The position numbers and the translations under genes are program-made. The notes beneath the pieces were generated by a model. It did not search any database and was not told where the DNA came from. It saw only the letters and a list, made by a program, of their open reading frames with translations. Positions 1 to 64,000 of a DNA stretch of 64,000 bases are shown in pieces. The DNA comes from a virus (Duplodnaviria; Caudoviricetes), in the IMG/VR virus record IMGVR_UViG_2645727714_000001, positions 1-64,000 of that record. One strand, 5' to 3'. Within the stretch, counting starts at the first letter, position 1, and the number at the start of each line of letters is the position of its first letter.

Positions 1-270
1 GTGAACCCGCTGGGCGCGCCCGTGCTCGGCGACATCGCCCTGGACGCGATGGCCCGCGCCGTGGCCGGCGCCACCCGGGCCGCCGGACGCCCCTACTACT
101 CCGACCCGGCATGGATGGGCGACGAGGCCGCCCTACGCCGTGAGGCCGACCGCGGCGACCTGGCTCTCTACCACTTCGACGACCAGGCACTCGCCGAGGT
201 CGTCGCCCTCGACTTCGAGAACCGCACCGCCGGCGCAGCCGGCGACCTGACCCTCCTGGAGGCGTCGTGA
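1..270 (+). CDS. Hypothetical protein (may be 5'-truncated)
   Basis: High GC3 codon usage; GTGA overlap with next ORF. Confidence 0.6.
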   Translation: MNPLGAPVLGDIALDAMARAVAGATRAAGRPYYSDPAWMGDEAALRREADRGDLALYHFDDQALAEVVALDFENRTAGAAGDLTLLEAS

Positions 271-566
271 CCAGCCCCAACACCCGGACCGGCTTCGACG
301 ACCCCTTCGAGGGCGAGGACGCCAAGGCGGTGCTGGCCGCCGCTGCCGAGGCGGTCGACCCGCTCGCCGAGCTGATGGTCCCGGCCCGGCTCCTGGAGGA
401 GCTGTGCGAGGACCTCACCCGGATGATCCACGCCGAGCAGGAGGCCCGGCGCGACCCCGACGCCGACGACACCGACCGTGACCGGGCCGGGATGGCGGCG
501 TTCGCACTGGAAGGGGCACGCGAGCTGGTCAACCGCCAGCTCGGGAAGGTCTTCGGTCTGTCATGA
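267..566 (+). CDS. Hypothetical protein
   Basis: GGAGG RBS; coupled overlaps on both sides. Confidence 0.7.
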   Translation: MTSPNTRTGFDDPFEGEDAKAVLAAAAEAVDPLAELMVPARLLEELCEDLTRMIHAEQEARRDPDADDTDRDRAGMAAFALEGARELVNRQLGKVFGLS

Positions 567-838
567 GCGCCCGCGCCCTCCCCGCCGCCGGGGCTCCGTG
601 GATCACCAGCGGTCCCTTCGCGGCCGGGAACGGCCCCGCGCGGGGCACCCTGGCCCGCTACGACCTCGGTGACGGGGAGAGGCTCGACGTCGAGGTGCTC
701 GGCCTGGCCGGTGACGGCGAGACCGACCTCAACGGCGTCGAGGCGCCGGACGAGACCAGCGCCGACGAGGCGCACTACTGGCTGCGTGGGGAGGGCTTCG
801 GGGCCTTCCTGGGCGCGGCCTCCGAGCTGACCTACTGA
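563..838 (+). CDS. Hypothetical protein
   Basis: ATGA overlap; typical codon bias. Confidence 0.65.
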   Translation: MSARALPAAGAPWITSGPFAAGNGPARGTLARYDLGDGERLDVEVLGLAGDGETDLNGVEAPDETSADEAHYWLRGEGFGAFLGAASELTY

Positions 839-844
839 CCACCG

Positions 845-866
845 GCGACGCGGGCAACCGCGTCGC
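845..866 (+). terminator. GC-rich hairpin after the three-gene run
   Basis: GCGACGCGG-GCAA-CCGCGTCGC, 9-bp stem with a GNRA loop. Confidence 0.5.
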
Positions 867-1059
867 TAGCCACCCTGAACTGGCCCTACGCACGCCCGCA
901 GAGGTCTCTGGATATCTCGGCACACCGTGGGACGCGCCCTTGCTGATGTTGTCAGCAGAGAGGTGTCGGAAGAAGGTGGACCGACAGGCGAAAGGCCCCC
1001 GACCGCAGATCGGGGGCCCTGCTGGACCGCTCGCGCTGGTGGGGCAACGAGAGGTACCG

Positions 1060-1599
1060 ATGACAACGACCATGCTACCGGCGCCCGAGCCGGAGGACGC
1101 CGACGCGGCCCGGCAGCGCGGCACGGAAACCCGTGGCCGGCGGCCGGTCATTAGCTCGTTCAGCGGCGGCTGGGGCTTCCTGTCCAACTTCCACATCAGC
1201 GTCCTGACCTGGGAGGGACGGCAGTACCCCACGGCCGAGCACGCGTTCAACGCCGGCAAGACGCTGGACCCGACCTGGAGAGACCGCATCGCCGCCGCGG
1301 GCAACCCCGGTGAGGCCAAGCGCCTCGGGCGCCGGGCGCCGCTGCGACCGGAATGGGACGCCCGGGTCCGCTACGAGGTCATGGCACAGGTCCTGGCGGC
1401 CAAGTTCGTCGGGCCACAGCGGATCGCCGCGCTGCTGTCCACCGGCGACGCCGAGCTCGTCGAGGGCAACCGCTGGCACGACCAGCACTGGGGAGACTGC
1501 CGGTGCGGGCGGCCCGCGTGCGCCGAGCCGGGGCTGAACCACCTCGGGCGACTCCTTATGGCCCGGAGGGCCGAGCTCGCCGCGCGAGGTACGCGGTGA
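1060..1599 (+). CDS. NADAR (YbiA-like) family protein
   Basis: FLSNF..., YPTAEHAFNAGK, EAKRLGR, LLSTGDAELVEGNRWHDQHWG, GLNHLGRLLM motifs; GAGGT RBS before ATG 1060. Confidence 0.9.
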   Translation: MTTTMLPAPEPEDADAARQRGTETRGRRPVISSFSGGWGFLSNFHISVLTWEGRQYPTAEHAFNAGKTLDPTWRDRIAAAGNPGEAKRLGRRAPLRPEWDARVRYEVMAQVLAAKFVGPQRIAALLSTGDAELVEGNRWHDQHWGDCRCGRPACAEPGLNHLGRLLMARRAELAARGTR

Positions 1600-2177
1600 A
1601 CGGGCCCGTGCATCAGCCGCGCCTGAGGATCGTTCCGATCACCCGGGACACTGCGCTCGCCTACATCAAGGCGTGGCATCGTCATCACGCTCCGCCGGTC
1701 GGCTACCGCTTCGCGCTCGGTGTCGCGGCCGACGACGTGCTCGTCGGAGTCGCCACTGCCGGCCGGCCCGTAGCCCGTTCGCTCGACGACGGATGGACGC
1801 TTGAGGTAACCCGAACCAGCACGAACGGGACGCCGAACGCCAACAGCGCCCTGTATGGCGCCGCCTGGCGAGCAGCTCGAGCCCTCGGCTACCTGCGATG
1901 CATCACCTACACCCAGGCCGGGGAATCCGGAGCCAGCCTGCGGGGCGCTGGCTGGCTTATGGTCGCCGAGCTCGCGGCACGCAAGGGGTGGGATACCCCG
2001 AGTCGCCGTCGCCGGAGTCACGGAAACGACGGTGTGGCCCGAGCTCGCTGGGAGATCAAGGCAGAGCTGGAGGCGTTGTCTCTCCGGCCGCCGGGCCACT
2101 CGAAGCCGCCGGATAGTTCCGAGGATGAAGTCGACGGACAGGTCGACCTGTTTGGCGACCTCAGGGAAGCGTCATGA
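1596..2177 (+). CDS. XF1762-family / Mom-like GNAT-fold protein
   Basis: HRHHAPPVGYRFALG, GRPVARSLDDGWTLEVTR, SALYGAAWRAARALGY, ITYTQAGESGASLRGAGW; GTGA overlap with NADAR. Confidence 0.8.
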   Translation: MNGPVHQPRLRIVPITRDTALAYIKAWHRHHAPPVGYRFALGVAADDVLVGVATAGRPVARSLDDGWTLEVTRTSTNGTPNANSALYGAAWRAARALGYLRCITYTQAGESGASLRGAGWLMVAELAARKGWDTPSRRRRSHGNDGVARARWEIKAELEALSLRPPGHSKPPDSSEDEVDGQVDLFGDLREAS

Positions 2178-3901
2178 GCGCCGCGCACCTGGCCCTACGG
2201 CCGTACCAGCGCGAGGCCATCGACGCGGTCAGGAAGGCGTGGGAAGGCGGCACGAACCGGCCAGCGATCATCTTGCCCACCGGGGCCGGGAAAACCGTGG
2301 TCGCGTCCCATCTCATCGAAGAGGAGACCGCCAGAGAAGGCGGCCGGACGCTGTTCCTGGCGCACCGCGAGGAGTTGGTCGACCAGGCCGCGGAGAAGAT
2401 TCGTGCCGTCACATCCGGGCTGCGGGTGGGCATTGAAATGGCGAACCGGAAGGCGGACCTTTCCTGTGGTGTTGTCGTGGGGTCGGTTCCCACGCTGGCT
2501 TCAGGGAGGCGTATCGCGAAGTGGCCCCGGGATGCCTTTGAGCGGGTGATCGTCGACGAATGTCATCACGCTGCCGCCCGCACCTACGGCGGGGTGCTGG
2601 ACCACTTCGGATGCTTCCGGGAGGTCGGCGGAACCAACACCCTCGGCATCACCGCCACGCTCGCCCGCGGGGACGGTGTGGGACTCGGCGGCGTCTGGCA
2701 GGCGGTGGCCTACGAGCGCTCCGTCCTGGAGATGATCGTCGAGGGCTTCCTGGTCAACCCACGTGGCCGGCGCGTCGAGGTGGACATCGACTTCTCCCAG
2801 GTCCGCACCAAGGGCGGCGACTACGTGGCCTCTGAGCTGGGTGAAGCGCTCACGGAAGCCGGCTTCGAGCAGGAGGTGGTCGAGGCCTACCAGCGCCACG
2901 GCGGCGGCCGGCCGGGGCTGGTCTTCGCCCCCACGGTGGCGACGGCGCAGTCCGTGGCCGAAGCGCTGTGCGCGGCCGGCGTGAAGGCCGAGGCCGTGTG
3001 GGGGGAGATGGACCGCGACGCCCGAGCCAAGGCCATCGAGGGCCTGCGCAACGGCGATCTCGACATCCTCACCAACTGCGCGGTGCTCACCGAGGGGACG
3101 GACATTCCCCGCGCCGAGGTCGCCATCATGGCCCGGCCGACAAAGTCCGGAGTGCTTTACCGACAGATGGTCGGCAGGGTGCTGCGCCCCTTCCCCGGAA
3201 AGGCCAACGCCCTCATTCTCGACATTGTCGGAATGACCACGGACCATCGGCTGTGCACCCTGTTGGACCTCGCCGACGGTGAAATCAAGGAGAAGCCGAA
3301 GGCGAAGCCGGAGGAGGACGAGCAGCAGGAGCTGTTCGACGGCGAGGATCTTGTCGGGGCCGTGGAGCGCATCAGCAGGGCGAAGGTGCGCAAGGTCTCC
3401 GCCGTCGACGTGAACCTGTTCGCCTCGACGTCGAAGGTCACCTGGCTCCAGACCAAGGCCGGCGTCTGGTTCATCCCCGCTGGCGACGGCCAGGTGTTCG
3501 TGCGCGAGTCCTCGTTCAAGCCGGGCACCTGGGCGATCGGGGGGATGCCGCGCACCGGTGACCCTGTGCCGTTCGGGAGCGCGCCGGATCTCACCCTCGC
3601 GATGGCCCTGGGCGAGGAGCACGCCGCCCGCGTCGAGCGCAAGGCCGGCTCCCGGTTCGCCCGCAAGGGCACCCGGTGGCGGGACCGCGAGCCCGGCACC
3701 GAACAGCTCCAGGCGGCGGAGCGCTGGGGCGTCCACCCGCCCCCCGGTGCCTCGGCCGGCGAGGTCAGCGACCTAATCTCGATCGCCATCGCCACCGCGC
3801 GCATCGACGGCCACTTCGCTCGGCAGGCCGCACGGCCCCTGCGCCTGCCCACCCGCCCCGGACAGCAGGCACCGCGCGTGCCGGTGAGGACGGCAGGATG
3901 A
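2174..3901 (+). CDS. SF2 DEAD/DEAH-box helicase
   Basis: LRPYQ Q-motif, PTGAGKT, DECHH, TAT, LTEGTDIP, QMVGRVLR. Confidence 0.93.
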   Translation: MSAAHLALRPYQREAIDAVRKAWEGGTNRPAIILPTGAGKTVVASHLIEEETAREGGRTLFLAHREELVDQAAEKIRAVTSGLRVGIEMANRKADLSCGVVVGSVPTLASGRRIAKWPRDAFERVIVDECHHAAARTYGGVLDHFGCFREVGGTNTLGITATLARGDGVGLGGVWQAVAYERSVLEMIVEGFLVNPRGRRVEVDIDFSQVRTKGGDYVASELGEALTEAGFEQEVVEAYQRHGGGRPGLVFAPTVATAQSVAEALCAAGVKAEAVWGEMDRDARAKAIEGLRNGDLDILTNCAVLTEGTDIPRAEVAIMARPTKSGVLYRQMVGRVLRPFPGKANALILDIVGMTTDHRLCTLLDLADGEIKEKPKAKPEEDEQQELFDGEDLVGAVERISRAKVRKVSAVDVNLFASTSKVTWLQTKAGVWFIPAGDGQVFVRESSFKPGTWAIGGMPRTGDPVPFGSAPDLTLAMALGEEHAARVERKAGSRFARKGTRWRDREPGTEQLQAAERWGVHPPPGASAGEVSDLISIAIATARIDGHFARQAARPLRLPTRPGQQAPRVPVRTAG

Positions 3902-6054
3902 GGGCCCTGGGCGCGGACGGCGCCAGCGAGTCGGGCGCGGCGGGAAGCCGCAGGTCAGGGCAGCGAGGCGGCGGCGAGCGGGACGCCCAGGTGCACCTGC
4001 ACCCCGCGGCCGTCGCCGCGGGCGCGGACGGGCCGGAGATCGACCCCGGGCTGCTGCGCGCGGAGCGGGAGTGCCTGGGCTTGGCCCTGCGTGACCCCGA
4101 GGCGCTGGCCGTGGTGCTCGGCACCCTGGAGGAGACCGACTACGCCCGGCCGGCGCACCAGCTCATCCACAACGCGCTCATGGAGCTGCATCCGGAAAGG
4201 CCCACGGACGAGGCCTCCGTGGTCGGCTACCTCGCCCACCGAATGGTCCCCATGGGCAGCGGAAAACCGGCTTCGCTGCTCAGCAGGGTCGGCGGGCAGA
4301 TGTACGTCCATGACCTGGTGTGGAAGACGTCCGCCACGCCGACGCAGGTCGGTTACTACGTCCACCAGGTCTCCGCGGCATCCACCCGCCGGGCCATCGC
4401 CGAGCGTGCCGTCGCACTGCACCGGCTGGCCAGCACCCCCGGCGTCGACCTGGACGAGCTCCAGCGCGAGATCGACCGGGCCCACGAACGGCTGCGCTGG
4501 CGCCCCGGTGGCGGGTGGGGGGAGCCGCGCCCGCTGACCCGGCAGATGCCGCCGCTGCCGGTCAGCTCGCTACCCGGGGTGGTGCGCCGCCTGGTGCGGG
4601 CCGTCTCCGCCACCACCGAGTCCCCGCCTGACCTGGCCGCGTTCGCGGCGCTGGCCACGCTGGCCGCGTCCACCCGCGGGGCCTGGCAGGTGCACGTCGG
4701 CGGGGGGTGGACGGAGCAGACCTGCCTGTACGTGGCCGCGCTGAGCGACTCCGGCACCCGCAAGACCGCCGTGGTCAACCTGACCACGGCCCCGCTGCGG
4801 GCCCTGGAGCGCGACCTGGCCAGCGAGAGCGGCGGCAGGGCGCGACGGGAGATCCTGGCCAAGCGCTACGCCGCGGCGGTGGACACGGCCGCCCGGGAGC
4901 CCGAGGGGGAGGAGCGCGACCAGGCCGAGGCCGAGGCCGAGGAGCTGGAAGCCGAGCTGCACAGCCTGGAGTTCCAGATCCTGGCCGACGACGTCACCCC
5001 GGAGGCGCTGGCCGCGCGCATGGAGCGCCAGGGCGGGCCCCTGGCCACCATCGTCGACGAGGGCGGCCTGCTGGGCACGGTGGCCGGGCGCTACTCCGCC
5101 AACGTGCCCAACGTCGACCTGATCCTCAAGGCCTACAACGGCTCGTTCACCCGCGTGGACCGGGCCAGCAGGGCATCTCTGGTCATCCCGCGACCCATCC
5201 TGACCATCGGGCTGATCGTGCAGCCGGACGTGATCGCCGAGGCCGCCAAGGTGCGCGCCTTCACCTCCCGCGGCCTGCTCGCGCGGTTCCTGTTCGCCCG
5301 CCCGGAGTCCACGGTGGGCACCCGGGCCGGCGGCGCGCCGCCGATGGAGCCCGAGGTGGAGGCGGAGTGGGCCGCCGTGGTCGGCAAGGTCTTCGCCGCC
5401 GGCCAGGAGATCACCGCACGCGGCGAGGTGGGTGCGATCCGCCTAAACCACGAGGCAACGACGGCGTTCGAGGCATGGAGGAACCTCGGCGGCCACGAGA
5501 GCCGGATGCACTCCGAGCTTGGAGACCTGGCCGACATCCAGTCCTGGGCCTCGAAGCTGCCCGGGGCCCTGGTGCGGCTCGCGGCCCTGTTCGCCCTCGC
5601 GGAGCGCCCCGGCGACGCCCACCCGGTGATCACCGGGGCTGAGATGCAGGCCGCCCTCGACCTCGCTCCGTACCTGGTGGAGCACGCCAGGGAGGTGCTG
5701 ATCGGCACCTACGCGGAGCGCGCAGAACGCCTGGAGGCGGTGCTCGGTTTTATTCGGCGTTTTCTTCGAGAGGGGGGTTCCGCCGGTAAGGCGAGAAGTG
5801 GCTCGGAAAATCGGACATCCGAGGACACTTCGGAATCTAACGACATCTTCACGGTGAAAGAGGCGTACCGGGCGCTAGACGGGCGAAGCTGGGTAACCCG
5901 GACATCGGACGTCGAGGAGATCGTCGAGCACCTCGCTGATCTTGGTTACGTCCGGCCGCTGCCGCCCGAGCCGCCCCGTCGCGGCCGGCCTCCGTCCCCG
6001 CGCTACCAGGCACATCCACGTCTGGTGACCGCTGCGAGGCGCGAAACCGCCTGA
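3898..6054 (+). CDS. DnaB-N-like domain + DUF3987 (YfjI-like) replication protein
   Basis: N-terminal AERECLGLAL..DYARPAHQLI; SGTRKT, DDVTPEAL, DEGG, LKAYNG..VDR, RGLLARFLF; C-terminal GRPPSPRY. Confidence 0.82.
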   Translation: MRALGADGASESGAAGSRRSGQRGGGERDAQVHLHPAAVAAGADGPEIDPGLLRAERECLGLALRDPEALAVVLGTLEETDYARPAHQLIHNALMELHPERPTDEASVVGYLAHRMVPMGSGKPASLLSRVGGQMYVHDLVWKTSATPTQVGYYVHQVSAASTRRAIAERAVALHRLASTPGVDLDELQREIDRAHERLRWRPGGGWGEPRPLTRQMPPLPVSSLPGVVRRLVRAVSATTESPPDLAAFAALATLAASTRGAWQVHVGGGWTEQTCLYVAALSDSGTRKTAVVNLTTAPLRALERDLASESGGRARREILAKRYAAAVDTAAREPEGEERDQAEAEAEELEAELHSLEFQILADDVTPEALAARMERQGGPLATIVDEGGLLGTVAGRYSANVPNVDLILKAYNGSFTRVDRASRASLVIPRPILTIGLIVQPDVIAEAAKVRAFTSRGLLARFLFARPESTVGTRAGGAPPMEPEVEAEWAAVVGKVFAAGQEITARGEVGAIRLNHEATTAFEAWRNLGGHESRMHSELGDLADIQSWASKLPGALVRLAALFALAERPGDAHPVITGAEMQAALDLAPYLVEHAREVLIGTYAERAERLEAVLGFIRRFLREGGSAGKARSGSENRTSEDTSESNDIFTVKEAYRALDGRSWVTRTSDVEEIVEHLADLGYVRPLPPEPPRRGRPPSPRYQAHPRLVTAARRETA

Positions 6055-6311
6055 CCAGGCCGTCTTCTTAACGTCCTTTTTTACACCCGGTTCCTGGGGT
6101 CCACGGAGGGAGCGAGCGATTCTGATGGAAAACAAGATCGTTGATCTTGTAAGTCCTATTGATCTGGGAGCACGACCCATACCGCTAAAAAGGACAAGAA
6201 CAGCGGCGCAGGTCAGGGGTCCGCCGACTTTCGGCCTTTGGATTAGTTGATCATGGAAAACAAAACGTAGAAGTCGCCGAGCGCCGGCAGCCACCCGAGA
6301 GGACCCCCGCC
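6055..6311. other. AT-rich intergenic region with hairpin and repeats; candidate replication origin
   Basis: ACAAGATC-GTT-GATCTTGT (6132-6150); ATGGAAAACAA twice (6125, 6253); inverted GTCCTTTTT / AAAAAGGAC (6073, 6187). Confidence 0.5.
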
Positions 6312-7511
6312 ATGACCCCCACCGCAGCCCCCGTCCCGAACCCCACGACCCTGACCGGACCCGCGGGGCGCATCGCCACCGCGGTGGCCGCCGCCTACCA
6401 GTTCCCCGTCGATCTGGCCGCCCTCGCTGCCCTCGGCGTGCTGTCCGCCGCCAGCCGCGGGCGCTGGCGCGTCCGGCTCGCGCCCACCTGGACCGAGTCG
6501 CTCGCGCTCTACACCCTCGGCGTGGCCGAGACGGGCACCCGCAAGAGCGCCGTCCTGAACACCGTGAGCGCGCCGCTGCTGGCCCGGGATCGGGAGCTGG
6601 ACCGCGAGACGATGGCCGCTCGCGTCCAGGCCCAGGTCGACCGCGAGATCGCCACCCGCCGGCGGGACGCCGTCCTGCGAGCCGCCCCCCACGGCACCGA
6701 CGCCGAGCGGACCGAGGCCATCAAGGAGGCCGGAGCCCTCCAGCGCCGGATCGACGCCATCGGTGAACCGCGCCAGGTGGATCTGTGGTTCGCCGGCGCG
6801 ACCCCGGAGGGGCTGGCCGCACGCTTTGCCGACCAGGGCGGTGTCGGCGCGCACCTCGGTGACGGCGAGCTGCTCGCCGACGTTGCCGTCGAGCGGTCTG
6901 GCGCCTGGGCCTGGGCCGGGCTGGACATCCTGCTGAAGGCCTACAACGGTGACCCGCTGCGGATCAGCCGCGCGGGCAAGCCCACCGTGCACCTGGCGGA
7001 GGCGTTCCTGGCGCTCGTGATGCTCGCCCAGCCCGAGACGGTGGCCGAGGCGGTGCGGCACCCGGAATTCCTTGGCCGCGGGCTGATAGCCCGGTTCCTG
7101 TTCGCGGTGGCGCCGCCGGTCGTCGGCACCCGCGGCGTGGACATCCAGGAGGTGCCCGACGAGATCACCGCGGAGTGGGACCGGACCGTGCGCGGTGTGC
7201 TCGACGTCGCCCTCGCTGCCGAGACCGTGACCGAGCTGGAGCTGACGCTGGAGGCGGACCTGGAGTTCACCGTGTTCCAGGCGGAGTGGGAGCCCCGGCT
7301 GCACCCGGAGACCGGCAACCTCGCCGTGATCTCGGCGTGGGCGAGCAAGTACCCCGGGACGGTCGCGCGCATCGCCGCGCTGCTGGCGCTGGCCGACGAC
7401 CCGACCACCACCTGGGTGGGCGTGGAACACCTGCGGGCCGCCGTGAGCCTGGCCGAGGTGCACGTGGCCGGTGCCCGCGCGGTGCTGGCCGCAGCGGCGG
7501 TGGCGGCGTGA
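6312..7511 (+). CDS. Second DUF3987 (YfjI-like) protein
   Basis: TGTRKS, ATPEGL, LLKAYNGD..ISR, GRGLIARFLF, WASKYPG; paralogous to the upstream gene. Confidence 0.82.
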   Translation: MTPTAAPVPNPTTLTGPAGRIATAVAAAYQFPVDLAALAALGVLSAASRGRWRVRLAPTWTESLALYTLGVAETGTRKSAVLNTVSAPLLARDRELDRETMAARVQAQVDREIATRRRDAVLRAAPHGTDAERTEAIKEAGALQRRIDAIGEPRQVDLWFAGATPEGLAARFADQGGVGAHLGDGELLADVAVERSGAWAWAGLDILLKAYNGDPLRISRAGKPTVHLAEAFLALVMLAQPETVAEAVRHPEFLGRGLIARFLFAVAPPVVGTRGVDIQEVPDEITAEWDRTVRGVLDVALAAETVTELELTLEADLEFTVFQAEWEPRLHPETGNLAVISAWASKYPGTVARIAALLALADDPTTTWVGVEHLRAAVSLAEVHVAGARAVLAAAAVAA

Positions 7512-8032
7512 GTCCGACCGCGGGGGCAGGCGCCGTCCCGCGGCAGCGCAAGCCCCGGCGCACCCCGGTGGTCCAGTGGCGGCGCAAGCGCACGCTGGAG
7601 GGCGGGGACTTCGAGGTCCACAGCGTGATGCCGCCGCTGGAGGCCGTGGGGTTCGTGGCCGTGGCCTCCCGGCTGTCGCGGGGGCCCTACGACGTGTCCG
7701 CCTGGCGCCCGCCGCACCTGCTGATCGTTGCCGCCCGGCTGACCGGGGTGAGTCTGGACGGCACGGTGGCGACCAACCCGAGCTTCTCGACCAAGGAGCA
7801 GAACACCCTGTGGGAGCTGTCGCTGCGGTCCACCCCCGGGTTCCAGGTGGTGCCGTTGATCGCGACAGCCCGGCACGCGGCGGCCCCGGGCAGGGGCTGC
7901 GAGTGCTCAGGGCTGCCGAGCGACCCGGTGCGGTTCATGGCACTGACGGGACCCTCAGCCGGGCCGGGCCGGGCGCCCAACTGGCGAGCCTGGAGCCCAG
8001 AGGACCTGTTGGAGCTGGAGCGGGCCGCGTAG
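7508..8032 (+). CDS. Putative Hjc-like PD-(D/E)xK nuclease / Holliday junction resolvase (divergent)
   Basis: GGDFE..V...LEAVGF.....SRGPYDV.A pattern; no clear (D/E)xK; GTGA overlap. Confidence 0.45.
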   Translation: MSPTAGAGAVPRQRKPRRTPVVQWRRKRTLEGGDFEVHSVMPPLEAVGFVAVASRLSRGPYDVSAWRPPHLLIVAARLTGVSLDGTVATNPSFSTKEQNTLWELSLRSTPGFQVVPLIATARHAAAPGRGCECSGLPSDPVRFMALTGPSAGPGRAPNWRAWSPEDLLELERAA

Positions 8033-8384
8033 GCAAAGTGAAGCCTCTAAGAAGGCCGTAGTCCGTAGGCTGTTGCCGGAGGTAGACCTACAGCGGGGCG
8101 GTGCGTTCGTGGCCCTACGGGGACGCTGGGGGCCACGACGGGGGGTTGGGGGGGGTGAGGGTGTCGGAGGGGTTGGGAGCAAATCTTTCTCCCAACCACA
8201 CCACCCGCCCCCACCTCCTTGTCGCACCCCATCACCGCACTGCGTCGGCGGCGTCGTGCGGCGCGGCCGGGAGAAAGATCCGTCAGACTTTCCGACCTTG
8301 ATCGACAGTCCGCGGCACTGTAGCGCGAAGGCAGATGCGTATGCTGTAGTCCACTCAGGTCAATCTGATCTTCGGGGGTGTGAC

Positions 8385-8738
8385 ATGGCCAACATCGAGC
8401 GCGTTTCCCGCGCAGGGCGCCCGTCCTTGCCCCGTGGCAAGGCTGCCCTCGACCGGGCGGTCGCCCTGGCCGACGAGATCGATGCGGCTGGCGGCCTGGA
8501 GAGGCTGGCCCGGGACGACCCGCGGCGCCTGCGGCTCGCCCGCGCGGTGATGCGGGTGGCGGGCCTGGAGACCCTGCCGATGAGCAACCGGAAGGTCTGG
8601 ACGTCCATCGAGCACGTCACCCGCTACGAGAAGGCCGCCTTGGCGGTCCGCGCGGAGATGCTGCGCCGGCGCCGGCTGGCGCCGGCGGTGGCGCGGGTGC
8701 AGGCGGCCCTGGCCGAGGACGGAGGGCAGGCTGCATGA
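8385..8738 (+). CDS. Hypothetical basic protein
   Basis: ATG 8385 after GGGGTG; ATGA overlap with next gene. Confidence 0.65.
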   Translation: MANIERVSRAGRPSLPRGKAALDRAVALADEIDAAGGLERLARDDPRRLRLARAVMRVAGLETLPMSNRKVWTSIEHVTRYEKAALAVRAEMLRRRRLAPAVARVQAALAEDGGQAA

Positions 8739-9007
8739 CGGCCCAGCTCGGTGATCGCGCCCTGGGAAAGGGCGACCGGGTCCGCCTGGTTACGGAGACG
8801 GCCCCGCTCGCCGTCCGGTACGGCACGGCGACGGTGGAGGAGCGAGACCAGCTCGGCGGCCGGATGTGGTGGTGCAAGGTCGAGTTGGACACCGGTGGCG
8901 GGCCGGACGGGAGCGAGTCGCTGGGGAAGTGGATCCTCGAGCGTCAGCTCGCGCTCGTCCGGCGGGCGGGGGAGCGGGTGGTCGTGAGCCGGCGTGGTCA
9001 GGCGTGA
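8735..9007 (+). CDS. Hypothetical protein (SH3-like barrel possible)
   Basis: KGDRVRLV..GTATV pattern; coupled start. Confidence 0.55.
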   Translation: MTAQLGDRALGKGDRVRLVTETAPLAVRYGTATVEERDQLGGRMWWCKVELDTGGGPDGSESLGKWILERQLALVRRAGERVVVSRRGQA

Positions 9008-9286
9008 GGGCGCCGTGTCCGCTTCCTCCTCCTTGCTGCCGCTTGTGAGGTTGGTCCGGGGTCGCGTGAGGCGCCCGCGGGTCCGAGGTGTCTCGGGCTT
9101 CGCGGGCGCTGTCGTGTGCGGGTATCCGCGTGACCTCACACGCCGACCATCATCGTGCGTGATCGAGTGAGGGGAGTGAGCGCCCTGTGCGGATGCCTCG
9201 TCCCGGGGTCCGCGTGAGGCCCCGTGTTGCACGAGGGGTCCGAATCGGCGTATCGATTCGAGAGTTCCTGTGGCAAGGTCGCCATC

Positions 9287-9790
9287 GTGGGAGCGGCTTT
9301 GATCGGCGTGCTGGGCGTGGTGGTCGGCTCGATCATCGGACTGGTCGCGGTGTGGCTGACGGCGCGGTATGCCGAGGGCGTGCAGGAGCGCGCCGAGCGA
9401 CGACAGCGGCGGGGGGAGCGCTTGGAAGTGCTCGCCGATCTTCTGCTTGTCCTGGACCGCACCCGACCGTTCCTTCTGGAGGGGCTCCGCTCCCGGGAGA
9501 ACCTCGACGAGGTCTTCGCAGAGTTCAGCGACCGCTGCGCGCCGGTCTGGCGCATGCTGGCGACAATCGCGATCAGCGACCCGGATCCGTCCCTGCGTGC
9601 CCTCGCTGGAGATCTTCGACTCGCCACCGAGCAGAGCCTGCGTCACACCTACCTGCTCGCCCTAGCCGTCCAGCGTCGTACCGACCCCCAGGACGCTTCC
9701 GCCCTTCAGGGCCTCGATGTCGTCGCGCGCGAAAGCTCCGACCGGGCTCGGGAGCTTCACGAGCAGCTCGCCACTGCCGTCCGCGGCTGA
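9287..9790 (+). CDS. Hypothetical protein with N-terminal TM helix
   Basis: Hydrophobic ALIGVLGVVVGSIIGLVAVWL followed by a helical domain; start uncertain. Confidence 0.6.
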   Translation: MGAALIGVLGVVVGSIIGLVAVWLTARYAEGVQERAERRQRRGERLEVLADLLLVLDRTRPFLLEGLRSRENLDEVFAEFSDRCAPVWRMLATIAISDPDPSLRALAGDLRLATEQSLRHTYLLALAVQRRTDPQDASALQGLDVVARESSDRARELHEQLATAVRG

Positions 9791-9863
9791 AGTCTGGTAG
9801 TCGCATCGAACTGCGGCGGCCCGGTTGGCGCGCGTCCTGTCGGGGCGGGCTGCCCCGCAGTAC

Positions 9864-11097
9864 GTGACCGCGGCGGTGTCGAAGGCGCTGGCTGCGTGGA
9901 CCGAGCTGAACGACCGCCAGCAGGGAACGCTCGCGATCATCTTCGCGCTCGACCAGGCCGCCGAGGACGCGCACCGCGCGGCCGGCGCCAGCGGTGACTT
10001 CGACAACCGTCCCGCCTCGGTCTGGCCTCTCGCGGCTGGGACAACCAGGGCAACGGCTCGACTGTCGCCGCGCTGGAGACGCGCGGGCTGATCACGCGCG
10101 GCTCGCGGCCGACCCGCTTCGGCTGGATGATCACGGTCACGCTCACCCGGGCGGGCCGGGCCGCCGCCCGCGCGGGCACGTCGACGATGCCGGCCCGGAC
10201 GCCGAAGCCGGCGCTGTCGGAGCGGTCGTGGGAGGTGCTGGCGCTGCTGTGGATGGCCGACCGGCGCGGCGGCCGGCTGCGCTGGGGGCGCTCCGCGACC
10301 ATCGACCGGCGCCTGATCGAGGCGCATGTCCCGCCGCTGGCGGAGCGGAGCACCGGTGCGCTCGGCTACCGGATCACCGAGCGGGGCCGGGAGTTCTACC
10401 GCGAACACCACGCCACCCACGTTGCCGCCTACCCGGACGTCCGCGCCCCGCACCCGGACGGCGAGGCCGCGGACGTCCGGGTAGGCGGCGGCCGACGCGA
10501 TCCTTCTGCGGCACCGCGCGTACTACCGGGCGCTGTGCGCGCAGTGGCAGGCGGCCCGTGACGCGCAGCGGGCTGCCGAGGTCGAAGCCGCCGCGGTCGC
10601 GCCCGACCTGCCGGACGTCCTGCCCGCCTCGGTGCGGACGCAGTCCGCGGAGCGGCACGAGCTGTGGTGCGAGACCGCTCGGCAACGGGCCGAGCTCGCG
10701 GGAGTGCACGCCAGCGATCTGGCCAGCCGGGCCGAGCGGGCCGCTCGCGCCTACGCCGCCGCGGCGCTGGCCGCGTTCCGTGCGGCGACCGCGGGCACCG
10801 ATCCACTCGCCGTGCTTGAGCCGCCCGGTGAGGCCGACACCTGGGACGAGCGGCCCCTGGCACCGCCGCCCGACCGGCGTCCACGCGATCGACGACGCGG
10901 CGCGGAAGCTATTCGCTGCGGCCGTGGGTGCCCCGCCGTCTCGCCGCGGTCCCGCTCCCAAGCGTCGCGCTCGCCGTGTTGTAGCCGAGGCCGGGCCCCC
11001 ACCGCCTGGCGACGCGCTCGTCGACCTGGCCGAGTTCCTGCGCGGGTGGGTCGAGGGCGGGCCACTGACCCGCCGGTTGCACCCGGTCGACCACTGA
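9864..11097 (+). pseudogene. Frameshifted hypothetical gene (wHTH-like segments)
   Basis: Protein-like sequence continues across three frame changes near 10025, 10470-10485 and 10872. Confidence 0.65.
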
Positions 11098-11106
11098 CGC
11101 TGAGTG

Positions 11107-11583
11107 CTACCGCACGAGGAGGCTCACGGACTGTTGCGGATCTGAATGGTCCGGACGCTGATGCCAGGTGACCTCGATGCGCTCGGTGGTGGTATCCGTG
11201 GTCCGGAGGAGAACGAGTTGTTGCTGGTCTCCTGCCGGGAACTCATTGAAGGTGGTGACCTGGCCTGATGAGCCGAGCAGGTCGCCCGTGTCGACATGCA
11301 CGCCGTAGGCGGTGTCGGTCCCCGCCTGCTGGAGGTACCAGGTAGCACCGTTCGATGCGATGTCGGGTATCAACTCGAACCGCACGCGGTTCCGTTCGGC
11401 CTCGGCGACCTCGTCCGCCCGCCGGGCCTGCTCGATCCGCACCGTCTCCGCCGCGGCGTCTGCGGCGCGCTGCGCCTCTGCGACAGCGAGGTCGGCCGCG
11501 TGCTTCTGCCCCCGCGCGAACCAGGCCGAGGCCGCAGAAGCCAAGAGTGCGAGGCAGGCAACGACGAACGCGGCGATGGCCAT
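11107..11583 (-). CDS. Hypothetical protein with N-terminal TM/signal anchor
   Basis: MAIAAFVVACLALLASAASAW, then coiled coil and beta-rich domain. Confidence 0.65.
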   Translation of the reverse strand: MAIAAFVVACLALLASAASAWFARGQKHAADLAVAEAQRAADAAAETVRIEQARRADEVAEAERNRVRFELIPDIASNGATWYLQQAGTDTAYGVHVDTGDLLGSSGQVTTFNEFPAGDQQQLVLLRTTDTTTERIEVTWHQRPDHSDPQQSVSLLVR

Positions 11584-11774
11584 GGGGCGGAACGCTACCG
11601 TTCAGCGCACTTGTGGCGATTCGGGGCCTCGAGCTGGCCGGCGCAGCCTGGCCGGGCGGCTTCCTGCAGCCTAGGACCGCAGAAACTACACAGCTGTGAC
11701 TTTGCGGTCGCCGTGGCTGGCCGTAGTCCCTACGATCTAGGGGACATCTCCGTCGGCCGGGAGGGTGACCCGCC

Positions 11775-12227
11775 ATGTCGAAGACTGTCGCTCCGAGACG
11801 GGGCGCCCTTCGGCGCGTGGACCGGATGCGGGCCCAGCTTCGCCGCGCGCAGCTGGTTCGGGACGCCCTGGAGGACGCGCGGGACTGCGCCGCGTTCGAC
11901 GCCTACGTGTACGGACTGCTGTTCGCCCCGCTCGAGGATCTGTCCGCGGCGCAGCGGCGCCAGCGTGCCGAGATCGAGCGGGTGACGCTGTCGGACCCGG
12001 AGGCCGAGGCGGCGATCGAGCGCCAGCGTGCCGCCAGCCGGACACCGGCACCGGCATGGCCTTCGCGGGTGGTGCTGGCGCACCTGGCGGCCTGGCTGCG
12101 GGAGATGGCGCTGGAGGTGTCCATCCCCGAGCCGGCGCCGTCGCGCCGGACGCCTGCCTCCCGGAGGATGGACCGAAGTGCTGGCCGGCGTTCACTCACT
12201 GCGGCGCCAACCGCTCGCACGCCCTGA
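11775..12227 (+). CDS. Hypothetical protein
   Basis: Plausible codon bias; start uncertain; overlaps the convergent gene by 36 bp. Confidence 0.45.
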   Translation: MSKTVAPRRGALRRVDRMRAQLRRAQLVRDALEDARDCAAFDAYVYGLLFAPLEDLSAAQRRQRAEIERVTLSDPEAEAAIERQRAASRTPAPAWPSRVVLAHLAAWLREMALEVSIPEPAPSRRTPASRRMDRSAGRRSLTAAPTARTP

Positions 12228-12773
12228 GAGGCTCCAGCGCACCACCTCGGCAGTGAAGGCGAGGGTGACGCCGCTCTCGGCGACCGCGAGCACGGTGAGT
12301 GCGCCGATCGGAGCGAGGGTCCAGTAGGCCGCCAGGGCGGCGATACTGGCGGCCGAGAAGGCGATCAGGTCGACAGCAACGTGGCCGATCTTGCCGAGTC
12401 GGCGCTCGATGCCGGTCCGGCGAGTGGATTCCCAGCCGAAGGCGGTGGCCCCGTCGGGCAGGCGCTGGCCGATGCGCCCACCGAGATCCCTGCGCAGGTA
12501 CTCCCGAATCTGCACGATCTTCTTGTCGTTGGCGAGGTAGGTCCAGCCGAGGACGGCTGCCACGGCGGGCAGCGCCAGCATGATGTGTACGGGCCCGCCA
12601 CCGCCGAGCACGCCTGCGACGATGGCGGCGTAGGCGGCCAGCGTGGCGTAGAGCAGGTTGTCCCGGGTGCCGATGCGGGCGAGCTGCTCGGCCTTGAGGG
12701 CCTGGTACTCGGCGAGCATCAGCTCGACGTCGAGGTCGGCCTCCCGATGGCCTCCGCTGGCGATGCTCGTCAC
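12192..12773 (-). CDS. Integral membrane protein (~4 TM)
   Basis: LAEYQALKAEQLARIGTRDNL followed by two hydrophobic hairpins. Confidence 0.75.
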   Translation of the reverse strand: MTSIASGGHREADLDVELMLAEYQALKAEQLARIGTRDNLLYATLAAYAAIVAGVLGGGGPVHIMLALPAVAAVLGWTYLANDKKIVQIREYLRRDLGGRIGQRLPDGATAFGWESTRRTGIERRLGKIGHVAVDLIAFSAASIAALAAYWTLAPIGALTVLAVAESGVTLAFTAEVVRWSLSGRASGWRRSE

Positions 12774-13156
12774 CGATCCACCTCGCGCACCGCCCGCTCG
12801 ACGACGGCCTTGCCGAGGTCGCGGTGGAACAGGTCCACTTCGCCACCAGCCGCACGCAGCCCGTCGGCGATCATTTCGCCGGCAACCGGTCCACGGTGCC
12901 GGCCGCCGGCGCAGAAGCTGGTGATTGTCACCTCGTCCTCGTCCAGCGCGAGCGCGCGGGCGACAGTCTCGTCGACGAGGTCGGTCACGCCCGGTGTGCC
13001 GCGGACGGCGTCCTGGACCTCCTGGTCATGCGCGGTCAGGTACCGCAGGTTCGCGGCGGCGTGCGGGTCTCGGTAGGGGCGCAGGTCGACCTCGATATCG
13101 GTCTCGCCGGGGTCGCCGTGCAGGTAGCCGCCGGAGGTGATCTGGTAGCGGGTCAT
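12770..13156 (-). CDS. Stand-alone RapZ C-terminal-like domain protein
   Basis: DLRPYRDPH..LRYLTAHDQEVQDAV, FCAGGRHR, HRDL. Confidence 0.8.
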   Translation of the reverse strand: MTRYQITSGGYLHGDPGETDIEVDLRPYRDPHAAANLRYLTAHDQEVQDAVRGTPGVTDLVDETVARALALDEDEVTITSFCAGGRHRGPVAGEMIADGLRAAGGEVDLFHRDLGKAVVERAVREVDR

Positions 13157-13184
13157 GGGGTGCTCCTTCGTGCGGTGGGCGGGT

Positions 13185-13382
13185 TCAGGACTCGTCGACG
13201 GAGGCGAACGCGGAGATGGCGACGTTCGCCAGGTCGCAGCCCTGGGCGCGGGCGATGACGATCGGGTCGAATCCGGGGTGCTGGCGGGTGATCAACCACT
13301 CGACCTCGCGGACGAGGCCGCGCTCGGCCTGGACGCCGGCGTAGGTGGTGCCGTCCTTGCTGGTCTTCGGGGGGACGAGCAT
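13185..13382 (-). CDS. Hypothetical protein
   Basis: AAGGAG RBS; in operon. Confidence 0.55.
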   Translation of the reverse strand: MLVPPKTSKDGTTYAGVQAERGLVREVEWLITRQHPGFDPIVIARAQGCDLANVAISAFASVDES

Positions 13383-13404
13383 CGGGTTCTCCTTCTGGGG
13401 CGGA

Positions 13405-13872
13405 CTACTGGTGGTCGAGCGGGAGGACGGACAGCTCTGCGTTCTCCCAGGCGTATTCGCTGGCCGGGTCGCGCCACGGGCGGATCACCGAGACCTCGCG
13501 ACCGGGGGAGTCCTCGTAGGGCTGGCCCGGGTACTCGTGGGACTCGGGATCGGCGTCCCAGTCCTCGCGACTGAGCCAGGGGGACTCGCCGCGGCGGACG
13601 TACCAGCCGACGGCGCGTGCCGCGTGGTCGGGATCGCGCAGGGAGAGGCGCTCGGTGCTGGTCTCCCAGACCAGGTCGCCGACCTGCGGGGTACTCATCC
13701 GCTCCCGCAGGCGCTGGATGATCCCGGCCTCGGGGTTGCCAAGGGACAAAGCCAGTCGGAGCAGTCCGCCAGCGGCGATGAGCCGCTGCGCTTCGGTCAT
13801 CTCCGCGGCCGGGGTCGGCTCCTGGCCGACGTTCCAGTTGTTCGGCTCGGGCGTGGGTCGGTGCTCGATCAT
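13405..13872 (-). CDS. Hypothetical protein
   Basis: GGAGG RBS; codon bias. Confidence 0.65.
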   Translation of the reverse strand: MIEHRPTPEPNNWNVGQEPTPAAEMTEAQRLIAAGGLLRLALSLGNPEAGIIQRLRERMSTPQVGDLVWETSTERLSLRDPDHAARAVGWYVRRGESPWLSREDWDADPESHEYPGQPYEDSPGREVSVIRPWRDPASEYAWENAELSVLPLDHQ

Positions 13873-13882
13873 CGGTCCTCCG

Positions 13883-14548
13883 TCAGGTGTTGGCCGCGAG
13901 CGCCAGCAGCGGCTCGTGGGCGAGGTAGAGCTGCTCGCCGGCGGCGGTCAGCGCGGCGTGCAGGGCGTCCAGATCGACATACGGCCACCAGCGGGCGTCG
14001 GTTGCGTCGTCCTCTCCGGTCACCTCGGCGGGCTCGGCCAGCTCGAACCGGCCGAGCGTGGACGAGATCCAGGCCCAGTCGGTGTTGCGCGGGTCGTCGA
14101 CTACGCCGGACCACAGCACCTCGACCGGCACGCCAGTGAGGTTGAGCCCGGTCTCCTCGGTCAGTTCACGCCGCATGGCCTGCTCGGCGTGCTCGCCGGC
14201 ATCGGTCATCCCGCCTGGGATGGCCCACTGGCCGGCGTCGCCCCGGCGGATGAGCAGCACCTGGCGGTCCGCGCCAGCTCCGGCGGTGACCAGCGCGTCG
14301 GCGGCGGCGTTTTCGCCCCACGCGCCCAGGTCGCGGCCGATGCGCCCGGTGGGGCCGGCGGGGTTGACCGGGCGGCCGTCCACGACCTCGAAGGGGACAA
14401 CAGCGCGTGCCTGGCGGGCGGGCCAGTCAGTGATCTCGCTCGGGTCGAGCTGGGTGTCGCGCACCCATCCCTCGCGGACGCTGGCCGCGATGCATTCGGC
14501 GCGCAGCTCGGGCGGGGTGATGTCGGCGGTAATGCGGGTGTCGGCCAC
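13883..14548 (-). CDS. Nudix hydrolase, NUDT9/ADP-ribose pyrophosphatase-like
   Basis: Nudix box GGMTDAGE.AEQAMRRELTEETG; GRPVNPAGPTG..GR.LG.WGEN.AAD and DDPRNTDWAW. Confidence 0.87.
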   Translation of the reverse strand: MADTRITADITPPELRAECIAASVREGWVRDTQLDPSEITDWPARQARAVVPFEVVDGRPVNPAGPTGRIGRDLGAWGENAAADALVTAGAGADRQVLLIRRGDAGQWAIPGGMTDAGEHAEQAMRRELTEETGLNLTGVPVEVLWSGVVDDPRNTDWAWISSTLGRFELAEPAEVTGEDDATDARWWPYVDLDALHAALTAAGEQLYLAHEPLLALAANT

Positions 14549-14586
14549 GGCGCCTCTCCTCGTGGAGTCCTGAACGGCGGTGCGTC

Positions 14587-14811
14587 TCAGAACGGCGGCT
14601 CGTCGGCGTAGCCACCAGCCGGCGGCGGGTACTTGATCAGAGACACCGGCGGGTCGGGGTACGGGTCGCAGGCCGGGGTGCCGCCGCAGACGCAGTCCCG
14701 GTCATGGCCCGGGTCAACCGGGCCGGTCGGCTGGAGCGCCGCCTCGTAGTCGGCGGCCGGATATCCGATCAGGTAGTCGAACAGGAACTCGGCGCTGCTC
14801 CTGGCGGTCAC
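14587..14811 (-). CDS. Small hypothetical protein ending DEPPF
   Basis: In operon; acidic Phe tail. Confidence 0.45.
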   Translation of the reverse strand: MTARSSAEFLFDYLIGYPAADYEAALQPTGPVDPGHDRDCVCGGTPACDPYPDPPVSLIKYPPPAGGYADEPPF

Positions 14812-14813
14812 GA

Positions 14814-14975
14814 TCAGGCCTCCTGCGCCACATGGACGTAGGCGGCAGTCCCGCCGTCGTGGTGGGTGTCGTCGTGGGCACCGGCCAGGTCGAGACCGGC
14901 GAACAGGTCGTCCGTCTCCACGGCGAGGTCGGGGCAGATCTGGCAGCGGACGGCGAGGACCTGGGTGGTGTCCAT
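14814..14975 (-). CDS. Small CxxC/His protein
   Basis: AGGAGG RBS; MDTTQVLAVRCQICP...AHDDTHH. Confidence 0.5.
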   Translation of the reverse strand: MDTTQVLAVRCQICPDLAVETDDLFAGLDLAGAHDDTHHDGGTAAYVHVAQEA

Positions 14976-15002
14976 CGGACCTCCTGGGTGCGGAAGCGGG
15001 GT

Positions 15003-15033
15003 GCCCCGCCCGGCCGCGGTGGCCGGGCGGGGC
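15003..15033 (-). terminator. Strong GC hairpin
   Basis: 13-bp stem GCCCCGCCCGGCC / GGCCGGGCGGGGC just after the 15042 stop. Confidence 0.55.
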
Positions 15034-15041
15034 GAGGCGGA

Positions 15042-15680
15042 TCAGGCGGTCTTGCGGGCGGCGATCAGCTCGGCGATGTAGCCGCCCTTGTCGGCGGCGT
15101 CCTCCATCTCGGCGATCACCTTGTGGTCCCGAGCGGCCCACGCAGTCCGGTAGGCCGCGATGGCCTCGGCCCGCTCGTCGCGCTGGCCGTTGTCGACGAT
15201 CTCGACGTCGGGGTTCCATCCGCCGTCGGTACGGACCGGGATGGCTCGGATGGCCAGGATGTTGTTGCCGGCGAGTTCCGCCTTGGCCGCGGCGATCACG
15301 CGGCCGACGTAGTAGCCCTTCTTGGCGTTGTTGCGAACCCGGACGGGCCGGTCCATCGCCTCCGAGGGGTTGAACCACCCGGCGGTGCGGCCGTTGGCGT
15401 CCAGCAGGCGCCACGCCTTGCGGGTCCCGCCGAAGCGGGCCTCCTTGAACTCCAGACGGGCCGGGACCAGGTTGCCGTCCAGGCCGAACAGGGCCGGGAA
15501 GTCCCAGACCCCGCCGCGCTCGATGATCGCGGCCTCCAGGCGCCGCTCGTCGGCGCTGAGGCCGGCCGCGCGCTGGGTGAGCATGCCGTCCGCGCCGCAC
15601 CGCTGGCGGGACTCGGCGGCCTGGGTGTCGAAGGCGTTGGCCTCGGCGCGGAGCTGCTCGGCGGTGGCGTTGGTGCGCAT
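15042..15680 (-). CDS. Hypothetical phage protein
   Basis: GAGGAG RBS; strong codon bias. Confidence 0.7.
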   Translation of the reverse strand: MRTNATAEQLRAEANAFDTQAAESRQRCGADGMLTQRAAGLSADERRLEAAIIERGGVWDFPALFGLDGNLVPARLEFKEARFGGTRKAWRLLDANGRTAGWFNPSEAMDRPVRVRNNAKKGYYVGRVIAAAKAELAGNNILAIRAIPVRTDGGWNPDVEIVDNGQRDERAEAIAAYRTAWAARDHKVIAEMEDAADKGGYIAELIAARKTA

Positions 15681-15813
15681 CTGGGTCTCCTCCCGTGCCC
15701 CCCGCGGGGGCACGACTCAATACTACAACGCTGCGTTGGCGTTTTAGGTCGGATCGCGAGATCCATGTGACTCAGATCACCAATCCAGCGTTGGGGATTT
15801 CTGAAACGATCGG

Positions 15814-16080
15814 GTGATGACCGAGAACTCCGACCCGCTGCTGACGGTGGCGGAGGTGGCCGCGCTGCTGGAGATCAGCCCGGCCACCTGGCGCAGCTAC
15901 GTCTCCCGTGCGGCCCAGACCGGCGTCCCTGCTCCGGACGACCCGGACCTGGACCGCCCGTCGTCGCGGCGCTCCCCACGGTGGCGGCGCTCCACGATCG
16001 AGACCTGGGCGGCCACCCGGCGCCCCCCGGGCCGTCCCCGCAAGAACCCCGAGGCAGGCGCGGCGGACGAGGCCGACTGA
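15814..16080 (+). CDS. AlpA/Xis-like HTH DNA-binding protein
   Basis: LLTVAEVAALLEISPATWRSYVSR..PAPD..PRWRRSTIETW; GRP AT-hook-like tail. Confidence 0.75.
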   Translation: MMTENSDPLLTVAEVAALLEISPATWRSYVSRAAQTGVPAPDDPDLDRPSSRRSPRWRRSTIETWAATRRPPGRPRKNPEAGAADEAD

Positions 16081-16119
16081 CCCGCGCCTCGTCCGCACGT
16101 CGGTGTGAGACACGAGCGG

Positions 16120-16356
16120 TCAGGCGGCGGGGCTGCAGGGGAGGACCCCGTCGGCCGGGCCGAGCAGGACAGCGGCTAGGGCTCCGACGAGCGCGGTCAG
16201 CTCGTTCAGGCTTCCCTCGACCACCAGGGCGGTGGCGCCCGGGTCGCCGATCACCACGGCGTGGTCGGCGATGACGTTGTCACCGAGCTCGGCGCCGGGG
16301 CCGAGCAGCTCGACCTCCGCCTCGGACGCCGCGATGTTCTCGTAGCGGGCGCTCAT
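16120..16356 (-). CDS. Hypothetical protein
   Basis: TGATG coupling to upstream gene. Confidence 0.55.
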   Translation of the reverse strand: MSARYENIAASEAEVELLGPGAELGDNVIADHAVVIGDPGATALVVEGSLNELTALVGALAAVLLGPADGVLPCSPAA

Positions 16357-16571
16357 CAGTCCTCGATCTCCTGGGTCAGGTCGGCGTCGATCCAGCGGTG
16401 TCCGCGCCCGGACGTCGGCTGGACCAAAAGCTGGGTGCGGCCGTAGCTGACCCGGGCGTCGTGCACCCGCACGCCAACGAGCACCTTGCCGGTGGTGATG
16501 GAGGTGGCCGGGGCGAGCCACAGCAGCTCAGCCCTGGTGCGGGCGAGCTCGCGGGCCTGGTCGAGCGTCAC
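16356..16571 (-). CDS. Hypothetical protein
   Basis: GTGA overlap with the ardC-like gene. Confidence 0.6.
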   Translation of the reverse strand: MTLDQARELARTRAELLWLAPATSITTGKVLVGVRVHDARVSYGRTQLLVQPTSGRGHRWIDADLTQEIED

Positions 16572-17521
16572 GCCGCTTCCTCCGCCCGTTCGGCGCCGCG
16601 CCGGGGCCGCTCGACCCCGAGCTCGGCGAGGATCCGCTCGGCGGTGTCGGCCACCCGCTGGGCGGAGGCCTTGACCGCTCCGTCGCCCTCGCCGGCCCAG
16701 TGAGCGACATAGGGGACCGAGTACGCCAGCGTGTCCAGTCCGCAGAGGTCCGCGACGATGCAGGCCACGGACTCGGCCTCCACCTCCCGGACGTGGCCGG
16801 ACATGTCCGCGGTGTGGCCCAGCAGGACGTGCGCCAGCTCGTGGCACAGGGTCTTCGCGGCCTGCGCCGGGTCGACGCCCTCGCGGATCCGCACCACCCG
16901 TGTCTCGTGGTTGACGTGGCCGTAGGCCCGGCCGTCACCGCCTGCGGATCCCCGCTCGATCGCGTAACCGGCGGCGGCCACCTGCCTGGCCAGGCCATCC
17001 CAGAGCCCAGCGGGGGCGTCCCCGCGCAGCTCCACCGGCAGCTCCGGATCGACTCGGGCGGGCGGCTCGACGAGCTGGGAGACGTCTACGACGGGTACGA
17101 GGATGAAGCCGCGCTGGACGAGCGTGGCCGTCTTTGGTTCCGCGCCGGGCTCGCTCGCGGTTCCTTCGGCCGGGGTGTCCTGCTGCTGGAGCTGGACCCG
17201 GCTGCTGGTGGGCTTCCAGATCTTGATCTGCGTCTCGCCCTTGCGCATGCGGCACCCGGCGTCGTTCCAGGCCTTCAGCGGACGGACGTCCGTGGCATCC
17301 GGGCACTGCATCAGGATCATGATCTGGTTGCCCACGGAGTAGTTCAGCCACCGGCGGGAGGCGAGGAACTGGCGCCAGCCGGTCTCGGTGGTCAGCCGCT
17401 CGACTCCGGCGGCGAGCTGGGCGCGGGCGGTCTCGATCCGCTCGGCGCGCTGCTCCGGGGTGAGGGCGTAGCGGCTCTTGCTGGACGAGCGGCTGGTGCG
17501 CTTGCGGGTGTCCGTTGACAC
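16568..17521 (-). CDS. ardC: ArdC-like anti-restriction protein (ssDNA-binding domain + HExxH metallopeptidase-like domain)
   Basis: WRQFL...YSVGNQIMILMQ.P.AT.V...AW..G..MRKGE; KTLCHELAH..EVEAESVA. Confidence 0.85.
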   Translation of the reverse strand: MSTDTRKRTSRSSSKSRYALTPEQRAERIETARAQLAAGVERLTTETGWRQFLASRRWLNYSVGNQIMILMQCPDATDVRPLKAWNDAGCRMRKGETQIKIWKPTSSRVQLQQQDTPAEGTASEPGAEPKTATLVQRGFILVPVVDVSQLVEPPARVDPELPVELRGDAPAGLWDGLARQVAAAGYAIERGSAGGDGRAYGHVNHETRVVRIREGVDPAQAAKTLCHELAHVLLGHTADMSGHVREVEAESVACIVADLCGLDTLAYSVPYVAHWAGEGDGAVKASAQRVADTAERILAELGVERPRRGAERAEEAA

Positions 17522-18158
17522 GTGCGCTCCTTGGTGCGGCGAGAGGGTGGAACGAGAGAGGGAGAGAGGGCCCGGGGCATGGCTGTGCATGGGTGCCGGC
17601 TGGCACCGGGCCCCGGTGGCTAGCGGGCGGTCTTGTCGGGGGTGTCGTCTCCGGGTTGCGCGTCGTCGTTCTGGCGCTCGATCACGAAGCGGGCCATGCT
17701 CCCGGCCTCGATGTACTGGGCACAGAAGTAGGCGCCCGCCCCGATCAGGGTGAACAGGACGGCGCTGAGGACGCTGGCCATGGTCAGAACTCCTTGCGGT
17801 TGCTGTGGTGGGTGGCGGTGAGCGAGGTCAGCGGGGGCCCAGCTTGCGCGGCGGGACGAACCCGCGGGGGTGGCGGTGCTGCGGCAGTCCCCGGCGGCGC
17901 GCTCCGGCCCGGCGCGGCGGGCGGGTGCACCACTCCGCGACGTCGGCCTGGGCGTCGGGGTCGACGGAGGCGCTCAGGGCGAGGCGGGCCAGGCGGCTCG
18001 GGTCAGCGGCGGTGGTCATGGTCAGCTCTCCGATCCGGAGTCGGGGTGGCGGCGCTTGCGAAGCAAGCGCATGAGGGCGTCGAGTGCGCCGATGCTGTCC
18101 AGCACCGGCAGGAAAAGCAGGGCGGCCACGAGCGGGCCGAGCGCGAGTAGCCAGGCCA

Positions 18159-19292
18159 TCACGCACCCGCCCCGGCCAGCCGGTACCGGACGGCCTTGCC
18201 GCGCGAGCCCTTGCCGTCAGCGACCATGCGGCCATCGGTCACGAGGCCGTCCAGCTCGCGGCGCACGCGCTCGATGTCAGCCGCGCTCGCGTCCTTGCCG
18301 ATCCAGGCGGCGGCGACTTCGGGGGCGGTGAGGCCTTCGGGCTGGCCGCTCGCGACCACGTCCACCACGTCCCGCGGGTCAAGCGCGAGCTTGACGTCGG
18401 CCTCCTTGACCGTGATGCCGCGACCGAGCAGCCACAGCCGGGCGTCGAAGGCATCGCGGCTGCCGACCCGCTCGAAGGCCAGGCGCAGCGCGTCAACGCC
18501 GGTCATGGTGCGCAGCAGGGTGACCTCGCGGACCCGGGCAATGGCCTCGTCCACGTCGGTGATGCCCTCGCGCTGGGCCAGCTTCCAGGCGGCCCAGGTC
18601 TCGCGGGTGGCCACCGACGGCAGCCACCGCTTGCCGAAGTCTCCGATCTTGACGCCCTGGAACCGCAGGCCCTCGTCGATCCGCTTCCACCGGCGCGCGA
18701 ACGCGAGCGTGATCTCCAGCAGTGCCGGGCCGGTCAGGCTCATTACCGGGAAGAACCACTCGTCCCACTCGGCGGTCGTGCTGGTGCCGAAGCCGTAGTT
18801 GATCCCGGCGCTGATCAGCGCGATGGACCAGGAGACCAGGTGGAAGGCCCCGCCGTGCTCGCCGCGCAGGGCGGCGATGGTGACCATGGTTATGCCGACG
18901 ATGGCGGTGCCATCCAGGGCGAGCAGCGGCAGCCACACCAGCCAGGTGTCCAGGTCCAGGCCGTGGATCGGCTCGCCGGCCCACTTGATCAGGTGGGCGC
19001 CGGACAGGGCGGTCGGGGCGATGATCACGGCGGCCAGCGCGACGACCGCTACGCGCCACAGCTTCTCGGTGGCGGTCAGCTTCGCCTTCGGCTCGCCCTT
19101 CTTCTCGCTTGGGGCCTCGGCGCGCTCGGGCTTCGGCGCCTTCCTCGTCTTCCACTCGCCCCCCCGCGGTGACACGGAGGCCACGTCCGGGTCCTGTAGG
19201 CCGTAGTCCATCGTGTCGCCCTCCGGATCTCCGGCGGGCGGTGTGTCGTACGTCTCAGTCGGGGGCGGAACGGTCCCGTTCCTGCTGCTCAC
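18159..19292 (-). CDS. DUF2637 / Spd-like membrane protein of actinomycete conjugative elements
   Basis: ~4 TM with PLLALDG, then RWLP..TRETWAAWKLA..EGI and a C-terminal wHTH-like segment; divergent from the TraB-like gene. Confidence 0.72.
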   Translation of the reverse strand: MSSRNGTVPPPTETYDTPPAGDPEGDTMDYGLQDPDVASVSPRGGEWKTRKAPKPERAEAPSEKKGEPKAKLTATEKLWRVAVVALAAVIIAPTALSGAHLIKWAGEPIHGLDLDTWLVWLPLLALDGTAIVGITMVTIAALRGEHGGAFHLVSWSIALISAGINYGFGTSTTAEWDEWFFPVMSLTGPALLEITLAFARRWKRIDEGLRFQGVKIGDFGKRWLPSVATRETWAAWKLAQREGITDVDEAIARVREVTLLRTMTGVDALRLAFERVGSRDAFDARLWLLGRGITVKEADVKLALDPRDVVDVVASGQPEGLTAPEVAAAWIGKDASAADIERVRRELDGLVTDGRMVADGKGSRGKAVRYRLAGAGA

Positions 19293-19367
19293 AGCACTCT
19301 CCTTGGCGTGTGGCGCCGTCCCGCTCGGCTGGGTGACGGCGACTTTCACATCGCCATCTTACATGGT

Positions 19368-19394
19368 CTGTAGTCAATGTGTAGGCTGTAGTCA
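19368..19394. promoter_or_regulatory. Operator-like tandem CTGTAGTCA repeat in the divergent spd/tra promoter region
   Basis: CTGTAGTCAATGTGTAGG-CTGTAGTCA; 17/18 match inverted at 28705-28722. Confidence 0.6.
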
Positions 19395-19433
19395 TGTTCG
19401 AAACCGGCACCGGCCACGAGGAGGGACGCGCTG

Positions 19434-21710
19434 ATGGCATCGGTTAAGAGGGCTCCGACCAAGCGGCGCAAGCCCCTCTCGACGTACGACCTCAGCGACC
19501 CGCGCTTCTGGATCGTTGGGGGGTGGCGTCTTGGCCTCGGGTCCGTTCGCGTAAGTGCCGCTGGGCACGACCGCTGGCGAACCTGGGGCGACATCGCAAC
19601 GCCCGTGGCCGGTGCCGGCTCTCTCTACCTGCTGTCCGCCTTGGGTGCGGACCCGCTCGGCCCGCTGGGGCCGACGCTGCTGGAGTCCGACCTCTTCGAC
19701 CTGACCGACCCCTACCGCCTGACCGCCGCCGCCCTCGGCGGCACCGCCGCACTGCTGCACCAGCGGTCCGACACCGCACGCGGCCATCGAGAGCGGCGCG
19801 CTGTGCTCAAGGCCTTCGCTGAGCTGAACGCGGGCGAGGGCCCGACGCTGCTGCACCCGTCCGGCCGCCCGGTGCAGGTGAAGCTGCCTGAGCCGACCCT
19901 GGCTGGCGCCCGATTCGTGATGAAGATTCCCGACGGCGTCACCGAGGCAGAGCTGCTCCAGGCCGCCCAGCGCCTGGCCCCGATGCTCAAAGGCCGTGTG
20001 TCGATGCGCCCCACGGTCGCCCCGGCCTCCGGCCGCAAGGTCCTGGCCGCCCTGGCCAGCGGTGCCGCGACCAAGACGGTCACCGTGGCTCGCAGGGCCC
20101 GGACCGTCGAGGCAACTGAGCCGAAGCCGGCGCGCAACCCCCTTGAGGAATTCCTCGCCTGCTCGCACGTCGAGGTCAACATCCGCCGGCGCGAGACGCT
20201 GAACACGACCGTGCCCTGGGAGGGCCTGGAGGAGATCCGCCGCGCGGGCGCGAACTACAAGGGCCGCTACGTGCAGGATCCGTGGCACATCGGTCGTGAC
20301 GAGGACGGTAAGTCCGTCTACGACACGATCTTCGCCCGCAACAAGTTGTCCGGAGGTGAGGCCGGAAGCGGAAAGTCCACCGGTGAGCACGTCGACATCT
20401 GCGCGGTGAGTCAGGACCCCCGCGCTCGGAACTTCTTCATCGATCCGTCCGGTGGTGCGGAGTTCGGCTTCTGGGAGCCGCTGGCCGCCCCGATCAAGGG
20501 TCGCTGCGGTGTGGCCTACACGGTGGAGGATGCGTACGCGCTCCTGCGTGACCTGCACGCCGAGGGGGTGGCCGCGCTTCAGTGGATGGCCGACACCGCG
20601 AACGAGCGCGAGGCCGCCGGACTGCCGCGGACCAACGTCGCCCGTGGCGAAACGACCACGTGGATCTGGATAGACGAGCTGCTGGCGCTGACCCGCCATC
20701 CGGATAAGAAGCTGGCGGACGCTGTCTCCTTCCTGCTGTTCGACATCATCGGGCGGCTCCGCAAGGTCGGCTACCACGTCGTCTGTTCGACACTGAAGCC
20801 GACTGGCGATGTCATCCCGACCTTCGTGCGGGACTTGATCACCATCAAGCAGGTGTTCCGCTGCACGACGGCGGACGCCTCGACGGCCGTGCTGGGCGAC
20901 AAGATCTGGGCGCTGCTCGGCTACGGCGGCCACAAGATCGAGATGAAGGCCCCGAAGGGGATCTCCTACCTGCTCGGCACCGAGGGCTACCCGCTGCGCA
21001 TGCGCTCGGCCTTCGTGGACAACGAGGTTCGTGACGGCCAGGAGATCAGCGAGCGGCACGAGGTGCTCAACGCGGCCCTGCGTCTGCGCGGGCTGCCCGA
21101 GGTGCCGCCGTTGGTGAAGAACATCGACCCGGCGCGCGCCGCACTGCTGGACCCGTCCCGCCCGCAGGTTCGGGAGTCGGTCACCCTCACGCCCCCGGCG
21201 TCGGCCGGCGCGGACGTCACCCCGGTGCCCGCGCAGCGAGTCTCCACCGCGAAGGTGGCCGCCCCGACCCCAGCTCCCGCTCCTGTCGAGGTGGAGCCCG
21301 AGCCCTCCCCCAACGTCGCCGAGACCGAGGAGGTCGACAGCCTTGCCGAGGTGCTCCGCGTCGCCGCCGAGATGGCCGTCGAGGCCGGACACGTCACCCC
21401 CCGGATGCTCCAGGTCCGTCTCGGGTTGGACTTCGACGCCTGCGCCTGGGTGCTGGGCCAGCTGACCGACCGCAAGGTCATCGGTTCCGCCTCCGGCGAT
21501 TCCGGGGCGCGCAAGGTCCTGGCCTCGGCCGCGGACCTGGACCGCTTGCTCGCTGACGAGGACGAGGACAACCCCCCGCCTCCCGCCGACCCGACCGAGA
21601 CCGCCCGCGCGGGCTACGCGCAGCGCCAGCACCGCCGCCGTCCCGACAAGCGCACCCGTAACGCCGCCCGTGAGACCGCAGGCGCCGGCTCCAGCTCAAG
21701 GGAGGGCTGA
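19434..21710 (+). CDS. TraB-like FtsK/SpoIIIE DNA translocase with gamma-like wHTH
   Basis: Walker A GGEAGSGKST, IDPSGG.E, Walker B WIWIDE, GRLRKVG; C-terminal TPRMLQVRLGLDFD.C..VL.QL....VIG....GARKVL. Confidence 0.85.
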   Translation: MASVKRAPTKRRKPLSTYDLSDPRFWIVGGWRLGLGSVRVSAAGHDRWRTWGDIATPVAGAGSLYLLSALGADPLGPLGPTLLESDLFDLTDPYRLTAAALGGTAALLHQRSDTARGHRERRAVLKAFAELNAGEGPTLLHPSGRPVQVKLPEPTLAGARFVMKIPDGVTEAELLQAAQRLAPMLKGRVSMRPTVAPASGRKVLAALASGAATKTVTVARRARTVEATEPKPARNPLEEFLACSHVEVNIRRRETLNTTVPWEGLEEIRRAGANYKGRYVQDPWHIGRDEDGKSVYDTIFARNKLSGGEAGSGKSTGEHVDICAVSQDPRARNFFIDPSGGAEFGFWEPLAAPIKGRCGVAYTVEDAYALLRDLHAEGVAALQWMADTANEREAAGLPRTNVARGETTTWIWIDELLALTRHPDKKLADAVSFLLFDIIGRLRKVGYHVVCSTLKPTGDVIPTFVRDLITIKQVFRCTTADASTAVLGDKIWALLGYGGHKIEMKAPKGISYLLGTEGYPLRMRSAFVDNEVRDGQEISERHEVLNAALRLRGLPEVPPLVKNIDPARAALLDPSRPQVRESVTLTPPASAGADVTPVPAQRVSTAKVAAPTPAPAPVEVEPEPSPNVAETEEVDSLAEVLRVAAEMAVEAGHVTPRMLQVRLGLDFDACAWVLGQLTDRKVIGSASGDSGARKVLASAADLDRLLADEDEDNPPPPADPTETARAGYAQRQHRRRPDKRTRNAARETAGAGSSSREG

Positions 21711-21713
21711 TCC

Positions 21714-22004
21714 ATGGAGATCGCCGCGATCGCCGCCGAGGCAATCCTGACCATCTACTTCTTCCTGCTGGTCATTCGCTGGGGCGTGGACCTGCTGACC
21801 CGGGTGGGCCTGTTGCGTGAGCCGAACCGGGGCGTGGCGCTGGCCCTGGAAGGGCTGCGTACCACCACCGATCCGCTGCTGGGCCCGATCGGCAAGCGCG
21901 TGCCGCCGCTGCGGTTCGGGTCGCTCGCCTTCGATCTCTCGTTCCCGCTGCTGCTGATCCTGCTGCCCATCGTCAACGCCTTCATCACCGCGCTCGCCGG
22001 CTGA
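21714..22004 (+). CDS. YggT-family membrane protein (YlmG/SepG-like)
   Basis: IYFFLLVIRW..., TTDPLLGPIGKRVPPLRFGSLAFDLSF. Confidence 0.85.
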   Translation: MEIAAIAAEAILTIYFFLLVIRWGVDLLTRVGLLREPNRGVALALEGLRTTTDPLLGPIGKRVPPLRFGSLAFDLSFPLLLILLPIVNAFITALAG

Positions 22005-22026
22005 GACCCGGCAGGGAGGAACCGCC

Positions 22027-22569
22027 ATGGCGAAGACCGTGAAGTGCCCCCGCAAGGGCTGTGAAAAGGAGTTCAAGGTCGGCTTGGTCGGCAGCCTCGT
22101 AGGCCACCGCAAGCTGTGCAAGACCTGCCGTGTTGACCTGGTGGACCCGGGCGTCCGGGTCAAGGGCGGCGTCGGTGAGATGCGATTCGCGCCCTGGCAC
22201 AAGCCAGACCGTCGCCACGTCACCAACTCCATGCTCGGCAACCGCCCACAGAGCGCCGCCGAGCGCAAGCGCGCCGCCGTCATGCACGGACTGGCCAACA
22301 ACCCCAACTTCCAGGTTCGTCCCGGCGATTTCGAGCAGCCGGACATGACCATCCAGCTTGACCCCGACTCGGGCACGGCCGAGGTCAACTTCGGCCCGGA
22401 CTTCGGCTTCCTGGACGCCCACCGCGGCCGTGTCGGCCGGGCGCGTTTCGCAGCTGATCGCGGCCTCGGTCCCGCCCCCGAGATCGATGAGACAGAACTG
22501 CTCGGCTCCTCCTACGACTTCGACGGCGGCGTCATTGACAGCGAGGTCCTCAACACCACCTACCTCTGA
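22027..22569 (+). CDS. Hypothetical protein with Cys/His-rich N-terminus
   Basis: GGAGG RBS; CPRKGC..H..CKTC. Confidence 0.7.
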   Translation: MAKTVKCPRKGCEKEFKVGLVGSLVGHRKLCKTCRVDLVDPGVRVKGGVGEMRFAPWHKPDRRHVTNSMLGNRPQSAAERKRAAVMHGLANNPNFQVRPGDFEQPDMTIQLDPDSGTAEVNFGPDFGFLDAHRGRVGRARFAADRGLGPAPEIDETELLGSSYDFDGGVIDSEVLNTTYL

Positions 22570-22610
22570 CCTCAACACCTACCTGGATGTCCCTCAGAAG
22601 GGAGACCACC

Positions 22611-22841
22611 ATGCCACCTCCGTACCGCTGGCCGGGCACCGTGTTGGTGCACGACCAGCAGGTCCCGATCCCGGGGCCGGGCGAGCAGAGCGACCCCGCC
22701 TGGACGCTGGAAAGCGTCCAGGCCGACAACGCCGACGAGCACGAGGCGGGCCGTCACGGCCCGGACTGCCCCGGCGACTGTGCCGAGCGCACCTACGCCC
22801 GCTGGTCGGGCCTGCTGAACACAGAGCTGGTGGCGGCATGA
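22611..22841 (+). CDS. Hypothetical protein
   Basis: GGGAG RBS; coupled to next gene. Confidence 0.55.
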   Translation: MPPPYRWPGTVLVHDQQVPIPGPGEQSDPAWTLESVQADNADEHEAGRHGPDCPGDCAERTYARWSGLLNTELVAA

Positions 22842-23167
22842 GATGGGGCAGGCGCACACCCGCCCCGGTCACCTCGACCGAGCTGGTTCCCACCGAGGCG
22901 CCGGCCCTGGTGACCTGGCAGAAGACGTGCGCTCTGGAGAGCACTGACCGCCGCTACCTGGCCGGTGAGGCGTTGCTGCACGCGGAGTTCGCCGCGCAGG
23001 CCACCGACAGCGCCGGCTTCGGGGCCCTGAACGACTTCCCCACGGAGGAGGTGGCCTCCTACGCCGATGTCGCCCTCGCCCACAGCGCCACCTCGCAGGC
23101 CTACTCCGCCATGCTGGCCGCCCTGAGGCCCGGTGATCTTCCGCGCGACGACGAGGACGACCAGTGA
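22838..23167 (+). CDS. Hypothetical protein, paralog of 23988-24224
   Basis: Shared AL..AEFAA.A.D.AG and SA.SQA.SA.LAA motifs. Confidence 0.65.
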   Translation: MRWGRRTPAPVTSTELVPTEAPALVTWQKTCALESTDRRYLAGEALLHAEFAAQATDSAGFGALNDFPTEEVASYADVALAHSATSQAYSAMLAALRPGDLPRDDEDDQ

Positions 23168-23418
23168 TCGCGGACGGCGTGGCCTCGGCGCTGGCCAACG
23201 GCAGCCTGTCCGCGGACCCGGCCAGGGCGGGCTTGGCTGGCTATGCGCTGCTTCGCCTCTCCCTCGTCGCGCACCGACTGCGCGACGGAGGAGACCTTCT
23301 GACTCCATACGACGCCACCCGGGCCAGCGTGCCGGATCGAGACGACCGTCCCAGCCTGACCTCCGGCCGCTTGGAGCTGGCCGCCAACACCGCCGAACCG
23401 GCATGGCCGACCTTCTGA
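23164..23418 (+). CDS. Hypothetical protein
   Basis: GTGA coupling. Confidence 0.55.
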   Translation: MIADGVASALANGSLSADPARAGLAGYALLRLSLVAHRLRDGGDLLTPYDATRASVPDRDDRPSLTSGRLELAANTAEPAWPTF

Positions 23419-23580
23419 ACCCCTTCAGCGACCTGCCTGTGCCGGTGTCCACGCCGCGCCCGGCCGGGAGGGCCGCACTCCGAGTGATCTTCCGGATCGA
23501 GGCGCCCGTCCGGTCCGACACGGCGCTGGGCGAAGTCCGCCCGATCTCGGCGCCGGGCGCCACCGAGACGGAGGACTGAC

Positions 23581-23784
23581 ATGCGCGAGATCACCGCCGA
23601 CGACATCTACGAGCACCTGATGAGCAGCGTGTCCGACGAGCAGTTGCGGGACCAGGAGACCGACGAGGTTCTCGGCATCTTTGACCTCCGTCCCGACGAC
23701 ACGATCCACGTCAACGAGCCGGACGTGTACCCAACGCGGATCCTCGGCAGGTTCCGCGTGCACGTCGAGAAGGTCGAGGACTGA
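23581..23784 (+). CDS. Small acidic protein (FRVxVE family)
   Basis: GGAGGA RBS; ends GRFRVHVEKVED. Confidence 0.7.
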   Translation: MREITADDIYEHLMSSVSDEQLRDQETDEVLGIFDLRPDDTIHVNEPDVYPTRILGRFRVHVEKVED

Positions 23785-23785
23785 G

Positions 23786-23986
23786 GTGGCCATCTCCGCT
23801 ACGACCATCCGCGAGCGCCTGCTGGCCGGGCTGGTCGACGACAACGCGCTCGTCTACGACGACGGCCACGAGGTCCAGCTCATGAGGGACTTCGCGGGCG
23901 CCGACGTTACGGCCGTCGACCTGGACTCGCCGGAACATCCGACTGCGGGCCGCTTCCGGGTGACCGTCGAGAAGCTGGAGGACTGA
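23786..23986 (+). CDS. Small acidic protein (FRVxVE family)
   Basis: Ends GRFRVTVEKLED. Confidence 0.7.
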   Translation: MAISATTIRERLLAGLVDDNALVYDDGHEVQLMRDFAGADVTAVDLDSPEHPTAGRFRVTVEKLED

Positions 23987-23987
23987 C

Positions 23988-24224
23988 ATGTTCGCCGACA
24001 AGTTCGCGAGTGACGATCGTTCGGCGCGGCAGGGCCTTCTCGGCCACGCGCTGGAGAACGCCGAGTTCGCGGCGGAGGCCGCCGATCTGGCGGGCGCCGA
24101 GCATCTGGACGACGACGGATTCCGGCGCGCCGTGGGCCGCGCGAGCGCGTTCTCGGCGGCGTCGCAGGCGTTCTCTGCGCTGCTCGCGGCGACCGTCCCC
24201 GCGGACTTCGGGGACGAGTCGTAG
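23988..24224 (+). CDS. Hypothetical protein, paralog of 22838-23167
   Basis: GGAGGA RBS; shared motifs. Confidence 0.65.
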   Translation: MFADKFASDDRSARQGLLGHALENAEFAAEAADLAGAEHLDDDGFRRAVGRASAFSAASQAFSALLAATVPADFGDES

Positions 24225-24277
24225 GCGCTCGTCGACTCCGGCCCGCACCAACCCAAGAACCGAAGGAGGGAATTGGC

Positions 24278-24841
24278 ATGAGCACCCTGACCACCGAGGA
24301 CGCCGTGGCCACGCAGACGATCGACGACGTTCTCAACCATCTGGACGAGGCATTCGGCGATGCCGACCTCGTCTCGACCGACACCGGCGAGACGGCCGGC
24401 GGCACGCGCTTCGACCCCGAGTCTGGCCTGCTGACCGTCCACGAGCCGGACGGCTGTCCCGGCCGGCCGCGCGCCTACTTCCGGGTGACCGTGGAGCCGA
24501 TCCCGCTGGTCGAGGGCCCGCAGGTCCTCGACGGGGACGCCAACCCCCCGCACGGTCAGGCGGACACCGAGCCGGGCGCCGAGGTCTCCCGCTACGGCCG
24601 GACCGGAATGGTGCTCGGGTGGGGCCACCGCCACAACCTGGAGCGCGGCGACGCCGAGCTGATCGACATCGCGCCCGCCCCCGCGTCGATGTCGGACGCC
24701 GCGTACAGCGCGCTCTGGCTCGCCGTCGCGTGGGGCGTCCCCGCCGGCACCAGCCCGGATGGGTTGGACGACTCCTACGAGCGCGCCTGGATCCCGGCCG
24801 CGGGAACGGTCGCGACGCGGACCTGGTACCCGGCCAACTAG
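24278..24841 (+). CDS. Hypothetical protein with N-terminal FRVxVE-like domain
   Basis: AAGGAGG RBS; RAYFRVTVEP. Confidence 0.7.
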   Translation: MSTLTTEDAVATQTIDDVLNHLDEAFGDADLVSTDTGETAGGTRFDPESGLLTVHEPDGCPGRPRAYFRVTVEPIPLVEGPQVLDGDANPPHGQADTEPGAEVSRYGRTGMVLGWGHRHNLERGDAELIDIAPAPASMSDAAYSALWLAVAWGVPAGTSPDGLDDSYERAWIPAAGTVATRTWYPAN

Positions 24842-24877
24842 TCAATCGGCCGCACGACGGCCACAGGAAGGGTCGAC

Positions 24878-25213
24878 ATGGACATCGAAACGTACGAGAC
24901 CGACGACACGACCACGTTCTGGGGCGCGCTGAACCTGACCGACGGAATCAGTGGCGTGCGGCCCTTCGGTCCGAACGAGGACGGCGCCCGCGCACACATC
25001 GAGAGCACGCCCGACGCCCGGTCGGCACTGCTGAGCCAGGGTCCGGACGACACGCACTGGACCCAGTCCGACCAGTTCGCCGGCGGCGAGTGGATCGGCC
25101 CGGTCTCCCCGCTGGAGTCGGACGCGGTGCGTGACCTGCGTGCGGCGGCGGCGAAGCCGAGGCGGACCACCAAGTCGCGCACCTCGCGTCGCACCCCGGC
25201 GGCCACGCGGTGA
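24878..25213 (+). CDS. Hypothetical protein
   Basis: Codon bias; in operon. Confidence 0.6.
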   Translation: MDIETYETDDTTTFWGALNLTDGISGVRPFGPNEDGARAHIESTPDARSALLSQGPDDTHWTQSDQFAGGEWIGPVSPLESDAVRDLRAAAAKPRRTTKSRTSRRTPAATR

Positions 25214-25301
25214 ACCGGATCCGGGTGGCCGTCTCACGCCTGATGACCGAGGTGGTTCTGGTGGTTCCGGTGCTGATCGCGGGCCTGCTGGTGGCCGCGT
25301 C

Positions 25302-25619
25302 ATGACCACCGTGCTGGACCGGATGACTCTCGCGTCGACCTGGCCGGAGGTGCTGCCGGCGTCCGGTGATGCCGCTCTGGCGGGCGTGGAGCGGATCGCC
25401 CATGCCCTGCTCCACGAGAACGGCCGCGGGCCCGAGGTGGGTGCCCTCGCGGAGCAGCGGGGCGACGCGGTGCGCGCGATCAGCTCCGGCCTGACCTCGG
25501 GCGTGCGCGGTCTGGCCCAGCGACTGAGCCCGCCGGTTCCGATCGACCTGGAGCCGATGCCCGAGGACATCTTCGGCCGGGGCTGGTTCCCCGGCGCCAA
25601 CAACGCCGTGGAGGACTGA
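25302..25619 (+). CDS. Hypothetical protein
   Basis: ATGA coupling to a short upstream hydrophobic ORF (25210-25305). Confidence 0.55.
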   Translation: MTTVLDRMTLASTWPEVLPASGDAALAGVERIAHALLHENGRGPEVGALAEQRGDAVRAISSGLTSGVRGLAQRLSPPVPIDLEPMPEDIFGRGWFPGANNAVED

Positions 25620-25779
25620 TGTTTCGCACCAGCCATGAGGAGCCCGACGACCACGTGGAGCGGACGTTTCGCACCCGTCGCGAGGTTCTTGCGGACCATC
25701 CTGAGTTGGATATCCATGCCCACCCGGATGACTCGGCCGCGGACCTGTCGGGGACGTCGTCTCACTCGGGGCGGCAGTC

Positions 25780-26037
25780 ATGACCGATCCGATCGGCGAC
25801 ATCGTCACCCGGCCGAGTGACTGGAGCCAGGCCAGCACCCCGATCACCACTCCGCTGCGCCGCCGCGAGTTCGTGATCTCCGTACCCGACAGCCCGGAAT
25901 TCGAGCGGGTACTGGACACCCCGCTGCATGTCGTCGAGAGCCTGGAGTTCGCGAGCGGCGTGTACGGCTCCGTGCGCGCGCGGTCGGCCTCCGGCCCGGA
26001 GGACGACTGGACGGCGTCGCAGTGGGCGACGCCATGA
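25780..26037 (+). CDS. Hypothetical protein
   Basis: Coupled chain of ATGA overlaps. Confidence 0.55.
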   Translation: MTDPIGDIVTRPSDWSQASTPITTPLRRREFVISVPDSPEFERVLDTPLHVVESLEFASGVYGSVRARSASGPEDDWTASQWATP

Positions 26038-26321
26038 GCCTGCGGACCTGCTTCCAGGGCCTGCGCATGGTTGCCAGGGTCGACGACGGCGGATCGTCGT
26101 TCGACGACCAGGACCTGCCGGTCGCCAGCGACCGGGTGCTCGACCCGCTGCCGCCCGCGGCCCCAGGCGACCCGGACACGCTGCTGGAGGTCCGGGTGCT
26201 CCTGCCCGAGCGCGATCGCGAGGGAGCGCAGCTCCTGGAGGACGCGCTGAGGGCCAGGCCCGGGGACTGGGTGATGCACTCCCGGAGGGTCCCAGGCTCT
26301 GGTCCGGCGGAGCGGTCATGA
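26034..26321 (+). CDS. Hypothetical protein
   Basis: ATGA overlaps on both sides. Confidence 0.55.
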   Translation: MSLRTCFQGLRMVARVDDGGSSFDDQDLPVASDRVLDPLPPAAPGDPDTLLEVRVLLPERDREGAQLLEDALRARPGDWVMHSRRVPGSGPAERS

Positions 26322-26584
26322 ACCTGCTCGCCCGCATCCAGAAGGTGCTCGACCCGCGCTGCGACCACATCGACTGTGGTGAGCCGTTGCGTGGCGACCG
26401 CCTGACGCTTCCGGTACGGCTCTCCGACAGGGCCGCGGATGTGCTGGGCCGCCGCCATGTCGAGTTCCACGCCGACTGTGCCAACAGCAGCCACCTGCTG
26501 GCCGGTGGCGACGAGTCGTGGCAGGTCGACCAGGACGCCGTCAACCGGGCCCTCGGCCTGGTGCCACCAGTGGGGCCGTCATGA
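26318..26584 (+). CDS. Hypothetical protein with C-x3-C / H-x2-C
   Basis: CDHIDC..FHADC; ATGA overlaps. Confidence 0.55.
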   Translation: MNLLARIQKVLDPRCDHIDCGEPLRGDRLTLPVRLSDRAADVLGRRHVEFHADCANSSHLLAGGDESWQVDQDAVNRALGLVPPVGPS

Positions 26585-26865
26585 CCTTCCATCCATTCTC
26601 CGGCCTGTTCGCGCCTGGTGAGGGTCCGGGTCTGCATGGCGGCGTCGATGACGGTGTCTGCGCGTACGAGCATTCCGGTCGGTGGCGCTCGACGTCCTGC
26701 CGTTCGACCGACACAGTCGCCGTCGTGGCGGGCGCCGGACCCCAAGGCGACGAGCCACTGCTGTGCAGGGATCACGTCGATGCGTGGGCTCAGACCCCTG
26801 AAGCGCGGGATGGCTTTCACAGGATCCACGAGTTCGAACTCAAAACGTCCGCGGAGGATGGATGA
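26581..26865 (+). CDS. Putative C3H zinc-binding protein (paralog 1)
   Basis: FHP.SG...GEGP, CAYE..GRWR...CRS.D, EP.LC..H...WAQTP. Confidence 0.65.
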   Translation: MTFHPFSGLFAPGEGPGLHGGVDDGVCAYEHSGRWRSTSCRSTDTVAVVAGAGPQGDEPLLCRDHVDAWAQTPEARDGFHRIHEFELKTSAEDG

Positions 26866-27170
26866 CCGACGCCATGAGGTTCCATCCGATCGCCGGACTG
26901 CGGCGGTCGGGCGAGGGGCCCAACCTGAGCGAAGACGCAGGCGATGCCTGCGCTTTCGAGGATCACGGCCGGTGGCGGACTACTCGATGCCGCTCGGCCG
27001 ATGTCACCTCTGCCGTGGAGGGGTTTTCCCTCTACGGGGAGCCGTATCTGTGCGCTCCGCACGCCGAGCAGTGGGCGCAGACTCCTGGCGTGCAGGCGGG
27101 GTGCCAAGCCATCTATCCGCTGTACCAACGCGGAGGGCCGCCGATTGACCTGGCGGGAGGCCGATCATGA
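26862..27170 (+). CDS. Putative C3H zinc-binding protein (paralog 2)
   Basis: Same motif order as the upstream gene. Confidence 0.65.
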   Translation: MTDAMRFHPIAGLRRSGEGPNLSEDAGDACAFEDHGRWRTTRCRSADVTSAVEGFSLYGEPYLCAPHAEQWAQTPGVQAGCQAIYPLYQRGGPPIDLAGGRS

Positions 27171-27484
27171 ACCGCAGCCCAGGGTGGGCCGATCTGGGGC
27201 CGGATGCCCCCGACACCGAGGACGCCTACGGCGCGGTGTTCGGCATGCACCCGACACCCGGTCTGGTCGCTTACGACCTCCAGGGCGGTGGCTCCGACGG
27301 CGAGCCGCTCGCTCTGGTCGTGGGGAACGCGGGGCCCGGCGAGGGCTACGAGGCCCTGCCCGGGTTCGACCAGAGCTGGACCGTCACCCCCCAGAAGCGC
27401 GCGGCGGAGGGTGGCCCGCACGAGCCGGACTCCGAGGCCGACGACTGGGCTCCGGCCTCCGTCTACTACCGATACCTCCTCTGA
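27167..27484 (+). CDS. Hypothetical protein
   Basis: GGAGG RBS; followed by an 11-bp-stem hairpin at 27490-27519. Confidence 0.6.
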   Translation: MNRSPGWADLGPDAPDTEDAYGAVFGMHPTPGLVAYDLQGGGSDGEPLALVVGNAGPGEGYEALPGFDQSWTVTPQKRAAEGGPHEPDSEADDWAPASVYYRYLL

Positions 27485-27702
27485 CGAGACGGGCGGCCGG
27501 TCCCGCACCCGGCCGCCCGCTCGCAGTCCACCCCCACCCTCGCCCGCACTCGGGGCGGACCCCACCATCAAGGACACTTCATGATCAACACATTCGCGGC
27601 GGCCGTGGTCGCCATGCTCGCCACCGATGTCTCACCCGCCGCTGGAATGATCGCCGCCGGACTGGCCTTCGTGGCCGTCCCGCTGCTGCGCGGGCGGTTC
27701 CG

Positions 27703-28020
27703 GTGACCCCCGACTGGAGGAACACCGCCACTCGCGTCGGGCTCGGCGCGCTCGCCCCGTTTGTCTCTCCGGTTCTGCCGGAGGGGAACGACAGTGAGGT
27801 GCGCGAGCAGATCAGCTCCATCGCCCGCGACGGCGACAACCGCCTGCTGCCGGTGGTGGCCGGTGCCGCCGCGCTCGGCGCCCTGCGGACCCGGCGCGAT
27901 CAACTCGCCCTGGAAGCCGGGCCGGAACGCCTTGCGCTCGAAGCCGGCCCCACGCCCCTGGAGCTGGAGTCCAGCGACGGGTGGACCCCTGACATGGACC
28001 CCGATCTGGGCTGGGCTTGA
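27703..28020 (+). CDS. Hypothetical protein
   Basis: GTGA overlap with a short hydrophobic ORF 27581-27706; internal LALEAGP repeat. Confidence 0.5.
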   Translation: MTPDWRNTATRVGLGALAPFVSPVLPEGNDSEVREQISSIARDGDNRLLPVVAGAAALGALRTRRDQLALEAGPERLALEAGPTPLELESSDGWTPDMDPDLGWA

Positions 28021-28085
28021 TGACCTCGCCCGAGGAGCTGCCCAGAGAGTGGGACCTCGTCGCCCGCGAAGGCGACGACCTTTAG

Positions 28086-28625
28086 ATGGACACGACCTTT
28101 GCCGTCCTGGGCGCGCTCCTCGGAACCGTCCAGGATCTGGCCCACCTGGACGTGACCGTCGGGTCCGTCCTGCTGGCTGCGGCTCTGGTGGCGGTGCCCG
28201 CTGGGCACGTTGACCGCTGGGTCGAGCGCAAGCGGTTCCGGGTGACCATGTGGCGCCACGGCTACAGCCGGCACCGCGAGTACGTGCGCGGGAGCGAGTG
28301 GAAGGATCGGCGGCGCCGGTACCTGCGCGAGCACGACCCGGCCGAGTGCCGGCTGTGCGCGCGATCCTGGGAGCCGAAGTGGCCGCTGCACCACAAGAGC
28401 TACGAGCGCGCCGGTGGAGGCCAGGAGTTGGACCGCGACCTGATCCCGGTGTGCGAGCGGTGCCACAGCTTCATTCACAGCCTCGACCACAAGCGTGGGC
28501 CGCTGCGCCGGCTCGGATTCTCGCTGCGGCTGACCACCTGGGTGGCGATCGGACTGTGGCTGCCGGTGCGCCTGGCGCGCCGCACGGCCTCGCCGTCCGC
28601 GCCCACGGGGCAGGGCGAGCGCTGA
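28086..28625 (+). CDS. HNH endonuclease with hydrophobic termini
   Basis: EYVRGSEWKDRR, CRLC, LHHKSYER.G.E...DL..VCERCH..IH. Confidence 0.8.
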   Translation: MDTTFAVLGALLGTVQDLAHLDVTVGSVLLAAALVAVPAGHVDRWVERKRFRVTMWRHGYSRHREYVRGSEWKDRRRRYLREHDPAECRLCARSWEPKWPLHHKSYERAGGGQELDRDLIPVCERCHSFIHSLDHKRGPLRRLGFSLRLTTWVAIGLWLPVRLARRTASPSAPTGQGER

Positions 28626-28704
28626 TGCCCGCGGAGGTGCCGCCGACCGGCGCCCGGGGCTTGCGCGTCGCCTCGGGCCCGGTACCGATAGCGTCGAAGC
28701 GTGA

Positions 28705-28724
28705 CCTACACAGTGACTACAGCC
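28705..28724. promoter_or_regulatory. Inverted copy of the spd/tra operator-like motif
   Basis: CCTACACAGTGACTACAGCC is the reverse complement of GGCTGTAGTCACTGTGTAGG. Confidence 0.55.
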
Positions 28725-28741
28725 GCAAGGGGGGCGAGGCG

Positions 28742-29122
28742 ATGACACCCGGCTCCATCGCCTCCGGCCCAGGGGAGCCCACCGAGCGGCCCGGAGTCAC
28801 ACCCACGGCCCGCGTACACCGCGGCCAGTTCGTCGAGCCTGTGGACGCCTGGGTCACGGCCGGGCCTGACCAGTGGTGGCGCATCCCCCTGGTGGATGTT
28901 CCCCCGCCGGCCCCCTCCGGGACGAAGAACAGCCCGGAGCGCAAGAGGGCCCTTACCCGCATCCGCAACGCTTGGGCGCGTGAGGTCAAGCGCCGCGTCG
29001 AGGCCGGGCAGATCAACGGCGAGTTCGTCTCGATGACCGTGATGGCCGAGGGCCAGGAGTGGTTCTACTGGGGCCCGGCCGCCCCGGGCGAGCAGGCCCC
29101 CATCGGCGATCCCGAGGAATAG
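28742..29122 (+). CDS. Hypothetical protein
   Basis: GAGG RBS; immediately downstream of the operator-like motif. Confidence 0.6.
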   Translation: MTPGSIASGPGEPTERPGVTPTARVHRGQFVEPVDAWVTAGPDQWWRIPLVDVPPPAPSGTKNSPERKRALTRIRNAWAREVKRRVEAGQINGEFVSMTVMAEGQEWFYWGPAAPGEQAPIGDPEE

Positions 29123-29188
29123 CTCCACACCTGCATCTCGGGCGCGCCTGACGGAGTGTGACGAGATCTCTCGCTAGCCTCGCTGTCC

Positions 29189-30166
29189 GTGAGGGTGTTC
29201 GGGTGGGCGGCAGACGCCAGTGCGTGCGGCTACTACCGGCTCGGCCTGCCGATTGACGCGCTCCGCTCCCGCGGCCACGAGGCACTGGTATCCACGGTGC
29301 TGCCCGAGGAGTGGGCGGACGCGGACATCATCGTCGGCCAGCGGGTGTGCCTCCCGGGCCCGTCGGCAACCTGGCAGCGCCTGGCCAGCGAGGGGCGGGC
29401 GCTGGTCTACGAGATCGACGACGACCTGTTCGACCTGCACCCCACCAACCCAGCCCGCCAGGTCTTCGCGGACGCTGAGGTCCAGCGGCGCATCCGCGAG
29501 AACGCCGCCGCGGCCTCTCTCGTCACCGTGACCACCGAGGCGCTGGCCGCGGTGATGCGTGAGATCAATCCGCGTGTGGCCGTGTTGCCCAACGCCATCC
29601 CCGGCTGGCTACTGGAGCGCACTCGCCCGCACCGAGAGCGGCTCACGATCGGCTGGGCCGGCTCGGCCACTCACCACGCGGATGTCGCTGAGGTCGCCGG
29701 TCACCTGCGCCGCTTCCTGGCTCGCCACCCCGACGTGGCTATGCACCTGATGGGCACGGACTACACCGCCGCGCTCGGCCTGCCGACGGACCGCGTCCGC
29801 TACACCCCGTGGGCCATCGACGTCGCGGCCTACCTGCGGATGGTGGACTTCGACATCGGCCTGGCTCCGCTGGCGCCGCATGCGTTCAACCGCTCGAAGT
29901 CAGCACTGCGCCCGCTCGAGCTGGGCGCCCTCGGCATCCCCGTGGTGGCAAGCGAGTACGGACCGTACGAGCGGTTCGTGCGCCACGGCGAGACAGGCTT
30001 CCTGGTGCGCCGTGACCACGAGTGGTCCACCCACCTGCGGACCCTCGCGGCCGACGCCGAACTGCGCGAGCAGATGGGCACCAAGGCCCGCGCCCTGGCC
30101 GCCGAGCACGCGATCGAGGCCACCGTCGGTGCGTGGGAGGAGGCCTACCGTGCCCTACTCCAGTGA
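29189..30166 (+). CDS. Glycosyltransferase (GT-B fold, GT4-like, phage type)
   Basis: ACGYYRL, YEIDDDL, IGWAGSATH, DIGLAPL...FNRSKS..R.LE.GALGIPVVAS, HGETGFLV. Confidence 0.88.
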   Translation: MRVFGWAADASACGYYRLGLPIDALRSRGHEALVSTVLPEEWADADIIVGQRVCLPGPSATWQRLASEGRALVYEIDDDLFDLHPTNPARQVFADAEVQRRIRENAAAASLVTVTTEALAAVMREINPRVAVLPNAIPGWLLERTRPHRERLTIGWAGSATHHADVAEVAGHLRRFLARHPDVAMHLMGTDYTAALGLPTDRVRYTPWAIDVAAYLRMVDFDIGLAPLAPHAFNRSKSALRPLELGALGIPVVASEYGPYERFVRHGETGFLVRRDHEWSTHLRTLAADAELREQMGTKARALAAEHAIEATVGAWEEAYRALLQ

Positions 30167-30683
30167 ATGCGGGAAGGCCTGGATCACGTCCTGGCTGGCC
30201 GAGCTGGCCCCGGCCAGCGTGCTGGACATCGGCGCCGGCGCCGGCGGCTACGCGCGGATCTGCCGGCAGGCCTGCCCGGCCGCGCGCCTGACCGCGGTGG
30301 AGATCTGGGAGCCCTACGTGGCCCGGTTCGGCCTGGCCAGCCTGTACGACGAGGTGCTCGTCGGCGACGCGCGCACGCTGGCCCTGCCCGCGGTGGACGT
30401 CGTGATCCTCGGGGACGTCCTGGAGCACATGATCGCCGCCGAGGCCGTGGAGCTGTGGGCCCGCGCCCGCGCGGCATCCCGGCTCGGGGTACTGGCCTCG
30501 CTGCCCGTGGTGCCGTACCCGCAGGGCGCGGTCGAAGGCAACCCGCACGAGGAACACAGGGAGACCTGGAGCCATGCCCGCGTGCTGGCCCGCCTGCCCG
30601 GGGTGGTGGCCAGCGACGTCGACGGCGACATCGGCGTGTACCTGGCCAGCCCGACCGAGGTGTCCGCGTGCCCCGCCGCCTAG
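30150..30683 (+). CDS. Class I SAM-dependent methyltransferase
   Basis: VLDIGAGAG, AVEIW, GDVLEHM, GNPHEEH; GGAGGAGG RBS. Confidence 0.85.
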   Translation: MPYSSECGKAWITSWLAELAPASVLDIGAGAGGYARICRQACPAARLTAVEIWEPYVARFGLASLYDEVLVGDARTLALPAVDVVILGDVLEHMIAAEAVELWARARAASRLGVLASLPVVPYPQGAVEGNPHEEHRETWSHARVLARLPGVVASDVDGDIGVYLASPTEVSACPAA

Positions 30684-30955
30684 GACCGATCGGCCGCCAG
30701 ATCGACCCGATTCCCTCGAGCGTGCGGTTCACCCTCTCGCCGACCGCGGACCGGGACGCCTACCGCGCCGCGCTGCACATTGGCTGCGCTGTTGTCGGCC
30801 TCGGTGCGAGCCGTGACGAGCTCGCCGAGATGATCGAGGCGGTCGGCCTGGAGCGGAGCGCGCTGGTGCACGGCCGGGGCGAGGAACGTGCCGCGCGGGC
30901 CGGCTCCAGCCCGCTACCGCCGGCCGGCGACCACCGGCGCAGCGGCGGCCAGTAG
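30668..30955 (+). CDS. Hypothetical protein
   Basis: GAGG RBS; overlaps the methyltransferase end. Confidence 0.45.
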   Translation: MPRRLGPIGRQIDPIPSSVRFTLSPTADRDAYRAALHIGCAVVGLGASRDELAEMIEAVGLERSALVHGRGEERAARAGSSPLPPAGDHRRSGGQ

Positions 30956-31345
30956 GCGCAGCGCCTGCACCGCGGGCTGGCCGTAGCCGGCAACCCGGGC
31001 GTACCAGTAGTACGTCTCCTCTGTGCTCATCCCCGCGATGCCCTGGGCGATCCGCTCGGCCTGCGCGGCGCCGGTGACCTGGGTGGCCAGTACCAGCGCG
31101 AGCCGCACCCCGGCCTCCTCCTCCAGCGGGATAGGGGTGGGGGTGCGCGAGCCCAGCACACTGGCCGGGTGCCCGCTGGCCCGCACGGCGGTGTGGATCG
31201 CCTCTCGGGCGCCCCGCGCCAGCGCCTTGCTGTCGGCGGCCAGGCGCAGACCCCTCCAGCCCGGCCCGTCCGCGCCGCGCAGCTCGGCGCTGGACAGCGC
31301 GCCGCCGATCCAGCGGGCGGCCAGAGTGAAGGTGCGCGCGGTCAT
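30914..31345 (-). CDS. Hypothetical protein
   Basis: GAGGAG RBS; EEAGVRLAL..MSTEETYYWY. Confidence 0.65.
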   Translation of the reverse strand: MTARTFTLAARWIGGALSSAELRGADGPGWRGLRLAADSKALARGAREAIHTAVRASGHPASVLGSRTPTPIPLEEEAGVRLALVLATQVTGAAQAERIAQGIAGMSTEETYYWYARVAGYGQPAVQALRLLAAAAPVVAGRR

Positions 31346-31439
31346 GTCTGCTCTCCTCGCGGACGGGTTCCCCTACCGGACGGCTGTGATCAGGAGTCGG
31401 CCGCGCGCTAGGACGACGCGCGGCCGAGCCGCTTCAGCG

Positions 31440-31607
31440 TCAGACCCACTTCTGTCCAGGGATCTCCAGGAACGTCTGGACGTCGTTCTCGTCGCGGACC
31501 TCGAAGGCCTCCGCTCCGGTCTCGCGCCCGTAGGCGATGGCCTCCCCCTCGGTCGGGAAGTCCGCGGGCTGGTGGCCGTTGGGGTAGCAGGTGTAGGTGC
31601 GCTCCAT
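31440..31607 (-). CDS. Small hypothetical protein
   Basis: AAGGAG RBS; followed by a hairpin at 31397-31427. Confidence 0.55.
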   Translation of the reverse strand: MERTYTCYPNGHQPADFPTEGEAIAYGRETGAEAFEVRDENDVQTFLEIPGQKWV

Positions 31608-31655
31608 GGCGATCTCCTTTGCGTGCGGTTCAGGCGGCGGCAATCCGGGCGTGGG

Positions 31656-31952
31656 TTAGCAGAGCGGTCCGAGGTACCGGCCGTTCACGATTACGTTGGC
31701 GAAGCGCGTGCGGCCGTTCTCCGCCCAGTGCTCGGCGACGATGGCCCACGTCTCACGGGCCATGGCCCGCTCGTCCTCCGGGGTCGACATGCGGTCGACG
31801 CGAACAAGCAGCGTGGAGCACTGCGACGCGCGCTGGCTGGTCACGCTGATCACAGCCCCGGACAGGACGGAGCCCGCGACCTGACGGGCGCGGAGTGCGG
31901 TGCGGATCTTCTTCGCGGCGGTGGCGACGGCGGAGAGGGTTCGAGTGGTCAT
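31656..31952 (-). CDS. Hypothetical protein
   Basis: GGAG RBS. Confidence 0.55.
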   Translation of the reverse strand: MTTRTLSAVATAAKKIRTALRARQVAGSVLSGAVISVTSQRASQCSTLLVRVDRMSTPEDERAMARETWAIVAEHWAENGRTRFANVIVNGRYLGPLC

Positions 31953-32018
31953 GGCGTGCTCCGTTCTCAGGCGGCGGCATCAGGCTTGGCAGGCGGGCGA
32001 GTGTCGAGATCGGCGAGG

Positions 32019-32058
32019 CCGCCCGCTGGCCGCCCGGAGGCGGGCGGCCAGCGGGCGG
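32019..32058 (-). terminator. Perfect 18-bp-stem hairpin
   Basis: CCGCCCGCTGGCCGCCCG-GAGG-CGGGCGGCCAGCGGGCGG directly after the 32061 stop. Confidence 0.7.
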
Positions 32059-32060
32059 AT

Positions 32061-32783
32061 TCAGGGCCGGCTGATGCCGTAGTCCCGGCGGCACCGGGCG
32101 GCGACCTTCTTGGCGCGCTGGGCGCGTTCGATGTCCGGCGTCGTGCCGTTCCGGTGCGAGATGGCCGCCAGGAACTGGTCCACGTACCAAGTCGCCTCGT
32201 CGACCAGGCCGGTGCCGCGGTAGCCGTATTCGCAGGCCATCAGGTACGCGGCTTGGTCGACGTAGTAGGCCTCCGCAGTCCGCACCGTGCGGATCACGGA
32301 GCCTCGAGGCTCCTCAAGGAGCGGCTCGCCCGCCGGGGTCGTGATCGCGCTGGCCTCCGCCTTGGCCCTTCGTGCCTTCGCGGCGTCCTCTCGGGCAGTG
32401 CGCGCGGCTTCCTCGGCGCGCTCCTCGTCGGTCTTGATCTGCGTCGGCCGTCGGCGGACCTCCACGGGGGCCTCCGGGAAGCAGACCGTGCAGGCCCGCT
32501 CTCCGGCCAGTTCGACAACCTCGCGCCGGGCCTTACCGGACAGGGCGGGGAGGAACACCTTCTGGGTGGTGGGGTAGCAGGTGTGGCAGGCGGTGCTGCT
32601 GTGGACATGGCCGCCGGGGACCACCCAGTAGCGGGTCCACGGGTCACGCCGGTACTGGTCGTCGATGGCCCGCTCGCGGCGCTTGAGCCGATCGAGCTCG
32701 GCCCGGAGGCGATCGGCCGTCCGCTGGATGCCGACCAGTTCGGTGTCGATCTCGGTCGGCGTGGCGAGAGCATTCGTGGTCAC
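32061..32783 (-). CDS. Hypothetical actinophage protein with His/Cys cluster
   Basis: WTRYWVV.GGHVHSSTACHTC, CTVCFPEAP. Confidence 0.75.
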   Translation of the reverse strand: MTTNALATPTEIDTELVGIQRTADRLRAELDRLKRRERAIDDQYRRDPWTRYWVVPGGHVHSSTACHTCYPTTQKVFLPALSGKARREVVELAGERACTVCFPEAPVEVRRRPTQIKTDEERAEEAARTAREDAAKARRAKAEASAITTPAGEPLLEEPRGSVIRTVRTAEAYYVDQAAYLMACEYGYRGTGLVDEATWYVDQFLAAISHRNGTTPDIERAQRAKKVAARCRRDYGISRP

Positions 32784-32810
32784 GGTTCGGTCCCCTTCCG
32801 GGAGCGAGGG

Positions 32811-33179
32811 TCAGGCGGCGGCAGTGACAGCGCGGACGGCCTCGCCAGCCGAGGTGGACATCAGCCAGGCGACGGCAGTGTGGTAGCACCGGCGGCCGTG
32901 CTGCCCGGCGGTGCAGTCGCAGTGGGTCGCGGAGGCTCGGTAGATGGAGCCGGCGCTGCCGACGACGGCGAAGATCTTGTTGTCTCCCATGCCTGGCAGG
33001 TGGACGACCCCGCCCAGCTCGATGACCTCGATGGCCCTCTCCACCTGGCTGGCGGAGTAGCCGGCGGCCGTGAGGGCGGCGCGGCAGGCGCAGGCCGGGC
33101 CATAGCCGGCGGCGCGCGAGGCCTCCGTGTGGAGCGGGCGGTTGCACCCCTTGCAGCGGATGGTCTCCTGGGTGATCAC
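32811..33179 (-). CDS. Zinc-ribbon (DUF6011-like) + SWIM zinc-finger protein
   Basis: CKGCNRPL...S...GYGPAC; CDCTAG..GRRCYH. Confidence 0.72.
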   Translation of the reverse strand: MITQETIRCKGCNRPLHTEASRAAGYGPACACRAALTAAGYSASQVERAIEVIELGGVVHLPGMGDNKIFAVVGSAGSIYRASATHCDCTAGQHGRRCYHTAVAWLMSTSAGEAVRAVTAAA

Positions 33180-33223
33180 GCGACCTCCAGCCTCTCTGAC
33201 CTGCGGCGACCTCTAAATTGTAA

Positions 33224-33279
33224 ATGGCCATGTGACAAAACGTCAAATAAAGATGTGATGTTCTGTCACATGGCCATGT
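33224..33279. promoter_or_regulatory. Inverted operator pair in an AT-rich divergent promoter region
   Basis: ATGGCCATGTGACA (33224-33237) / TGTCACATGGCCAT (33264-33277), perfect 14-bp IR; palindrome ACATGGCCATGT. Confidence 0.7.
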
Positions 33280-33292
33280 TAAGATCGTGCGC

Positions 33293-33604
33293 ATGGCAGG
33301 AGACGAGAGCGAGCTGGCCGCACTGGTGGCGGCTGTCAACGCCGCGCGTGAGCGCGAGAAGCAGGTGCGCGACGCCGCGCACCTGGACTACTGCCGGGCG
33401 ATCCGCTCGCTGGTGAAGTACGAGGAGGACGCGCACGGCAAACACGGAGCCCAGCGTCGGGTGGGGCGCCACCTGAACATGTCCGCCCAGAACGTCGGGA
33501 CGATGTTGGACCAGCTCTACAGGGCCGAGACTGGCCAGGAGCGCCCCAAGAAGCCGCGCGCCGCGCGAGCCGCGGCGACAGGGGGAGCGGCGAGCGATGC
33601 GTAG
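33293..33604 (+). CDS. Putative HTH regulator
   Basis: GAQRRVGRHLNMSAQNVGTML resembles an HTH; adjacent to the operator pair. Confidence 0.55.
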   Translation: MAGDESELAALVAAVNAAREREKQVRDAAHLDYCRAIRSLVKYEEDAHGKHGAQRRVGRHLNMSAQNVGTMLDQLYRAETGQERPKKPRAARAAATGGAASDA

Positions 33605-33842
33605 GTCTTCGCTCACCGCCGAGGACCTGGAGCGCGCGAACCAGATCCGAGATCTCTTCACGCGAGCGAGCCGCACGACGGACACGCCGCCCGCGGTCCA
33701 GGCCGCAATGGAGGACGCGGTGCGCGGCAACCACGGGCTCATCCAGTCGCACGGCCCGCTCATCGCGGCCGAGACACTCGTCGAGGTGGCGTTCCTTGCC
33801 GGCTACGCCGCGGGCGCGGCCGGACTGGATCTAGGGGCCTAG
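33597..33842 (+). CDS. Hypothetical protein
   Basis: Overlap-coupled. Confidence 0.55.
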   Translation: MRRSSLTAEDLERANQIRDLFTRASRTTDTPPAVQAAMEDAVRGNHGLIQSHGPLIAAETLVEVAFLAGYAAGAAGLDLGA

Positions 33843-33846
33843 GGAA

Positions 33847-34164
33847 ATGATCGACAACAGCTATCTCACCGACATGCCTCGCTGGCCGCAGGAGGTCAGT
33901 GAATGGCAGAACTGCGCCACCCCCAACCTGGAAAGCGGCTCCCTGGCGGAGGGGGACCGCGTCCGGCCGGCGGACGACAGGATGAGCCCGGACCATGAGG
34001 GCGGGGAAATCGAGGAACGCCTCGTTCTACGCGGAGTTTGGCACGGTCGGGTGAAGTGGGACTCCGGCCAGAAGGACGATGTCCCGCTCTACGCGCTGAA
34101 TGTCGATCGGGTGCGAGTACGAGGTGCGGTGCCGCGAGAGGACTCCGAGGGCGCGTCGTGCTGA
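33847..34164 (+). CDS. Hypothetical protein (SH3-like)
   Basis: EGDRVR..GEIEE..GRVKWDSG. Confidence 0.5.
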   Translation: MIDNSYLTDMPRWPQEVSEWQNCATPNLESGSLAEGDRVRPADDRMSPDHEGGEIEERLVLRGVWHGRVKWDSGQKDDVPLYALNVDRVRVRGAVPREDSEGASC

Positions 34165-34328
34165 CCACCTTGGCGGCCGTGCTGTTGGCAGCCTGCATGG
34201 CCGCCTTGACCCTGATCGTCACGGGCGTCATCGATACCGACGGCGGCACGTTCGTCGGCCTGTGCGCGTCCACCGCCGCGCTGGCGCTCGCCCTCACCGT
34301 CCGGATCGTGAGCGCCGGCCGGCGCTGA
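34158..34328 (+). CDS. Small 2-TM membrane protein
   Basis: Two hydrophobic helices, basic C-terminus. Confidence 0.5.
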   Translation: MLTTLAAVLLAACMAALTLIVTGVIDTDGGTFVGLCASTAALALALTVRIVSAGRR

Positions 34329-34337
34329 GGAGGCATC

Positions 34338-34577
34338 GTGATGAACGAGATCATCGGACGCCAGGATCGTGCGCCACGCCTGGGCCTGTTCTTCGACGGC
34401 GCCCTCGTGGGAACCGCCGCCTCCGATGACACCTACGGCCACGAGGCGCAGCGCGCGGCAGCGGTCGAGCTCGGTGTCGACCCCGGACGCATCGAGGTAC
34501 TGGGGGTCTGCCCCGACCACCCGGAAGCCTCGGCCGTTGACTGCCCCGACCACCCGGACCCGGGCTGGCCAGACTAG
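34338..34577 (+). CDS. Hypothetical protein
   Basis: GAGGAGG RBS; stop overlaps the stop of the convergent late operon. Confidence 0.55.
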   Translation: MMNEIIGRQDRAPRLGLFFDGALVGTAASDDTYGHEAQRAAAVELGVDPGRIEVLGVCPDHPEASAVDCPDHPDPGWPD

Positions 34578-35155
34578 GCCACCGCGAGCCAGTAGAACGT
34601 CCGCGCCCCCGCGGACACGTTGGCCCCGTCCCGGCGTTGCACGACGAACGCGAAGTCCGTAGTGGTCATGTTGCCCACCGAGAACGTCGGCGCGGCCAGG
34701 TCCAGCAGCGGGCCGGACACGAATGCCGCGCTTGGCGCCACGGGGAACGCGGCCGGGAACGTGACGGTCACGGTGAGGCTGTTCGTGCCGCCCGGGAACG
34801 TGCCCACTACGCTGCCGCGCTGGCCGGTCAGGGCCGGCACCCCGGTCGCGGTGGGATCGGTAACCGCGCCGGTGACCACGTAGGAGTCCCCGGCCGGCGC
34901 CAGCACCACCCGGTCGCCCGCCACCGGGGCGTACGGGCGCAGGTATGGGTACGGGCCGGTGGCCACCGCGTCCCCGTCCACCAGCACCAGCGGGTCACCG
35001 CCGGTGTAGCCGGGGTCCACCGTGCCGTACCGGGGGTACAGCGTCCGCCCGGACTGCACCCGCGCCGTCCGCAGCTCGAGCGCGGCCATCCGGTGCTTCA
35101 GGTCCGCGATCGTGGCCGCGAACCGGACCTCCAGCGACGGCAGGTAGCGGCTCAT
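34574..35155 (-). CDS. Minor tail / tail-tip protein
   Basis: Coiled N-terminus, YAPVAGDRVVL OB-like motif, C-terminal VTFPAAF...P beta domain. Confidence 0.7.
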   Translation of the reverse strand: MSRYLPSLEVRFAATIADLKHRMAALELRTARVQSGRTLYPRYGTVDPGYTGGDPLVLVDGDAVATGPYPYLRPYAPVAGDRVVLAPAGDSYVVTGAVTDPTATGVPALTGQRGSVVGTFPGGTNSLTVTVTFPAAFPVAPSAAFVSGPLLDLAAPTFSVGNMTTTDFAFVVQRRDGANVSAGARTFYWLAVA

Positions 35156-36300
35156 GGCACCAGCCCCAGGTGGATGTCGCCGAGCTTGAGGGAAACCTCG
35201 GCCCCCCGGTCCGCGCCGGGCGGAGTGGCCGTCCAGCCCACCAGCCGCACCAGCGCTACCAGTCCGGGCCGCCCACCGCCGGGGGAGGGGTGCAGCTCGG
35301 AGGTGACCGACAGCCACAACGTGGAGCCCAGGTCCAGGTCGGCCAGCGCGGGCATCGCGTCCCCGGCCAGCTTGACCTCCGGGATGGCCGTGCAGCCGCA
35401 CCGGGAGGCCACCGTGGTGTCCGCGTAGGTGTCCACCTCGGCCTGGCCGGTGACGGTGCCGGAAAGGGAGACGGTCTCCTCCAGCAGCGGGTAGCCGGCA
35501 GCCAGGTCCTCGGTGCTCACCCCGTGTCCGGATGTCGATATCCACGCCTCCTGGCTGCCGGAGTCCGCCGACGCGGTGGCCGTGGCCCGTACGTCGTTGG
35601 CCGACTCGCCTCCGGTGCGCGGGTAGGCGTAGTCGGTCACGTTGCCCGGGTAGGTCAGCGTCAGCCCGCTCTCCTGCGCGCCGCGGCCCACCCGCGGCTG
35701 CCCCAGCACCAGGCGCACCGAGCCGCCCGCGGTGGGGTGATAGGTGGGCGCGAAGTCGAACTCGAGGTCCGCGGTGGCGGCCAGCTCCTGGAGCGCGGCC
35801 AGCACCTTCTTGCTGTCGGACCCGGCGTACTGCACGGAGGCGGTGACCGTGGAGGCCTCGGTGGTCAGCTCCAGCGCGGCCACTCGCCCGGAAGGCCCCT
35901 TGCCGGTGGTGGCGTAGGTGACCAGCGCGCGGGCGATGTCGAACGGGTCCACGTTCGTGTACGCGAGGTCCTCGCGGATCTCTCGGCGCGCGAACAGGGA
36001 GTGCATCGTCTTGGCCTGGATGGGCAGCTGCCCGGAGCCGATGGAGCTGTGCGGCCAGTCCCACACGAGCCCGGCCCACACCGGCTCGGCGCCCTCGCTC
36101 ACCCACAGCAGCGTGCGCCGCGGCTCCAGCGCGGCCAGCAGCGGCCCGTTGGCCGCCGGGACCCGGCGCAGGTCCAGCGTGGCCGACAGGTCGCCAGCCT
36201 CGCCCAGCGTCCGGGAGAAGCTGTCCACGTCCAGCGGCAGCCAGTCCGCCAGCACGTCCCCGGTGAGCAGGTGGGTGGACCAGTAGCGCAGCTGCCGCAT
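35152..36300 (-). CDS. Minor tail protein (siphovirus hub / Gp37-like)
   Basis: FSRTL..AG, PVWAG.VW, LTYPGNV..Y, GYPLLE; position in operon. Confidence 0.8.
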   Translation of the reverse strand: MRQLRYWSTHLLTGDVLADWLPLDVDSFSRTLGEAGDLSATLDLRRVPAANGPLLAALEPRRTLLWVSEGAEPVWAGLVWDWPHSSIGSGQLPIQAKTMHSLFARREIREDLAYTNVDPFDIARALVTYATTGKGPSGRVAALELTTEASTVTASVQYAGSDSKKVLAALQELAATADLEFDFAPTYHPTAGGSVRLVLGQPRVGRGAQESGLTLTYPGNVTDYAYPRTGGESANDVRATATASADSGSQEAWISTSGHGVSTEDLAAGYPLLEETVSLSGTVTGQAEVDTYADTTVASRCGCTAIPEVKLAGDAMPALADLDLGSTLWLSVTSELHPSPGGGRPGLVALVRLVGWTATPPGADRGAEVSLKLGDIHLGLVP

Positions 36301-37334
36301 CAGAACTCGATCGTCCACACGTCGGACGTGAACCGACTGAAGATCACGTTCCCGCCCGAGCTGGCCCCGTTGCCTGCGGTGATCCGCACCGGGATGTTGC
36401 CAGCCGGCGCCCCCCAGATGGCCAGCACGTCGATCGGTGCCGCGCCGGAGGTCGACACACCCTCGTTCTGCGCGAGCCGTCGCACAGTGCCCACCGGGTT
36501 CTCAATCTGGAGTGCCGCGAAGGCCGTGCTGCCCAGCCAGCGCGTCCAGACCCGGGCCTTGACCACCACCAGGCACGGCCGGGTCGGGTTGACGGTGGTG
36601 TAGTCGATGTACGTGCCCGAGGCGCCGGGCGCCCGGGTGACATCGGCCGCGAAGTCGTACATGTAGTTGGTCACCCCCGGCGCGCGGGCCAGCATCTCCC
36701 AGGCCGCCCCGGTGTAGGCCCGCAGCGCCCGGGTGTCGGTGTCGTACCGCAGCAGCCCCGCGAACGCGGACAGCGCGTCCGTGGACAGCGCCGGCACCAC
36801 CCCGCCGGCCGGCACCGCGAACACCCGTAGATCCGTGATGTTGCCGGCGACGATGGAGGAGGTCCCGGCATTGACCCGCACCCGGGCCAGCCGCAGCGCG
36901 TTGGCCGGCACACTGGGGTCCACGGGCGACGAGGCCGCCGTCCCCTGGACCACCTCGACACGCCCGTACGAGCTCGCGGAACCCACGTCGGAGACGTAGG
37001 CCACCACCAGGTCGTTACGCGGCAGCGAAGCGTGCGCGGCGTTGGTGTTGACGCCGGCCGCCGCGGACAGCCCAAGCCGGTACACTCCCTGATCCGCGGA
37101 CTGCGTGCCCTGAACCGAGGCGAAGCCCGCCGCGACGGTCAGGTTCAGCCCGCCGGCCGCGGAGACCTTCAGCGGGTCACCTGCCCCCGGTGTCACCCCG
37201 GAGCGGACCACGATCGGCCCGGAACCGCCCGCCAGCGGCATCGCGCCCGCGCCGTCGAGCTGCCGCAGCTCCTTGGCGTCGAAGGCGACTCCGTCCAGCC
37301 AGGTGGGGTTGATGGTGGTCACGAAGGTGGCCAC
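36300..37334 (-). CDS. Minor tail / fibre protein
   Basis: LPRNDLVVA, GTAASSPVDP.VP..AL.LARVRV.AG, ITDLR, YDTDT..L..YTG..W. Confidence 0.75.
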   Translation of the reverse strand: MATFVTTINPTWLDGVAFDAKELRQLDGAGAMPLAGGSGPIVVRSGVTPGAGDPLKVSAAGGLNLTVAAGFASVQGTQSADQGVYRLGLSAAAGVNTNAAHASLPRNDLVVAYVSDVGSASSYGRVEVVQGTAASSPVDPSVPANALRLARVRVNAGTSSIVAGNITDLRVFAVPAGGVVPALSTDALSAFAGLLRYDTDTRALRAYTGAAWEMLARAPGVTNYMYDFAADVTRAPGASGTYIDYTTVNPTRPCLVVVKARVWTRWLGSTAFAALQIENPVGTVRRLAQNEGVSTSGAAPIDVLAIWGAPAGNIPVRITAGNGASSGGNVIFSRFTSDVWTIEF

Positions 37335-37344
37335 GGCTCTCCTC

Positions 37345-38196
37345 TCAGATCCAAGCGTCGCGCCAGGTCACGGTCATCACGGCGGTGCCATCACTGGCTC
37401 CGTCCAGGCGCAGTGAGTTCTCGCCCGGGGACAGCACCCACCACCCGGACAGCGGGCTGGCCGCGCGGAATGCCCCGTTGTAGGTGGCCTGGCGCAGGTC
37501 CAGGTCCAGCACCAGCACGTCCCCGGCAACCAGCTCCAGCCCGGGGAAGCTCACCTGCGCCCCGCTGCCCAGATGGGTGATGGCCGGCGAGGCGATGGCA
37601 CCGGTCAGCGTGACCACCGGCCGGCTCTCGAACGTGCCCGCGTTGACCACCGTCACCGAACCGCCAGGCGGGGCCTCGGCGAAGGTGAACGGCGGCGTGA
37701 TTGGCAGCGAGATGCCCGCCGCGGAGACTGTGTTGACCGCGGGGATGGACGTCTCGTGCAGCTCGGCGCCGTACCAGCGCGGGTCCGGCGCCACCAGGCC
37801 GATCTCGAAGTCGGCCGAGGTCAGCGTCGGGCAGACCTCGGCCAGCGAGCCCGAGCGGCGCACCTGGCACTGCTTGGGCACCGGCTCGTCGTACCGCAGC
37901 GTGGTCAGCGCGTTGACCGGGACCGCCCCGCGCATCCGGGCCCGCGCGGCGTCCCGCGCGGACTGCGAGGGGGCGTCAGCGCTCACCCGCAGCGTCAGCG
38001 TGCGCGGGGCGTAGTACTGCGGCCCGGCCCACCCGCCGTGGTCCCCGGAGCGCTGCGCCACCGTGCCCGCGGTCGCCGGCCCGTCCCAGGCGTTGAGCCC
38101 CTGCCAGGTCCAGGCCACCCCGGCCTCGTCCACGAGCCCGAACTCCAGCGCGCCCAGCGCCCCGGTCCAGTAGCCGCACCCTGCCTGCGCCGACAT
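37345..38196 (-). CDS. Distal tail (Dit) protein
   Basis: APDPRWY, VNAGTFES.P, WW.LSPGEN, WRDAW; follows the tape measure gene. Confidence 0.8.
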   Translation of the reverse strand: MSAQAGCGYWTGALGALEFGLVDEAGVAWTWQGLNAWDGPATAGTVAQRSGDHGGWAGPQYYAPRTLTLRVSADAPSQSARDAARARMRGAVPVNALTTLRYDEPVPKQCQVRRSGSLAEVCPTLTSADFEIGLVAPDPRWYGAELHETSIPAVNTVSAAGISLPITPPFTFAEAPPGGSVTVVNAGTFESRPVVTLTGAIASPAITHLGSGAQVSFPGLELVAGDVLVLDLDLRQATYNGAFRAASPLSGWWVLSPGENSLRLDGASDGTAVMTVTWRDAWI

Positions 38197-41100
38197 CAGG
38201 CCACCGCCAGGGCCAGCTTGCGCTGCATCTCCGCCAGCATCTCCGGCGTCGACATCGAGCGGTCCAGGTGGAAGTGATTCGTGATCGTCTTCCCGCCGCC
38301 GGCTTCGTGGTTGGGGGTCACCCGGGCGCGGGGCGCCCCGCGGCCGAGCAGCATCAGCTCCGGCCCGTCCTCGCCGACCCAGAACGGCACCCCGTGCGGG
38401 GGCAGGCCACCCCGCGCGTAGCCGCCTGGCCGGGCCCACGCCGACAGCGAGCCGTAGCGGGCGAGCGTGTAGCGGATCGAGGCGTAGATGTTGGCTAGCG
38501 GGTCCGTGCTCACGCCGTACAGGAACGGCCCCTTGTCGCGGAACTGGCCGGCATACGCCTCGAAGGTCGAGCGGATGAGCTGCATCGGGCCAACGCTGGG
38601 GTGCCCCTGCTGCCAGTTGATGTCCCAGCGGTTGACCGCCTGGGTGTTGCCGCCGGACTCCTGGTTCATGCGCTGCAGCAGCAACGTGATCCAGCTTGCA
38701 GGCTGCCCGGCCAGCGAGAGCGCCTGGAGCGCGACTCCGCGCCACTGCTCCGCGCCGCCGCCCGGCCCGGGTCCGACGGACTCGCCCTCCTTGCCGCGGA
38801 CCCACTCCAGCAGCTTGTCGAAGGGCGACTGGACGAGCCGGCCCAGCGCGCCCTTCAGGTCGGTGCCGGTGCCCAGCGTGGCGTTGATCGCCGCGCGCAG
38901 CGGGGACAGCGCAAGCTCGAACCCGCGGGCGATGCCCTCCCGGGCCAGGTCCTCGACCTTGTCCACCACCCGGCCGCCGGTGGCGTCCCAGGCTGCGCCC
39001 AGCCCGCCGGTGATGGCCCCGCCGATGCCCATGGCTGCCCCGCGCGCCTGCCCGCCGCCGCCGAACAGGCGCCGCAGCGCGAACATCGCCTTGTGGCCGC
39101 CGGCGTTCGCCACCTCCTGGGCGGTCCAGACGTGCTCATTGAACATCAGGCGCCGCAGCACGCTGTCCTTGCCCGGAGTCCCCTCCAGGATCGGCCCGCC
39201 GCGCGCTAGGCCCGGCACCTTCAGCTCCGGCATGTCCGGCACCCCGGGGATGCGCCCGACGATGTTGTTCCATGCCTTGCGGATGCCCGAGTTGTAGACC
39301 GTGTTCACGACGAAGCGCACCGGTGCGGCGGCGACCTCGCGCAGCCCGTCCCAGATCGTGCGGATGCCCCCCACGGTGGTCGAGAAGATCGTCTTGATGC
39401 CGCCGAGCGCCGTGCCCACCGCGCCGGAGACCAGACCGAAGATTCGTGTCGTGGTCGCCCTGATCGCGTCGAGGGCGCCGGACCAGTCGCCGCGGAAGAT
39501 CGCTGACCAGAACGAGAACAGGCCGCGGATCACCTCGAATCCGACCCGGAAGGGCAGGGTGAACCACGTCCACCAGACCTTGACGTTCGTCAAGATCGCG
39601 CCGAGCCCGATGTCGATTGCGCCACGCCAGATGGCCAGGCCGCCCCGCACGATCGACGAGACGAAGTCGAAGCTGCCCCGCCAGATCCCGACGAAGAAGC
39701 CGCCGAACGCAGCCGCCGCCGAGCCGACGGCGCGGAACACGCCCATGGTGTCCGACCCGAAGCCGACGAACCAGCGGCCCACGGCCTGCGCGGTATTACC
39801 CACCCAGCGCAAGGCGCCGTCGACGATCCGGCGGAAGGACTCGCTGTGGGTATAGGCGTACGCGAACGCGGCGGCCAGAGCGATGATCGTCGTGATGACG
39901 ATGCCGATGACGTTGGCACGCATCGCCGCGTTCACGCCCATGATCCCGCCGCGCATCAGCGCCAGCCCGCCGGTCACCGCCCGGGTGGCCGCGCCCATCA
40001 GCAGGGTGCGGGTCTGCCAGATCCACTGCGCGGTCGTCACCGCGGTGACCGCCCCGCGGTAGGCGTACCAGGCCGCGGTCCCGGCCAGCACCGCCACCAC
40101 GAGCGTGTTGATCAAGGTTCGGTTGCGCTCGTAGATGCCGAGCGCCCCGCTCACCACCGCGACCACCGCGGCGATCGTCACCTTGATCGGCGCCATCGCG
40201 TGTGAGGCGCCCGCGAACACCGGCGAGATCCCGTTGCCGAAGCGGATCAGCGCAGGCACCGCCGTGCCGCCGAGGTAGTCGATCAGGTCGGCCTTGATCG
40301 TCCGGATGAAGCCGGACAGCCGCTGCTGCGGAGTGGAGTAAAGAGCCTCCCCGGCCCGCGCCGTCGAGCCGGCCAGGTTGGCCACCCCAGTAGCGCTAGT
40401 GGACATCGCGGCCATCACCTTCGGCCCGAGGTCCTCGGCCTGGGTCCCGAAGAGGTCCACCAGCGCGGTGTTGTAGGCCACCGGATCCTTGATCCCGCCC
40501 AGGGCCTTCGCCGTCTCGGAGAAGGCGTCCCGCGCGGAGGCGCCCCCGGCCGCGATGCGCCGCGCCATCGTGTCCGCGTCCAGCCCGGCCAGCCGGAACC
40601 CCTCGGCGGAGGTCTCCGACCCGTCGATGGCCCGGATGGAGAACTCCTTGAGCGCGTCCGCGGCGATGTCGCTGTTGTGGGCCCCGGCGGCCATCGCCGC
40701 GTCGATCAGTGAGAGCGACTGCGGGCCCGTCAGCCCGAGCTTGACGAACTGCCCGCTGTACTCGTTGAGCGTGTCGATCCAGTCGTCGCCGAGGTTCAGC
40801 CCGGACTGGAAGCCCGTGGTGATCACGTCGAAGGCGGATGTCATGTCCGGTACCAGGCCGGACTTGACCATGGTCGAGGCCGCCCGCAGGGTCTCGGGCA
40901 CCTCGACGCCGAAGACGTCGCGGATGGTCAGCGCGCCCTGGGTGGCCTTGCCCAGTTCGGCCTTCGAGACGGCACCGAACCCGCCCATGGACTGGGCGAT
41001 CTGGCCGACCGTGTTCTGGACGTCGGCCAGGGACTCACCGAAGTTGTTCCTGAAGACCTGCTGGGCCACGGACCCGGCGGCCTGAGCCTCCTTGGCGGTG

Positions 41101-41450
41101 GCGCCGAAGGCGGCCTGAAGCTGGGCCTGGCCGGTGGTGGCCGAGTCGAAGGCGCTCTTGAGGGTGGCGCCCACCACGCCGGCGATCACCGTGCCCATGC
41201 CGACCAGGCCGACCTTCAGCCCGGCGGTGAGCCGCTGGCCGATCCGCCGTCCACCGCCCTCGCCCTCGGCCTCACCCTGGCGGCCGGCGTCGCGGACCTG
41301 GCGCCGCACCTCGCCCGGGTCCACCTGCACCGGGATGCGCACCGGCTCCATGCGCCCGAGCCGGGACGACAGCTCCCGGGCGAAGCCGCCCGTCTCGGGC
41401 AGGACCGTGACGTGCCCACGAGCGATCTCGAAGCCGGCGGCAGTGGACAC
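38196..41450 (-). CDS. Tape measure protein with C-terminal lytic transglycosylase domain
   Basis: 1084 aa Ala/Gly-rich; DTLNEYS, ADALKEFSIR, LFGTQAEDL; QESGGN..A.N.WD.N...G.PS.G.MQ, DPLANIYA. Confidence 0.93.
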   Translation of the reverse strand: MSTAAGFEIARGHVTVLPETGGFARELSSRLGRMEPVRIPVQVDPGEVRRQVRDAGRQGEAEGEGGGRRIGQRLTAGLKVGLVGMGTVIAGVVGATLKSAFDSATTGQAQLQAAFGATAKEAQAAGSVAQQVFRNNFGESLADVQNTVGQIAQSMGGFGAVSKAELGKATQGALTIRDVFGVEVPETLRAASTMVKSGLVPDMTSAFDVITTGFQSGLNLGDDWIDTLNEYSGQFVKLGLTGPQSLSLIDAAMAAGAHNSDIAADALKEFSIRAIDGSETSAEGFRLAGLDADTMARRIAAGGASARDAFSETAKALGGIKDPVAYNTALVDLFGTQAEDLGPKVMAAMSTSATGVANLAGSTARAGEALYSTPQQRLSGFIRTIKADLIDYLGGTAVPALIRFGNGISPVFAGASHAMAPIKVTIAAVVAVVSGALGIYERNRTLINTLVVAVLAGTAAWYAYRGAVTAVTTAQWIWQTRTLLMGAATRAVTGGLALMRGGIMGVNAAMRANVIGIVITTIIALAAAFAYAYTHSESFRRIVDGALRWVGNTAQAVGRWFVGFGSDTMGVFRAVGSAAAAFGGFFVGIWRGSFDFVSSIVRGGLAIWRGAIDIGLGAILTNVKVWWTWFTLPFRVGFEVIRGLFSFWSAIFRGDWSGALDAIRATTTRIFGLVSGAVGTALGGIKTIFSTTVGGIRTIWDGLREVAAAPVRFVVNTVYNSGIRKAWNNIVGRIPGVPDMPELKVPGLARGGPILEGTPGKDSVLRRLMFNEHVWTAQEVANAGGHKAMFALRRLFGGGGQARGAAMGIGGAITGGLGAAWDATGGRVVDKVEDLAREGIARGFELALSPLRAAINATLGTGTDLKGALGRLVQSPFDKLLEWVRGKEGESVGPGPGGGAEQWRGVALQALSLAGQPASWITLLLQRMNQESGGNTQAVNRWDINWQQGHPSVGPMQLIRSTFEAYAGQFRDKGPFLYGVSTDPLANIYASIRYTLARYGSLSAWARPGGYARGGLPPHGVPFWVGEDGPELMLLGRGAPRARVTPNHEAGGGKTITNHFHLDRSMSTPEMLAEMQRKLALAVA

Positions 41451-41453
41451 GCG

Positions 41454-41798
41454 CTACCCCCGGCCCCACTCGATCAGCCCGGCGAACCGGGAGGAGTGGC
41501 GCAGCTCCTCGTCGCCGACCCGCTCCGGCGCCCCGGCACTCGAGTCCGACCGGCCCGCCACCCGCGGGTCGCACGGGGAAGAGGAGTGCCGCTGGTGCTC
41601 CAGCGCGAGCTCCTCGGCGCGCATCCTCATCACTCCTCGGTAGGCCGCGAGCCGCCAGGCCAGGCGGAAGAACCGCGGCCCGGACAGCGCGTACATGTCC
41701 TCGATGCGGTGGATGGCGGAGAGATCGGACTCGATGTCGGCCAGGTGGTCCAGCACCCAGATCACCTGCTCGATGCGGGGCCGGGTCAGCCTTTTCCC
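41454..41798 (-). CDS. Tail assembly chaperone, frameshift extension (gpGT-like C-terminal part)
   Basis: -1 frame opens at slippery G GGA AAA: GKRLTRPRIEQVIWVLDHLADIESDL. Confidence 0.8.
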   Translation of the reverse strand, partial: GKRLTRPRIEQVIWVLDHLADIESDLSAIHRIEDMYALSGPRFFRLAWRLAAYRGVMRMRAEELALEHQRHSSSPCDPRVAGRSDSSAGAPERVGDEELRHSSRFAGLIEWGRG

Positions 41799-42277
41799 TG
41801 CTCCAGGCTCCCGAGGACGACCTTCTGCGCGGTGCTCAGGATCCGGTCGAGCTGCTCCTGCTTGAGCGGGTCGTGCTCCATCAGCGCGCGGTAGCCGTCC
41901 TCGCCGACCATCCGCTCCAGCAGCATCTGGTCGGCCACCCCCTCGCCGTGGTGGCGGGCCTCCCACAGGTACAGCAGGGCGACGTTGACCTTGGGCGCAT
42001 CCGGGATGGTGTAGACCTTGCCGTGTAGCCGAAACAGCTCCACCACCCCTGGCGGCGTGGTGGGCGGGGGCTCGGCGTCAAAGTCGACCACCACCCCGTT
42101 GACCGCGGCCGTCGTGGCGTTGCTCGGGCCGACCAGCGGTGCCGGGGGAGCGGACGCCGTGGCCGGCGCGGGCTGCGGCCACGGCGCCACCGGGCCCTGC
42201 GGCGGGTACGGGCTGTGCGGCGCCGCGGGCACGTGCAGGGCGTAAGGGTTCGCGCCGAGCTCGGCGGGCGCGGTCAT
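41786..42277 (-). CDS. Tail assembly chaperone (gpG-like)
   Basis: Lies between major tail and tape measure genes; ends at the slippery site. Confidence 0.82.
   Translation of the reverse strand: MTAPAELGANPYALHVPAAPHSPYPPQGPVAPWPQPAPATASAPPAPLVGPSNATTAAVNGVVVDFDAEPPPTTPPGVVELFRLHGKVYTIPDAPKVNVALLYLWEARHHGEGVADQMLLERMVGEDGYRALMEHDPLKQEQLDRILSTAQKVVLGSLEQGKG
41792..41798 (-). other. -1 programmed ribosomal frameshift site GGGAAAA
   Basis: CAG GGA AAA GGC TGA at the end of the chaperone; X XXY YYZ phase is correct. Confidence 0.85.
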
Positions 42278-42837
42278 GCGGTCGCGTCCACGATGCGGAA
42301 GGGCGGCACCGAGGCCGACACGTAGTGGGCCGCGAAGGTGACCGGCAGCAGGGTCTGGTCACCTTTCTTGTACGCCATGCCGACGTCCTCCACGGACAGC
42401 GTGCGGCGTACGAACACCCGACGCCGGTACCCCTTCGGTGCGATCCCGTCGAAGATCAGTGCCGTGTAGCTCGGCTGAGTGGCGCTGGTGTCGTTCGGCG
42501 GCGACCAGGCCGCGAAGCCGGCGCCCGTACTGGTGGCCGTGGCGTTGTTCAGCGAGGTGGCGAGGTTCTCCAGAGTGGCCTCGGCGAGGTTGGTCTTGAT
42601 CGTGGCCTCGCGCTTGGTCAGCCGGCGGCCCGGGATGTCGACGACCTGGTCCACCTCCAGCTCCGAGTAGGTCTGGGAGATCGTCATCGTGACGCCGTCC
42701 TGAGTGCCGCCGACGTCCGTCCAGCCCGACGGCGCGGGGGTGGCATTGACCTGGGTGTCGGACGGCTCGGCGGTACCGAACGCGCCTCGATAGAGGGTCC
42801 CCGGACCCTGGATCAGGTTGGAAACATCGACCGGCAC
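42274..42837 (-). CDS. Major tail (tube) protein
   Basis: NLIQGPG.LY, W.D.GGT.DGV, LAEATLENL. Confidence 0.85.
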   Translation of the reverse strand: MPVDVSNLIQGPGTLYRGAFGTAEPSDTQVNATPAPSGWTDVGGTQDGVTMTISQTYSELEVDQVVDIPGRRLTKREATIKTNLAEATLENLATSLNNATATSTGAGFAAWSPPNDTSATQPSYTALIFDGIAPKGYRRRVFVRRTLSVEDVGMAYKKGDQTLLPVTFAAHYVSASVPPFRIVDATA

Positions 42838-43001
42838 TACTCCGCCCTCCCGCTGTCCGACCCACGCCGGGCCATCTTCGGTGCCTGCTCCTCGCGTCCG
42901 TCCTCCACGAGCAGCCCCTCGTGCCGCAGCAGGCTGTACTCGGTGTCATCCACCTCGATCTCCTCGTCCGGGCGGATAGTCGTGCGCACGGTGTGGGTCA
43001 C
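42837..43001 (-). CDS. Small hypothetical protein
   Basis: AAGGAGG RBS; TAGTG coupling to major tail gene. Confidence 0.55.
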   Translation of the reverse strand: MTHTVRTTIRPDEEIEVDDTEYSLLRHEGLLVEDGREEQAPKMARRGSDSGRAE

Positions 43002-43219
43002 CGGTAGTCCTCCTTGCGCAGGGGAAAGCGAACGGCCGCCATGCCCGGGTGCACCGACAGCGGCATCGAGGTAGCGACGAGGTCCGTCGGGCAGGGCACC
43101 ACTCGGCTGGCCGGGAACAGGAACTCCAGCTCGGCCCGGTCTCCGTGCACGATCGCCCGGCCCTGGTAGCTCAGGACCTCGCCGGAGCGAGCGCCCACCA
43201 ACGCCCACAGCGCGGTCAC
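42998..43219 (-). CDS. Small hypothetical protein
   Basis: GTGA overlaps on both sides. Confidence 0.55.
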   Translation of the reverse strand: MTALWALVGARSGEVLSYQGRAIVHGDRAELEFLFPASRVVPCPTDLVATSMPLSVHPGMAAVRFPLRKEDYR

Positions 43220-43680
43220 GGCCGCACCCCCGACGCATCCGTCCAAGGCAACGCGAGGTCCAGGTCGTACCGGGCGTAACCGGCCTCGTCGTCGGGCACC
43301 CGGCGCGGCTCGGTGAGTACGTAGGCCTCCAGTACCCGGGCCCGCAGCCCGCCGACGGGCAGTTCCACCACGCGCCCGGCCGCGCCCCAGGTGCCGGCCC
43401 GCACCGCCTCGGCCAGCGAGTTGGCCTTGCCCCACGGCGGCTTGCCGCTGGTGCGCGGCGCGCACGCCCAGCAGCTCACCGCAACCACCGGCGCACGCAC
43501 GGGAAGGTGCGGGTTGGGGGAGCCGCCCACCACGGCCACCTGCACGAACCCGGTGGAAGCCCAGGCGGCGGTGTCCGTCGGCAGGGTGGTGGCCACCTGC
43601 TGTGCCGGCACCTCCGGCACGGTGCGCAGCCAGGCCACGGCCACCAGGTCGGTGGTGGCGACGACGGCCGGCGCGGTCAC
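43216..43680 (-). CDS. Tail terminator protein
   Basis: Position; VAVAWL, PPWGKA..LAE, ARY..DL. Confidence 0.72.
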   Translation of the reverse strand: MTAPAVVATTDLVAVAWLRTVPEVPAQQVATTLPTDTAAWASTGFVQVAVVGGSPNPHLPVRAPVVAVSCWACAPRTSGKPPWGKANSLAEAVRAGTWGAAGRVVELPVGGLRARVLEAYVLTEPRRVPDDEAGYARYDLDLALPWTDASGVRP

Positions 43681-43973
43681 GGGGTGCGCCGCCGCATCAG
43701 CGCTGGGCGCAGGTAGGGCTGCGCGCGCGTCCGGGACGTGCCGCGCTCCACCAGCTCGCCGTAGTCCGTGGCCCCGCGCGGGCCCACCCGCAGCTCCAGG
43801 CCGTGGGCCTCGGCGCCCAGGTCGCGGTACAGGTCCCCGGTGTCCACGGGCACCGCGCGCCGCGCGTCGGCCAGGATCGCCGGGCCCAGGGTCTGGCGGT
43901 GGAAGCGCTCGACGTTCGGGGTGAGGTCGCGCAGCCAGGTGGGGAACATCTCCACCCTCACCACGTCTGCCAT
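43677..43973 (-). CDS. HK97 gp10-like head-tail protein
   Basis: ARRAVPVDTGDL, YGELVERGTSRTRAQPYLRPAL. Confidence 0.85.
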   Translation of the reverse strand: MADVVRVEMFPTWLRDLTPNVERFHRQTLGPAILADARRAVPVDTGDLYRDLGAEAHGLELRVGPRGATDYGELVERGTSRTRAQPYLRPALMRRRTP

Positions 43974-44020
43974 CGTCCCCACCTCCTCGACGGAGGCGGC
44001 CCGCGGCGGGGGAGGCCGGT

Positions 44021-44362
44021 CTACCCGGTGGGAGTCACCCGGCGCAGGTCGCACACCACGTCAGCCGCATGCACCAGGTCAGTGGATGTGACGACGTCAA
44101 CGACTACATATCGTGTTCCAGACGCTACATCACGTATCCGATCGCCGCTAGAGAGTGAGACTCCCGGCCTAAACCTCCCCCGGGCCCGGCGCACCGTGCG
44201 CGGCTTGCCGGTGGCTCGGTCCCAGGTGGTGCGGGAGGTCTCCGTGATCACCGCCGGCAGCCCCCGATACGCCAGCACGTCCGCGTCCGCGGCGTCCCCG
44301 TAGGCGTCCGGCAACTCTCCGCGCAGCACGTCCACCCGGTGCGTGGCCACGAACGCGCTCAC
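44021..44362 (-). CDS. Head-tail joining (stopper) protein
   Basis: DAYGD, GDRIRD..SG..YVV; position. Confidence 0.72.
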   Translation of the reverse strand: MSAFVATHRVDVLRGELPDAYGDAADADVLAYRGLPAVITETSRTTWDRATGKPRTVRRARGRFRPGVSLSSGDRIRDVASGTRYVVVDVVTSTDLVHAADVVCDLRRVTPTG

Positions 44363-44811
44363 AGCGGAGTCCAGGTCTCGTCGTCGTGGTCGCGAACCTC
44401 GGTCCGCCGGGCCAGCGCGTCCCGCACGTCCGGTGGCACCTCGCCCTGGCCCTCACCAGCCACCCGCGCCGACCGCATCCGCCGCCACGACAGCCGGCGC
44501 AGCGCCCGGTCCGCCAGCGGGGCCAGTAGCCAGGCATCCGCGCTGGCCGGGGCGGCCCGCAGCCCGTCCTGGTCCAGGCTGGTCACGTCCGTGCGACTGA
44601 ACACGTCCACCTGCGAGGCCATCCACGCGGCCTGGTAGGCCACCGCCATCCGCAGGTGCCGCACGTCCCGGGGCCGCACGGCGAGATCCGCCGCCGCCTC
44701 CTCGGTGGTGCCGGAGTAGAGGTCGATCACCGCCTGCGCCTGCGTGAGTTGGCCGTCCGTCACGGTCACCCCGGTGATCTGCTCGGTGTAGCTCGCCTCG
44801 GCCCACGGCAT
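44359..44811 (-). CDS. Head-tail adaptor protein
   Basis: AVAYQAAW, LAPLA.RALRRLSW; position. Confidence 0.72.
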   Translation of the reverse strand: MPWAEASYTEQITGVTVTDGQLTQAQAVIDLYSGTTEEAAADLAVRPRDVRHLRMAVAYQAAWMASQVDVFSRTDVTSLDQDGLRAAPASADAWLLAPLADRALRRLSWRRMRSARVAGEGQGEVPPDVRDALARRTEVRDHDDETWTPL

Positions 44812-44812
44812 C

Positions 44813-45139
44813 TCAGATCACCCGCACCCGTCCGCTCGAGCGGCGCACCGGCCGCTCCTGCATGCCTCCGCTGGCCCGCACCCACACGTCATAGGTGCCG
44901 CGGGGCAGGGGCACCGCCCCCTCTGGCCCGACCAGTACCCGCGCGTGCCACAGGCCCAGGGCGCGCTCCCACTGCGCTGTCACCCACGCCTCGGGCGCTG
45001 GCACGGACCCGGGTCGGACGAACGCCAGCTCCGCGGCGATCCCGCGCGCCACCGGGTCCACGTCCACCCCGTCCGCCGTCATCACCCACGGCACCAGCAC
45101 GTATTCGAGACTGTCCGCGGCCAACTCCAGCGGCTGCAT
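44813..45139 (-). CDS. Hypothetical structural protein
   Basis: RVLVGP, L..GTYDVWV, ERPV; in late operon. Confidence 0.6.
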   Translation of the reverse strand: MQPLELAADSLEYVLVPWVMTADGVDVDPVARGIAAELAFVRPGSVPAPEAWVTAQWERALGLWHARVLVGPEGAVPLPRGTYDVWVRASGGMQERPVRRSSGRVRVI

Positions 45140-45150
45140 GCCCCCTCCGC

Positions 45151-46968
45151 TCAGGTCCACGGCGCACCCACCTGGCAGTGCGTCCAGAGCCAGCCCGTCC
45201 ACAGCTCGACGTCGCCGGTGATCTCACCCTCGGCGGCCACCAGCACGGCAACGGCTCCGGCCTCCTCCGCCAGCGCCACCGCGCCCGCGCCGGACAGCGT
45301 GTCCGCGGCGCTGGCCGGGCCGGTCAGGTCCAGACGGACGTCCAGGTCCGCCAGCACCGCGGCGCCCTCGGCCGCGTCATCGAGCGCCGCTGTGGCGCCG
45401 GCGGCCTCGCCGAACTCGACTAGGCCCGCCTCGGCGAGCGCCGCATCCACGGCCGCGCCGAGCTCCTGCCCGGCGACCCCGGCGTCGTCGAGCCCGGCGC
45501 TCGCACCTGCGGCCAGTCCGGCATCACCACCGGCCAGGTCCTCCAGCCTCACGGCCACCCCGTATGTCAGCCCGTCCGCCCCGACGCCAGCGTCGACCAG
45601 GGCCCCGGACGTCACCACCGCGAGCAGGTCCGTCCCGACCCCAGAATCGAGCAGCGAGGGCTGCCCCTCCTCCGAGACCACCAGCCCGTCCGCCCCCACG
45701 GCCCCGTCGCCGAGGCTCGCCCCGACCGAGGCAGTGGCGCTGTCCGCCCCGCTGCCCGCCTCGGGTAGCGGAGTGCCCACCGCGACGGTGAGCACCTGCG
45801 TGCCCGCGCCCCCGTCGGACAGTGCGCGGGGCTGGCCTGTCACCAGCGTGTCCGCGGCCGTCGCGGCGTCGGCGAGGCCGGGTGCCCCGGTGACGGCGAC
45901 CGTGTCCTCGGCAATGCCCGCCTGGGTGAACCCTGCGACCTCTGCCGCCCCCAGGGCCTCTTCCGCGCCGGACCCATGATCAGCCAGGGCCAGCTGCTGC
46001 CAGGCGCTGAGGACCTCGACCACGCCTGCCTGCTCGGCCAGCGACACCTGCGCGGAGGCGGCGAGCGCCTCACCGCCAGCACCGGCGTCGGGCAGGTCCG
46101 AGCCCACCTGCCGAGTAAGCGCGTCCGTGGCGGCGGTCGCGTCCACGATGCCGCCCTGGCCGGCGACCGCCACCGCCTCGACTGACTGCCCGGCCTCCGC
46201 GGCTGGCGCGGTCCCCGCGGCGCCGAGGGTCTCGGCGGCCAGGGCGGCATCGACGGGGGTCACCTGCCCGGAGGCCGACAGTTCCTCACCAACTGCCCCG
46301 GCGTCCGCGATTCCGATCGGCGTGCCCACGCGCAGCACGTCCACCGTGCCGCCGGAGTCGGAGGTACTGACGGCCTGGCCGGCCGCCGTCAGTACCTCGG
46401 CGCCGGCGGCAGTCTCGGTCAGCGCCACGACGATTCCCGCCACGTCCTGACCGTCCGTGGCCACCGCCGCATCAGTCAGCGCGCCGAGCGCCGCCGGGGG
46501 CACGAACGTCTCGGTGCCCGCGCCGGACTCGCCCAGCGCCGCCGTACCCGATGCGGTCAGCGCATCGGCACCTGCCGCGTTCTCCGTGGTACCGGACCCG
46601 GCCAGTGCGGTGAGCGCGTCGACGGCCATGCCGGCATCGGCCACGGCCGCGGGGGAAGGCTGAGCCGACAGCGCCTCCCCGCCCGCAGCGGCCTCGACCA
46701 GCCCGGCGCCGGCGGCAACGCCCGCTGCCTGGGTGCCGGTCCCGGCGTCGACGCTCGAGCAGTCCACCGCCGCGGTCAGGGCCCCTCCCGCCGTCGCGGC
46801 GTCGGCCGCGCTGGCCGTGATGTCCGCGGTCAGGACCTCGCCAGCGCTGGCCGGCTGAGACATGCCGGCGGCCACGACCACGGCCAGGACATCCGAGCCG
46901 GCACCTGTGTCCACCAGGCTCACGGCCACCTGCTGGAACTGCCAGCGCGGCATCAGCGGGAAGGGCAC
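45151..46968 (-). CDS. 18-residue repeat Ala/Asp/Gly-rich fibre-like protein
   Basis: About 30 repeats of (D/E)xxxxx(D/E)xL plus a 9-aa spacer. Confidence 0.75.
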   Translation of the reverse strand: MPFPLMPRWQFQQVAVSLVDTGAGSDVLAVVVAAGMSQPASAGEVLTADITASAADAATAGGALTAAVDCSSVDAGTGTQAAGVAAGAGLVEAAAGGEALSAQPSPAAVADAGMAVDALTALAGSGTTENAAGADALTASGTAALGESGAGTETFVPPAALGALTDAAVATDGQDVAGIVVALTETAAGAEVLTAAGQAVSTSDSGGTVDVLRVGTPIGIADAGAVGEELSASGQVTPVDAALAAETLGAAGTAPAAEAGQSVEAVAVAGQGGIVDATAATDALTRQVGSDLPDAGAGGEALAASAQVSLAEQAGVVEVLSAWQQLALADHGSGAEEALGAAEVAGFTQAGIAEDTVAVTGAPGLADAATAADTLVTGQPRALSDGGAGTQVLTVAVGTPLPEAGSGADSATASVGASLGDGAVGADGLVVSEEGQPSLLDSGVGTDLLAVVTSGALVDAGVGADGLTYGVAVRLEDLAGGDAGLAAGASAGLDDAGVAGQELGAAVDAALAEAGLVEFGEAAGATAALDDAAEGAAVLADLDVRLDLTGPASAADTLSGAGAVALAEEAGAVAVLVAAEGEITGDVELWTGWLWTHCQVGAPWT

Positions 46969-46977
46969 AGCCGGCCC

Positions 46978-48456
46978 CTACCGCTGGTTGACCAGGATGC
47001 GCGATACCCGGATCTGCTTGGCCGAGGCGGCCAGCGTGGTCACACTCGCCTGGTAGCCGAGCTGGGTGAACGCGCTCGGGATGGTGACGCTGTGGGTCGC
47101 GACAAGGACGTCCCCGACCCAGAAGCGCACGACGCTGGCGGCCCAGTTCAGCTCCGCGCGCAGCTCGTAGGTGGTCACCGCGGCGATCGCTGCGATGGTG
47201 ACCGTGACGGTGGCGTTGGTGCCGTCGCAGGTAACCGTGCGCCAGTAGGACGTGCCGTCGATCGCAGAGTCGTAACGGAAGTAGATCCCCGTGGCGGTCG
47301 ACGCGCCGCTCGCGGCCGGGCCCGCGCCGCTGGAGCGGTCCGCGGTGACCAGGCCGACGACATAGCGAGTGCTGGCTACGGAGGTGTTGTCTGTCTGGAT
47401 CTTGCCGTAGAAGTAGGGCAGCGAGCTGGTGCGCAGGTGGGTGTAGTTCGGGCTCGTGACCCCGCCGACGCTTCCCGCGGTCGCAGCCGTGGTGAACAGG
47501 GCGAAGTTGCTTTCGATGGTGTCGGCGCCGCCCGCGGTCGCGGCGGTCAGCGTCGGCGCCGGGCAGCCGATTGTCTGGAAGGTGGACGCGCCGCCGGAGG
47601 CATGGATGCCCCAGGTGATCCGCCTCGATGGCGCCCCGAGCTCCTCCTGGTGCCCCGAGGAGGTACGCAGCATGAGCCGCCCGGCCCGTGACCACAGCAC
47701 CACGCCCGCACGGGTCGCGAATGCGTTCTCGGCCGTATGGGAGCCATCCGGGTTCGAGCTCGGCGGGGTGTCGGCGTCCCCCAGGGCCAGCACGTCGATC
47801 CCGCCGCCCGGGTCGCCCTGGGCCATCCGCACGCCGCCGTAGGAGTTCGCCGCGAACCGGCGGTCGAACACTCCGACGGCCGTGAACAGAAGGTCGTTCG
47901 GGTCAGCGGAGTACAGACCCGCGCCGCCGAATGGCGCGACGCCGAAGATGACCGCGCCCCGGAAGTCGCGCACGAGTAGCAGCTGGCGACTGGAGCCTTC
48001 TCGGCCTCGGATGACCACGCCATCCCTGGAGCCGTCCGGGAGTAGAAAATTCCAGACGCCCTCGTTCGAGCTCCCCGTGCCTCCCAGGACCCGCTGGACC
48101 GTGCCGCCGGAGACGTAGGTGCCCGACCCTGTGGCGGCCGAGAGGGTGAAGGCGGTGTTGCTAGTGATCGCGGCGATGGTGCGGACGCCGTTGACACCGG
48201 AGATGCCGGTGGCGCCCGAGATGGTCACCACGTCACCCGCGCCGTAGCCGTGGCTGGCGGACGTGGTGATCGTGACGGTGGAGGTTCCGGCGACTCCGGA
48301 GATTGCCAGAGGCGCCTCGCCGGAGATGATCGTTCCGTCCGCGAGCACCCCGGCGCGGGCTGCGATGTCCCCGGGCAGGCGCGTGTCCCATACGCGGGCG
48401 GTGATCGCGGAGGCCACCCGGCCGGCGAACGCGGTTACCGCGCGGGTCAGCGGCAT
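46978..48456 (-). CDS. Fibre/appendage-like virion protein with FCCH-like beta domain and lectin-like C-terminus
   Basis: TITTSASHGY.AGD.VTISGATG...VNG..TI..IT.NT.F.L; Thr/Ser/Gly-rich; beta-sandwich-like C-terminus. Confidence 0.65.
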   Translation of the reverse strand: MPLTRAVTAFAGRVASAITARVWDTRLPGDIAARAGVLADGTIISGEAPLAISGVAGTSTVTITTSASHGYGAGDVVTISGATGISGVNGVRTIAAITSNTAFTLSAATGSGTYVSGGTVQRVLGGTGSSNEGVWNFLLPDGSRDGVVIRGREGSSRQLLLVRDFRGAVIFGVAPFGGAGLYSADPNDLLFTAVGVFDRRFAANSYGGVRMAQGDPGGGIDVLALGDADTPPSSNPDGSHTAENAFATRAGVVLWSRAGRLMLRTSSGHQEELGAPSRRITWGIHASGGASTFQTIGCPAPTLTAATAGGADTIESNFALFTTAATAGSVGGVTSPNYTHLRTSSLPYFYGKIQTDNTSVASTRYVVGLVTADRSSGAGPAASGASTATGIYFRYDSAIDGTSYWRTVTCDGTNATVTVTIAAIAAVTTYELRAELNWAASVVRFWVGDVLVATHSVTIPSAFTQLGYQASVTTLAASAKQIRVSRILVNQR

Positions 48457-48457
48457 C

Positions 48458-48898
48458 TCAGGTCCACTCGGCGACTCGCGCCGCCCCGTCGGCCGCGGAC
48501 CAGATCCCCGAGACGATCCCGGTGTACCGGGCGGGCAGCTCGTAGTAGTCCCCGGGGCCGAGCGCGACCGTGTAGGACGTGGCCGTCACGGTGCCGGCGC
48601 CCACCCGCAGGTAGAGCGTGGCGGTGGACTCGTTGGTGATCGCGGCCCCGATGCGGGCGGTGTTGGCCGCCAGGACGGTGACCGCACTGGCGGAGGCGGC
48701 GACGTTGGTGTGCGTGCCGGTGCTGGCGGCCCGCTCGCGCACCGCGAGGTTGCCCGCGGCGTCCACCCCGGCTACGCGCCCCGGGGTGATCCCGTCTCCG
48801 AGGGTGACGGTCTGCTGGAGCTCGCCGCCGACATCCTGGGCGTCGAGGGTCTTGGTGGTGTCGGCGGCGTCCTTCGCGCTGATGTTGGAGTCGGCCAT
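48458..48898 (-). CDS. Hypothetical structural protein
   Basis: VLAAN.AR.GA.I.N.S...LYL, YTG.VSGIW. Confidence 0.65.
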   Translation of the reverse strand: MADSNISAKDAADTTKTLDAQDVGGELQQTVTLGDGITPGRVAGVDAAGNLAVRERAASTGTHTNVAASASAVTVLAANTARIGAAITNESTATLYLRVGAGTVTATSYTVALGPGDYYELPARYTGIVSGIWSAADGAARVAEWT

Positions 48899-48908
48899 GC
48901 CGCCCCCG

Positions 48909-49559
48909 CTACGTGAAGCTGAGAGTCGCGGTGGCGGTCCAGGTCTGCCCGGCGGCCTTGGTGCCCTGGGCGATCGACGTGGCGTGGTTGAGCAGCGGCG
49001 CGGTCACCGTCGCGCCGGACGCGGTGCCGGCATCCAGGCCCATCTCGTTCCACGCGAAGTTGCCGTCGGAGCCGCCGAACACGGCCACGTAGGTCAACGT
49101 CTTGGGCACGGTGCCGCCCACCGTCGGTCCGCCTGTGCTTGCGGTGACGAGCTGGAACCAGCGGTTGGCCGCGCCCGAGGCCGCCGCGAGGTCGGTGTCC
49201 GCGGCCACCGCCGGCACCGAGCCCCCGCCCGCCGTCACGGTGCCGTTGCCCACCCCGATGCGCGTGTGAGTGTTGTCGTAGGCCTGCCCGCCCAGGCCGC
49301 CAGCCAGGTTGAGCAGCCTGGTCCACCCGGCGGTGCACAACACGTTGCCCAGGTGCTCGGTCACCGCGTACGGCGCCACCCGCAGGCGCGCGAAGTCCCG
49401 GTCCGTCGGCGCCCGGTCCAGCCGGAGCGTCGCCCACCGGGTGGCGTCCGCGCCCCAGCGCTCGACCCGCCACAGCGTGGTGGCCCGCCCATCACCGGGG
49501 AGGGGGATGCCGGCACCGGCCGCCAGCGCGCCGCCGGCGTGACCGTGATCGAGGGTCAC
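48909..49559 (-). CDS. Hypothetical structural protein (fibre-base-like)
   Basis: IGVGNG..A..DTDL, F...DGNFAWNE.G, GTK.AGQTW. Confidence 0.65.
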   Translation of the reverse strand: MTLDHGHAGGALAAGAGIPLPGDGRATTLWRVERWGADATRWATLRLDRAPTDRDFARLRVAPYAVTEHLGNVLCTAGWTRLLNLAGGLGGQAYDNTHTRIGVGNGTVTAGGGSVPAVAADTDLAAASGAANRWFQLVTASTGGPTVGGTVPKTLTYVAVFGGSDGNFAWNEMGLDAGTASGATVTAPLLNHATSIAQGTKAAGQTWTATATLSFT

Positions 49560-49900
49560 GACTGCTCCACTTCGGCCTGGGCGGCCTCGCGCGGGTCCGC
49601 GAGCTCCACCGGCACCGCGTAGGTGAGCACGGTGTGCCGGCCGTCCCGGTGCGGTTCCTCGCTGACCAGGCGGGCCTCCCCGGCCGGGCGCAGCCCGGCG
49701 AAAACGGCCTCATGCGTGGTGCCGGCCTGGTTGGGGCCGTGGTCGAAGCCCTCGCCGTAGGAGCGGGCGTCCACCACGAACTGCCGGCGGAACTCCCGAG
49801 CCTGCCCGGCCCGTTCGGGCTCGTCCCGTCCCCGGCGGGCGATCACCTGCTCGGCGCTCTCGCCGCGAGGGGTCTCGGCGCTGGCCTGCCGGGTGGCCAT
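49556..49900 (-). CDS. Hypothetical protein after the capsid gene
   Basis: TGATG coupling with capsid. Confidence 0.65.
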   Translation of the reverse strand: MATRQASAETPRGESAEQVIARRGRDEPERAGQAREFRRQFVVDARSYGEGFDHGPNQAGTTHEAVFAGLRPAGEARLVSEEPHRDGRHTVLTYAVPVELADPREAAQAEVEQS

Positions 49901-50814
49901 CAGCGGGTGTCTTCCATGATCGCGAAAGCGCCCGGGTGGCCGATCGTGAACCCGCGCCGTGAGCGCATCTTCAGGATCGACTCGTCGGACAGGAAGCCGA
50001 TGCCGGTGTCGCCGGACACCATCCGGGACTCCGGCCCCGAGCGCATGCCCAGCTTGAGCATGGTCCGGTTGCCCACGATCATCAGCGGGTTGCCGCCAGG
50101 CCGGGCGGTGTTGATCGCCGAGGTCCGCGCGCCCATGCTCCAACGCACCGGCAGCTCGAACAGCGTGTCCGGGGTGCCCTCGCGGCCACTGATGAAGATC
50201 GGACGGCCGGAGTCGTCCTTGATGCCGCGGAAGTTCTTCCGAAAGGTCGGGTGCGCGAGCACGAGGACCTCGTCCTCGGCCCAGTAGTCCGAGTTCTCCA
50301 CCAGGTTGACCGTTTCGGACAGCGCGTCGTACGAGGGACCGCCGCTCCCGGTCGCGGTGTAGTTGCTGTTGGCCACGTAGCCGACGTCCGGGTCATCGGT
50401 GCGGATCGCCCGGTAGACGCTGGTGAACAGGACCGTGGTCCCGTTCTCCGCGCCGGTGCAGCCCAGGGTGGAGTTATCCAGGTACTTGGCGTACGAGGTC
50501 GCCCAGTCCCGCTGCTTGACCTGGATGATCGCCACGGGGGAGTCCGCGAGGTCCTCATCCGCGATGCGGATGGCCTTGCCCATCTTGCGGGCGGTCAGCA
50601 GCACCTCGTCGTTGAGCGAGACGTCCTCGCCGTAGGTCTGCCCCTTGCCGACGCCCTCGACCTCCACGCCGCCGGAGCGGGGGATGGTGCGGGTGTCGGT
50701 GCCCATCGGGACGCGCAGCGCCACGTCCTCGACCACGGACATCTGGCGGATGCGCTGGATGACATCGGAGTCCTGCTCCTCCGGAATCCAGTCGTCGAAG
50801 ATCGTGCGAGCCAC
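49900..50814 (-). CDS. Major capsid protein (HK97 fold)
   Basis: WIPEE, L.ARKMG..I.I.DEDL.DS, IKDDSGRPIF, LF.LPV, R.RRGF; GAAAGG RBS. Confidence 0.9.
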   Translation of the reverse strand: MARTIFDDWIPEEQDSDVIQRIRQMSVVEDVALRVPMGTDTRTIPRSGGVEVEGVGKGQTYGEDVSLNDEVLLTARKMGKAIRIADEDLADSPVAIIQVKQRDWATSYAKYLDNSTLGCTGAENGTTVLFTSVYRAIRTDDPDVGYVANSNYTATGSGGPSYDALSETVNLVENSDYWAEDEVLVLAHPTFRKNFRGIKDDSGRPIFISGREGTPDTLFELPVRWSMGARTSAINTARPGGNPLMIVGNRTMLKLGMRSGPESRMVSGDTGIGFLSDESILKMRSRRGFTIGHPGAFAIMEDTR

Positions 50815-51070
50815 GGCGGGCGCCTTTCGGTGCGGATGGGTGAGTGATTCGCCCATCCGGGCGTCCTGCCGTGCGCTCCACCTGGAGCCGTGGTGCCGGT
50901 GCCTCCGCTCGCCGCGCTCATCCGGGCGCCAGCGAGACGTGCCGTCGATCCGTCACGGATCTGGCGGTGATGCTAACTCTCTGTTGCGGCCCTGTCGAGG
51001 TAGTGGAAGGTGTGCGGGGCGGGTGTGACCCAATGGTGACGACGTGCACCAAGTGTGGCAATCTGGGTGC

Positions 51071-52210
51071 ATGGCGGATGTCGATCGGGGGACTCGGTTC
51101 CAGGGCGCGAACCGGTTCACCGGCGAGGAGGTGGCGGAGCTTGCCACCGCCTACCCGAATCTCGCTGACACTCGTCGCTTGCTCGATAGGGCTGGATTTC
51201 ATTTCCCCGATCTCCCGCAAGTTTGGCAGATTTGGTTTGAAGTGATTGCCGGTGTCGAAGATGGCACATTGAGAGACGGGAGGGAAAAGATTCTTGGAGT
51301 GGCACATCAAGAATTTCCCGAAAATCCCGTCTTTCGGCGCGGAACCCTTTTGAGTAAACTTGGTACTCAAGGCGTAAACCTGGTTGATTCAAATGTTTTC
51401 ATGGAGGTGGCGACCTCTCCTTTCGCGGAGCTGGCGAATCTTTGGAGTGCCTCCCATTTTGCGTGGCAAAATAGACCGCAGGAAACGGAAGCCCCGCTCC
51501 ATCGGAGGCGTATCGAGGCGTTCGTGCTCAGGAATCCGGGTCTTGGCTCTGGGCCGGTTTCGGTCGTTATTTGGGGCGGAGATACGGGTGCACGGGAGAG
51601 TCCGCCGAGCGATCCGCCGCCCCCGCGAGGAAACGTGGGGGGGCGGCGCGCTAGGCGCGCTTCGTTTGAATTTGAAAGTGATTACCGCCATCGGCTACCG
51701 CTGGAATTGCAACTCCTGCGGGCTCAGGTCGCAAGGGAACGTGCGCTTCTCGGTAAGCTTTCTGAGGAACGCCAGAGGCTCGCAGCGCAGCTGGCCGGAG
51801 AGGGTGAGCTGCTCGCTGAGATATCCAGAGAGCGGCAGCGCATCCAGCTCCTATCTGCCGACGAGGCGGGGCGGTATTCACCTACCTCGAGTGTCGACGA
51901 AATTGGGTCGACTGATAATCCGTCGAATGCGGACGGTCAACGGGATTCGCTCGGGCCCGCATCGCCGCAAGGAGGCTTTTTCAAAAAGATCCTCGGTTCG
52001 GCGCTCCGTGCTTTGCGTTTCTCTCTCCCAGTCAGGCCACAGCCTCCTACGCTGCCGCGCGAGCCTGATCAAGGCGAGGTTTCGGCTAACCTCCATGCAA
52101 TTCTAACTAAGATCGAAAACGAACTTGACGGTCAGTTCCAACGCTTCGGTGAGCTCGTGGCCGAGGAGTCTTCCTACACTACTACGAGTCATGAGGATCC
52201 AAGACGGTGA
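51071..52210 (+). CDS. EAD1-like (effector-associated domain) protein with coiled coil; lower-GC moron
   Basis: EVAELATAYP....RRLLDRAGF...LP....W.E....EDG...GR..IL..A...FPENPVF; many A/T-ending codons; antisense to the late operon. Confidence 0.7.
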   Translation: MADVDRGTRFQGANRFTGEEVAELATAYPNLADTRRLLDRAGFHFPDLPQVWQIWFEVIAGVEDGTLRDGREKILGVAHQEFPENPVFRRGTLLSKLGTQGVNLVDSNVFMEVATSPFAELANLWSASHFAWQNRPQETEAPLHRRRIEAFVLRNPGLGSGPVSVVIWGGDTGARESPPSDPPPPRGNVGGRRARRASFEFESDYRHRLPLELQLLRAQVARERALLGKLSEERQRLAAQLAGEGELLAEISRERQRIQLLSADEAGRYSPTSSVDEIGSTDNPSNADGQRDSLGPASPQGGFFKKILGSALRALRFSLPVRPQPPTLPREPDQGEVSANLHAILTKIENELDGQFQRFGELVAEESSYTTTSHEDPRR

Positions 52211-52695
52211 CCGCCTCCCATGAGACATCGACCGCCACCGTCCCGGGTCTGGATTCGCTCGATGTCGGAAGACTCTATGACGCCAGCCTTATTGAGAGGC
52301 TCAGTCGCAAGGACCCTGAGGTTCGCGCGTTCGTCATGGAGCGCATGAAGGCCGAGCACGACAGCCTCATCGAACAGCGCCGCGAGCGGACCCGCCGGGC
52401 AGGCAGTGAGGCGAGTCACCGGTACCGGCAAGCCTGGGCGGAGATAGGTGTTCGTGTAGCCGGGATCGGCTTAGGCTTCGCTGCCGTCATAAATCTCTCG
52501 GCGCTCGCCAAGCACTACAGCGACATCGGCCAAGCCGGCTACGGCGTCCTCATCGTCACGAGCGGCGCCGTGGCGATCGCCGGCATCTTCGTCCTCGGCA
52601 AGTTCGTCGGCCGCATGCCGCGAGTTCCGATCAACACACAGAGTCCGCCGCCGGTCGACCCCAGCGCCAACGGAGGCGGCCCGGCCGCACCCTGA
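52207..52695 (+). CDS. 2-TM membrane protein, DUF2335-like
   Basis: Helical N-terminus (DP....FVMERMKAEH) then two TM helices; GTGA-coupled to the EAD1 gene. Confidence 0.6.
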   Translation: MTASHETSTATVPGLDSLDVGRLYDASLIERLSRKDPEVRAFVMERMKAEHDSLIEQRRERTRRAGSEASHRYRQAWAEIGVRVAGIGLGFAAVINLSALAKHYSDIGQAGYGVLIVTSGAVAIAGIFVLGKFVGRMPRVPINTQSPPPVDPSANGGGPAAP

Positions 52696-52713
52696 GCGAC
52701 CGGGCCGCCGCCC

Positions 52714-53421
52714 TCAGCCCAGCAGCGCGGCCAGTCGCTCGGCCGAGGTCTTGGCCTTGGCCGGCTCGGGCTTGCGGTCTGCGGCGTCGGCCTTCGGTCG
52801 CTTCGCCGGCTCCGGCTTGGGCCTGGGGAAGAACTCCGGGTAGTCGGCCTTGATCGCCTCCACCTGGTCAGCCAGGCCGGTCACCTCCCCGTCCACGTCC
52901 ACCTCGATGCTGTCCTGGTCCAGCAGGCGGTACAGCCGCGCGAACTTGCCCTCCGACGGCTTGCCGTTCTCGTCGATCAGCGCGGCATTCGCGTCGTGGA
53001 ACGCGGCCTTGGCCGCGGAGCGGACGATGATCGGCTTGTAGCGCCCCTCGGTCTCCTTCGCGGACTCCTCCTGGGCCTCCCTCAGGGCCTTGTCGTGGTC
53101 ACTCTCGCCCTTGCGCTTGTCCGCGGCCACCTGCTCCTTGAGCTTGCGCAGATCGGTGCGGTAGCGGCGTGCCTCCTCCCGAGTGCGGGCCAGGGAGTCC
53201 CGCAGGGTGCGCAGTTCGGACGCGCTCGGCCGGTCCTCGTCGCCGTTGTCGTCCGCGTCCTTGCTGGCGTTCTCGTCGGCGTCCGCGTCGCGGTCGTCGT
53301 CCCCGCCGCCGGACTTCGGGTCGGTCCTGCTCTCCTCCTTGCTGCCGACCTTGCCCTCCTCAGCGCCGGCGTCGTCGGTGTCGTCGTCCTCCGGCTCGGG
53401 CCGGGCGTCCTCGTCTGCCAT
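52714..53421 (-). CDS. Capsid scaffolding protein
   Basis: Acidic N-terminus, REEARRYR coiled coil, GL..QVEAIK..YPE.F. Confidence 0.85.
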   Translation of the reverse strand: MADEDARPEPEDDDTDDAGAEEGKVGSKEESRTDPKSGGGDDDRDADADENASKDADDNGDEDRPSASELRTLRDSLARTREEARRYRTDLRKLKEQVAADKRKGESDHDKALREAQEESAKETEGRYKPIIVRSAAKAAFHDANAALIDENGKPSEGKFARLYRLLDQDSIEVDVDGEVTGLADQVEAIKADYPEFFPRPKPEPAKRPKADAADRKPEPAKAKTSAERLAALLG

Positions 53422-53463
53422 CGCGTGCTCCTCTCATGTCGGTCGCGCCCAACGGGCGGGTGG

Positions 53464-54468
53464 TCAGCGGGTTGCTACGGGGACCTGCCGGCCCGGGAAG
53501 TGGCCCTCGCGTACGGCGCGGGCAGCCACCTGACGCACCGAGGCCGGGGCGCCGGCGGGGGAGATCGTGGCCAGCAGCCTGTCGGCCGCGCGCACCCGTG
53601 CGGCGCCTGACTCGCTCGGCAGGGACCAGCCGCGCAACACCGAGCGCACCGCCTCCCGGCGTAGTGCCGCCGCCCAGTCCGCGTCCCGGTCCGGCGCGTA
53701 CGGGATGGTGTGGCACCGGCACCGGGGATGGCGAGGTGCTCCCTTGAGGGCGCCCGCCACCTTCGGTGCGGTGTCGCCGTAGGTGGCGGTCTTGCTCCAG
53801 GTGCCGTCCGCGTCGCACACCACTCCGGCCAGGCGCGTGCAGGCCAGGCAGGCGTCCCGCTCGGCCACCCACACCCGGCGCATCCCGGCGGCCTGGCTGA
53901 CCTCGGCCACGGCATCGTCCACCGCGGAGACCACCACCACGGCGGTGTGCGTCTCCAGCCGGGTGACCGCGCGGCGGGCCTGCCCGAGTGCCATTTCCAG
54001 CGCGGAGTACCCGGAGGCCCGCACCAGCTCGGGCCGCAGCAGGGCCAGCGCGGCCACCTGCTGCTCGCCCACCATCGCGGCCACGGGAGCCAGCGCGGCC
54101 CGCGCGCCGGGGGTAGCACCCCCAGGCGCCGGCACGGGGGGATCAGCGCCTGGAGGTAGCTGCTCACGAGCCTGCCGCACCCCGAGCGCGCGAGCACGCA
54201 CCAACGCGGCCGACAGTGCCCGTGTCGCGATATCGGCGGCACCGGCGAACGCTCCGGCCAGCGCGGTACGCAGCGAGGACAGCAGCCCGACCACCCCGGG
54301 GCCGGCCGGGGCCTCCAGCGCGCCGAACGCGCGCAGCCACCCGCGGGCCGCCACCGTGGCCCACCCAGCCAATCCCGCGGCCAGCTCACCGGCGACGGCC
54401 TCGGTGGTGGCGTCCACCAGCTTGCCCATCTCATGCGCCGCGGCGTCCAGCGCCTCCTGGTCAGGCAC
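53464..54468 (-). CDS. Minor capsid / head morphogenesis (MuF-like) protein
   Basis: WVAERDAC..C..LAG, PRHPRCRC; follows the portal gene. Confidence 0.8.
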   Translation of the reverse strand: MPDQEALDAAAHEMGKLVDATTEAVAGELAAGLAGWATVAARGWLRAFGALEAPAGPGVVGLLSSLRTALAGAFAGAADIATRALSAALVRARALGVRQAREQLPPGADPPVPAPGGATPGARAALAPVAAMVGEQQVAALALLRPELVRASGYSALEMALGQARRAVTRLETHTAVVVVSAVDDAVAEVSQAAGMRRVWVAERDACLACTRLAGVVCDADGTWSKTATYGDTAPKVAGALKGAPRHPRCRCHTIPYAPDRDADWAAALRREAVRSVLRGWSLPSESGAARVRAADRLLATISPAGAPASVRQVAARAVREGHFPGRQVPVATR

Positions 54469-55909
54469 TGGCGTCCTCGTCCGGGGCGTCGATCAGGGCG
54501 CTTACCGCGCGCTCCACCTGCTCCGCGCTGATCACGTTGAGGGCCACCCCGGCCCCGAGGGACTGCACGGCCTGCCCGAGCTTGACCAGCAGGTCGACCT
54601 TCGGCTTGATCTCGTCGCCGCGGTGGTAGCCCCAGGCCTCCACCTGCTCCGCGGAGTAGCCGGACTCCAGCAGGGCCTGCCGGGTGGGAACCCCGGCGTC
54701 GATCTTGGCCTGGATGGCGTTCCAGCCCTCCAGGTCGTCAATGCTGCGCACCGGCGCCCACGCCGGCCGGATCTCCACCTCCTCGCCCAGGCCCGCCGCG
54801 CGGGCCGCGCAGCGCCAGGCGGCTTCGTGGGTGTCGCCGAAGCCGGCGAGGCGGTCCTCGACCTTCTTGTCCAGCGGCGCCTCGGCCGCGCGCAGGCTCT
54901 CCCCGCTGGGCGCGTCCCCGGAGATCTCGAAGAAGTGCGCCGGGGTGGCGGTGGTGGCCCCCATCCACTGCACCATCGCCGTGGCCGGGTCGAGGAACGC
55001 CGCGACATTGGCGGCCTGGAACTCGCCCACCTTGTCCACGTTGCGCAGCCACCACAGCTCCCCAGGCCCAGCACGCAGGGTGGACCGCTCTGCCGTGGGG
55101 GCCTGGGTCTCGTCCTCCTCGTCGAAGCCGCCCGGGTCGTCCGCGTCGCCGCCGGCTACGGCGTAGCGCTGCGGGAAGCCCTGGAAGTCGATCGAGGACA
55201 TCAGGGTGGCCACCAGCTTGGTGATCGCGTTCTGCGGCCCGTAGGCGTTGGCGTGCTCGGGCACCCCGTAGGGCCGGGCGGTGCGCAGGTGAAACACCGG
55301 CACCTCGCCGAGCTCGTGCTCGACCTCGTGGTCGTCATCCTCCCCGTAGGGCTCCCAGTCGCTGTCCACCTCGCCGCGCTGCCTGGGCTGCTCCACCAGC
55401 ACCCACCGCTCCACCCGGTCCGGGTAGTAGAGCGTGGAGCGCAGCCGGCCCGAGGCGGGCAGCCACAGCTTCGCGCCGTAGCGGACCTTCCGCGGGTCCT
55501 CGTCGTCATAGAACGCCCGGGTGGTCAACGGGGAGTTGTGGAACACGTCCACGTCCCCGTCCCTTTCCCCGGGCCACACCAGCAGGTAGGCGTCCCCGTA
55601 CACCTCTGCGTCCCGGTGCGCGTCGGCCACCTCCGCCCGCATCCGGTTGCGGCGCCACTGCGCGGCCAGCCAGTCGGCCGCCGCCTTGTCCGGGGAGGTC
55701 AGGCCCAGCAGGCGCAGCCGCTCCAGCACGGCGTCCACCGGCCGGCAGGCAAGGTTGATCTTGTAGTGGGCGCCGGTGGCCTGGAGCTTCTTGCGGATGG
55801 CCGGTGAGGCGAACACCTCGTCCACCTGCCCCCGGTAGTAGGCCATCGCCTCTTCGTAGCCGGGCCGGGCCTCCCGGATCGCGCACACCGCCGCGGTCAG
55901 GTCCGACAC
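54461..55909 (-). CDS. Portal protein (SPP1 gp6-like)
   Basis: YYRG, N....PVDAV.ERL, YGDAYL.VW, PQNAI.K, FPQRY, PSGESLR. Confidence 0.92.
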   Translation of the reverse strand: MSDLTAAVCAIREARPGYEEAMAYYRGQVDEVFASPAIRKKLQATGAHYKINLACRPVDAVLERLRLLGLTSPDKAAADWLAAQWRRNRMRAEVADAHRDAEVYGDAYLLVWPGERDGDVDVFHNSPLTTRAFYDDEDPRKVRYGAKLWLPASGRLRSTLYYPDRVERWVLVEQPRQRGEVDSDWEPYGEDDDHEVEHELGEVPVFHLRTARPYGVPEHANAYGPQNAITKLVATLMSSIDFQGFPQRYAVAGGDADDPGGFDEEDETQAPTAERSTLRAGPGELWWLRNVDKVGEFQAANVAAFLDPATAMVQWMGATTATPAHFFEISGDAPSGESLRAAEAPLDKKVEDRLAGFGDTHEAAWRCAARAAGLGEEVEIRPAWAPVRSIDDLEGWNAIQAKIDAGVPTRQALLESGYSAEQVEAWGYHRGDEIKPKVDLLVKLGQAVQSLGAGVALNVISAEQVERAVSALIDAPDEDASA

Positions 55910-55916
55910 GTCGCCC

Positions 55917-56180
55917 TCACGAGTCCCACCCGGCTCCGGGCGCCAGCCGGTCCGCGCTGGAGCGGGCGGCGTACTCCGTCCGGGCGCCGCGGCGTGCCCA
56001 GTCCGGCACCGGAACCCCCGGCGCGGCCTCGGTGTGCCGAGTCGAGCCAAGGTCGGCCCCGCACACGCAGTTGCCGGCGCCGCTGGTGACGTCCCGGGCA
56101 TAGACGTGCGGGCGCCCGTACGCGCCGGGCCCCGGGCCGACCGTGCCCTCGAAGCCGGGCACCTCCCGCTCCGATGTCAC
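55917..56180 (-). CDS. Hypothetical protein
   Basis: In operon; HVY..GNCVCG..H. Confidence 0.5.
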   Translation of the reverse strand: MTSEREVPGFEGTVGPGPGAYGRPHVYARDVTSGAGNCVCGADLGSTRHTEAAPGVPVPDWARRGARTEYAARSSADRLAPGAGWDS

Positions 56181-56362
56181 GAGTCACCGTCCAGGTGCTC
56201 GATCTCGGCGTTGGCGTACTCCTCCGCGTACACGTGATCCGGGCTCTCGCCGCCCGCGCACCGGCGCAGCATTCGCAGCAGGTCCTCGCCGGAGATCACG
56301 TGCCAGCCCAGAGAGCCCGCGGGGGCGTCCGCGTCCGGGAGCTGCTGCGCGGGCAGGTCCAC
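56177..56362 (-). CDS. Hypothetical protein
   Basis: GWHVISGEDLL.ML.R...GE.PD.VY.E; start uncertain. Confidence 0.45.
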   Translation of the reverse strand: MDLPAQQLPDADAPAGSLGWHVISGEDLLRMLRRCAGGESPDHVYAEEYANAEIEHLDGDS

Positions 56363-56616
56363 CGCGCGCTCGGCTCCCCGAGCCAGTCCAACCACACCAC
56401 GCGGGTGGCCCCGCCGTGGCCGTGGATGGCCCGGACCTGCTCCATGCTGGCGTAGATCCCGGTGGAGCGGTGTTCCCCGTGCCAGTGCAGCGCGGCCACC
56501 CCGTCGTCCCAGCAGGTGCCCTGTGCCACCTCCCCGAGGCCGGACACCCCGGAGATGTCCCGGTCGCGCACCAGCAGGAACCGCCGGGGGAGCGCGGCGC
56601 TCCCGGTCCTCGTCAC
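56296..56616 (-). CDS. Conserved-looking phage hypothetical protein
   Basis: RRF.L.R..DISGVSG.G.VA.G, IHGHGGATRVVW. Confidence 0.65.
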   Translation of the reverse strand: MTRTGSAALPRRFLLVRDRDISGVSGLGEVAQGTCWDDGVAALHWHGEHRSTGIYASMEQVRAIHGHGGATRVVWLDWLGEPSARWTCPRSSSRTRTPPRALWAGT

Positions 56617-56882
56617 GCCTCCTCCTGCTCGGTGCATACCCGCAGCGCCTCGTGCAGCAGGCCGCGGAGCTGCCACAGCGGCATCTGCTCGTCGCGGCAG
56701 TGGATCTGCACCATGGCCAGCGGCCCTACCCCGTCCACCCGCGTCCACGCGGAGACCGCCACCCAGTGGGTCAGCACCCCGCCCGCCACGTACGGGACGG
56801 CGTCCGGGTTCTGCTCGGCCTGCGCCGCCAGGTCCGCGGTCAGTGCGTCCTCGATGGCCGCAGCTGGCATCGATAGGCTCAC
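56613..56882 (-). CDS. Hypothetical protein
   Basis: GAGGAG RBS; MPLWQLRGLL. Confidence 0.55.
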   Translation of the reverse strand: MSLSMPAAAIEDALTADLAAQAEQNPDAVPYVAGGVLTHWVAVSAWTRVDGVGPLAMVQIHCRDEQMPLWQLRGLLHEALRVCTEQEEA

Positions 56883-56893
56883 GAGTTCTCCTC

Positions 56894-58450
56894 TCAGGCG
56901 TAGGTGCTGGCCGAGCCGGACGGCCCGCTCGGCTTCTTTCGATCAAGGAAGAACCAGACTCCGGTCCCGGTGGCATCGACCACGTCGTCCGTCAGGCCGC
57001 GCGGGTAGGCGAGCATCTCCGTCTCCGCCGCGGGCAGCCGCCGGGCGTGCACCACCTCGGGCAGGCCGTCCGCGCACCGGCGCTGGTAGTGGTTCAGCGT
57101 CCGGGCCGCGCGGAAGTCCTTCGGCTCGGACTGGTGCACAGTGATCACCCGCACCGGCAGGTCGTGCAGGATTTCCAGCCAGGCCTCGCCGCCCTGGTTG
57201 GTCTCGATCAGCACCGCGCCCACCTCCGGGTGCCGCGCGAGCACGCCCAGCACAGTGGTGCGCAGGTCCGCGGGGGGCAGGCGCAGCGAGGCGGCGTAGC
57301 GCACCACGCACCGGCGGATCTTCGGCGCCGGCCGGGCCAGCCCCACCACCGCCAGGCCGTAGGGGTGGGAGGCGGTCTTGGAGGTGGTGGCCGGGTCGAT
57401 CGAGAGCAGCGCCCGCACCAGCGGCGGGTCCGCGTAGACGATGTCCCCCGGCCCCCAGTAGTCCCCGTCCAGCGAGACGGGCTGGTTGGCGAAGTTCTTG
57501 GCGTACGAGCGCGTGTGCTCGATGGACTCCAGGTAGGCCAGCGTCCACTTGCCCGGCCAGCACGAGCGGCGCGTGCCGTCTCCCCGGTCCACGATCGGCG
57601 CGAAGTGGTGCACCGCGAACCGCTCGGCCGCGAGCCGTTCGTCCAGCTCCGCCTCGGGCTCGGTGATGGTCCGCACGAGCTGGTGGATGATCGATCCGGC
57701 CATCACCACCGTGCCCACCACGACCACCCGCGCGAAGGCGTTGAGCGGCAGGATCGCGTCCACGATCGCGACCAGGCGCTTGCTGGCCTGGTACGCGCTG
57801 TACGTGCCCTCGTGGGGCTCGACGTCGTCCAGCACGAGCAGGTCTGGCCGCAGCGCGCCCACCTTCATGCCGAGCACGCCCGCGTCGATGCCTCGCGCGG
57901 CGAACACGAAGCCGCCGCGCTGCTGGATCATGTGCTGGGTGTCGGCCACGGTGGTGCCTCGGGGCCGCGTGGCCGGGGCGCACAGGTCCGGGTAGTCCTG
58001 CCGCAGCAGCGTGTTGGTCTCCAGCTCCCGGCGGAAGGTGTCCAGGTGCTGCTCGGCCTGCACCCCGGCATCGGCGAACGCGGCGATGAACCGCACCCAC
58101 CCGTGCGCGGCGGCCCACAGCGGCAGGATCAGGAACAGGAGAGTGGTCTTGCCCGCGTTGCGCGGGGCCACCCAGACGTCCCGGTGCTCCGCTGGGCTGG
58201 ACGGCGGCAGTGCCCACGTGCGCGCGTGCCGGAACAGCGCGAGGTGGAAGTCGGCGAACGTGATCTCCCCGTTGGTCTCGTCCCCGCGCAGGTGGTGCGG
58301 GCAGTACAGCAGCGCGAAGAGAAGGGGCGAGAGGCGTGTGAGCGTGCGTCGCCCCTCCGGGCTGGCCAGCAGCCGCTCGTCGAACGTGGCGAGCCACCCC
58401 TCCAGGTCGAACGTCTCCGCGTCCGCGTCCGGGCTGTACGGGTCTGCCAC
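56894..58450 (-). CDS. Terminase large subunit
   Basis: APRNAGKTT Walker A, RPDLLVLDD Walker B, SIDPA, IETNQGG, DDVVDA; start approximate. Confidence 0.93.
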   Translation of the reverse strand: MADPYSPDADAETFDLEGWLATFDERLLASPEGRRTLTRLSPLLFALLYCPHHLRGDETNGEITFADFHLALFRHARTWALPPSSPAEHRDVWVAPRNAGKTTLLFLILPLWAAAHGWVRFIAAFADAGVQAEQHLDTFRRELETNTLLRQDYPDLCAPATRPRGTTVADTQHMIQQRGGFVFAARGIDAGVLGMKVGALRPDLLVLDDVEPHEGTYSAYQASKRLVAIVDAILPLNAFARVVVVGTVVMAGSIIHQLVRTITEPEAELDERLAAERFAVHHFAPIVDRGDGTRRSCWPGKWTLAYLESIEHTRSYAKNFANQPVSLDGDYWGPGDIVYADPPLVRALLSIDPATTSKTASHPYGLAVVGLARPAPKIRRCVVRYAASLRLPPADLRTTVLGVLARHPEVGAVLIETNQGGEAWLEILHDLPVRVITVHQSEPKDFRAARTLNHYQRRCADGLPEVVHARRLPAAETEMLAYPRGLTDDVVDATGTGVWFFLDRKKPSGPSGSASTYA

Positions 58451-58473
58451 CCGCGGGCGCTCCAGCAGGGCGG

Positions 58474-58632
58474 TCAGCGCGCCTTCCCCTTCCCCTTGCT
58501 CTTCTTGATCGCGACGAGCTGCTTCACCGCGGCGGCACGGGAGGAGTGGTCGGCCTTCTTGCCGGCAGTCTCGCCGGTGCCCTTCTTCACCACCCGGTGC
58601 TTGCCGCCGCGTTTGGAGATCCGGTACGGCAC
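58474..58632 (-). CDS. Small Lys-rich protein
   Basis: PYRISKRGG...HSSRAAAVKQL.AI. Confidence 0.55.
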   Translation of the reverse strand: MPYRISKRGGKHRVVKKGTGETAGKKADHSSRAAAVKQLVAIKKSKGKGKAR

Positions 58633-58634
58633 GG

Positions 58635-59213
58635 CTACCCCTTCCCGCGCTCGGCGCTCTGGTGGTCCTCGTCCCTCCACTGCCGTGGCGTGCTGTCCGC
58701 GTGGTGCTCGCACAGCAGCAGCGCCCCCCGGCGGGCGTCCGACTCGTAGGCGCCGCGGCGTACCCCCGCCACGAATGCCAGGGCCGCCGGCTGCTCGCAC
58801 CAGCCGAGACCACACCGGTACGACGCTGGCGCCGGGGAGGCCTGCCATCCCATGCGCCACGACCAACGCACCCACAGGCCGGTCCGGCTGGGCCCGCCGG
58901 AGTCAGGGTCTGGGACGAACCGGACCATGCCCTCGGCGAGAGACTGCTCACCCTGGAGGTCCGGCACCTCCGGGAGGAAGAGGTACTCGGTCGCGGCCCG
59001 GCCGCCGAGCTCGGGCGGATAGCAGCCCGGGTCGACCGGTGGCAGGTCCGGGCTCTCCACCAGCACCAGCAGCGCCATCCGCATGAAGTCGGCCGACACC
59101 CCGGCCACCCGCATGCCGGCGGGCAAGGTCAGAAGCTGGGCGATCGTGTCCTCGTCGAGAGTGATCACGGCCCGGCCCGGACGCTCCTCCAGCTCGGTGT
59201 CCCGCTCACCCAT
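58635..59213 (-). CDS. Hypothetical protein
   Basis: Between the terminase subunits; C-terminal C/H cluster. Confidence 0.55.
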   Translation of the reverse strand: MGERDTELEERPGRAVITLDEDTIAQLLTLPAGMRVAGVSADFMRMALLVLVESPDLPPVDPGCYPPELGGRAATEYLFLPEVPDLQGEQSLAEGMVRFVPDPDSGGPSRTGLWVRWSWRMGWQASPAPASYRCGLGWCEQPAALAFVAGVRRGAYESDARRGALLLCEHHADSTPRQWRDEDHQSAERGKG

Positions 59214-59670
59214 CGGCGCGCCCTTCCTGGGTGCCCTGGCGCAGCGCCTCCTCCTCGACCGCGGTCCGCGCCTTGGCCTCACGAATCAGCGCGGCCAGCT
59301 CGATGTCGGCCGGGTCCACGCGGGTGACCTGCACGTCCACCTGCCCGCGCTCGCCCCACCGCTGGGTGTGCCGGCGAGACAGCCAACCCATCGCCGCGCG
59401 CCAGTCCCCCTCGGCCGCCGCTCGTTGGACCACCGTCAGCGCGCGGATCACAGCCTTGGCCTCGGCCTGCTCGTATTCGGCGACGAAGCGGGCGTGCGCG
59501 GTGTCCTCCTGACCCTCCGCGAGGTCCCGGCGGCCGGCGCGCAGCCAGCCCAGCAGCGTGTTCTCCGCGACCCCGGCGAAGCGCGCGGCCTCCACCTGGT
59601 AGGCGCCGATGCCGATGGCGTCGCAGATCCGGGCCTGGACCTCCGGGGTGAGCCCACTGGGCCGGGCCAT
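59206..59670 (-). CDS. Terminase small subunit (HTH type)
   Basis: MARPSGLTPE...IC.AI..G.Y...AA..AGV...TL..W, DWRAA..WL.RR...WG. Confidence 0.78.
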   Translation of the reverse strand: MARPSGLTPEVQARICDAIGIGAYQVEAARFAGVAENTLLGWLRAGRRDLAEGQEDTAHARFVAEYEQAEAKAVIRALTVVQRAAAEGDWRAAMGWLSRRHTQRWGERGQVDVQVTRVDPADIELAALIREAKARTAVEEEALRQGTQEGRADG

Positions 59671-60269
59671 CAGCCACCCCCGCCGATCAGCCCGCCGGCT
59701 CGCGCCGAGGCCCGGTGTTCGTCCAGCACCGTGCGCGCGTCCGTGCTCTGCGGAGTCCAGCGACCCTGCCAGGAGGCGGTCATGGTGAGCGCGGCAGGCT
59801 GTCGGATGCCGCGCACCGCCATGCACCCGTGGTGCGCGGTGATCACGCATCCGGCCCCCACCGGATCCAGCGCGCCGGACACCGCGGCGGCCACCTGGTA
59901 GGTGAGGGTCTCCTGCACCTGGAGCCGGCGCGCGGAGTCCTCCACCACCCGCGCGAGCTTGGACAGCCCCACCAAGCGGCCCTGCTCCCCGGGCCGGTAG
60001 GCGACGGTGGCGGTGCCGGTGATGGGCAGCAGATGGTGCGCGCAGGTGGTGGTCACGCGGATGCCGGACACCACCACCAGGTCGCCGGACGGCGGGCCAG
60101 TGAAGGTGGTGGCCAGGTGCCGCGCCGGGTCCTCGCCGTAGCCGGACAGCCGCTCCGCCCACGCGCGCGCCACTCGCCCGGGGGTGTCCCGGGTGTGGTC
60201 GTCCGCCTGTACCCCGAAGGCATCCAGCAGCTCGGCCACCGCCGCGGCGGCCCTGTCCAGGTCCATCAC
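59670..60269 (-). CDS. folE: GTP cyclohydrolase I
   Basis: DTPGRVARAW, CAHHLLP, VGLSKLAR, RRLQVQE, H.CM..RGI. Confidence 0.95.
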   Translation of the reverse strand: MMDLDRAAAAVAELLDAFGVQADDHTRDTPGRVARAWAERLSGYGEDPARHLATTFTGPPSGDLVVVSGIRVTTTCAHHLLPITGTATVAYRPGEQGRLVGLSKLARVVEDSARRLQVQETLTYQVAAAVSGALDPVGAGCVITAHHGCMAVRGIRQPAALTMTASWQGRWTPQSTDARTVLDEHRASARAGGLIGGGG

Positions 60270-60991
60270 CGGCCCCTTTCGTCGCCCCAGGCCAGGACGT
60301 GCAGGCGGTGGGTGGCGTTGAGGCCGTGCTCGGTGGCGGCCTGGGCCACCACGGGCCAGGTGGCGTCAAGCTCCGCCCGCGTGGTCCCGCGCGGCATCAC
60401 CCACACCCGCACGCCGGGCCAGCGTGTGCGGGAGGCCAGTGCGGCGGCCTGGGCCACCTCGGCCTCGTCCGCGCACACCACCTTCAGGTGCACCCCGGTG
60501 CCCTCCCAGGCCAGCGCTGGCCAGTCCGGGTGCAGGGCGGGGTCCTGGTGGCCGCGGTGCGGGCCGGCGCTGGGCAGCTTGGGGGAGACCACCCAGGCGG
60601 TCACGGAGGCCAGGCTGACCTCGTTGGGGCCGCGGGTGCCGTTGGTCTCCACGTGGATGGTGTGGCCGCGGTCGCGCAGCAGGTCCAGCAACCGAGCCCA
60701 CGCGGGGGAGTCCTGATGCAGCAGTGGCTCCCCACCGGTGATCACTACAATCGGCGTGCCCGCCTGCGCCGCCAGCGCCTCGGGTGAGGTGGGGGTGAGT
60801 TCCACCCGCAGGTCATAGCGCGACCCGTCCCAGGTGTACGCGGTGTCACACCAGGCGCACGAAAGATCGCATCCGCCGAGGCGGATGAACGTGGCCAGTC
60901 GGCCCGCGTGCGGCCCCTCTCCTTGCAGGGTTGGGCCGAAGACCTCTGACACCGGCAGGGTGGCCCCGCCGGCCCGCACCAGGGCCGTCAC
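60266..60991 (-). CDS. queE: 7-carboxy-7-deazaguanine synthase (radical SAM)
   Basis: EVFGPTLQGEG, RLGGCDLSCAWCDT, ITGGEPLL, VETNGT, VSPK, RLH. Confidence 0.95.
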   Translation of the reverse strand: MTALVRAGGATLPVSEVFGPTLQGEGPHAGRLATFIRLGGCDLSCAWCDTAYTWDGSRYDLRVELTPTSPEALAAQAGTPIVVITGGEPLLHQDSPAWARLLDLLRDRGHTIHVETNGTRGPNEVSLASVTAWVVSPKLPSAGPHRGHQDPALHPDWPALAWEGTGVHLKVVCADEAEVAQAAALASRTRWPGVRVWVMPRGTTRAELDATWPVVAQAATEHGLNATHRLHVLAWGDERGR

Positions 60992-61359
60992 GAGGTCTCC
61001 CGCCAGGTCGCCCAGGTCTTGGGCGTCTCGGACACCGCCACCGACACGGAGACCCCTTTGGGGATCTCCACCAGCCGGGGCACCAGGTTGGCCAGGAACC
61101 GGGCGAGGTTCTCCGCGGTCGGGTTGAACTCCAGCTCGTCGTTGAGGTGCCTGTGGTCCAGCACTCCGTCGATCCAGCGCTTCACCGGGGCCAGCGCGCC
61201 GTAGTCCACGACGAATCCGACCGTGTCCAGCTTCTCGGCGGACAGGATCACCCGCGCGACGTAGTTGTGGCCATGCAGTCGGGCGCACTGGTGCCCATCG
61301 GGCAGCCCCTCCAGCACGTGCGAGGCCGAGAAGGGGAAGTCCTTGCTGATCTCATACAT
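60988..61359 (-). CDS. queD: 6-carboxy-5,6,7,8-tetrahydropterin synthase
   Basis: F.FSASH, CARLHGHNY, LDHRHLND, PTAENLA, VSETP. Confidence 0.95.
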   Translation of the reverse strand: MYEISKDFPFSASHVLEGLPDGHQCARLHGHNYVARVILSAEKLDTVGFVVDYGALAPVKRWIDGVLDHRHLNDELEFNPTAENLARFLANLVPRLVEIPKGVSVSVAVSETPKTWATWRETS

Positions 61360-61360
61360 G

Positions 61361-62062
61361 TCATCTCCCCTCGGCGGCACCGACGGCACTGCGCCAAAAG
61401 TTGGGGTCGGCGTACTCCGTGGGGTCGAGCACGCCCGCGAGGTGGAGAGCCTCGGCGCGCTCGACGCAGGTTCCGCACCGGCCACAGTGCCGCTCGCCGC
61501 CCTCGTAGCAGGACCAGGTCAGCGCGACGGGAAGCCCGACCAAGCCGGCGATCCGGGCGATGTCAGCCTTGGAGGTGTGCACGTACGGTGCCTCGACGGT
61601 GACCGCACTGTCGGTGCCCCGCTGCGTAGCCTCGCTCGCCGCGGCGATGAACTCGGGCCGGCAGTCCGGGTAGATCGGATGGTCCCCAGTGTGGACGGCC
61701 GTCAGCACTCGGTCGCACCCGTGCGCCAGCGCGACGCCTGCGGCGGCCATGAGCAGGGTTGCGTTGCGGTTCGGCACCACCGTCGCCCGCATCGACTCCG
61801 CGGCGTAGTGCCCGTTCGGCACGCCCACCGCCGGGTCGGTCAGCGCGGAGCCGACCAGCAGCGAGCCCCAGGCAGTCAGATCGAGCACGAGGTGGGGCAC
61901 CGCGTAGTGCGCGGCGACCTCGGCGGCGGCACGCAGCTCCCGAGCGTGGCGCTGTCCGTAGTCGACCGACAGCGCCAGTCGCGCGGTGTTCTCCTTCGCC
62001 CGTTCGGCGAGCAGGGTGGAGGAGTCCAGCCCCCCGGACAGCAGGACAAGGTCACGCGGCAT
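61361..62062 (-). CDS. queC: 7-cyano-7-deazaguanine synthase
   Basis: LSGGLDS, DYGQRH, VVPNRN, YPDCRPEF, TWSCY.G...HCGRCGTCVER. Confidence 0.96.
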   Translation of the reverse strand: MPRDLVLLSGGLDSSTLLAERAKENTARLALSVDYGQRHARELRAAAEVAAHYAVPHLVLDLTAWGSLLVGSALTDPAVGVPNGHYAAESMRATVVPNRNATLLMAAAGVALAHGCDRVLTAVHTGDHPIYPDCRPEFIAAASEATQRGTDSAVTVEAPYVHTSKADIARIAGLVGLPVALTWSCYEGGERHCGRCGTCVERAEALHLAGVLDPTEYADPNFWRSAVGAAEGR

Positions 62063-63053
62063 CGGTGAGGCCCCTTCGGCGGCAGACGTGGCGACTTCCC
62101 CAGCGCCGCCAGATCGGTGGGTTCCAGGGAGCGACGCGGGCGGGGTCCTGTCCGAGAAGCGGCAGGGCACCCAGTCCGGCGCCGACGGGACGTCGCCCGT
62201 GCAGGTGAGCGTCGGCGGCGCTTGCGCCCTCGTAGTCGTTACCCGACACCGAGCTGAACAGGTGCGGTCCGCTGTTCGTGAACCGGACAGGTGGAGGGAC
62301 AGGGATCCATTGGCGCAAGGCCTCGTCGGCGGCGGCATAGGAGAGACTCATCGCCTTCATCAGGTCCTGGCGCCCGCCGGCCTTGCTGGGGAGGCGCCCG
62401 GCTCGGACCAGCGGGGCTAGGTCGATCTCGTGTTCCATGAGGTGCCGATGGGCGCGAAGTATCGCCGCATGGTCGGCTACGGTCACTTGGCGTACGTCGC
62501 GTCCGTCGAAGTAGGCAATCCCGCCATAGCGGAACTGCACTGAGATATTGGAAGCGTCCGCGGAGTATGGCCGAGCCCTACGCAGGACGCTCAGCGCCCC
62601 AACACCGAGGGCGTGGATGCCTCCGCCGAGACGTTCGGCTCGACGCTGGAGCATCCCGACCCGCGCCGTCTGTGCCTCGCCGGGCATGCCGACCAGCCCT
62701 CCGACACAGACGTAACCGACCTCGCGCACCATTGCGTCGAACTCGGCGAGAGAGTCGCCGCGAGTGAACACCGGCATAACCGGAAGTCCGCGGTCGTGCA
62801 GCTTACGGGTGTTGGCCCGGGTGGCCGCGGGGTCGCCGATGACGTCGAGGGTGATTGCGTGGTCCCAGTGGCCGCGCCACCGCTCCAGGTACCACGCATA
62901 CGCCCCCAGTTCAATCGGACGACCGCTGCTGTGAGCAGTGAAGGCGCCTGAGTCGATCATCATCTGACCGCACACGAGGTTCGTCCGAACGGCAGCGAGG
63001 TCGACGCTGGCGTTGAGCGCGTACGACAACAGCAGGTTGACGGACACGCTCAC
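62052..63053 (-). CDS. dpdA: DpdA/TGT-like deazapurine DNA transglycosylase
   Basis: MIDSGAFT, LDVIGD, PVF, VGGLVG, IHALG, YSAD (TGT catalytic Asp pattern); adjacent to the preQ0 genes. Confidence 0.78.
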   Translation of the reverse strand: MSVSVNLLLSYALNASVDLAAVRTNLVCGQMMIDSGAFTAHSSGRPIELGAYAWYLERWRGHWDHAITLDVIGDPAATRANTRKLHDRGLPVMPVFTRGDSLAEFDAMVREVGYVCVGGLVGMPGEAQTARVGMLQRRAERLGGGIHALGVGALSVLRRARPYSADASNISVQFRYGGIAYFDGRDVRQVTVADHAAILRAHRHLMEHEIDLAPLVRAGRLPSKAGGRQDLMKAMSLSYAAADEALRQWIPVPPPVRFTNSGPHLFSSVSGNDYEGASAADAHLHGRRPVGAGLGALPLLGQDPARVAPWNPPIWRRWGSRHVCRRRGLTDAA

Positions 63054-63784
63054 GTCCCGGCCAGGTCCAGCAGCACCCCGACGCGAGCCGCGTCGTCCGC
63101 ACCGTCCACCGAGCGCCAACGTGCATACAACTCGTGGGAGACCTGCGCGCGAATGACCGGCCAGGCCGCGCGGTCGGTGTCGTCGAGAACGGCCTGGTCC
63201 GCCTCGTCCCCGGAGATCGCAGGGGATTCGCCCCCATCCATCCCGGCCCCGGATGGCCCAGGAACAGCGCACAACGCCACGAGCGCGTCGAAGTGGGTGT
63301 CGTCCCATCCGGCGAGCCGGCGCAGTTCGGCGTCCGCGGAGTCGAGATCGGCCAGCAGTCCGGTGAGCGCAGGCTCGTCCCACCCGCCGCGCGTGGTCGC
63401 CTCGTTCAGCGCGACGCCGAGCGCCTCGGCCTCGGCATCCGAGCGGGACGACCAGCCGTGCTCCACCGGCATCCGCCAGGTGCCGTCCTCCCCGCGCACG
63501 ATGCCGTCCGGGGGGTCCTGGCCTTCGGCCTCCATCGCGCGCAGGGACTCCAGCCGCCCATGGCCGGCGATGATCCGCCCGGTGCGGCCGTCGTGCACTG
63601 CGGAGCCAGCGAACCCGAACCGCGTGATCAGGGCCTTGATGTGGTCGAGGTCGTGGGCCTTGGCGTTGCGCTCGGCCTCACGCACCTCACCCAGCGGCAC
63701 GTAGGCGATCCATCGGGGTGAGCCGCCCGCGCCCGCACTCAGCCCCGTTTCGGGTGCCTGCGGACCGCTATCAGCTCTCGCCAT
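63050..63784 (-). CDS. ParB/Srx-like N-terminal domain protein
   Basis: RNAKAH, I.RFGF, IIAGHGRLE, A..VALN..T..GGWDE..L..LL. Confidence 0.8.
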   Translation of the reverse strand: MARADSGPQAPETGLSAGAGGSPRWIAYVPLGEVREAERNAKAHDLDHIKALITRFGFAGSAVHDGRTGRIIAGHGRLESLRAMEAEGQDPPDGIVRGEDGTWRMPVEHGWSSRSDAEAEALGVALNEATTRGGWDEPALTGLLADLDSADAELRRLAGWDDTHFDALVALCAVPGPSGAGMDGGESPAISGDEADQAVLDDTDRAAWPVIRAQVSHELYARWRSVDGADDAARVGVLLDLAGT

Positions 63785-63868
63785 GTCTCTGCCTACTTCC
63801 CTCGCGGCGGATGACAGCGCAGTGTAATGCTATGAGTACGGACGGGTGTCGAAGGTAGGGGGCTCGCC

Positions 63869-64000
63869 ATGTCGGGACGGGCGCAGGCGGCCGTGGCTGC
63901 GGTGGTGTTCACGGGGGCGGTCGCTCTCGCGGTGGTTGTGCTCGTGCGGGACGGTGACCTGAACTCGGTGGCCACCGCGGTCGGCATTGCCACCGCGGCG
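63869..64000 (+). CDS. Membrane protein, 3'-truncated by the window end
   Basis: MSGRAQAAVAAVVFTGAVALAVVVLV; divergent from the late operon. Confidence 0.45.
   Translation, partial: MSGRAQAAVAAVVFTGAVALAVVVLVRDGDLNSVATAVGIATAA

Follow-up and report, generated by a model that had tools for sequence, protein, structure and literature searches.

The combination of a tailed-phage virion with conjugative functions is not new in principle. The Streptomyces plasmid-phage pZL12/phiZL12 (Zhong et al. 2010, J Bacteriol 192:3747) is described, in the passages of PMC3583192 and PMC4487206 that deal with it, as producing virions and carrying a tra locus, and is reported there to alternate between plasmid and lytic phage. 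AICEs are also known from the genus of the host considered here; those named in the relevant parts of PMC3218068 and PMC2440964 are 10.9–24.3 kb in length, carry replication genes of the RepSA, RepAM, or Prim-Pol type, and are without virion genes, and some, such as pSAM2, have a Nudix (Nud) gene (PMC2440964). The features of the spd operon are described in the introduction of PMC4447253. Furthermore, phiM2 of Streptomonospora litoralis (CP036456, 89,998 bp) is reported to exist in two forms, integrated as a prophage and, at low abundance, as a circular episome; the passages of PMC8448680 that deal with it do not describe its tra-like genes.

The window analyzed here comprises bases 1–64000 of a 90,033-bp provirus record. 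On balance, we favor the reading that the record represents one temperate siphophage genome, 90 kb or more in length, integrated in a Frankia-type actinobacterium, with a DNA-transfer module of the plasmid or AICE kind in its backbone and perhaps two routes of spread. Because the GC content is 72%, genes were called with a codon-bias model and then scanned against Pfam and PHROGs. The whole record was phage-like in content, with phage genes at both ends, and the usual modules of a prophage were present: replication, 7-deazaguanine DNA modification, virion, lysis, and a tyrosine integrase accompanied by a Gp3-like directionality factor (RDF). The integrase gene, at the far right end (88720–90033), is complete, with HxxR and the C-terminal tyrosine, and is the only one in the record. 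CheckV estimated the completeness of the record at 93%. The true ends of the element lie outside the record; a collinear sister record (G002), 95–96% identical in the tra part as well as in the virion part, extends past the left end by 901 bp and there enters a Bro-N antirepressor gene. GC content was even over both parts. No tRNA gene was found in the record, nor was ParA found on the element, and the longest exact direct repeat (20 nt) was not above chance (17–19 nt in 10 shuffles).

The virion operon (34574–59670) lies uninterrupted on the minus strand. Every major gene from terS to the tail fiber is unbroken, the operon looks complete, and all major genes are full length relative to their Pfam and PHROGs profiles, which bears out the apparently intact siphophage late operon recognized in the earlier note. 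It runs from terS (59206–59670; phrog_4102, 9.5e-31) and terL (56894–58450; phrog_38, 1.8e-49) through the genes for the portal (54461–55909; phrog_104, 1.7e-71), MuF-like minor head protein (53464–54468), scaffold (52714–53421), major capsid protein (49900–50856; PF05065, 2.1e-15), connector, terminator, and tail tube to those for the tape measure (38196–41450; PF10145, 2.6e-20), Dit (37345–38196), and the minor tail and fiber proteins, which reach as far as 34574. The TerL protein is 45–49% identical to those of the Streptomyces phages Yara, PHTowN, and KimJongPhill and the Microbacterium phage OscarSo, and 47.6% identical to that of the phiM2 episome. Between the scaffold and capsid genes lies a two-gene insert of low GC content (62–64%) on the plus strand (51044–52695). 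PADLOC gave no match for this insert; its first gene encodes an EAD1 (effector-associated) domain (PF19955, 2.2e-12), and the insert is therefore likely to be a conflict or defense moron.

Other phage genes surround these regions. A 7-deazaguanine DNA-modification cluster (59670–63053, minus strand; FolE, QueE, QueD, QueC, and a DpdA-like transglycosylase, from Pfam and PHROG matches) is followed by a gene with a ParB-like nuclease domain (63050–63700). At the left of the window, on the plus strand, are genes encoding an SF2 helicase (2174–3901; Pfam ResIII, 1.3e-26) and two DUF3987 helicase/primase-like proteins, one with a DnaB-N domain (3898–6054) and one at 6312–7511 (Pfam DUF3987, 2e-72 and 2e-67); these replication genes matched phrog_16 and phrog_2373. 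A NUDIX hydrolase gene is located at 13883–14548 (minus strand; PF00293, 4.4e-16; phrog_1198). Nudix genes are also common in phages. The tra part lies approximately 13 kb to the left of the virion operon, and apart from small ORFs the interval between them (positions 22–34.5 kb) holds only genes for HNH, a phage-type glycosyltransferase, a methyltransferase, and DUF6011, with neither an integrase nor a tRNA gene.

The central gene of the tra part (19434–21710, plus strand) encodes a candidate FtsK/TraB-like dsDNA translocase of 758 amino acids, a P-loop ATPase that matched the FtsK/SpoIIIE-like family phrog_1358 (3.4e-16). Its N-terminal 270 residues are clade-specific and contain only a weakly hydrophobic segment (pSVH1 TraB was similar by the same crude measure); they are followed by the ATPase core (residues ~270–560), with the Walker A motif GSGKST and the Walker B motif WIWIDEL, and by a C-terminal winged-helix (FtsK-gamma-like) domain (~637–706). 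Pfam FtsK_SpoIIIE did not reach an E-value of 0.01 on this protein, and NCBIfam gave nothing; the family profile, when compared with the PDB, matched the FtsK motor 2IUT (1.6e-19) and the FtsK gamma domain (7e-5). The pSVH1 TraB protein was 27% identical over 271 amino acids of the core (E 4e-20), and the best plasmid matches were FtsK/SpoIIIE proteins of small Streptomyces conjugative plasmids (28 of the 32 plasmid records matched were from Streptomyces, including pSVH1, pSG5, and pFP11). The structural model was poor (mean pLDDT 53), and its low-confidence fold agrees with the TraB likeness. In the phylogenetic tree, the translocase clade, for which 1.84 billion representatives yielded only four full-length representative clusters, fell outside the clade of chromosomal FtsK, EccC, and Courthouse gp201 (92/90 support); it was not joined to the Streptomyces TraB proteins, with which the tree forms a polytomy. 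Within 50,697 phage records searched with tblastn, the translocase matched neither Courthouse gp201 nor Mischief19 gp79. No clt-like cluster of direct 8-bp repeats shared with the Parafrankia relative FMc2 was found in or 3′ of the gene, and nowhere did the record show a GntR-type TraR regulator.

Transcribed divergently from the translocase gene is a gene (18159–19349, minus strand) whose 396-amino-acid product is a membrane protein; it has four hydrophobic segments, its C-terminal domain is HTH-like, and it is a candidate for an SpdB/DUF2637-type partner of the translocase. The DUF2637 profile PF10935 was sub-threshold in all five family members (best 0.0023), the nearest ESM Atlas clusters were DUF2637 and SpdB (score 0.85, 193 features, which serves as a lead only), and pairwise comparison, HMM searches, and hhalign gave no significant match to pSVH1 SpdB2 or true DUF2637 proteins. 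Directly downstream, its start overlapping the stop of the membrane/HTH gene in the gene calls, is a gene for a 46-amino-acid single-pass membrane protein (18022–18162, minus strand; hydrophobic segment at residues 3–21). Close by, an ArdC-like protein (16568–17521, minus strand) joins an ArdC N-terminal-like DNA-binding part to an HExxH M78/IrrE-like metalloprotease part (PF06114, 2.6e-6); residues 51–151 share 32% identity with the phiM2 protein that is annotated as ArdC family, and in the PDB it gave only a weak IrrE match. Of the divergent DUF2637/Spd-like and FtsK/TraB-like pair beside ardC described in the earlier note, the layout and the ATPase were confirmed and the DUF2637 assignment was not clean, while the ardC call holds as an ArdC-like gene whose PF08401 (ArdC-N) match (2.2e-4, 21.9 bits) is just under the cut-off of 22.6. 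The AT-richer control region between the divergent genes (19350–19433), with repeated TGTAG(G/T)C motifs, an RBS, and a start codon, was conserved in four lineages (alignment of this record, FMc2, L056, and L058). A 14-nt motif of this region occurs three times in the window (0.09 expected); the two remaining copies lie at 19195 and 8338, the latter upstream of the gene at 8385. Immediately after the translocase gene comes a plus-strand run of nine small genes (21714–24224, from gene calls) whose start and stop codons overlap or abut, the first encoding a YGGT-family protein with two transmembrane segments (PF02325, 1.5e-8; TM scan). This layout resembles an spd operon, but is non-specific. 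Judged from these sequence features, the candidate transfer module would consist of the translocase, the divergent membrane/HTH protein, whose architecture is SpdB/DUF2637-like, the small membrane protein, the small-gene operon, and the nearby ArdC-like protein.

Comparison with relatives places this module within the phage backbone. In Parafrankia FMc2, the translocase is 77% identical at the amino acid level and has the same gene order with early, lysis, and RDF genes (56–87% identical), next to an integrase and tRNA-Leu. The module is under purifying selection, with a dS of 0.53 and a dN/dS of 0.28 for the translocase; nine other backbone genes had dS values of 0.28–0.68 and dN/dS values of 0.20–0.63. 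In this relative, the TraB-like module shares both the gene order and the degree of divergence of the backbone genes, which indicates that it is part of the phage backbone. The virion block of FMc2 is gone by a clean 30.3-kb deletion, with the TraB-like gene intact, and the tail-fiber gene is truncated, so the virion loss is a secondary deletion. Such a loss points to a possible path by which a phage turns into an AICE-like element. The FMc2 draft is fragmented, and the membership of its contigs in one element is not settled. Two genes of the small-gene run (21714–22004 and 22027–22569) are kept beside the translocase in FMc2 and L056, and the membrane/HTH gene adjoins the TraB-like gene every time in FMc2, L056, and L058. 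Four metagenome contigs carry a translocase homologue, with the module neighbors conserved in three; L056 and L058 (~50% identity) keep the membrane partner, and in L059 (40% identity) phage helicase and primase homologues lie directly beside the TraB-like gene. Six records of at least 27 kb carry a homologue (this record [G000], G002, the FMc2 contig, G003, G004, and phiM2), and terL and portal-type genes are on the same record in five of the six (four of five lineages, counting G000 and G002 once). In G003, a translocase from the same clade, 57% identical, accompanies terL and portal genes that differ, and the 34-kb provirus G004 has clear matches to DUF2637 (6e-19) and PF01580 (1.4e-9). The pair of DUF2637 and FtsK-like genes recurs in unrelated actinobacterial prophages and the phiM2 episome, modules of this kind being embedded among virion genes that are unrelated, and DUF2637 adjoins the Tra gene in the plasmids pFP11 and pPaSha2. 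The earlier note would have counted homologous prophages that consistently lack tra genes against its reading; FMc2 does lack one of the two modules, but this is no refutation, because it lost the virion block and keeps tra.

If the module acts in transfer, the element would first excise, and the hexameric ATPase may bind the circular dsDNA phage genome at some site through its winged-helix domain. With the help of the membrane partner, the DNA would be pumped over hyphal cross-walls or into touching recipient mycelium, where the ArdC-like protein could protect it on entry; the element would afterwards re-integrate or turn lytic. It would then spread both by virions and directly through hyphae. 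Of the earlier proposal of one replicon with two such routes, the single element is well supported; the hyphal route we infer, and neither clt repeats nor TraR were found.

The translocase and its membrane partner could instead serve the phage's own cycle, a reading that we consider possible but rather doubtful: they may move or segregate prophage or replicating DNA into hyphal compartments or spores, mediate superinfection exclusion, or act in septal DNA entry or exit during lytic growth. The earlier statement that this is not a standard tailed-phage module was overstated, given that FtsK-like translocases are annotated in plaque-forming cultured actinophages and that pZL12 dates from 2010; such genes are without known function in cultured phages, and a phage-internal role is therefore possible. 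The phage family that PHROGs holds for them (phrog_1358) and the missing clt and TraR are in line with such a role, as is the conserved operator-like motif that ties the module promoter to another early phage operon, at 8338. However, Courthouse gp201, a genuine FtsK alpha/beta motor, clusters with the chromosomal FtsK proteins and not with the translocase clade, the nearest plasmid relatives of which are conjugative TraB proteins, and a purely lytic-cycle role would hardly explain why the virion-less FMc2 keeps the translocase gene intact and under purifying selection. The same selection, together with dN/dS values of 0.20–0.63 in the other nine compared genes, speaks against a cryptic remnant, in which prophage or module would be non-functional and their combination without biological role; the loss of the whole virion block in FMc2 and the foreign low-GC insert within the capsid operon would fit such decay, but the full-length virion genes, the complete integrase, and the CheckV estimate make it improbable.

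A separate AICE or integrated plasmid (tra/spd/ardC), nested in or adjacent to an ordinary prophage, would account for gene types typical of AICEs and plasmids and for the nearby NUDIX gene, and the record ends are not true element ends. We nevertheless regard two elements as very improbable. Consistent with the earlier observation of no integrase or att-like junction between the two parts, the region from around 8 to 34 kb is free of integrase and tRNA genes, of any AICE-type Rep (RepSA, DUF3631, Prim-Pol), and of direct repeats exceeding chance, and phage genes flank the module on both sides. The match of its synteny and divergence to the phage backbone in FMc2, the phage helicase/primase genes abutting the translocase gene in L059, and similar modules inside compact prophages such as G004 point the same way. 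Because the module is syntenic and equally diverged and the pair recurs in unrelated prophages, the sequences support well that the tra and virion parts are one element, and a nested AICE is unlikely.

Regarded as a phage with a transfer module, the element shares features with several known systems. Like AICEs, it has a tyrosine integrase for integration, an FtsK-type Tra candidate, and a Nudix gene, but it differs in its length of at least 90 kb, in replicating with genes of the phage type, and in its full complement of virion and lysis genes. With the TraB/Spd systems of the Streptomyces plasmids pSVH1, pSG5, pFP11, and pIJ101 it shares an ATPase of ~760 amino acids with an FtsK-like core and C-terminal winged helix, a neighboring membrane protein gene, and a string of overlapping small genes after it; here, however, the ATPase forms its own clade, the partner gene is divergent rather than co-directional, and clt repeats, TraR, and a detectable SpdB2 were not found. 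The cultured actinophages (Mycobacterium cluster J, e.g., Courthouse gp201, and Streptomyces phage Mischief19 gp79) also carry FtsK-family ATPases, of unknown role, with no DUF2637 neighbor detected beside either gene, and Courthouse gp201 differs in being a 442-amino-acid motor. The phiM2 prophage/episome likewise combines a siphophage operon with a DUF2637 protein, a 718-amino-acid FtsK-like ATPase (42 bits against the core profile of the translocase), an ArdC family protein, and DUF6011, HIT, WhiB, and exonuclease genes, but it is distant: only 11 of the 165 proteins of the record matched it (tblastn, E 1e-4), and its translocase sits on a very long branch. A search of the plasmid collection with terL returned no Streptomyces record, and pZL12 and its relative pSLE1 are likened here from published descriptions, a likeness of kind rather than of demonstrated descent. 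As described in the passages cited above, pZL12 differs in being an autonomous plasmid with ParA and ParB, whereas the present element is integrated; in the same accounts, pZL12, like the present element, is a ~90-kb replicon of a mycelial actinomycete with a large phage structural operon, and its conjugal transfer locus consists of a major tra gene and adjacent genes.

The 90,033-base record IMGVR_UViG_2645727714_000001, whose bases 1–64000 form the window, is classed as a provirus by IMG/VR, with an estimated completeness of 93% (CheckV), and Pfam, PHROGs, and NCBIfam scans detected phage genes from one end of it to the other. Because its GC content of 72% rendered raw ORF lists useless, genes were called with a codon-bias model, which yielded 106 genes in the window and 165 in the whole record. 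The first part (1–8 kb) encodes a NADAR protein, a Mom-like protein, an SF2 helicase, and two DUF3987 helicase/primase proteins; small genes then occupy a long interval (8–34 kb), followed by the virion operon (34574–59670, minus strand) and a 7-deazaguanine modification cluster (59670–63053). Beyond the window lie the lysis cassette, composed of an endolysin (65073–65957) and neighbouring TM proteins, and to the right early genes, exonucleases, WhiB, a Gp3-like directionality factor (86431–87675), and a complete tyrosine integrase (88720–90033), the stop codon of which is the last triplet of the record. The record was trimmed at gene borders. A near-identical sister record (G002), collinear and 95–96% identical, reaches another 901 bp to the left, into a gene for a Bro-N antirepressor, indicating that the true left end of the element lies outside the present record.

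In the virion operon, terS, terL, the portal, a MuF-like protein, the scaffold, the capsid, connectors, the tail tube, chaperones, a 1084-aa tape measure, Dit, minor tail proteins, and the fibre matched their profiles (Pfam, PHROGs) over the full length, and terL was 45–49% identical to those of Streptomyces phages, including Yara and PHTowN, and of Microbacterium phage OscarSo. The full virion set, together with the lysis cassette, the integrase, and the directionality factor, makes up the gene set of a temperate siphophage. Between the scaffold and major capsid genes, a two-gene insert on the opposite strand (51044–52695, plus strand) has a GC content of 62–64%, versus 72% elsewhere; its first protein (388 aa) carries an EAD1 effector-associated domain (2.2e-12), its second (162 aa) has no family, and the insert looks like a conflict or defence moron within the head operon. 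Two large genes between the head genes and the connector genes (45151–48456, minus strand), which are unusual in the head–tail region of a siphophage, encode a 605-aa protein without a family (local GC approximately 76%) and a 492-aa protein with an E1_FCCH-like domain. The NADAR and Mom-like genes (1060–2177) and the FolE/QueE/QueD/QueC/DpdA-like cluster adjoining terS (59670–63053) suggest that the phage DNA is probably hypermodified, in the 7-deazaguanine manner, an anti-restriction trait that would matter for transferred DNA too. A 25-nt inverted repeat (10424–10489; 96% complementary, with a 16-nt spacer), centred on the palindromic word CGGACGTCCG, is located at the 3′ end of the gene at 10127–10561, which is followed by 545 nt without a called gene. 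Five of the 16 copies of CGGACGTC in the record fall within 300 nt at this inverted repeat, and the cluster could be a candidate origin or protein-binding site.

The tra part consists of a 758-aa FtsK/TraB-like ATPase (hereafter, the translocase; 19434–21710, plus strand), a divergently encoded 396-aa membrane/HTH protein (the membrane partner; 18159–19349, minus strand), an ArdC-like gene (16568–17521, minus strand), and small genes. The translocase has the P-loop ATPase core of the FtsK/SpoIIIE type: Walker A (GSGKST) and Walker B (WIWIDEL) motifs are visible in the sequence, phrog_1358 matched it at 3.4e-16, and its family profile matched the FtsK motor 2IUT (1.6e-19) as well as FtsK gamma winged-helix chains (7e-5), while Pfam PF01580 did not reach E 0.01. 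The FtsK_gamma profile PF09397 gave 0.0048 in the translocase and 3.1e-6 in its orthologue from Parafrankia sp. FMc2, both under the Pfam cut-off, and segment 637–706 of the predicted structure (pLDDT approximately 70–86) matched 2J5P (TM 0.77 by target). The profile matches and the model thus identify a C-terminal winged-helix domain, with a predicted role in DNA recognition. The model of the whole protein was of low confidence (pLDDT 53), so that its FtsK and TcpA fold matches add little. In BLASTP, the translocase (758 aa) was 27% identical to the TraB of pSVH1 (772 aa) over 271 aa (E 4e-20). Among 72,556 plasmid records, 32 matched, of which 28 are from Streptomyces; the top matches were FtsK/SpoIIIE proteins encoded by small conjugative plasmids of Streptomyces, including pSVH1, the source of the reference TraB.

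Three features of TraB systems are present in the window: the ATPase core, the C-terminal winged helix, and an adjoining membrane protein with a trailing operon. Two others, the clt repeats and the GntR-type TraR (described in an excerpted account of TraB systems, PMC4447253), were not found. With the exception of one GC-only word, no 8-mer occurring at least three times within 250 nt in the 16–29 kb region was also clustered in FMc2, a screen that a degenerate site could escape, and no GntR-type TraR/KorA regulator was detected among the 165 called proteins with Pfam or in the scanned subset with NCBIfam. Sequence and context suggest that the translocase works like a TraB, which makes it a candidate member of the TraB family proper. 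NCBIfam returned nothing for the tra-region proteins, and PADLOC returned only weak matches, to a NUDIX model and, for the translocase, to mad8 (3.7e-4). The translocase family is tiny, with nine homologues among 5.8 billion proteins in a word-indexed search and four full-length representative clusters among 1.84 billion representatives in an exhaustive profile search; approximately 160 further proteins in the latter (E ≤1e-30), mostly of 420–600 aa, shared the ATPase core alone. Two further homologues were located on contigs of 47 kb and 33 kb, and a copy with 96% identity is recorded on a 565-kb contig of Frankia sp. CcI49. A tblastn search of 50,697 phage records yielded three weak matches, from Staphylococcus and Bacillus, and no others, and among 56 species genomes of the family of FMc2, only FMc2 itself had a match at E ≤1e-20. 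No public sequencing run, RNA runs included, was listed as containing window positions 16000–24000.

The membrane partner had been labelled DUF2637/Spd-like in the earlier note, a label that needs correction. PF10935 matched all five members of the family below threshold (best 0.0023; 0.074 in the window's protein, over profile positions 2–150 of 161), and the ESM Atlas neighbours were DUF2637 and SpdB clusters (0.85, 193 shared features), which we take as a lead only. Against the label, three direct comparisons failed: BLASTP found no match between the membrane partner and SpdB2 of pSVH1, the family HMM matched none of 237 test sequences, including the DUF2637 proteins of a compact provirus (G004) and of the Streptomonospora litoralis prophage phiM2, and hhalign against true DUF2637 proteins gave a probability of 0.2%. 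ArdC anti-restriction proteins combine an N-terminal DNA-binding domain with a C-terminal metalloprotease domain. In the ArdC-like protein, PF08401 scored 21.9 bits (cut-off 22.6) and PF06114 (HExxH) scored 27.7 bits (cut-off 22), and a 32% match to the ArdC family protein of phiM2 was obtained (1.8e-5). The 84-bp spacer between the divergent translocase and membrane-partner genes is conserved in four lineages and contains repeated TGTAG(G/T)C words. Three copies of the 14-nt motif TGTAG(G/T)C(T/C)GTAGTC are present in the window, versus 0.09 expected: one between the divergent tra genes, in their promoter region (19380–19393), one within the 5′ part of the membrane-partner gene (19195–19208), and one (8338–8351) 34 nt upstream of the gene at 8385, ahead of another early operon. 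This placement suggests that one regulator governs the tra pair and this early operon. The tra promoter region has a conserved, operator-like repeat, though no TraR gene was found.

Homologues of the translocase were found in six records of at least 27 kb, and terL and portal-type genes occurred on the same record in five of the six. The translocase on G003, a 27-kb metagenomic viral contig, falls in the same clade (57% identity) and is truncated by the contig end; at a distance of 13 kb lie a terL (phrog_2) and a portal (phrog_859) that differ from those of the window. The compact 34-kb provirus G004 has a full, unrelated siphophage set and an integrase, and at one end a clear DUF2637 gene (6e-19), a small gene, and a PF01580 ATPase (1.4e-9). 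The FtsK-like protein of G004 (L020:1399–3309) also has a weak C-terminal match to DUF3631 (5.7e-4), the RepAM-type replication domain of actinomycete integrative conjugative elements (AICEs), which hints at a further mixing of AICE and phage parts. The 89,998-bp circular record of phiM2 (CP036456) contains a siphophage operon with a terL 47.6% identical to that of the window, a DUF2637 protein, a 718-aa FtsK-like protein, and the ArdC family protein; phiM2 was found both integrated and as a low-abundance episome, according to an excerpted account (PMC8448680). The Tra genes of the plasmids pFP11 and pPaSha2 each have a DUF2637 gene immediately upstream, indicating that this pairing is a plasmid hallmark that these phages share. 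On pPaSha2 (Pseudonocardia alni, CP052773; 42 kb), where DUF2637 directly precedes the FtsK-type gene (L055, 3640–7425), a gene annotated as ‘holin’ is located approximately 1 kb away, and the plasmid might represent another phage-plasmid candidate that bears a tra module.

The closest comparison is provided by Parafrankia sp. FMc2, in which the translocase orthologue (77% identical) lies on a 46-kb contig in the same gene order. The contig carries the membrane partner (68% identical), the next genes downstream of the translocase, and an HNH gene, continues with the endolysin, early genes, exonucleases, and the Gp3-like factor (56–87% identical), and then shows a different integrase, adjoined by a tRNA-Leu. 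Relative to FMc2, the dS (0.53) and dN/dS (0.28) of the translocase were within the range of nine other backbone genes (dS 0.28–0.68, dN/dS 0.20–0.63), indicating that the module travelled with the backbone under purifying selection. For the 41 genes called from 35.1 to 65.1 kb, the three examined FMc2 contigs yielded no homologue, and the terL and capsid queries from the window matched nowhere in the 9-Mb draft. At the nucleotide level, FMc2 11315–11591 matches window positions 34574–34848, the 3′ part of the tail-fibre gene, and FMc2 11564–12368 matches record positions 65162–65957, the endolysin from about codon 30. In FMc2, 30.3 kb is absent and a truncated gene remains as a scar; the gap is a deletion in the FMc2 lineage rather than an insertion in the lineage of the window. 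The FMc2 translocase itself is intact: its reading frame stays open, free of stops, over 773 codons.

Two exact copies of the 18-nt sequence CTGCCCCGACCACCCGGA lie 33 nt apart in the window (34508–34558), shortly ahead of the tail-fibre gene's convergent end and at the border where FMc2 homology resumes. The FMc2 draft is fragmented, and the relevant contigs are C520, C526, and C490. Homologues of the first eight genes of the window were located on a third contig, C526, and could be part of a second related element. A second contig contains a perfect 54-bp copy of the 3′ end of the tRNA-Leu, beside genes for Pol III alpha, clamp, and SSB. At the loci concerned (L035:1077–2870, corresponding to C520 21077–22870, and L016:12286–12369), this repeat is situated inside the 3′ end of a serine-integrase gene that is part of an apparent other integrative element, with regulators, a Rep-like gene, and methyltransferases; therefore, two mobile elements seem to be arranged in tandem at the tRNA-Leu site of FMc2.

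The observation in the earlier note, an apparently intact siphophage virion operon with TraB-like and ardC genes to its left, was confirmed by Pfam, PHROGs, profile, and plasmid matches, apart from the DUF2637 label. The virion operon and the candidate conjugal transfer locus, to which a transfer function is attributed from its genes, are on one record with nothing delimiting either. A nested AICE, to which the TraB-like genes would belong, is very unlikely: no tRNA genes delimiting the tra part were found, and Pfam and NCBIfam identified neither an integrase nor an AICE-type Rep in the 8–34 kb region. The longest exact direct repeat in the record was 20 nt, versus 17–19 nt in ten shuffles, searches for direct repeats and att sites in the window and the record gave only chance-level matches, and the GC content is even in the tra and virion parts. 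These repeat, tRNA, and integrase searches agree with the earlier reading that no integrase or att-like junction separates the two parts. Conserved synteny is a stronger argument for one element than the lack of borders. The tra module keeps its order in FMc2, and terL and portal-type genes accompany the translocase homologue in four of five lineages when the two near-identical Frankia records are counted once. On two short metagenome contigs, the membrane partner remains adjacent to the translocase, and one of the two also retains the downstream genes; on a third, homologues of the phage helicase, primase, and following gene directly precede, upstream, a translocase with 40% identity. A single element is thus highly probable.

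The main rival explanation assigns the translocase a phage-internal role, and we consider it improbable. FtsK-like translocases are annotated in cultured actinophages. In a tree of 23 ATPase cores, the clade of the window's translocase (98/99) lay outside the one that unites chromosomal FtsK, type VII EccC, and mycobacteriophage Courthouse gp201 (92/90), and formed a polytomy with the pSVH1/pSG5/pFP11 TraB clade. That the element is conjugative is reasonable to suppose from its genes, with confidence evenly poised, and the combined explanation, one prophage with two routes of spread, is modestly favoured. A wider proposal, which is tentative and on balance doubtful, is that a rare temperate-phage lineage found in Frankia and other filamentous actinobacteria drives its excised genome through hyphae as dsDNA with a TraB-type pump of its own, and that loss of the virion block gives rise to AICE-like conjugative elements. 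Pumping of excised phage dsDNA through hyphae would constitute a second, particle-free infection route, and an event such as the 30.3-kb deletion in FMc2, which removed the virion block but kept an intact translocase, the integrase, and the tRNA-Leu junction, would turn a phage into an AICE-like element. If this is true, at least some AICE-like elements were born from prophages. The boundary between two textbook routes of gene transfer is blurred by elements that are phage and conjugative element at once. The element in the window and its natural virion-less derivative in FMc2, the most interesting by-product of this analysis, form a concrete pair for asking whether a TraB-type pump lets a prophage spread particle-free in the mycelium and whether AICE-like elements arise from phages. 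No isolated Frankia phage is known to us, and the genetic toolkit for this genus is poor; therefore, an inducible, self-transferring element of Frankia could be of practical use.

Full-text literature searches for DUF2637, FtsK-like DNA translocase, or TraB-like in combination with phage found no account of such a phage module, with DUF2637 papers judged by their titles and the start of their abstracts. In excerpted accounts, AICEs comprise Int, Rep, and Tra, with a Rep of the RepSA, RepAM/DUF3631, or Prim-Pol type (Ghinet et al. 2011 PMC3218068; te Poele et al. 2008 PMC2440964), and the AICEs named there are 10.9–24.3 kb in size and without virion genes (PMC3218068, PMC2440964). An integrase is present here, but approximately 67 kb from the Tra candidate. 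AICE identity was rejected for the window's element, which has a size of at least 90 kb, a full virion and lysis set, and no AICE-type Rep. Among plasmid-phages, PhiNon1 of Nonomuraea is described, in part of the source, as both circular and integrated at a tRNA (PMC5431353), and pSLE1, which is related to pZL12 (a Streptomyces plasmid-phage; Zhong et al.), is annotated for phage particle proteins after pZL12 in the passages concerned (PMC3583192, PMC4487206). As in pZL12, the virion operon of the window's element shares a replicon with a transfer locus, the transfer function here being predicted from genes. Whereas the pZL12 kind is maintained autonomously by RepA and ParA/ParB, no ParA or RepA was found in the window's element, which has an integrase instead, and its sole ParB likeness is a nuclease-domain gene beside the modification cluster. 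To our knowledge, pZL12 is the only case of an actinomycete phage and conjugative element studied at the bench; the kind itself has therefore already been shown once, and what is new here is an integrated variant of it from the Frankia group.

What the first reader, a model, noticed from the sequence alone, without database searches (positions are those of the whole stretch)
51071..52695. Antisense lower-GC EAD1 + 2-TM cassette inserted between scaffold and capsid: candidate defence or exclusion system
Seen: two coupled plus-strand genes interrupt the minus-strand head operon, and gene 1 has strongly atypical codon usage. Gene 1 is an EAD1-like N-domain plus a coiled coil with no recognisable enzyme domain; gene 2 is a DUF2335-like membrane protein. 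Known: EAD1 is an adaptor domain of biological-conflict systems enriched in multicellular bacteria, and prophage morons often encode defence. Inference: a sensor/adaptor plus membrane effector, or an EAD1 decoy that titrates host EAD1 systems.
Basis: partly seen in the sequence, partly recalled or inferred. Interest (0 to 1): 0.7.

Follow-up and report, generated by a model that had tools for sequence, protein, structure and literature searches.

The report
Prophage EAD1 adaptor plus membrane-protein cassette
A temperate phage of a high-GC actinobacterium carries, wedged backwards between its scaffold and capsid genes, a foreign two-gene insert encoding an enzyme-less immune "docking" protein (EAD1 domain plus coiled coil) and a small two-helix membrane protein, which probably ties a membrane-acting module to the host's death-domain-like immune wiring, but its function is untested.

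Summary
Two plus-strand genes (51071-52210 and 52207-52695) sit between the minus-strand scaffold and capsid genes. They form the only extended low-GC island in the 90-kb provirus record (GC minimum 0.54 against 0.715; gene 1 GC3 0.58 against 0.87-0.95).

Gene 1 has a true EAD1 domain (Pfam 47.8 bits, cut-off 24.2). It continues with a disordered Arg/Pro linker, one 57-residue helix, a cationic amphipathic helix and a C-terminal helix, and no enzyme domain was found. Gene 2 is a two-transmembrane hairpin protein. It resembles DUF2335 in layout and in ESM Atlas look-alikes, but it fails the Pfam model.

None of 17 related phages has the insert, and only one near-identical provirus does. Outside the EAD1 domain both proteins are near-orphans.

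Function is inferred only. My best reading (about 0.4) is a lysogen-expressed, EAD1-wired membrane effector pair that works like RexAB. The main rival (about 0.3) is a membrane-tethered EAD1 decoy like the phage CARD-only protein. Expression, binding and the host's EAD1 repertoire could not be tested.

This scan has noted phage EAD1 proteins before on other DNA. This one is a new variant of a known kind, of moderate interest.

The parts
49900..50856 (-). Major capsid gene (left flank of the insert)
   Evidence: Pfam Phage_capsid E 2.1e-15; PHROG 10 major head protein E 7.6e-21
50857..51070 (.). 214-bp divergent intergenic region between the capsid start and the gene 1 start, with native-like GC (0.68). 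It holds a minus-strand sigma70-like site (50998 to 50970, TCGACA-17-TAGCAT) facing the capsid gene. No plus-strand promoter was predicted for gene 1.
51071..52210 (+). Gene 1: 379-aa cytoplasmic, non-enzymatic EAD1 / coiled-coil protein (P0001). GC3 0.576, CAI 0.265. No Shine-Dalgarno sequence precedes the ATG.
   Evidence: no TM segment (maximum Kyte-Doolittle 0.98)
51113..51340 (+). EAD1 domain (residues 15-90), a helical bundle
   Evidence: PF19955 at 47.8 bits. All 12 columns that are invariant across 13 EAD1 proteins are kept. AF2 pLDDT is 85-97. The best structural neighbours are Death-fold domains: AIM2 PYD Z 6.5, CED-3 CARD Z 6.3, PIDD/RAIDD DD Z 6.3.
51464..51688 (+). Predicted disordered Arg/Pro-rich linker (about residues 132-206), including PPSDPPPPRGNVGGRRARRAS
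   Evidence: AF2 pLDDT below 50; composition
51701..51871 (+). Single 57-residue helix (residues 211-267), probably a coiled coil
   Evidence: AF2 pLDDT 85-93. VIA rows for residues 205-272 are all coiled coils. In the best heptad register 11 of 19 a/d positions are hydrophobic.
51977..52018 (+). Cationic amphipathic helix (residues 303-316, FFKKILGSALRALRF), a candidate membrane-surface anchor
   Evidence: AF2 helix; hydrophobic moment 1.37; the membrane-anchor role is inferred
52043..52207 (+). C-terminal helix module (residues 325-379). This is the only non-EAD1 part with any relative: a 59-aa metagenomic protein, P0009, 52% identical, aligned right up to the stop.
52207..52695 (+). Gene 2: 162-aa membrane protein (P0002). 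Its GTG start overlaps the gene 1 stop (GTGA), with GAGGA 9 nt upstream. GC3 0.785.
   Evidence: annotated as 162 aa in one public genome and 119 aa in the other
52444..52611 (+). Two-TM helical hairpin (about residues 80-102 and 110-135), with Arg/Lys-rich flanks on the N and C sides (probably N-in/C-in)
   Evidence: Kyte-Doolittle peaks 1.74 and 2.26; AF2 helices 37-103 and 108-136
52672..52712 (.). GC-rich 17-bp-arm hairpin lying exactly between the convergent stops of gene 2 and the scaffold gene; a candidate bidirectional terminator without a U-tract
   Evidence: I8. Folding gives -35.1 kcal/mol (z -3.5) on + and -50.0 kcal/mol (z -4.2) on -, and 0 of 200 shuffles fold as well on either strand.
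52714..53421 (-). Scaffold gene (right flank of the insert)
   Evidence: Pfam Phage_scaffold E 8.9e-14; PHROG 194

Best explanation
The feature is a horizontally acquired, self-contained two-gene moron of a temperate actinobacterial phage.

Gene 1 makes a cytoplasmic adaptor with no enzyme. It has an N-terminal EAD1 (Death-like) docking domain, a disordered Arg/Pro-rich linker, a long coiled-coil helix, a cationic amphipathic helix and a C-terminal helix. Gene 2 is translationally coupled to it and makes a small N-in/C-in two-TM hairpin protein with a DUF2335-like layout.

Most likely the pair is expressed from the prophage and works like RexA/RexB or the Sbash gp30/gp31 pair, with one addition: its cytoplasmic subunit is wired by EAD1 into the host's EAD1-coupled immune hubs. 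In this model:
- Homotypic EAD1 contact with a host EAD1-bearing NTPase, or with a host EAD1-protease that may cleave the exposed linker, is triggered by infection.
- That contact oligomerises or releases the coiled-coil / C-terminal part.
- The released part drives the two-TM partner to depolarise or permeabilise the membrane, aborting infection or excluding rivals.

Shown: gene anatomy, EAD1 membership, foreign composition, insertion at a variable junction, absence from relatives, and the membrane hairpin.
Inferred: expression in the lysogen, contact between gene 1 and gene 2 products, contact with host EAD1 proteins, the membrane effect, and benefit to the lysogen.
For: - EAD1 scores above the Pfam cut-off and keeps all 12 invariant positions.
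- Of 22 library hits scanned with Pfam, 21 carry EAD1. Four also carry TIR, 3 CHAT, 2 NB-ARC, and 1 each HTH, EAD2 and PKD; 9 have EAD1 alone. This is the immune-adaptor context described by Kaur et al. 2020 (PMC7159879, passages read). They propose that EAD1 recruits effectors to core systems by homotypic contact, and that further copies lie elsewhere in the genome.
- Moron hallmarks are present. It is the only low-GC island in 90 kb. It runs opposite to the late operon. A strong hairpin sits at the convergent 3' end. It is absent from 17 of 17 relatives with about 50% capsid identity, whose MuF-capsid gap is 626-1256 bp against 2607 bp here.
- The junction is variable: 4 of those 17 relatives carry a different 86-aa gene there.
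- The phage looks temperate. IMG/VR classes the record as a provirus. The proteins lie on 565-kb and 1.42-Mb contigs. A Gp3-like RDF is present, and a sub-threshold tyrosine-integrase match lies at the record end.
- The layout of a soluble protein followed by an overlapping small membrane protein is the layout of known prophage exclusion pairs. The GTGA overlap with a good Shine-Dalgarno sequence supports co-translation.
- Gene 1 has far more than a bare docking domain: 290 further residues including a membrane-seeking amphipathic helix.
- Gene 2 has a sub-threshold Holin-X resemblance (E 0.025) and a holin-like two-TM topology.
- A second layout analogue emerged. In 18 of 30 Pseudomonadota DUF2335 loci, a small soluble protein of one family is encoded just upstream of the DUF2335 gene, mostly overlapping it.
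Against: - There is no evidence of expression. No plus-strand promoter was predicted, and gene 1's ATG has no Shine-Dalgarno sequence.
- AT-rich DNA in actinobacteria is a typical target of Lsr2 silencing (recalled, not tested).
- Neither protein matches any PADLOC model.
- The phage record holds only one EAD1, and the host genome could not be searched.
- The nearest EAD1 among 1.84 billion representatives is only 35-38% identical, so no cognate partner is in sight.
- GC3 differs between gene 1 (0.58) and gene 2 (0.79), so the two genes may not share an origin.
- The cassette is known from only two near-identical proviruses, with 2 real base differences in the cassette. Selection on it therefore cannot be measured.
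- Homology of gene 2 to DUF2335, and of gene 1's tail to the DUF2335 partner family, is not shown.
Confidence: 0.4

Rival explanations
1. Anti-defence decoy. The phage's EAD1 docks onto host EAD1-bearing immune hubs or effectors and blocks their homotypic assembly. The coiled coil adds avidity, and the amphipathic helix plus the two-TM partner sequester the captured host protein at the membrane. This protects the phage, at induction or on infection, from EAD1-wired suicide systems.
For: - There is an experimental precedent. The CARD-only protein of Acinetobacter phage 133 inhibits a CARD-dependent bacterial gasdermin system (Wein et al., PMC10312443, passages read).
- The gene 1 product has a docking domain and no enzyme.
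- Its N-terminal domain is closest in fold to PYD, CARD and DD.
- The same phage is rich in probable counter-defence functions: NADAR, an ArdC/IrrE-like protein, and FolE-QueD-QueC for 7-deazaguanine.
- Earlier agents of this scan read four other phage EAD1 proteins the same way. These are unchecked notes, not independent evidence.
Against: - A minimal decoy does not need 290 extra residues and a coupled membrane protein.
- The gene lies antisense inside the late head operon, not among early genes.
- Its codon usage (GC3 0.58) and its 35-38% best identity show it is not a recent copy of a high-GC host's own EAD1. Kaur et al. report that interacting EADs tend to be close, lineage-specific paralogues.
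- The host's EAD1 repertoire is unknown.
Confidence: 0.3
2. A self-contained membrane-toxin module unrelated to host EAD1 networks. This could be an addiction / toxin-antitoxin-like pair, or a lysis-timing accessory in which a holin-like two-TM protein is regulated by its soluble partner. EAD1 would serve only for self-association.
For: - The gene order, soluble regulator first and then an overlapping small membrane protein, is typical of coupled toxin-regulator pairs.
- There is a weak Holin-X resemblance (E 0.025) and a class-II-holin-like topology.
- Only one EAD1 occurs in the phage.
Against: - The Holin-X score of 15.1 bits is below the 28.4-bit cut-off.
- The phage's endolysin (Amidase_2 + PG_binding_1) lies about 12 kb away, at record 65073-65957, not beside the cassette.
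- The cassette is dispensable in all 17 relatives.
- EAD1 is otherwise known only in immune or conflict architectures.
Confidence: 0.12
3. A recently hitch-hiked, silent or decaying passenger with no current function in this phage.
For: - Composition is strongly unameliorated.
- No promoter was predicted.
- It is found in only two near-identical proviruses.
- Both proteins are near-orphans.
Against: - Both reading frames are intact in both proviruses. The only amino-acid differences are one substitution (P142L) and one N.
- The EAD1 keeps every invariant position.
- The overlap and the Shine-Dalgarno sequence are intact.
- A 52%-identical relative of the C-terminal module exists elsewhere, with conservation up to the stop codon. 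That module is therefore maintained in at least one other lineage.
Confidence: 0.12

Closest known systems
EAD1 (Pfam PF19955), effector-associated domain 1 of NTP-dependent conflict systems (Kaur, Burroughs, Iyer & Aravind 2020, PMC7159879; 2021, PMC8195603)
   Same: The N-terminal domain of gene 1 is a member by profile score and conserved residues. Like most EAD1s it sits at a protein terminus and is all-alpha.
   Different: It is phage-borne. It is fused to a coiled coil and helices of no known family, not to a TIR, caspase, trypsin or NTPase domain. No second EAD1 lies in the same locus or element. The passages I read in the two papers do not describe prophage-encoded EAD1 proteins.
Phage CARD-only protein (pCARD) of Acinetobacter phage 133 (Wein et al. 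2023, PMC10312443)
   Same: A phage-encoded Death-fold docking domain without an enzyme, which could interfere with homotypic immune assemblies.
   Different: pCARD is a 141-aa single-domain protein in a lytic phage, next to rIIAB. Here the domain is EAD1, and it heads a 379-aa multi-part protein that is coupled to a membrane protein and carried as an antisense moron in a prophage.
Lambda RexA/RexB and mycobacteriophage Sbash gp30/gp31 (prophage-expressed soluble sensor plus membrane protein abortive-infection pairs; recalled from the literature, RexAB also discussed in PMC10312443)
   Same: A two-gene prophage cargo with a cytoplasmic protein followed by a small polytopic membrane protein. 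The proposed logic, a cytoplasmic trigger leading to membrane depolarisation, is the same.
   Different: There is no sequence or profile similarity (PADLOC: none). The membrane subunit has two TM helices, not four. The cassette lies in the head operon, not the immunity region. The soluble subunit carries an EAD1 adaptor, which Rex-type systems lack.
DUF2335 (Pfam PF10097) membrane proteins and their upstream small partner
   Same: The size is the same (about 130-190 aa) and so is the layout: a soluble N-terminal helical part plus a C-terminal two-TM hairpin and a short charged tail. The gene arrangement is also the same: a soluble protein encoded just upstream, usually overlapping (18 of 30 loci). 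ESM Atlas look-alikes of gene 2 are DUF2335-named clusters (score 0.92, 197 shared features; TM 0.59-0.67).
   Different: Gene 2 lacks the DUF2335 signature: no Pfam hit at E<=10, and hhalign gives 53% probability over TM2 only. The tail of gene 1 aligns colinearly with the partner family but without statistical support (probability 0.1-15%). DUF2335 has no known function; two of the five papers that mention it were read at the mention and use the name for a phospholipase toxin domain.
EACC1-caspase 'System 4' of Kaur et al. 2020 (membrane-associated two-gene system, EACC1 sometimes fused to EAD1)
   Same: Actinobacterial, two genes, membrane-associated, and able to carry EAD1.
   Different: In System 4 the EAD1 protein itself carries the single conserved TM helix, and the 3' gene encodes a caspase-like peptidase. 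Here the EAD1 protein has no TM segment, and the 3' gene is a two-TM protein without a peptidase.
Bab/Agp amyloid-signalling pair of E. coli ECOR25 (bioRxiv 10.1101/2024.11.07.622273; passages read)
   Same: Prophage-hotspot cargo in which a small membrane-targeting effector is coupled to a cytoplasmic partner through a shared adaptor element.
   Different: The adaptor there is an amyloid motif shared by both proteins, and the partner is a TPR-GreA/B-PIN sensor. Here the adaptor is EAD1 on one protein only.

Membership tests
EAD1 (PF19955) | Profile match above Pfam's gathering score | tested here: met
   47.8 bits against 24.2, E 2.1e-12, residues 15-90 covering profile positions 2-84 of 90; six-frame search 50.9 bits, with 0 of 14 control genomes ringing
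EAD1 (PF19955) | Conserved positions of the family | tested here: met
   E20, A25, L38, A41, P49, W55, G65, G70, R71, A78, P83 and N85 are invariant in a 13-sequence alignment with 12 EAD1 hits
EAD1 (PF19955) | Small all-alpha, non-enzymatic domain with a Death-like fold, located at a protein terminus | tested here: met
   AF2 gives five helices in residues 18-98 with pLDDT 85-97, and the position is N-terminal. The Death-fold neighbours (7k3r_A Z 6.5, rmsd 3.4, 90 aligned; 8jol_C Z 6.3; 2of5_H Z 6.3) top the list for this domain, but they lie in a Z range that can arise by chance for helical bundles.
EAD1 (PF19955) | A cognate second EAD1 on a core component in the same operon or genome (the coupling principle of Kaur et al. 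2020) | tested here: not met
   Only one EAD1 occurs in the 90,033-bp provirus record, and there is none in the neighbouring genes. The host chromosome is not held, so the genome-wide part of this feature is not testable here.
DUF2335 (PF10097) | Match to the family profile (50-position N-terminal motif GPlPpP..l..Ye.i.PG.aeRIl.maEkEq.HR) | tested here: not met
   No hit at E<=10 by hmmscan of the protein, nor in a six-frame search of the record
DUF2335 (PF10097) | Layout: soluble N-terminal helices plus a C-terminal two-TM hairpin, about 130-190 aa | tested here: met
   P0002 has helices 26-35 and 37-103 and TM segments at about 80-102 and 110-135. Most of the 30 DUF2335 proteins extracted here show two C-terminal hydrophobic segments.
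DUF2335 (PF10097) | Remote homology by profile comparison or look-alike search | tested here: inconclusive
   hhalign of a 25-sequence DUF2335 alignment against P0002 gives probability 53%, E 1.3e-4, over 39 columns covering TM2 and the tail only. Atlas features score 0.92 with 197 of 256 shared, to clusters named or partly annotated DUF2335.
Holin-X (PF07332, Phage_holin_3_6) | Profile match above the cut-off; gene beside the endolysin | tested here: not met
   15.1 bits against 28.4. The endolysin lies at record 65073-65957, about 12 kb away.
Moron (extra, independently transcribed gene set in a prophage late region; definition recalled from Juhala et al. 2000) | Present between genes that are adjacent in related phages; deviant base composition | tested here: met
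   0 of 17 relatives have it. GC minimum is 0.54 against 0.715, and it is the only such island in the record.
Moron | Own promoter and terminator | tested here: inconclusive
   A terminator-like hairpin lies at 52672-52712. No sigma70-like plus-strand promoter was found upstream, but actinobacterial promoters are poorly covered by that scan.
Known anti-phage defence systems (PADLOC-DB v2) | Match of either protein to any of 5027 models | tested here: not met
   0 families at E<=1 for both proteins
Phage Death-fold-only decoy (pCARD type) | Protein consisting of the docking domain alone | tested here: not met
   The EAD1 domain is 76 of 379 residues. The rest is linker, coiled coil and helices, with a coupled membrane partner.
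EACC1 two-gene system (Kaur et al. 2020, System 4) | EAD1 protein with the conserved single TM helix (EACC1); 3' gene with a caspase-like peptidase | tested here: not met
   No TM segment in P0001 (maximum hydropathy 0.98). No EACC1 or peptidase Pfam hit in either protein.

The most novel reading that the evidence does not exclude
The cassette is an EAD1-wired version of a widespread but uncharacterised two-gene membrane module: a small soluble helix protein followed by an overlapping DUF2335-like two-TM protein. A prophage has fused a Death-like EAD1 adaptor and a coiled coil onto the soluble subunit. The host's EAD1-coupled immune hubs, or their EAD1-proteases cutting the exposed Arg-rich linker, can then fire a phage-supplied membrane effector. 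That would be the first case of a virus adding its own effector arm to a bacterial Death-fold signalling network. It would also give the soluble + DUF2335 pairs a function as membrane executioners.
Probability: 0.2. Interest if true: 0.75.

Novelty: new variant of a known kind. Interest (0 to 1): 0.5.

Why it matters
EAD domains are predicted, not yet experimentally characterised, connectors of bacterial cell-suicide and immune systems that resemble animal Death, CARD and PYD wiring.

A prophage that carries an EAD1 protein coupled to a membrane protein offers a compact, genetically tractable two-gene handle for three questions:
- whether EAD1 really mediates homotypic recruitment;
- whether viruses plug into that network to arm the lysogen or to disarm it;
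- what the many 'small soluble + DUF2335-like membrane' gene pairs in prophages do.

If it proves to be only a passenger gene, it is still a clean example of a foreign insert splitting a head-assembly operon.

Tried and rejected
Homologue searches
- The word-indexed search found only the proteins themselves, for P0001 and for P0002.
- The exhaustive HMMER search with P0001 gave 23 hits including itself. All but one matched through EAD1; the exception was the 59-aa P0009.
- P0009 searched for longer relatives: none.
- tblastn of P0001 and P0002 against 50,697 phage records and 72,556 plasmids: no match.
- IMG/VR held only the near-identical provirus.
- The genome-contig scan returned one spurious 34% hit in a Candidimonas MAG.
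- The metagenome scan with the P0001+P0009 alignment confirmed nothing among 596 pattern matches.

Family and structure searches
- NCBIfam, PHROGs (also at E<=10) and PDB sequence searches gave nothing meaningful.
- Foldseek of the P0001 model against PDB and of the P0002 model against BFVD gave nothing at E<=0.001.
- VIA wide for P0002 gave only generic helical hairpins (best 7uh4_A, Z 8.2).
- The Atlas search with residues 195-379 of P0001 gave no usable hit.

Tests that could not be run
- Expression: no RNA holder and no run at all was listed for the stretch. This is no evidence either way.
- Host relatives cannot be drawn for a virus record, so the host's EAD1 repertoire was not examined.

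Ideas considered and dropped
- Homology of the gene 1 tail to the DUF2335-partner family. The alignments are colinear, but probabilities are 0.1%, 0.3% and 15%, so I treat it as a lead only.
- Flanking direct repeats as insertion scars. Only 10-14-nt two-copy matches exist, which is consistent with chance.
- dN/dS on the cassette. There are only two real base differences between the two proviruses.
- DUF2335 literature. Two of the five papers that mention it were read at the mention and use the name for a phospholipase toxin domain, which does not fit the membrane-protein family seen here. I drew nothing from it.
Full report
**1. What is in the sequence**

The window is bases 1-64000 of a 90,033-bp record that IMG/VR classes as a provirus. 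Around the finding, the minus strand carries a normal head module (Pfam and PHROGs):
- TerL, 56894-58951
- portal, 54461-56101
- MuF-like minor head protein, 53464-54468
- scaffold, 52714-53421
- major capsid, 49900-50856

Between scaffold and capsid lie two plus-strand ORFs. Gene 1 is 51071-52210 (379 aa, P0001) and gene 2 is 52207-52695 (162 aa, P0002).

The composition claim is correct and strong.
- GC3 is 0.576 for gene 1 and 0.785 for gene 2, against 0.87-0.945 for seven neighbouring phage genes.
- A codon adaptation index built on ten phage genes gives 0.265 for gene 1 and 0.47 for gene 2, against 0.64-0.81 for the phage genes.
- Inside gene 1, codons 40-110, the core of the EAD1 domain, fall to GC3 0.33-0.47.
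- Over the whole 90-kb record (GC 0.715, sd 0.033 in 400-bp windows), 50901-52501 is the only extended island below 0.62, with a minimum of 0.54.

**2. Gene 1**

Pfam finds EAD1 (PF19955) at residues 15-90, with E 2.1e-12 and 47.8 bits against a cut-off of 24.2. A six-frame search finds this one copy and no other in the record, and the model rings in none of 14 control genomes. Aligned with 12 EAD1 proteins from the exhaustive search, P0001 keeps all 12 invariant columns.

No other Pfam, PADLOC, PHROG or NCBIfam family matches.

An AlphaFold2 model was built with a shallow 8-sequence alignment that covers only the EAD1 part (mean pLDDT 67). It shows:
- a confident helical bundle at residues 11-100 (pLDDT 85-97);
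- a low-confidence, Arg/Pro-rich stretch at 132-206;
- one uninterrupted helix at 211-267 (pLDDT 85-93);
- a short helix at 303-316;
- a final helix at 334-371.

There is no transmembrane segment (maximum hydropathy 0.98). The helix at 303-316 (FFKKILGSALRALRF) is cationic and amphipathic. I read it as a possible membrane-surface anchor, which is an inference.

Foldseek against PDB found nothing. VIA-align against 48,161 chains put three Death-fold domains on top for the N-terminal domain:
- AIM2 PYD 7k3r_A: Z 6.5, rmsd 3.4, 90 aligned
- CED-3 CARD 8jol_C: Z 6.3
- PIDD/RAIDD DD 2of5_H: Z 6.3

All rows for residues 205-272 were coiled coils. These Z values are in the range the tool warns can be chance for helical proteins. 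They agree with, but do not prove, the published assignment of EADs to the Death-like world (Kaur et al. 2020 and 2021; passages read).

**3. Gene 2**

Two hydrophobic segments (about residues 80-102 and 110-135; Kyte-Doolittle peaks 1.74 and 2.26) form a helical hairpin in the single-sequence AF2 model. A long cytoplasmic helix runs into TM1 (helices 37-103 and 108-136). Basic residues flank both ends, so N-in/C-in is likely, which is inferred.

The start is ambiguous in public annotation: 162 aa in one genome and 119 aa in the other.
- The GTG at 52207 overlaps gene 1's TGA and has GAGGA 9 nt upstream.
- The ATG at 52336 has GAGG 14 nt away.

I take the 162-aa form, and therefore translational coupling, as the better call.

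- The Pfam model PF10097 does not match, even at E<=10.
- The ESM Atlas nearest clusters are named or partly annotated DUF2335 (score 0.92, 197 of 256 shared features; structural TM 0.59-0.67).
- A weak Holin-X resemblance (E 0.025, 15.1 bits against a cut-off of 28.4) is below threshold.
- The phage's endolysin lies 12 kb away, so gene 2 is not the lysis holin by position.

**4. It is an insertion at a variable junction**

Eighteen IMG/VR loci encode a related capsid.

One of them (L002/L020) is a near-identical second provirus that carries the cassette, at 99.5% amino-acid identity.
- Its DNA differs from the window at only 8 positions across 48.5-54.5 kb, and 3 of those are Ns.
- The flanks differ far more: 212 differences in 45.07-48.5 kb and 79 in 54.5-55.84 kb, about 6% each.
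- The head module plus cassette is therefore a recently shared block in a mosaic.
- Within the cassette the real differences are one synonymous change (51136) and one P142L change (51495). The codon assignments are my own arithmetic.

The other 17 loci have about 46-56% capsid identity, and most are fragments.
- They have 626-1256 bp between MuF and capsid, room for a scaffold gene only, against 2607 bp here.
- None has EAD1 over the cut-off anywhere in its record. This covers all 17 records, of which 2 are rated 100% complete.
- Four of the 17 (L007, L009, L015, L017) carry a different, conserved 86-aa same-strand gene between scaffold and capsid. The junction accepts cargo.

At the 3' end, a 17-bp-arm GC-rich hairpin (52672-52712) lies exactly between the convergent stops of gene 2 and the scaffold gene.
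- Folding energies are -35.1 kcal/mol on the plus strand and -50.0 kcal/mol on the minus strand.
- None of 200 shuffles folds as well on either strand.
- If it terminates late transcription as well, the capsid gene would need its own promoter. The one sigma70-like site found in 50500-53000 is on the minus strand at 50998-50970, upstream of the capsid gene. This is an inference.
- No plus-strand promoter was predicted for gene 1, and its ATG has no Shine-Dalgarno sequence.

**5. Relatives of the proteins**

Outside EAD1 the pair is nearly orphan. The word-indexed search of 5.8 billion clusters returned only the proteins themselves. They occur in two public genomes, on contigs of 565 kb and 1.42 Mb.

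The exhaustive HMMER search of 1.84 billion representatives gave 23 hits at E<=0.001, including P0001 itself.
- 21 match through EAD1, at 31-46% identity; the three best are at 35-38%.
- By Pfam, these 21 carry TIR (4), CHAT (3), NB-ARC (2), HTH (1), EAD2 (1), PKD (1) or EAD1 alone (9).
- One hit, P0009, is a 59-aa metagenomic protein that aligns to residues 325-379 at 52% identity, right up to the stop.
- The conserved terminal E-D-P codons contain the GAGGA that serves gene 2's start. That is consistent with a coupled downstream gene in that relative too, but I could not fetch its contig.

There were no matches in cultured phages or in plasmids.

**6. Context in the phage**

The record encodes the following:
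- helicase and two DUF3987 primase-like proteins
- NADAR and NUDIX
- an ArdC/IrrE-like protein
- FolE-QueD-QueC and a methyltransferase
- tape measure
- endolysin
- WhiB
- a Gp3-like recombination directionality factor

A sub-threshold tyrosine-integrase match lies at the right end of the record, and no serine recombinase was found.

PADLOC found no defence system among 67 other ORFs beyond generic helicase, QueC and methyltransferase hits.

The portal's nearest cultured relatives are Streptomyces phages, at 32-40% identity. Together with 71.5% GC and WhiB, this makes the host probably a Streptomyces-like actinomycete, which is inferred. Kaur et al. report many EAD1 paralogues in such multicellular actinobacteria, for example 22 in a Frankia. 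This host's own repertoire could not be examined.

**7. A side test: DUF2335 and its partner**

Earlier notes of this scan (e1-153409, e1-178007) said that DUF2335 genes travel with an overlapping small soluble gene in prophages. I checked this independently.

- PF10097 matched in 34 of 401 sampled Pseudomonadota genomes.
- In the 30 loci fetched, the proteins show a soluble N-terminal motif plus a C-terminal two-TM hairpin.
- I picked an upstream same-strand ORF in 28 of the 30 loci, leaving out L031 and L055.
- 18 of these upstream ORFs form one BLASTP-linked family, with motif L.G.GSV..v.P ... aL..DW..VG.dL..a..kF. In 14 of the 18 the stop overlaps the longest-ORF start of the DUF2335 gene.
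- The family has no Pfam model (0 of 18).

The gene 1 tail plus gene 2 has the same layout. Homology, however, is not shown.

| Comparison (hhalign) | Probability | E-value | Extent |
|---|---|---|---|
| DUF2335 alignment vs P0002 | 53% | 1.3e-4 | 39 columns, TM2 and tail only |
| Partner family vs P0009 | 15% | 0.0018 | 47 columns spanning all of P0009 |
| Partner family vs P0001 | 0.1% | 0.52 | 30 columns, residues 302-331 |
| Partner family vs P0001+P0009 | 0.3% | 0.21 | 58 columns, residues 302-360, colinear |

I keep this as a lead only. All DUF2335 sequences used were proteobacterial, and actinobacterial ones might do better.

**8. Mechanism**

The default reading of an EAD1 protein without a core NTPase, in the framework of Kaur et al., is a component recruited by homotypic EAD1 contact to a core system encoded elsewhere. 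The phage has no second EAD1, so the partner would be host-encoded or the protein itself.

Two directions are then possible.

(a) *Effector module for the lysogen.* The moron features, the coupled membrane protein, the membrane-seeking helix and the 290 non-EAD1 residues fit a Rex-like module best: a cytoplasmic subunit that receives a signal, and a small membrane subunit that collapses the membrane. The exposed Arg-rich linker suggests, speculatively, activation by an EAD1-guided host protease. That would parallel CARD-protease activation of bacterial gasdermin (Wein et al.).

(b) *Decoy.* The phage CARD-only protein shows experimentally that a phage Death-fold domain can inhibit such wiring. 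This phage carries several likely counter-defence genes. Against the decoy: the gene's position and orientation, its extra parts, and its low similarity and foreign codon usage, which argue that it is not a copy of the present host's EAD1.

I put (a) at about 0.4 and (b) at about 0.3. A self-contained toxin or lysis-type pair and a silent passenger get about 0.12 each.

**9. Novelty and verdict**

The following are all known:
- EAD1;
- Death-fold decoys in phages;
- two-gene soluble-plus-membrane prophage exclusion systems;
- morons.

This scan has already flagged several phage EAD1-only proteins on other DNA.

Two literature searches of the held library found no paper describing a prophage-encoded EAD1 protein.
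- 'EAD1' + 'prophage' returned 3 papers. I read passages of two; the third I saw only in the listing.
- The 'Death-like / anti-defense / phage / CARD-only' search listed only Wein et al..

What is new is the combination: an EAD1 adaptor on a coiled-coil protein, coupled to a two-TM protein, inserted antisense into a head operon. I rate it a new variant of a known kind and of moderate interest. Its value would rise sharply if the host proves to have EAD1 systems and the pair shows a phenotype.

Noticed in passing
window 59670-62338 (-) and 63050-63784 (-): The phage carries FolE (GTP cyclohydrolase I), QueD (PTPS) and QueC next to a methyltransferase-like gene. This is a 7-deazaguanine DNA-modification set, a likely anti-restriction trait.
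   Followed up: no
window 940-1599 (+), 13883-14548 (-), 16568-17590 (-): NADAR, NUDIX and an ArdC-N / IrrE (Peptidase_M78)-like protein are encoded in the early/replication region. They are candidate counter-defence genes.
   Followed up: no
window 46978-48456 (-): A 492-aa structural (tail-region) protein matches the ubiquitin-activating-enzyme E1 FCCH domain (PF16190, E 3.2e-8, above the cut-off). This is an unexpected domain in a phage virion-region gene.
   Followed up: no
window 48500-54500 versus L020: Between the two proviruses, the block from the head-tail connector side through capsid, cassette, scaffold and MuF differs at only 8 positions in 6 kb. The tail-fibre side (45.07-48.5 kb) and the portal (54.5-55.84 kb) differ by about 6%. 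This is a sharp recombination mosaic.
   Followed up: partly
L007:5268-5528, L009:1589-1849, L015:4269-4529, L017:5447-5707: A conserved 86-aa same-strand gene of unknown function (33-87% pairwise identity) sits between scaffold and capsid in 4 of 17 related phages. The same junction holds different cargo in different relatives.
   Followed up: partly
L026-L055 (Pseudomonadota genomes): In 18 of 30 DUF2335 loci, a small upstream ORF of one unnamed family (motif L.G.GSV..v.P ... aL..DW..VG.dL) precedes the DUF2335 gene, and in 14 of those 18 it overlaps it. None of the 18 matches a Pfam family. This is a recurrent uncharacterised two-gene module.
   Followed up: partly
proteins P0011, P0013, P0017 (EAD1-only hits): Three short EAD1-only proteins share a Gly/Asn/Val-rich N-terminal stretch (for example GNVNGSGIVFGN.GQVNQTI) ahead of the EAD1 domain. 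It is reminiscent of bacterial amyloid-signalling motifs, a resemblance I recall and did not test.
   Followed up: no
window 3676-6054 (+) and 6312-7511 (+): Two paralogous DUF3987 (primase/helicase-associated) genes lie in tandem, the first fused to a DnaB-N-like domain.
   Followed up: no
record 89590-89931 (outside the window; L056): A sub-threshold tyrosine-integrase match (19.1 bits, E 5e-5) lies in the last ORF, which runs off the end of the record. No serine recombinase was found, although a Gp3-like RDF is present.
   Followed up: partly
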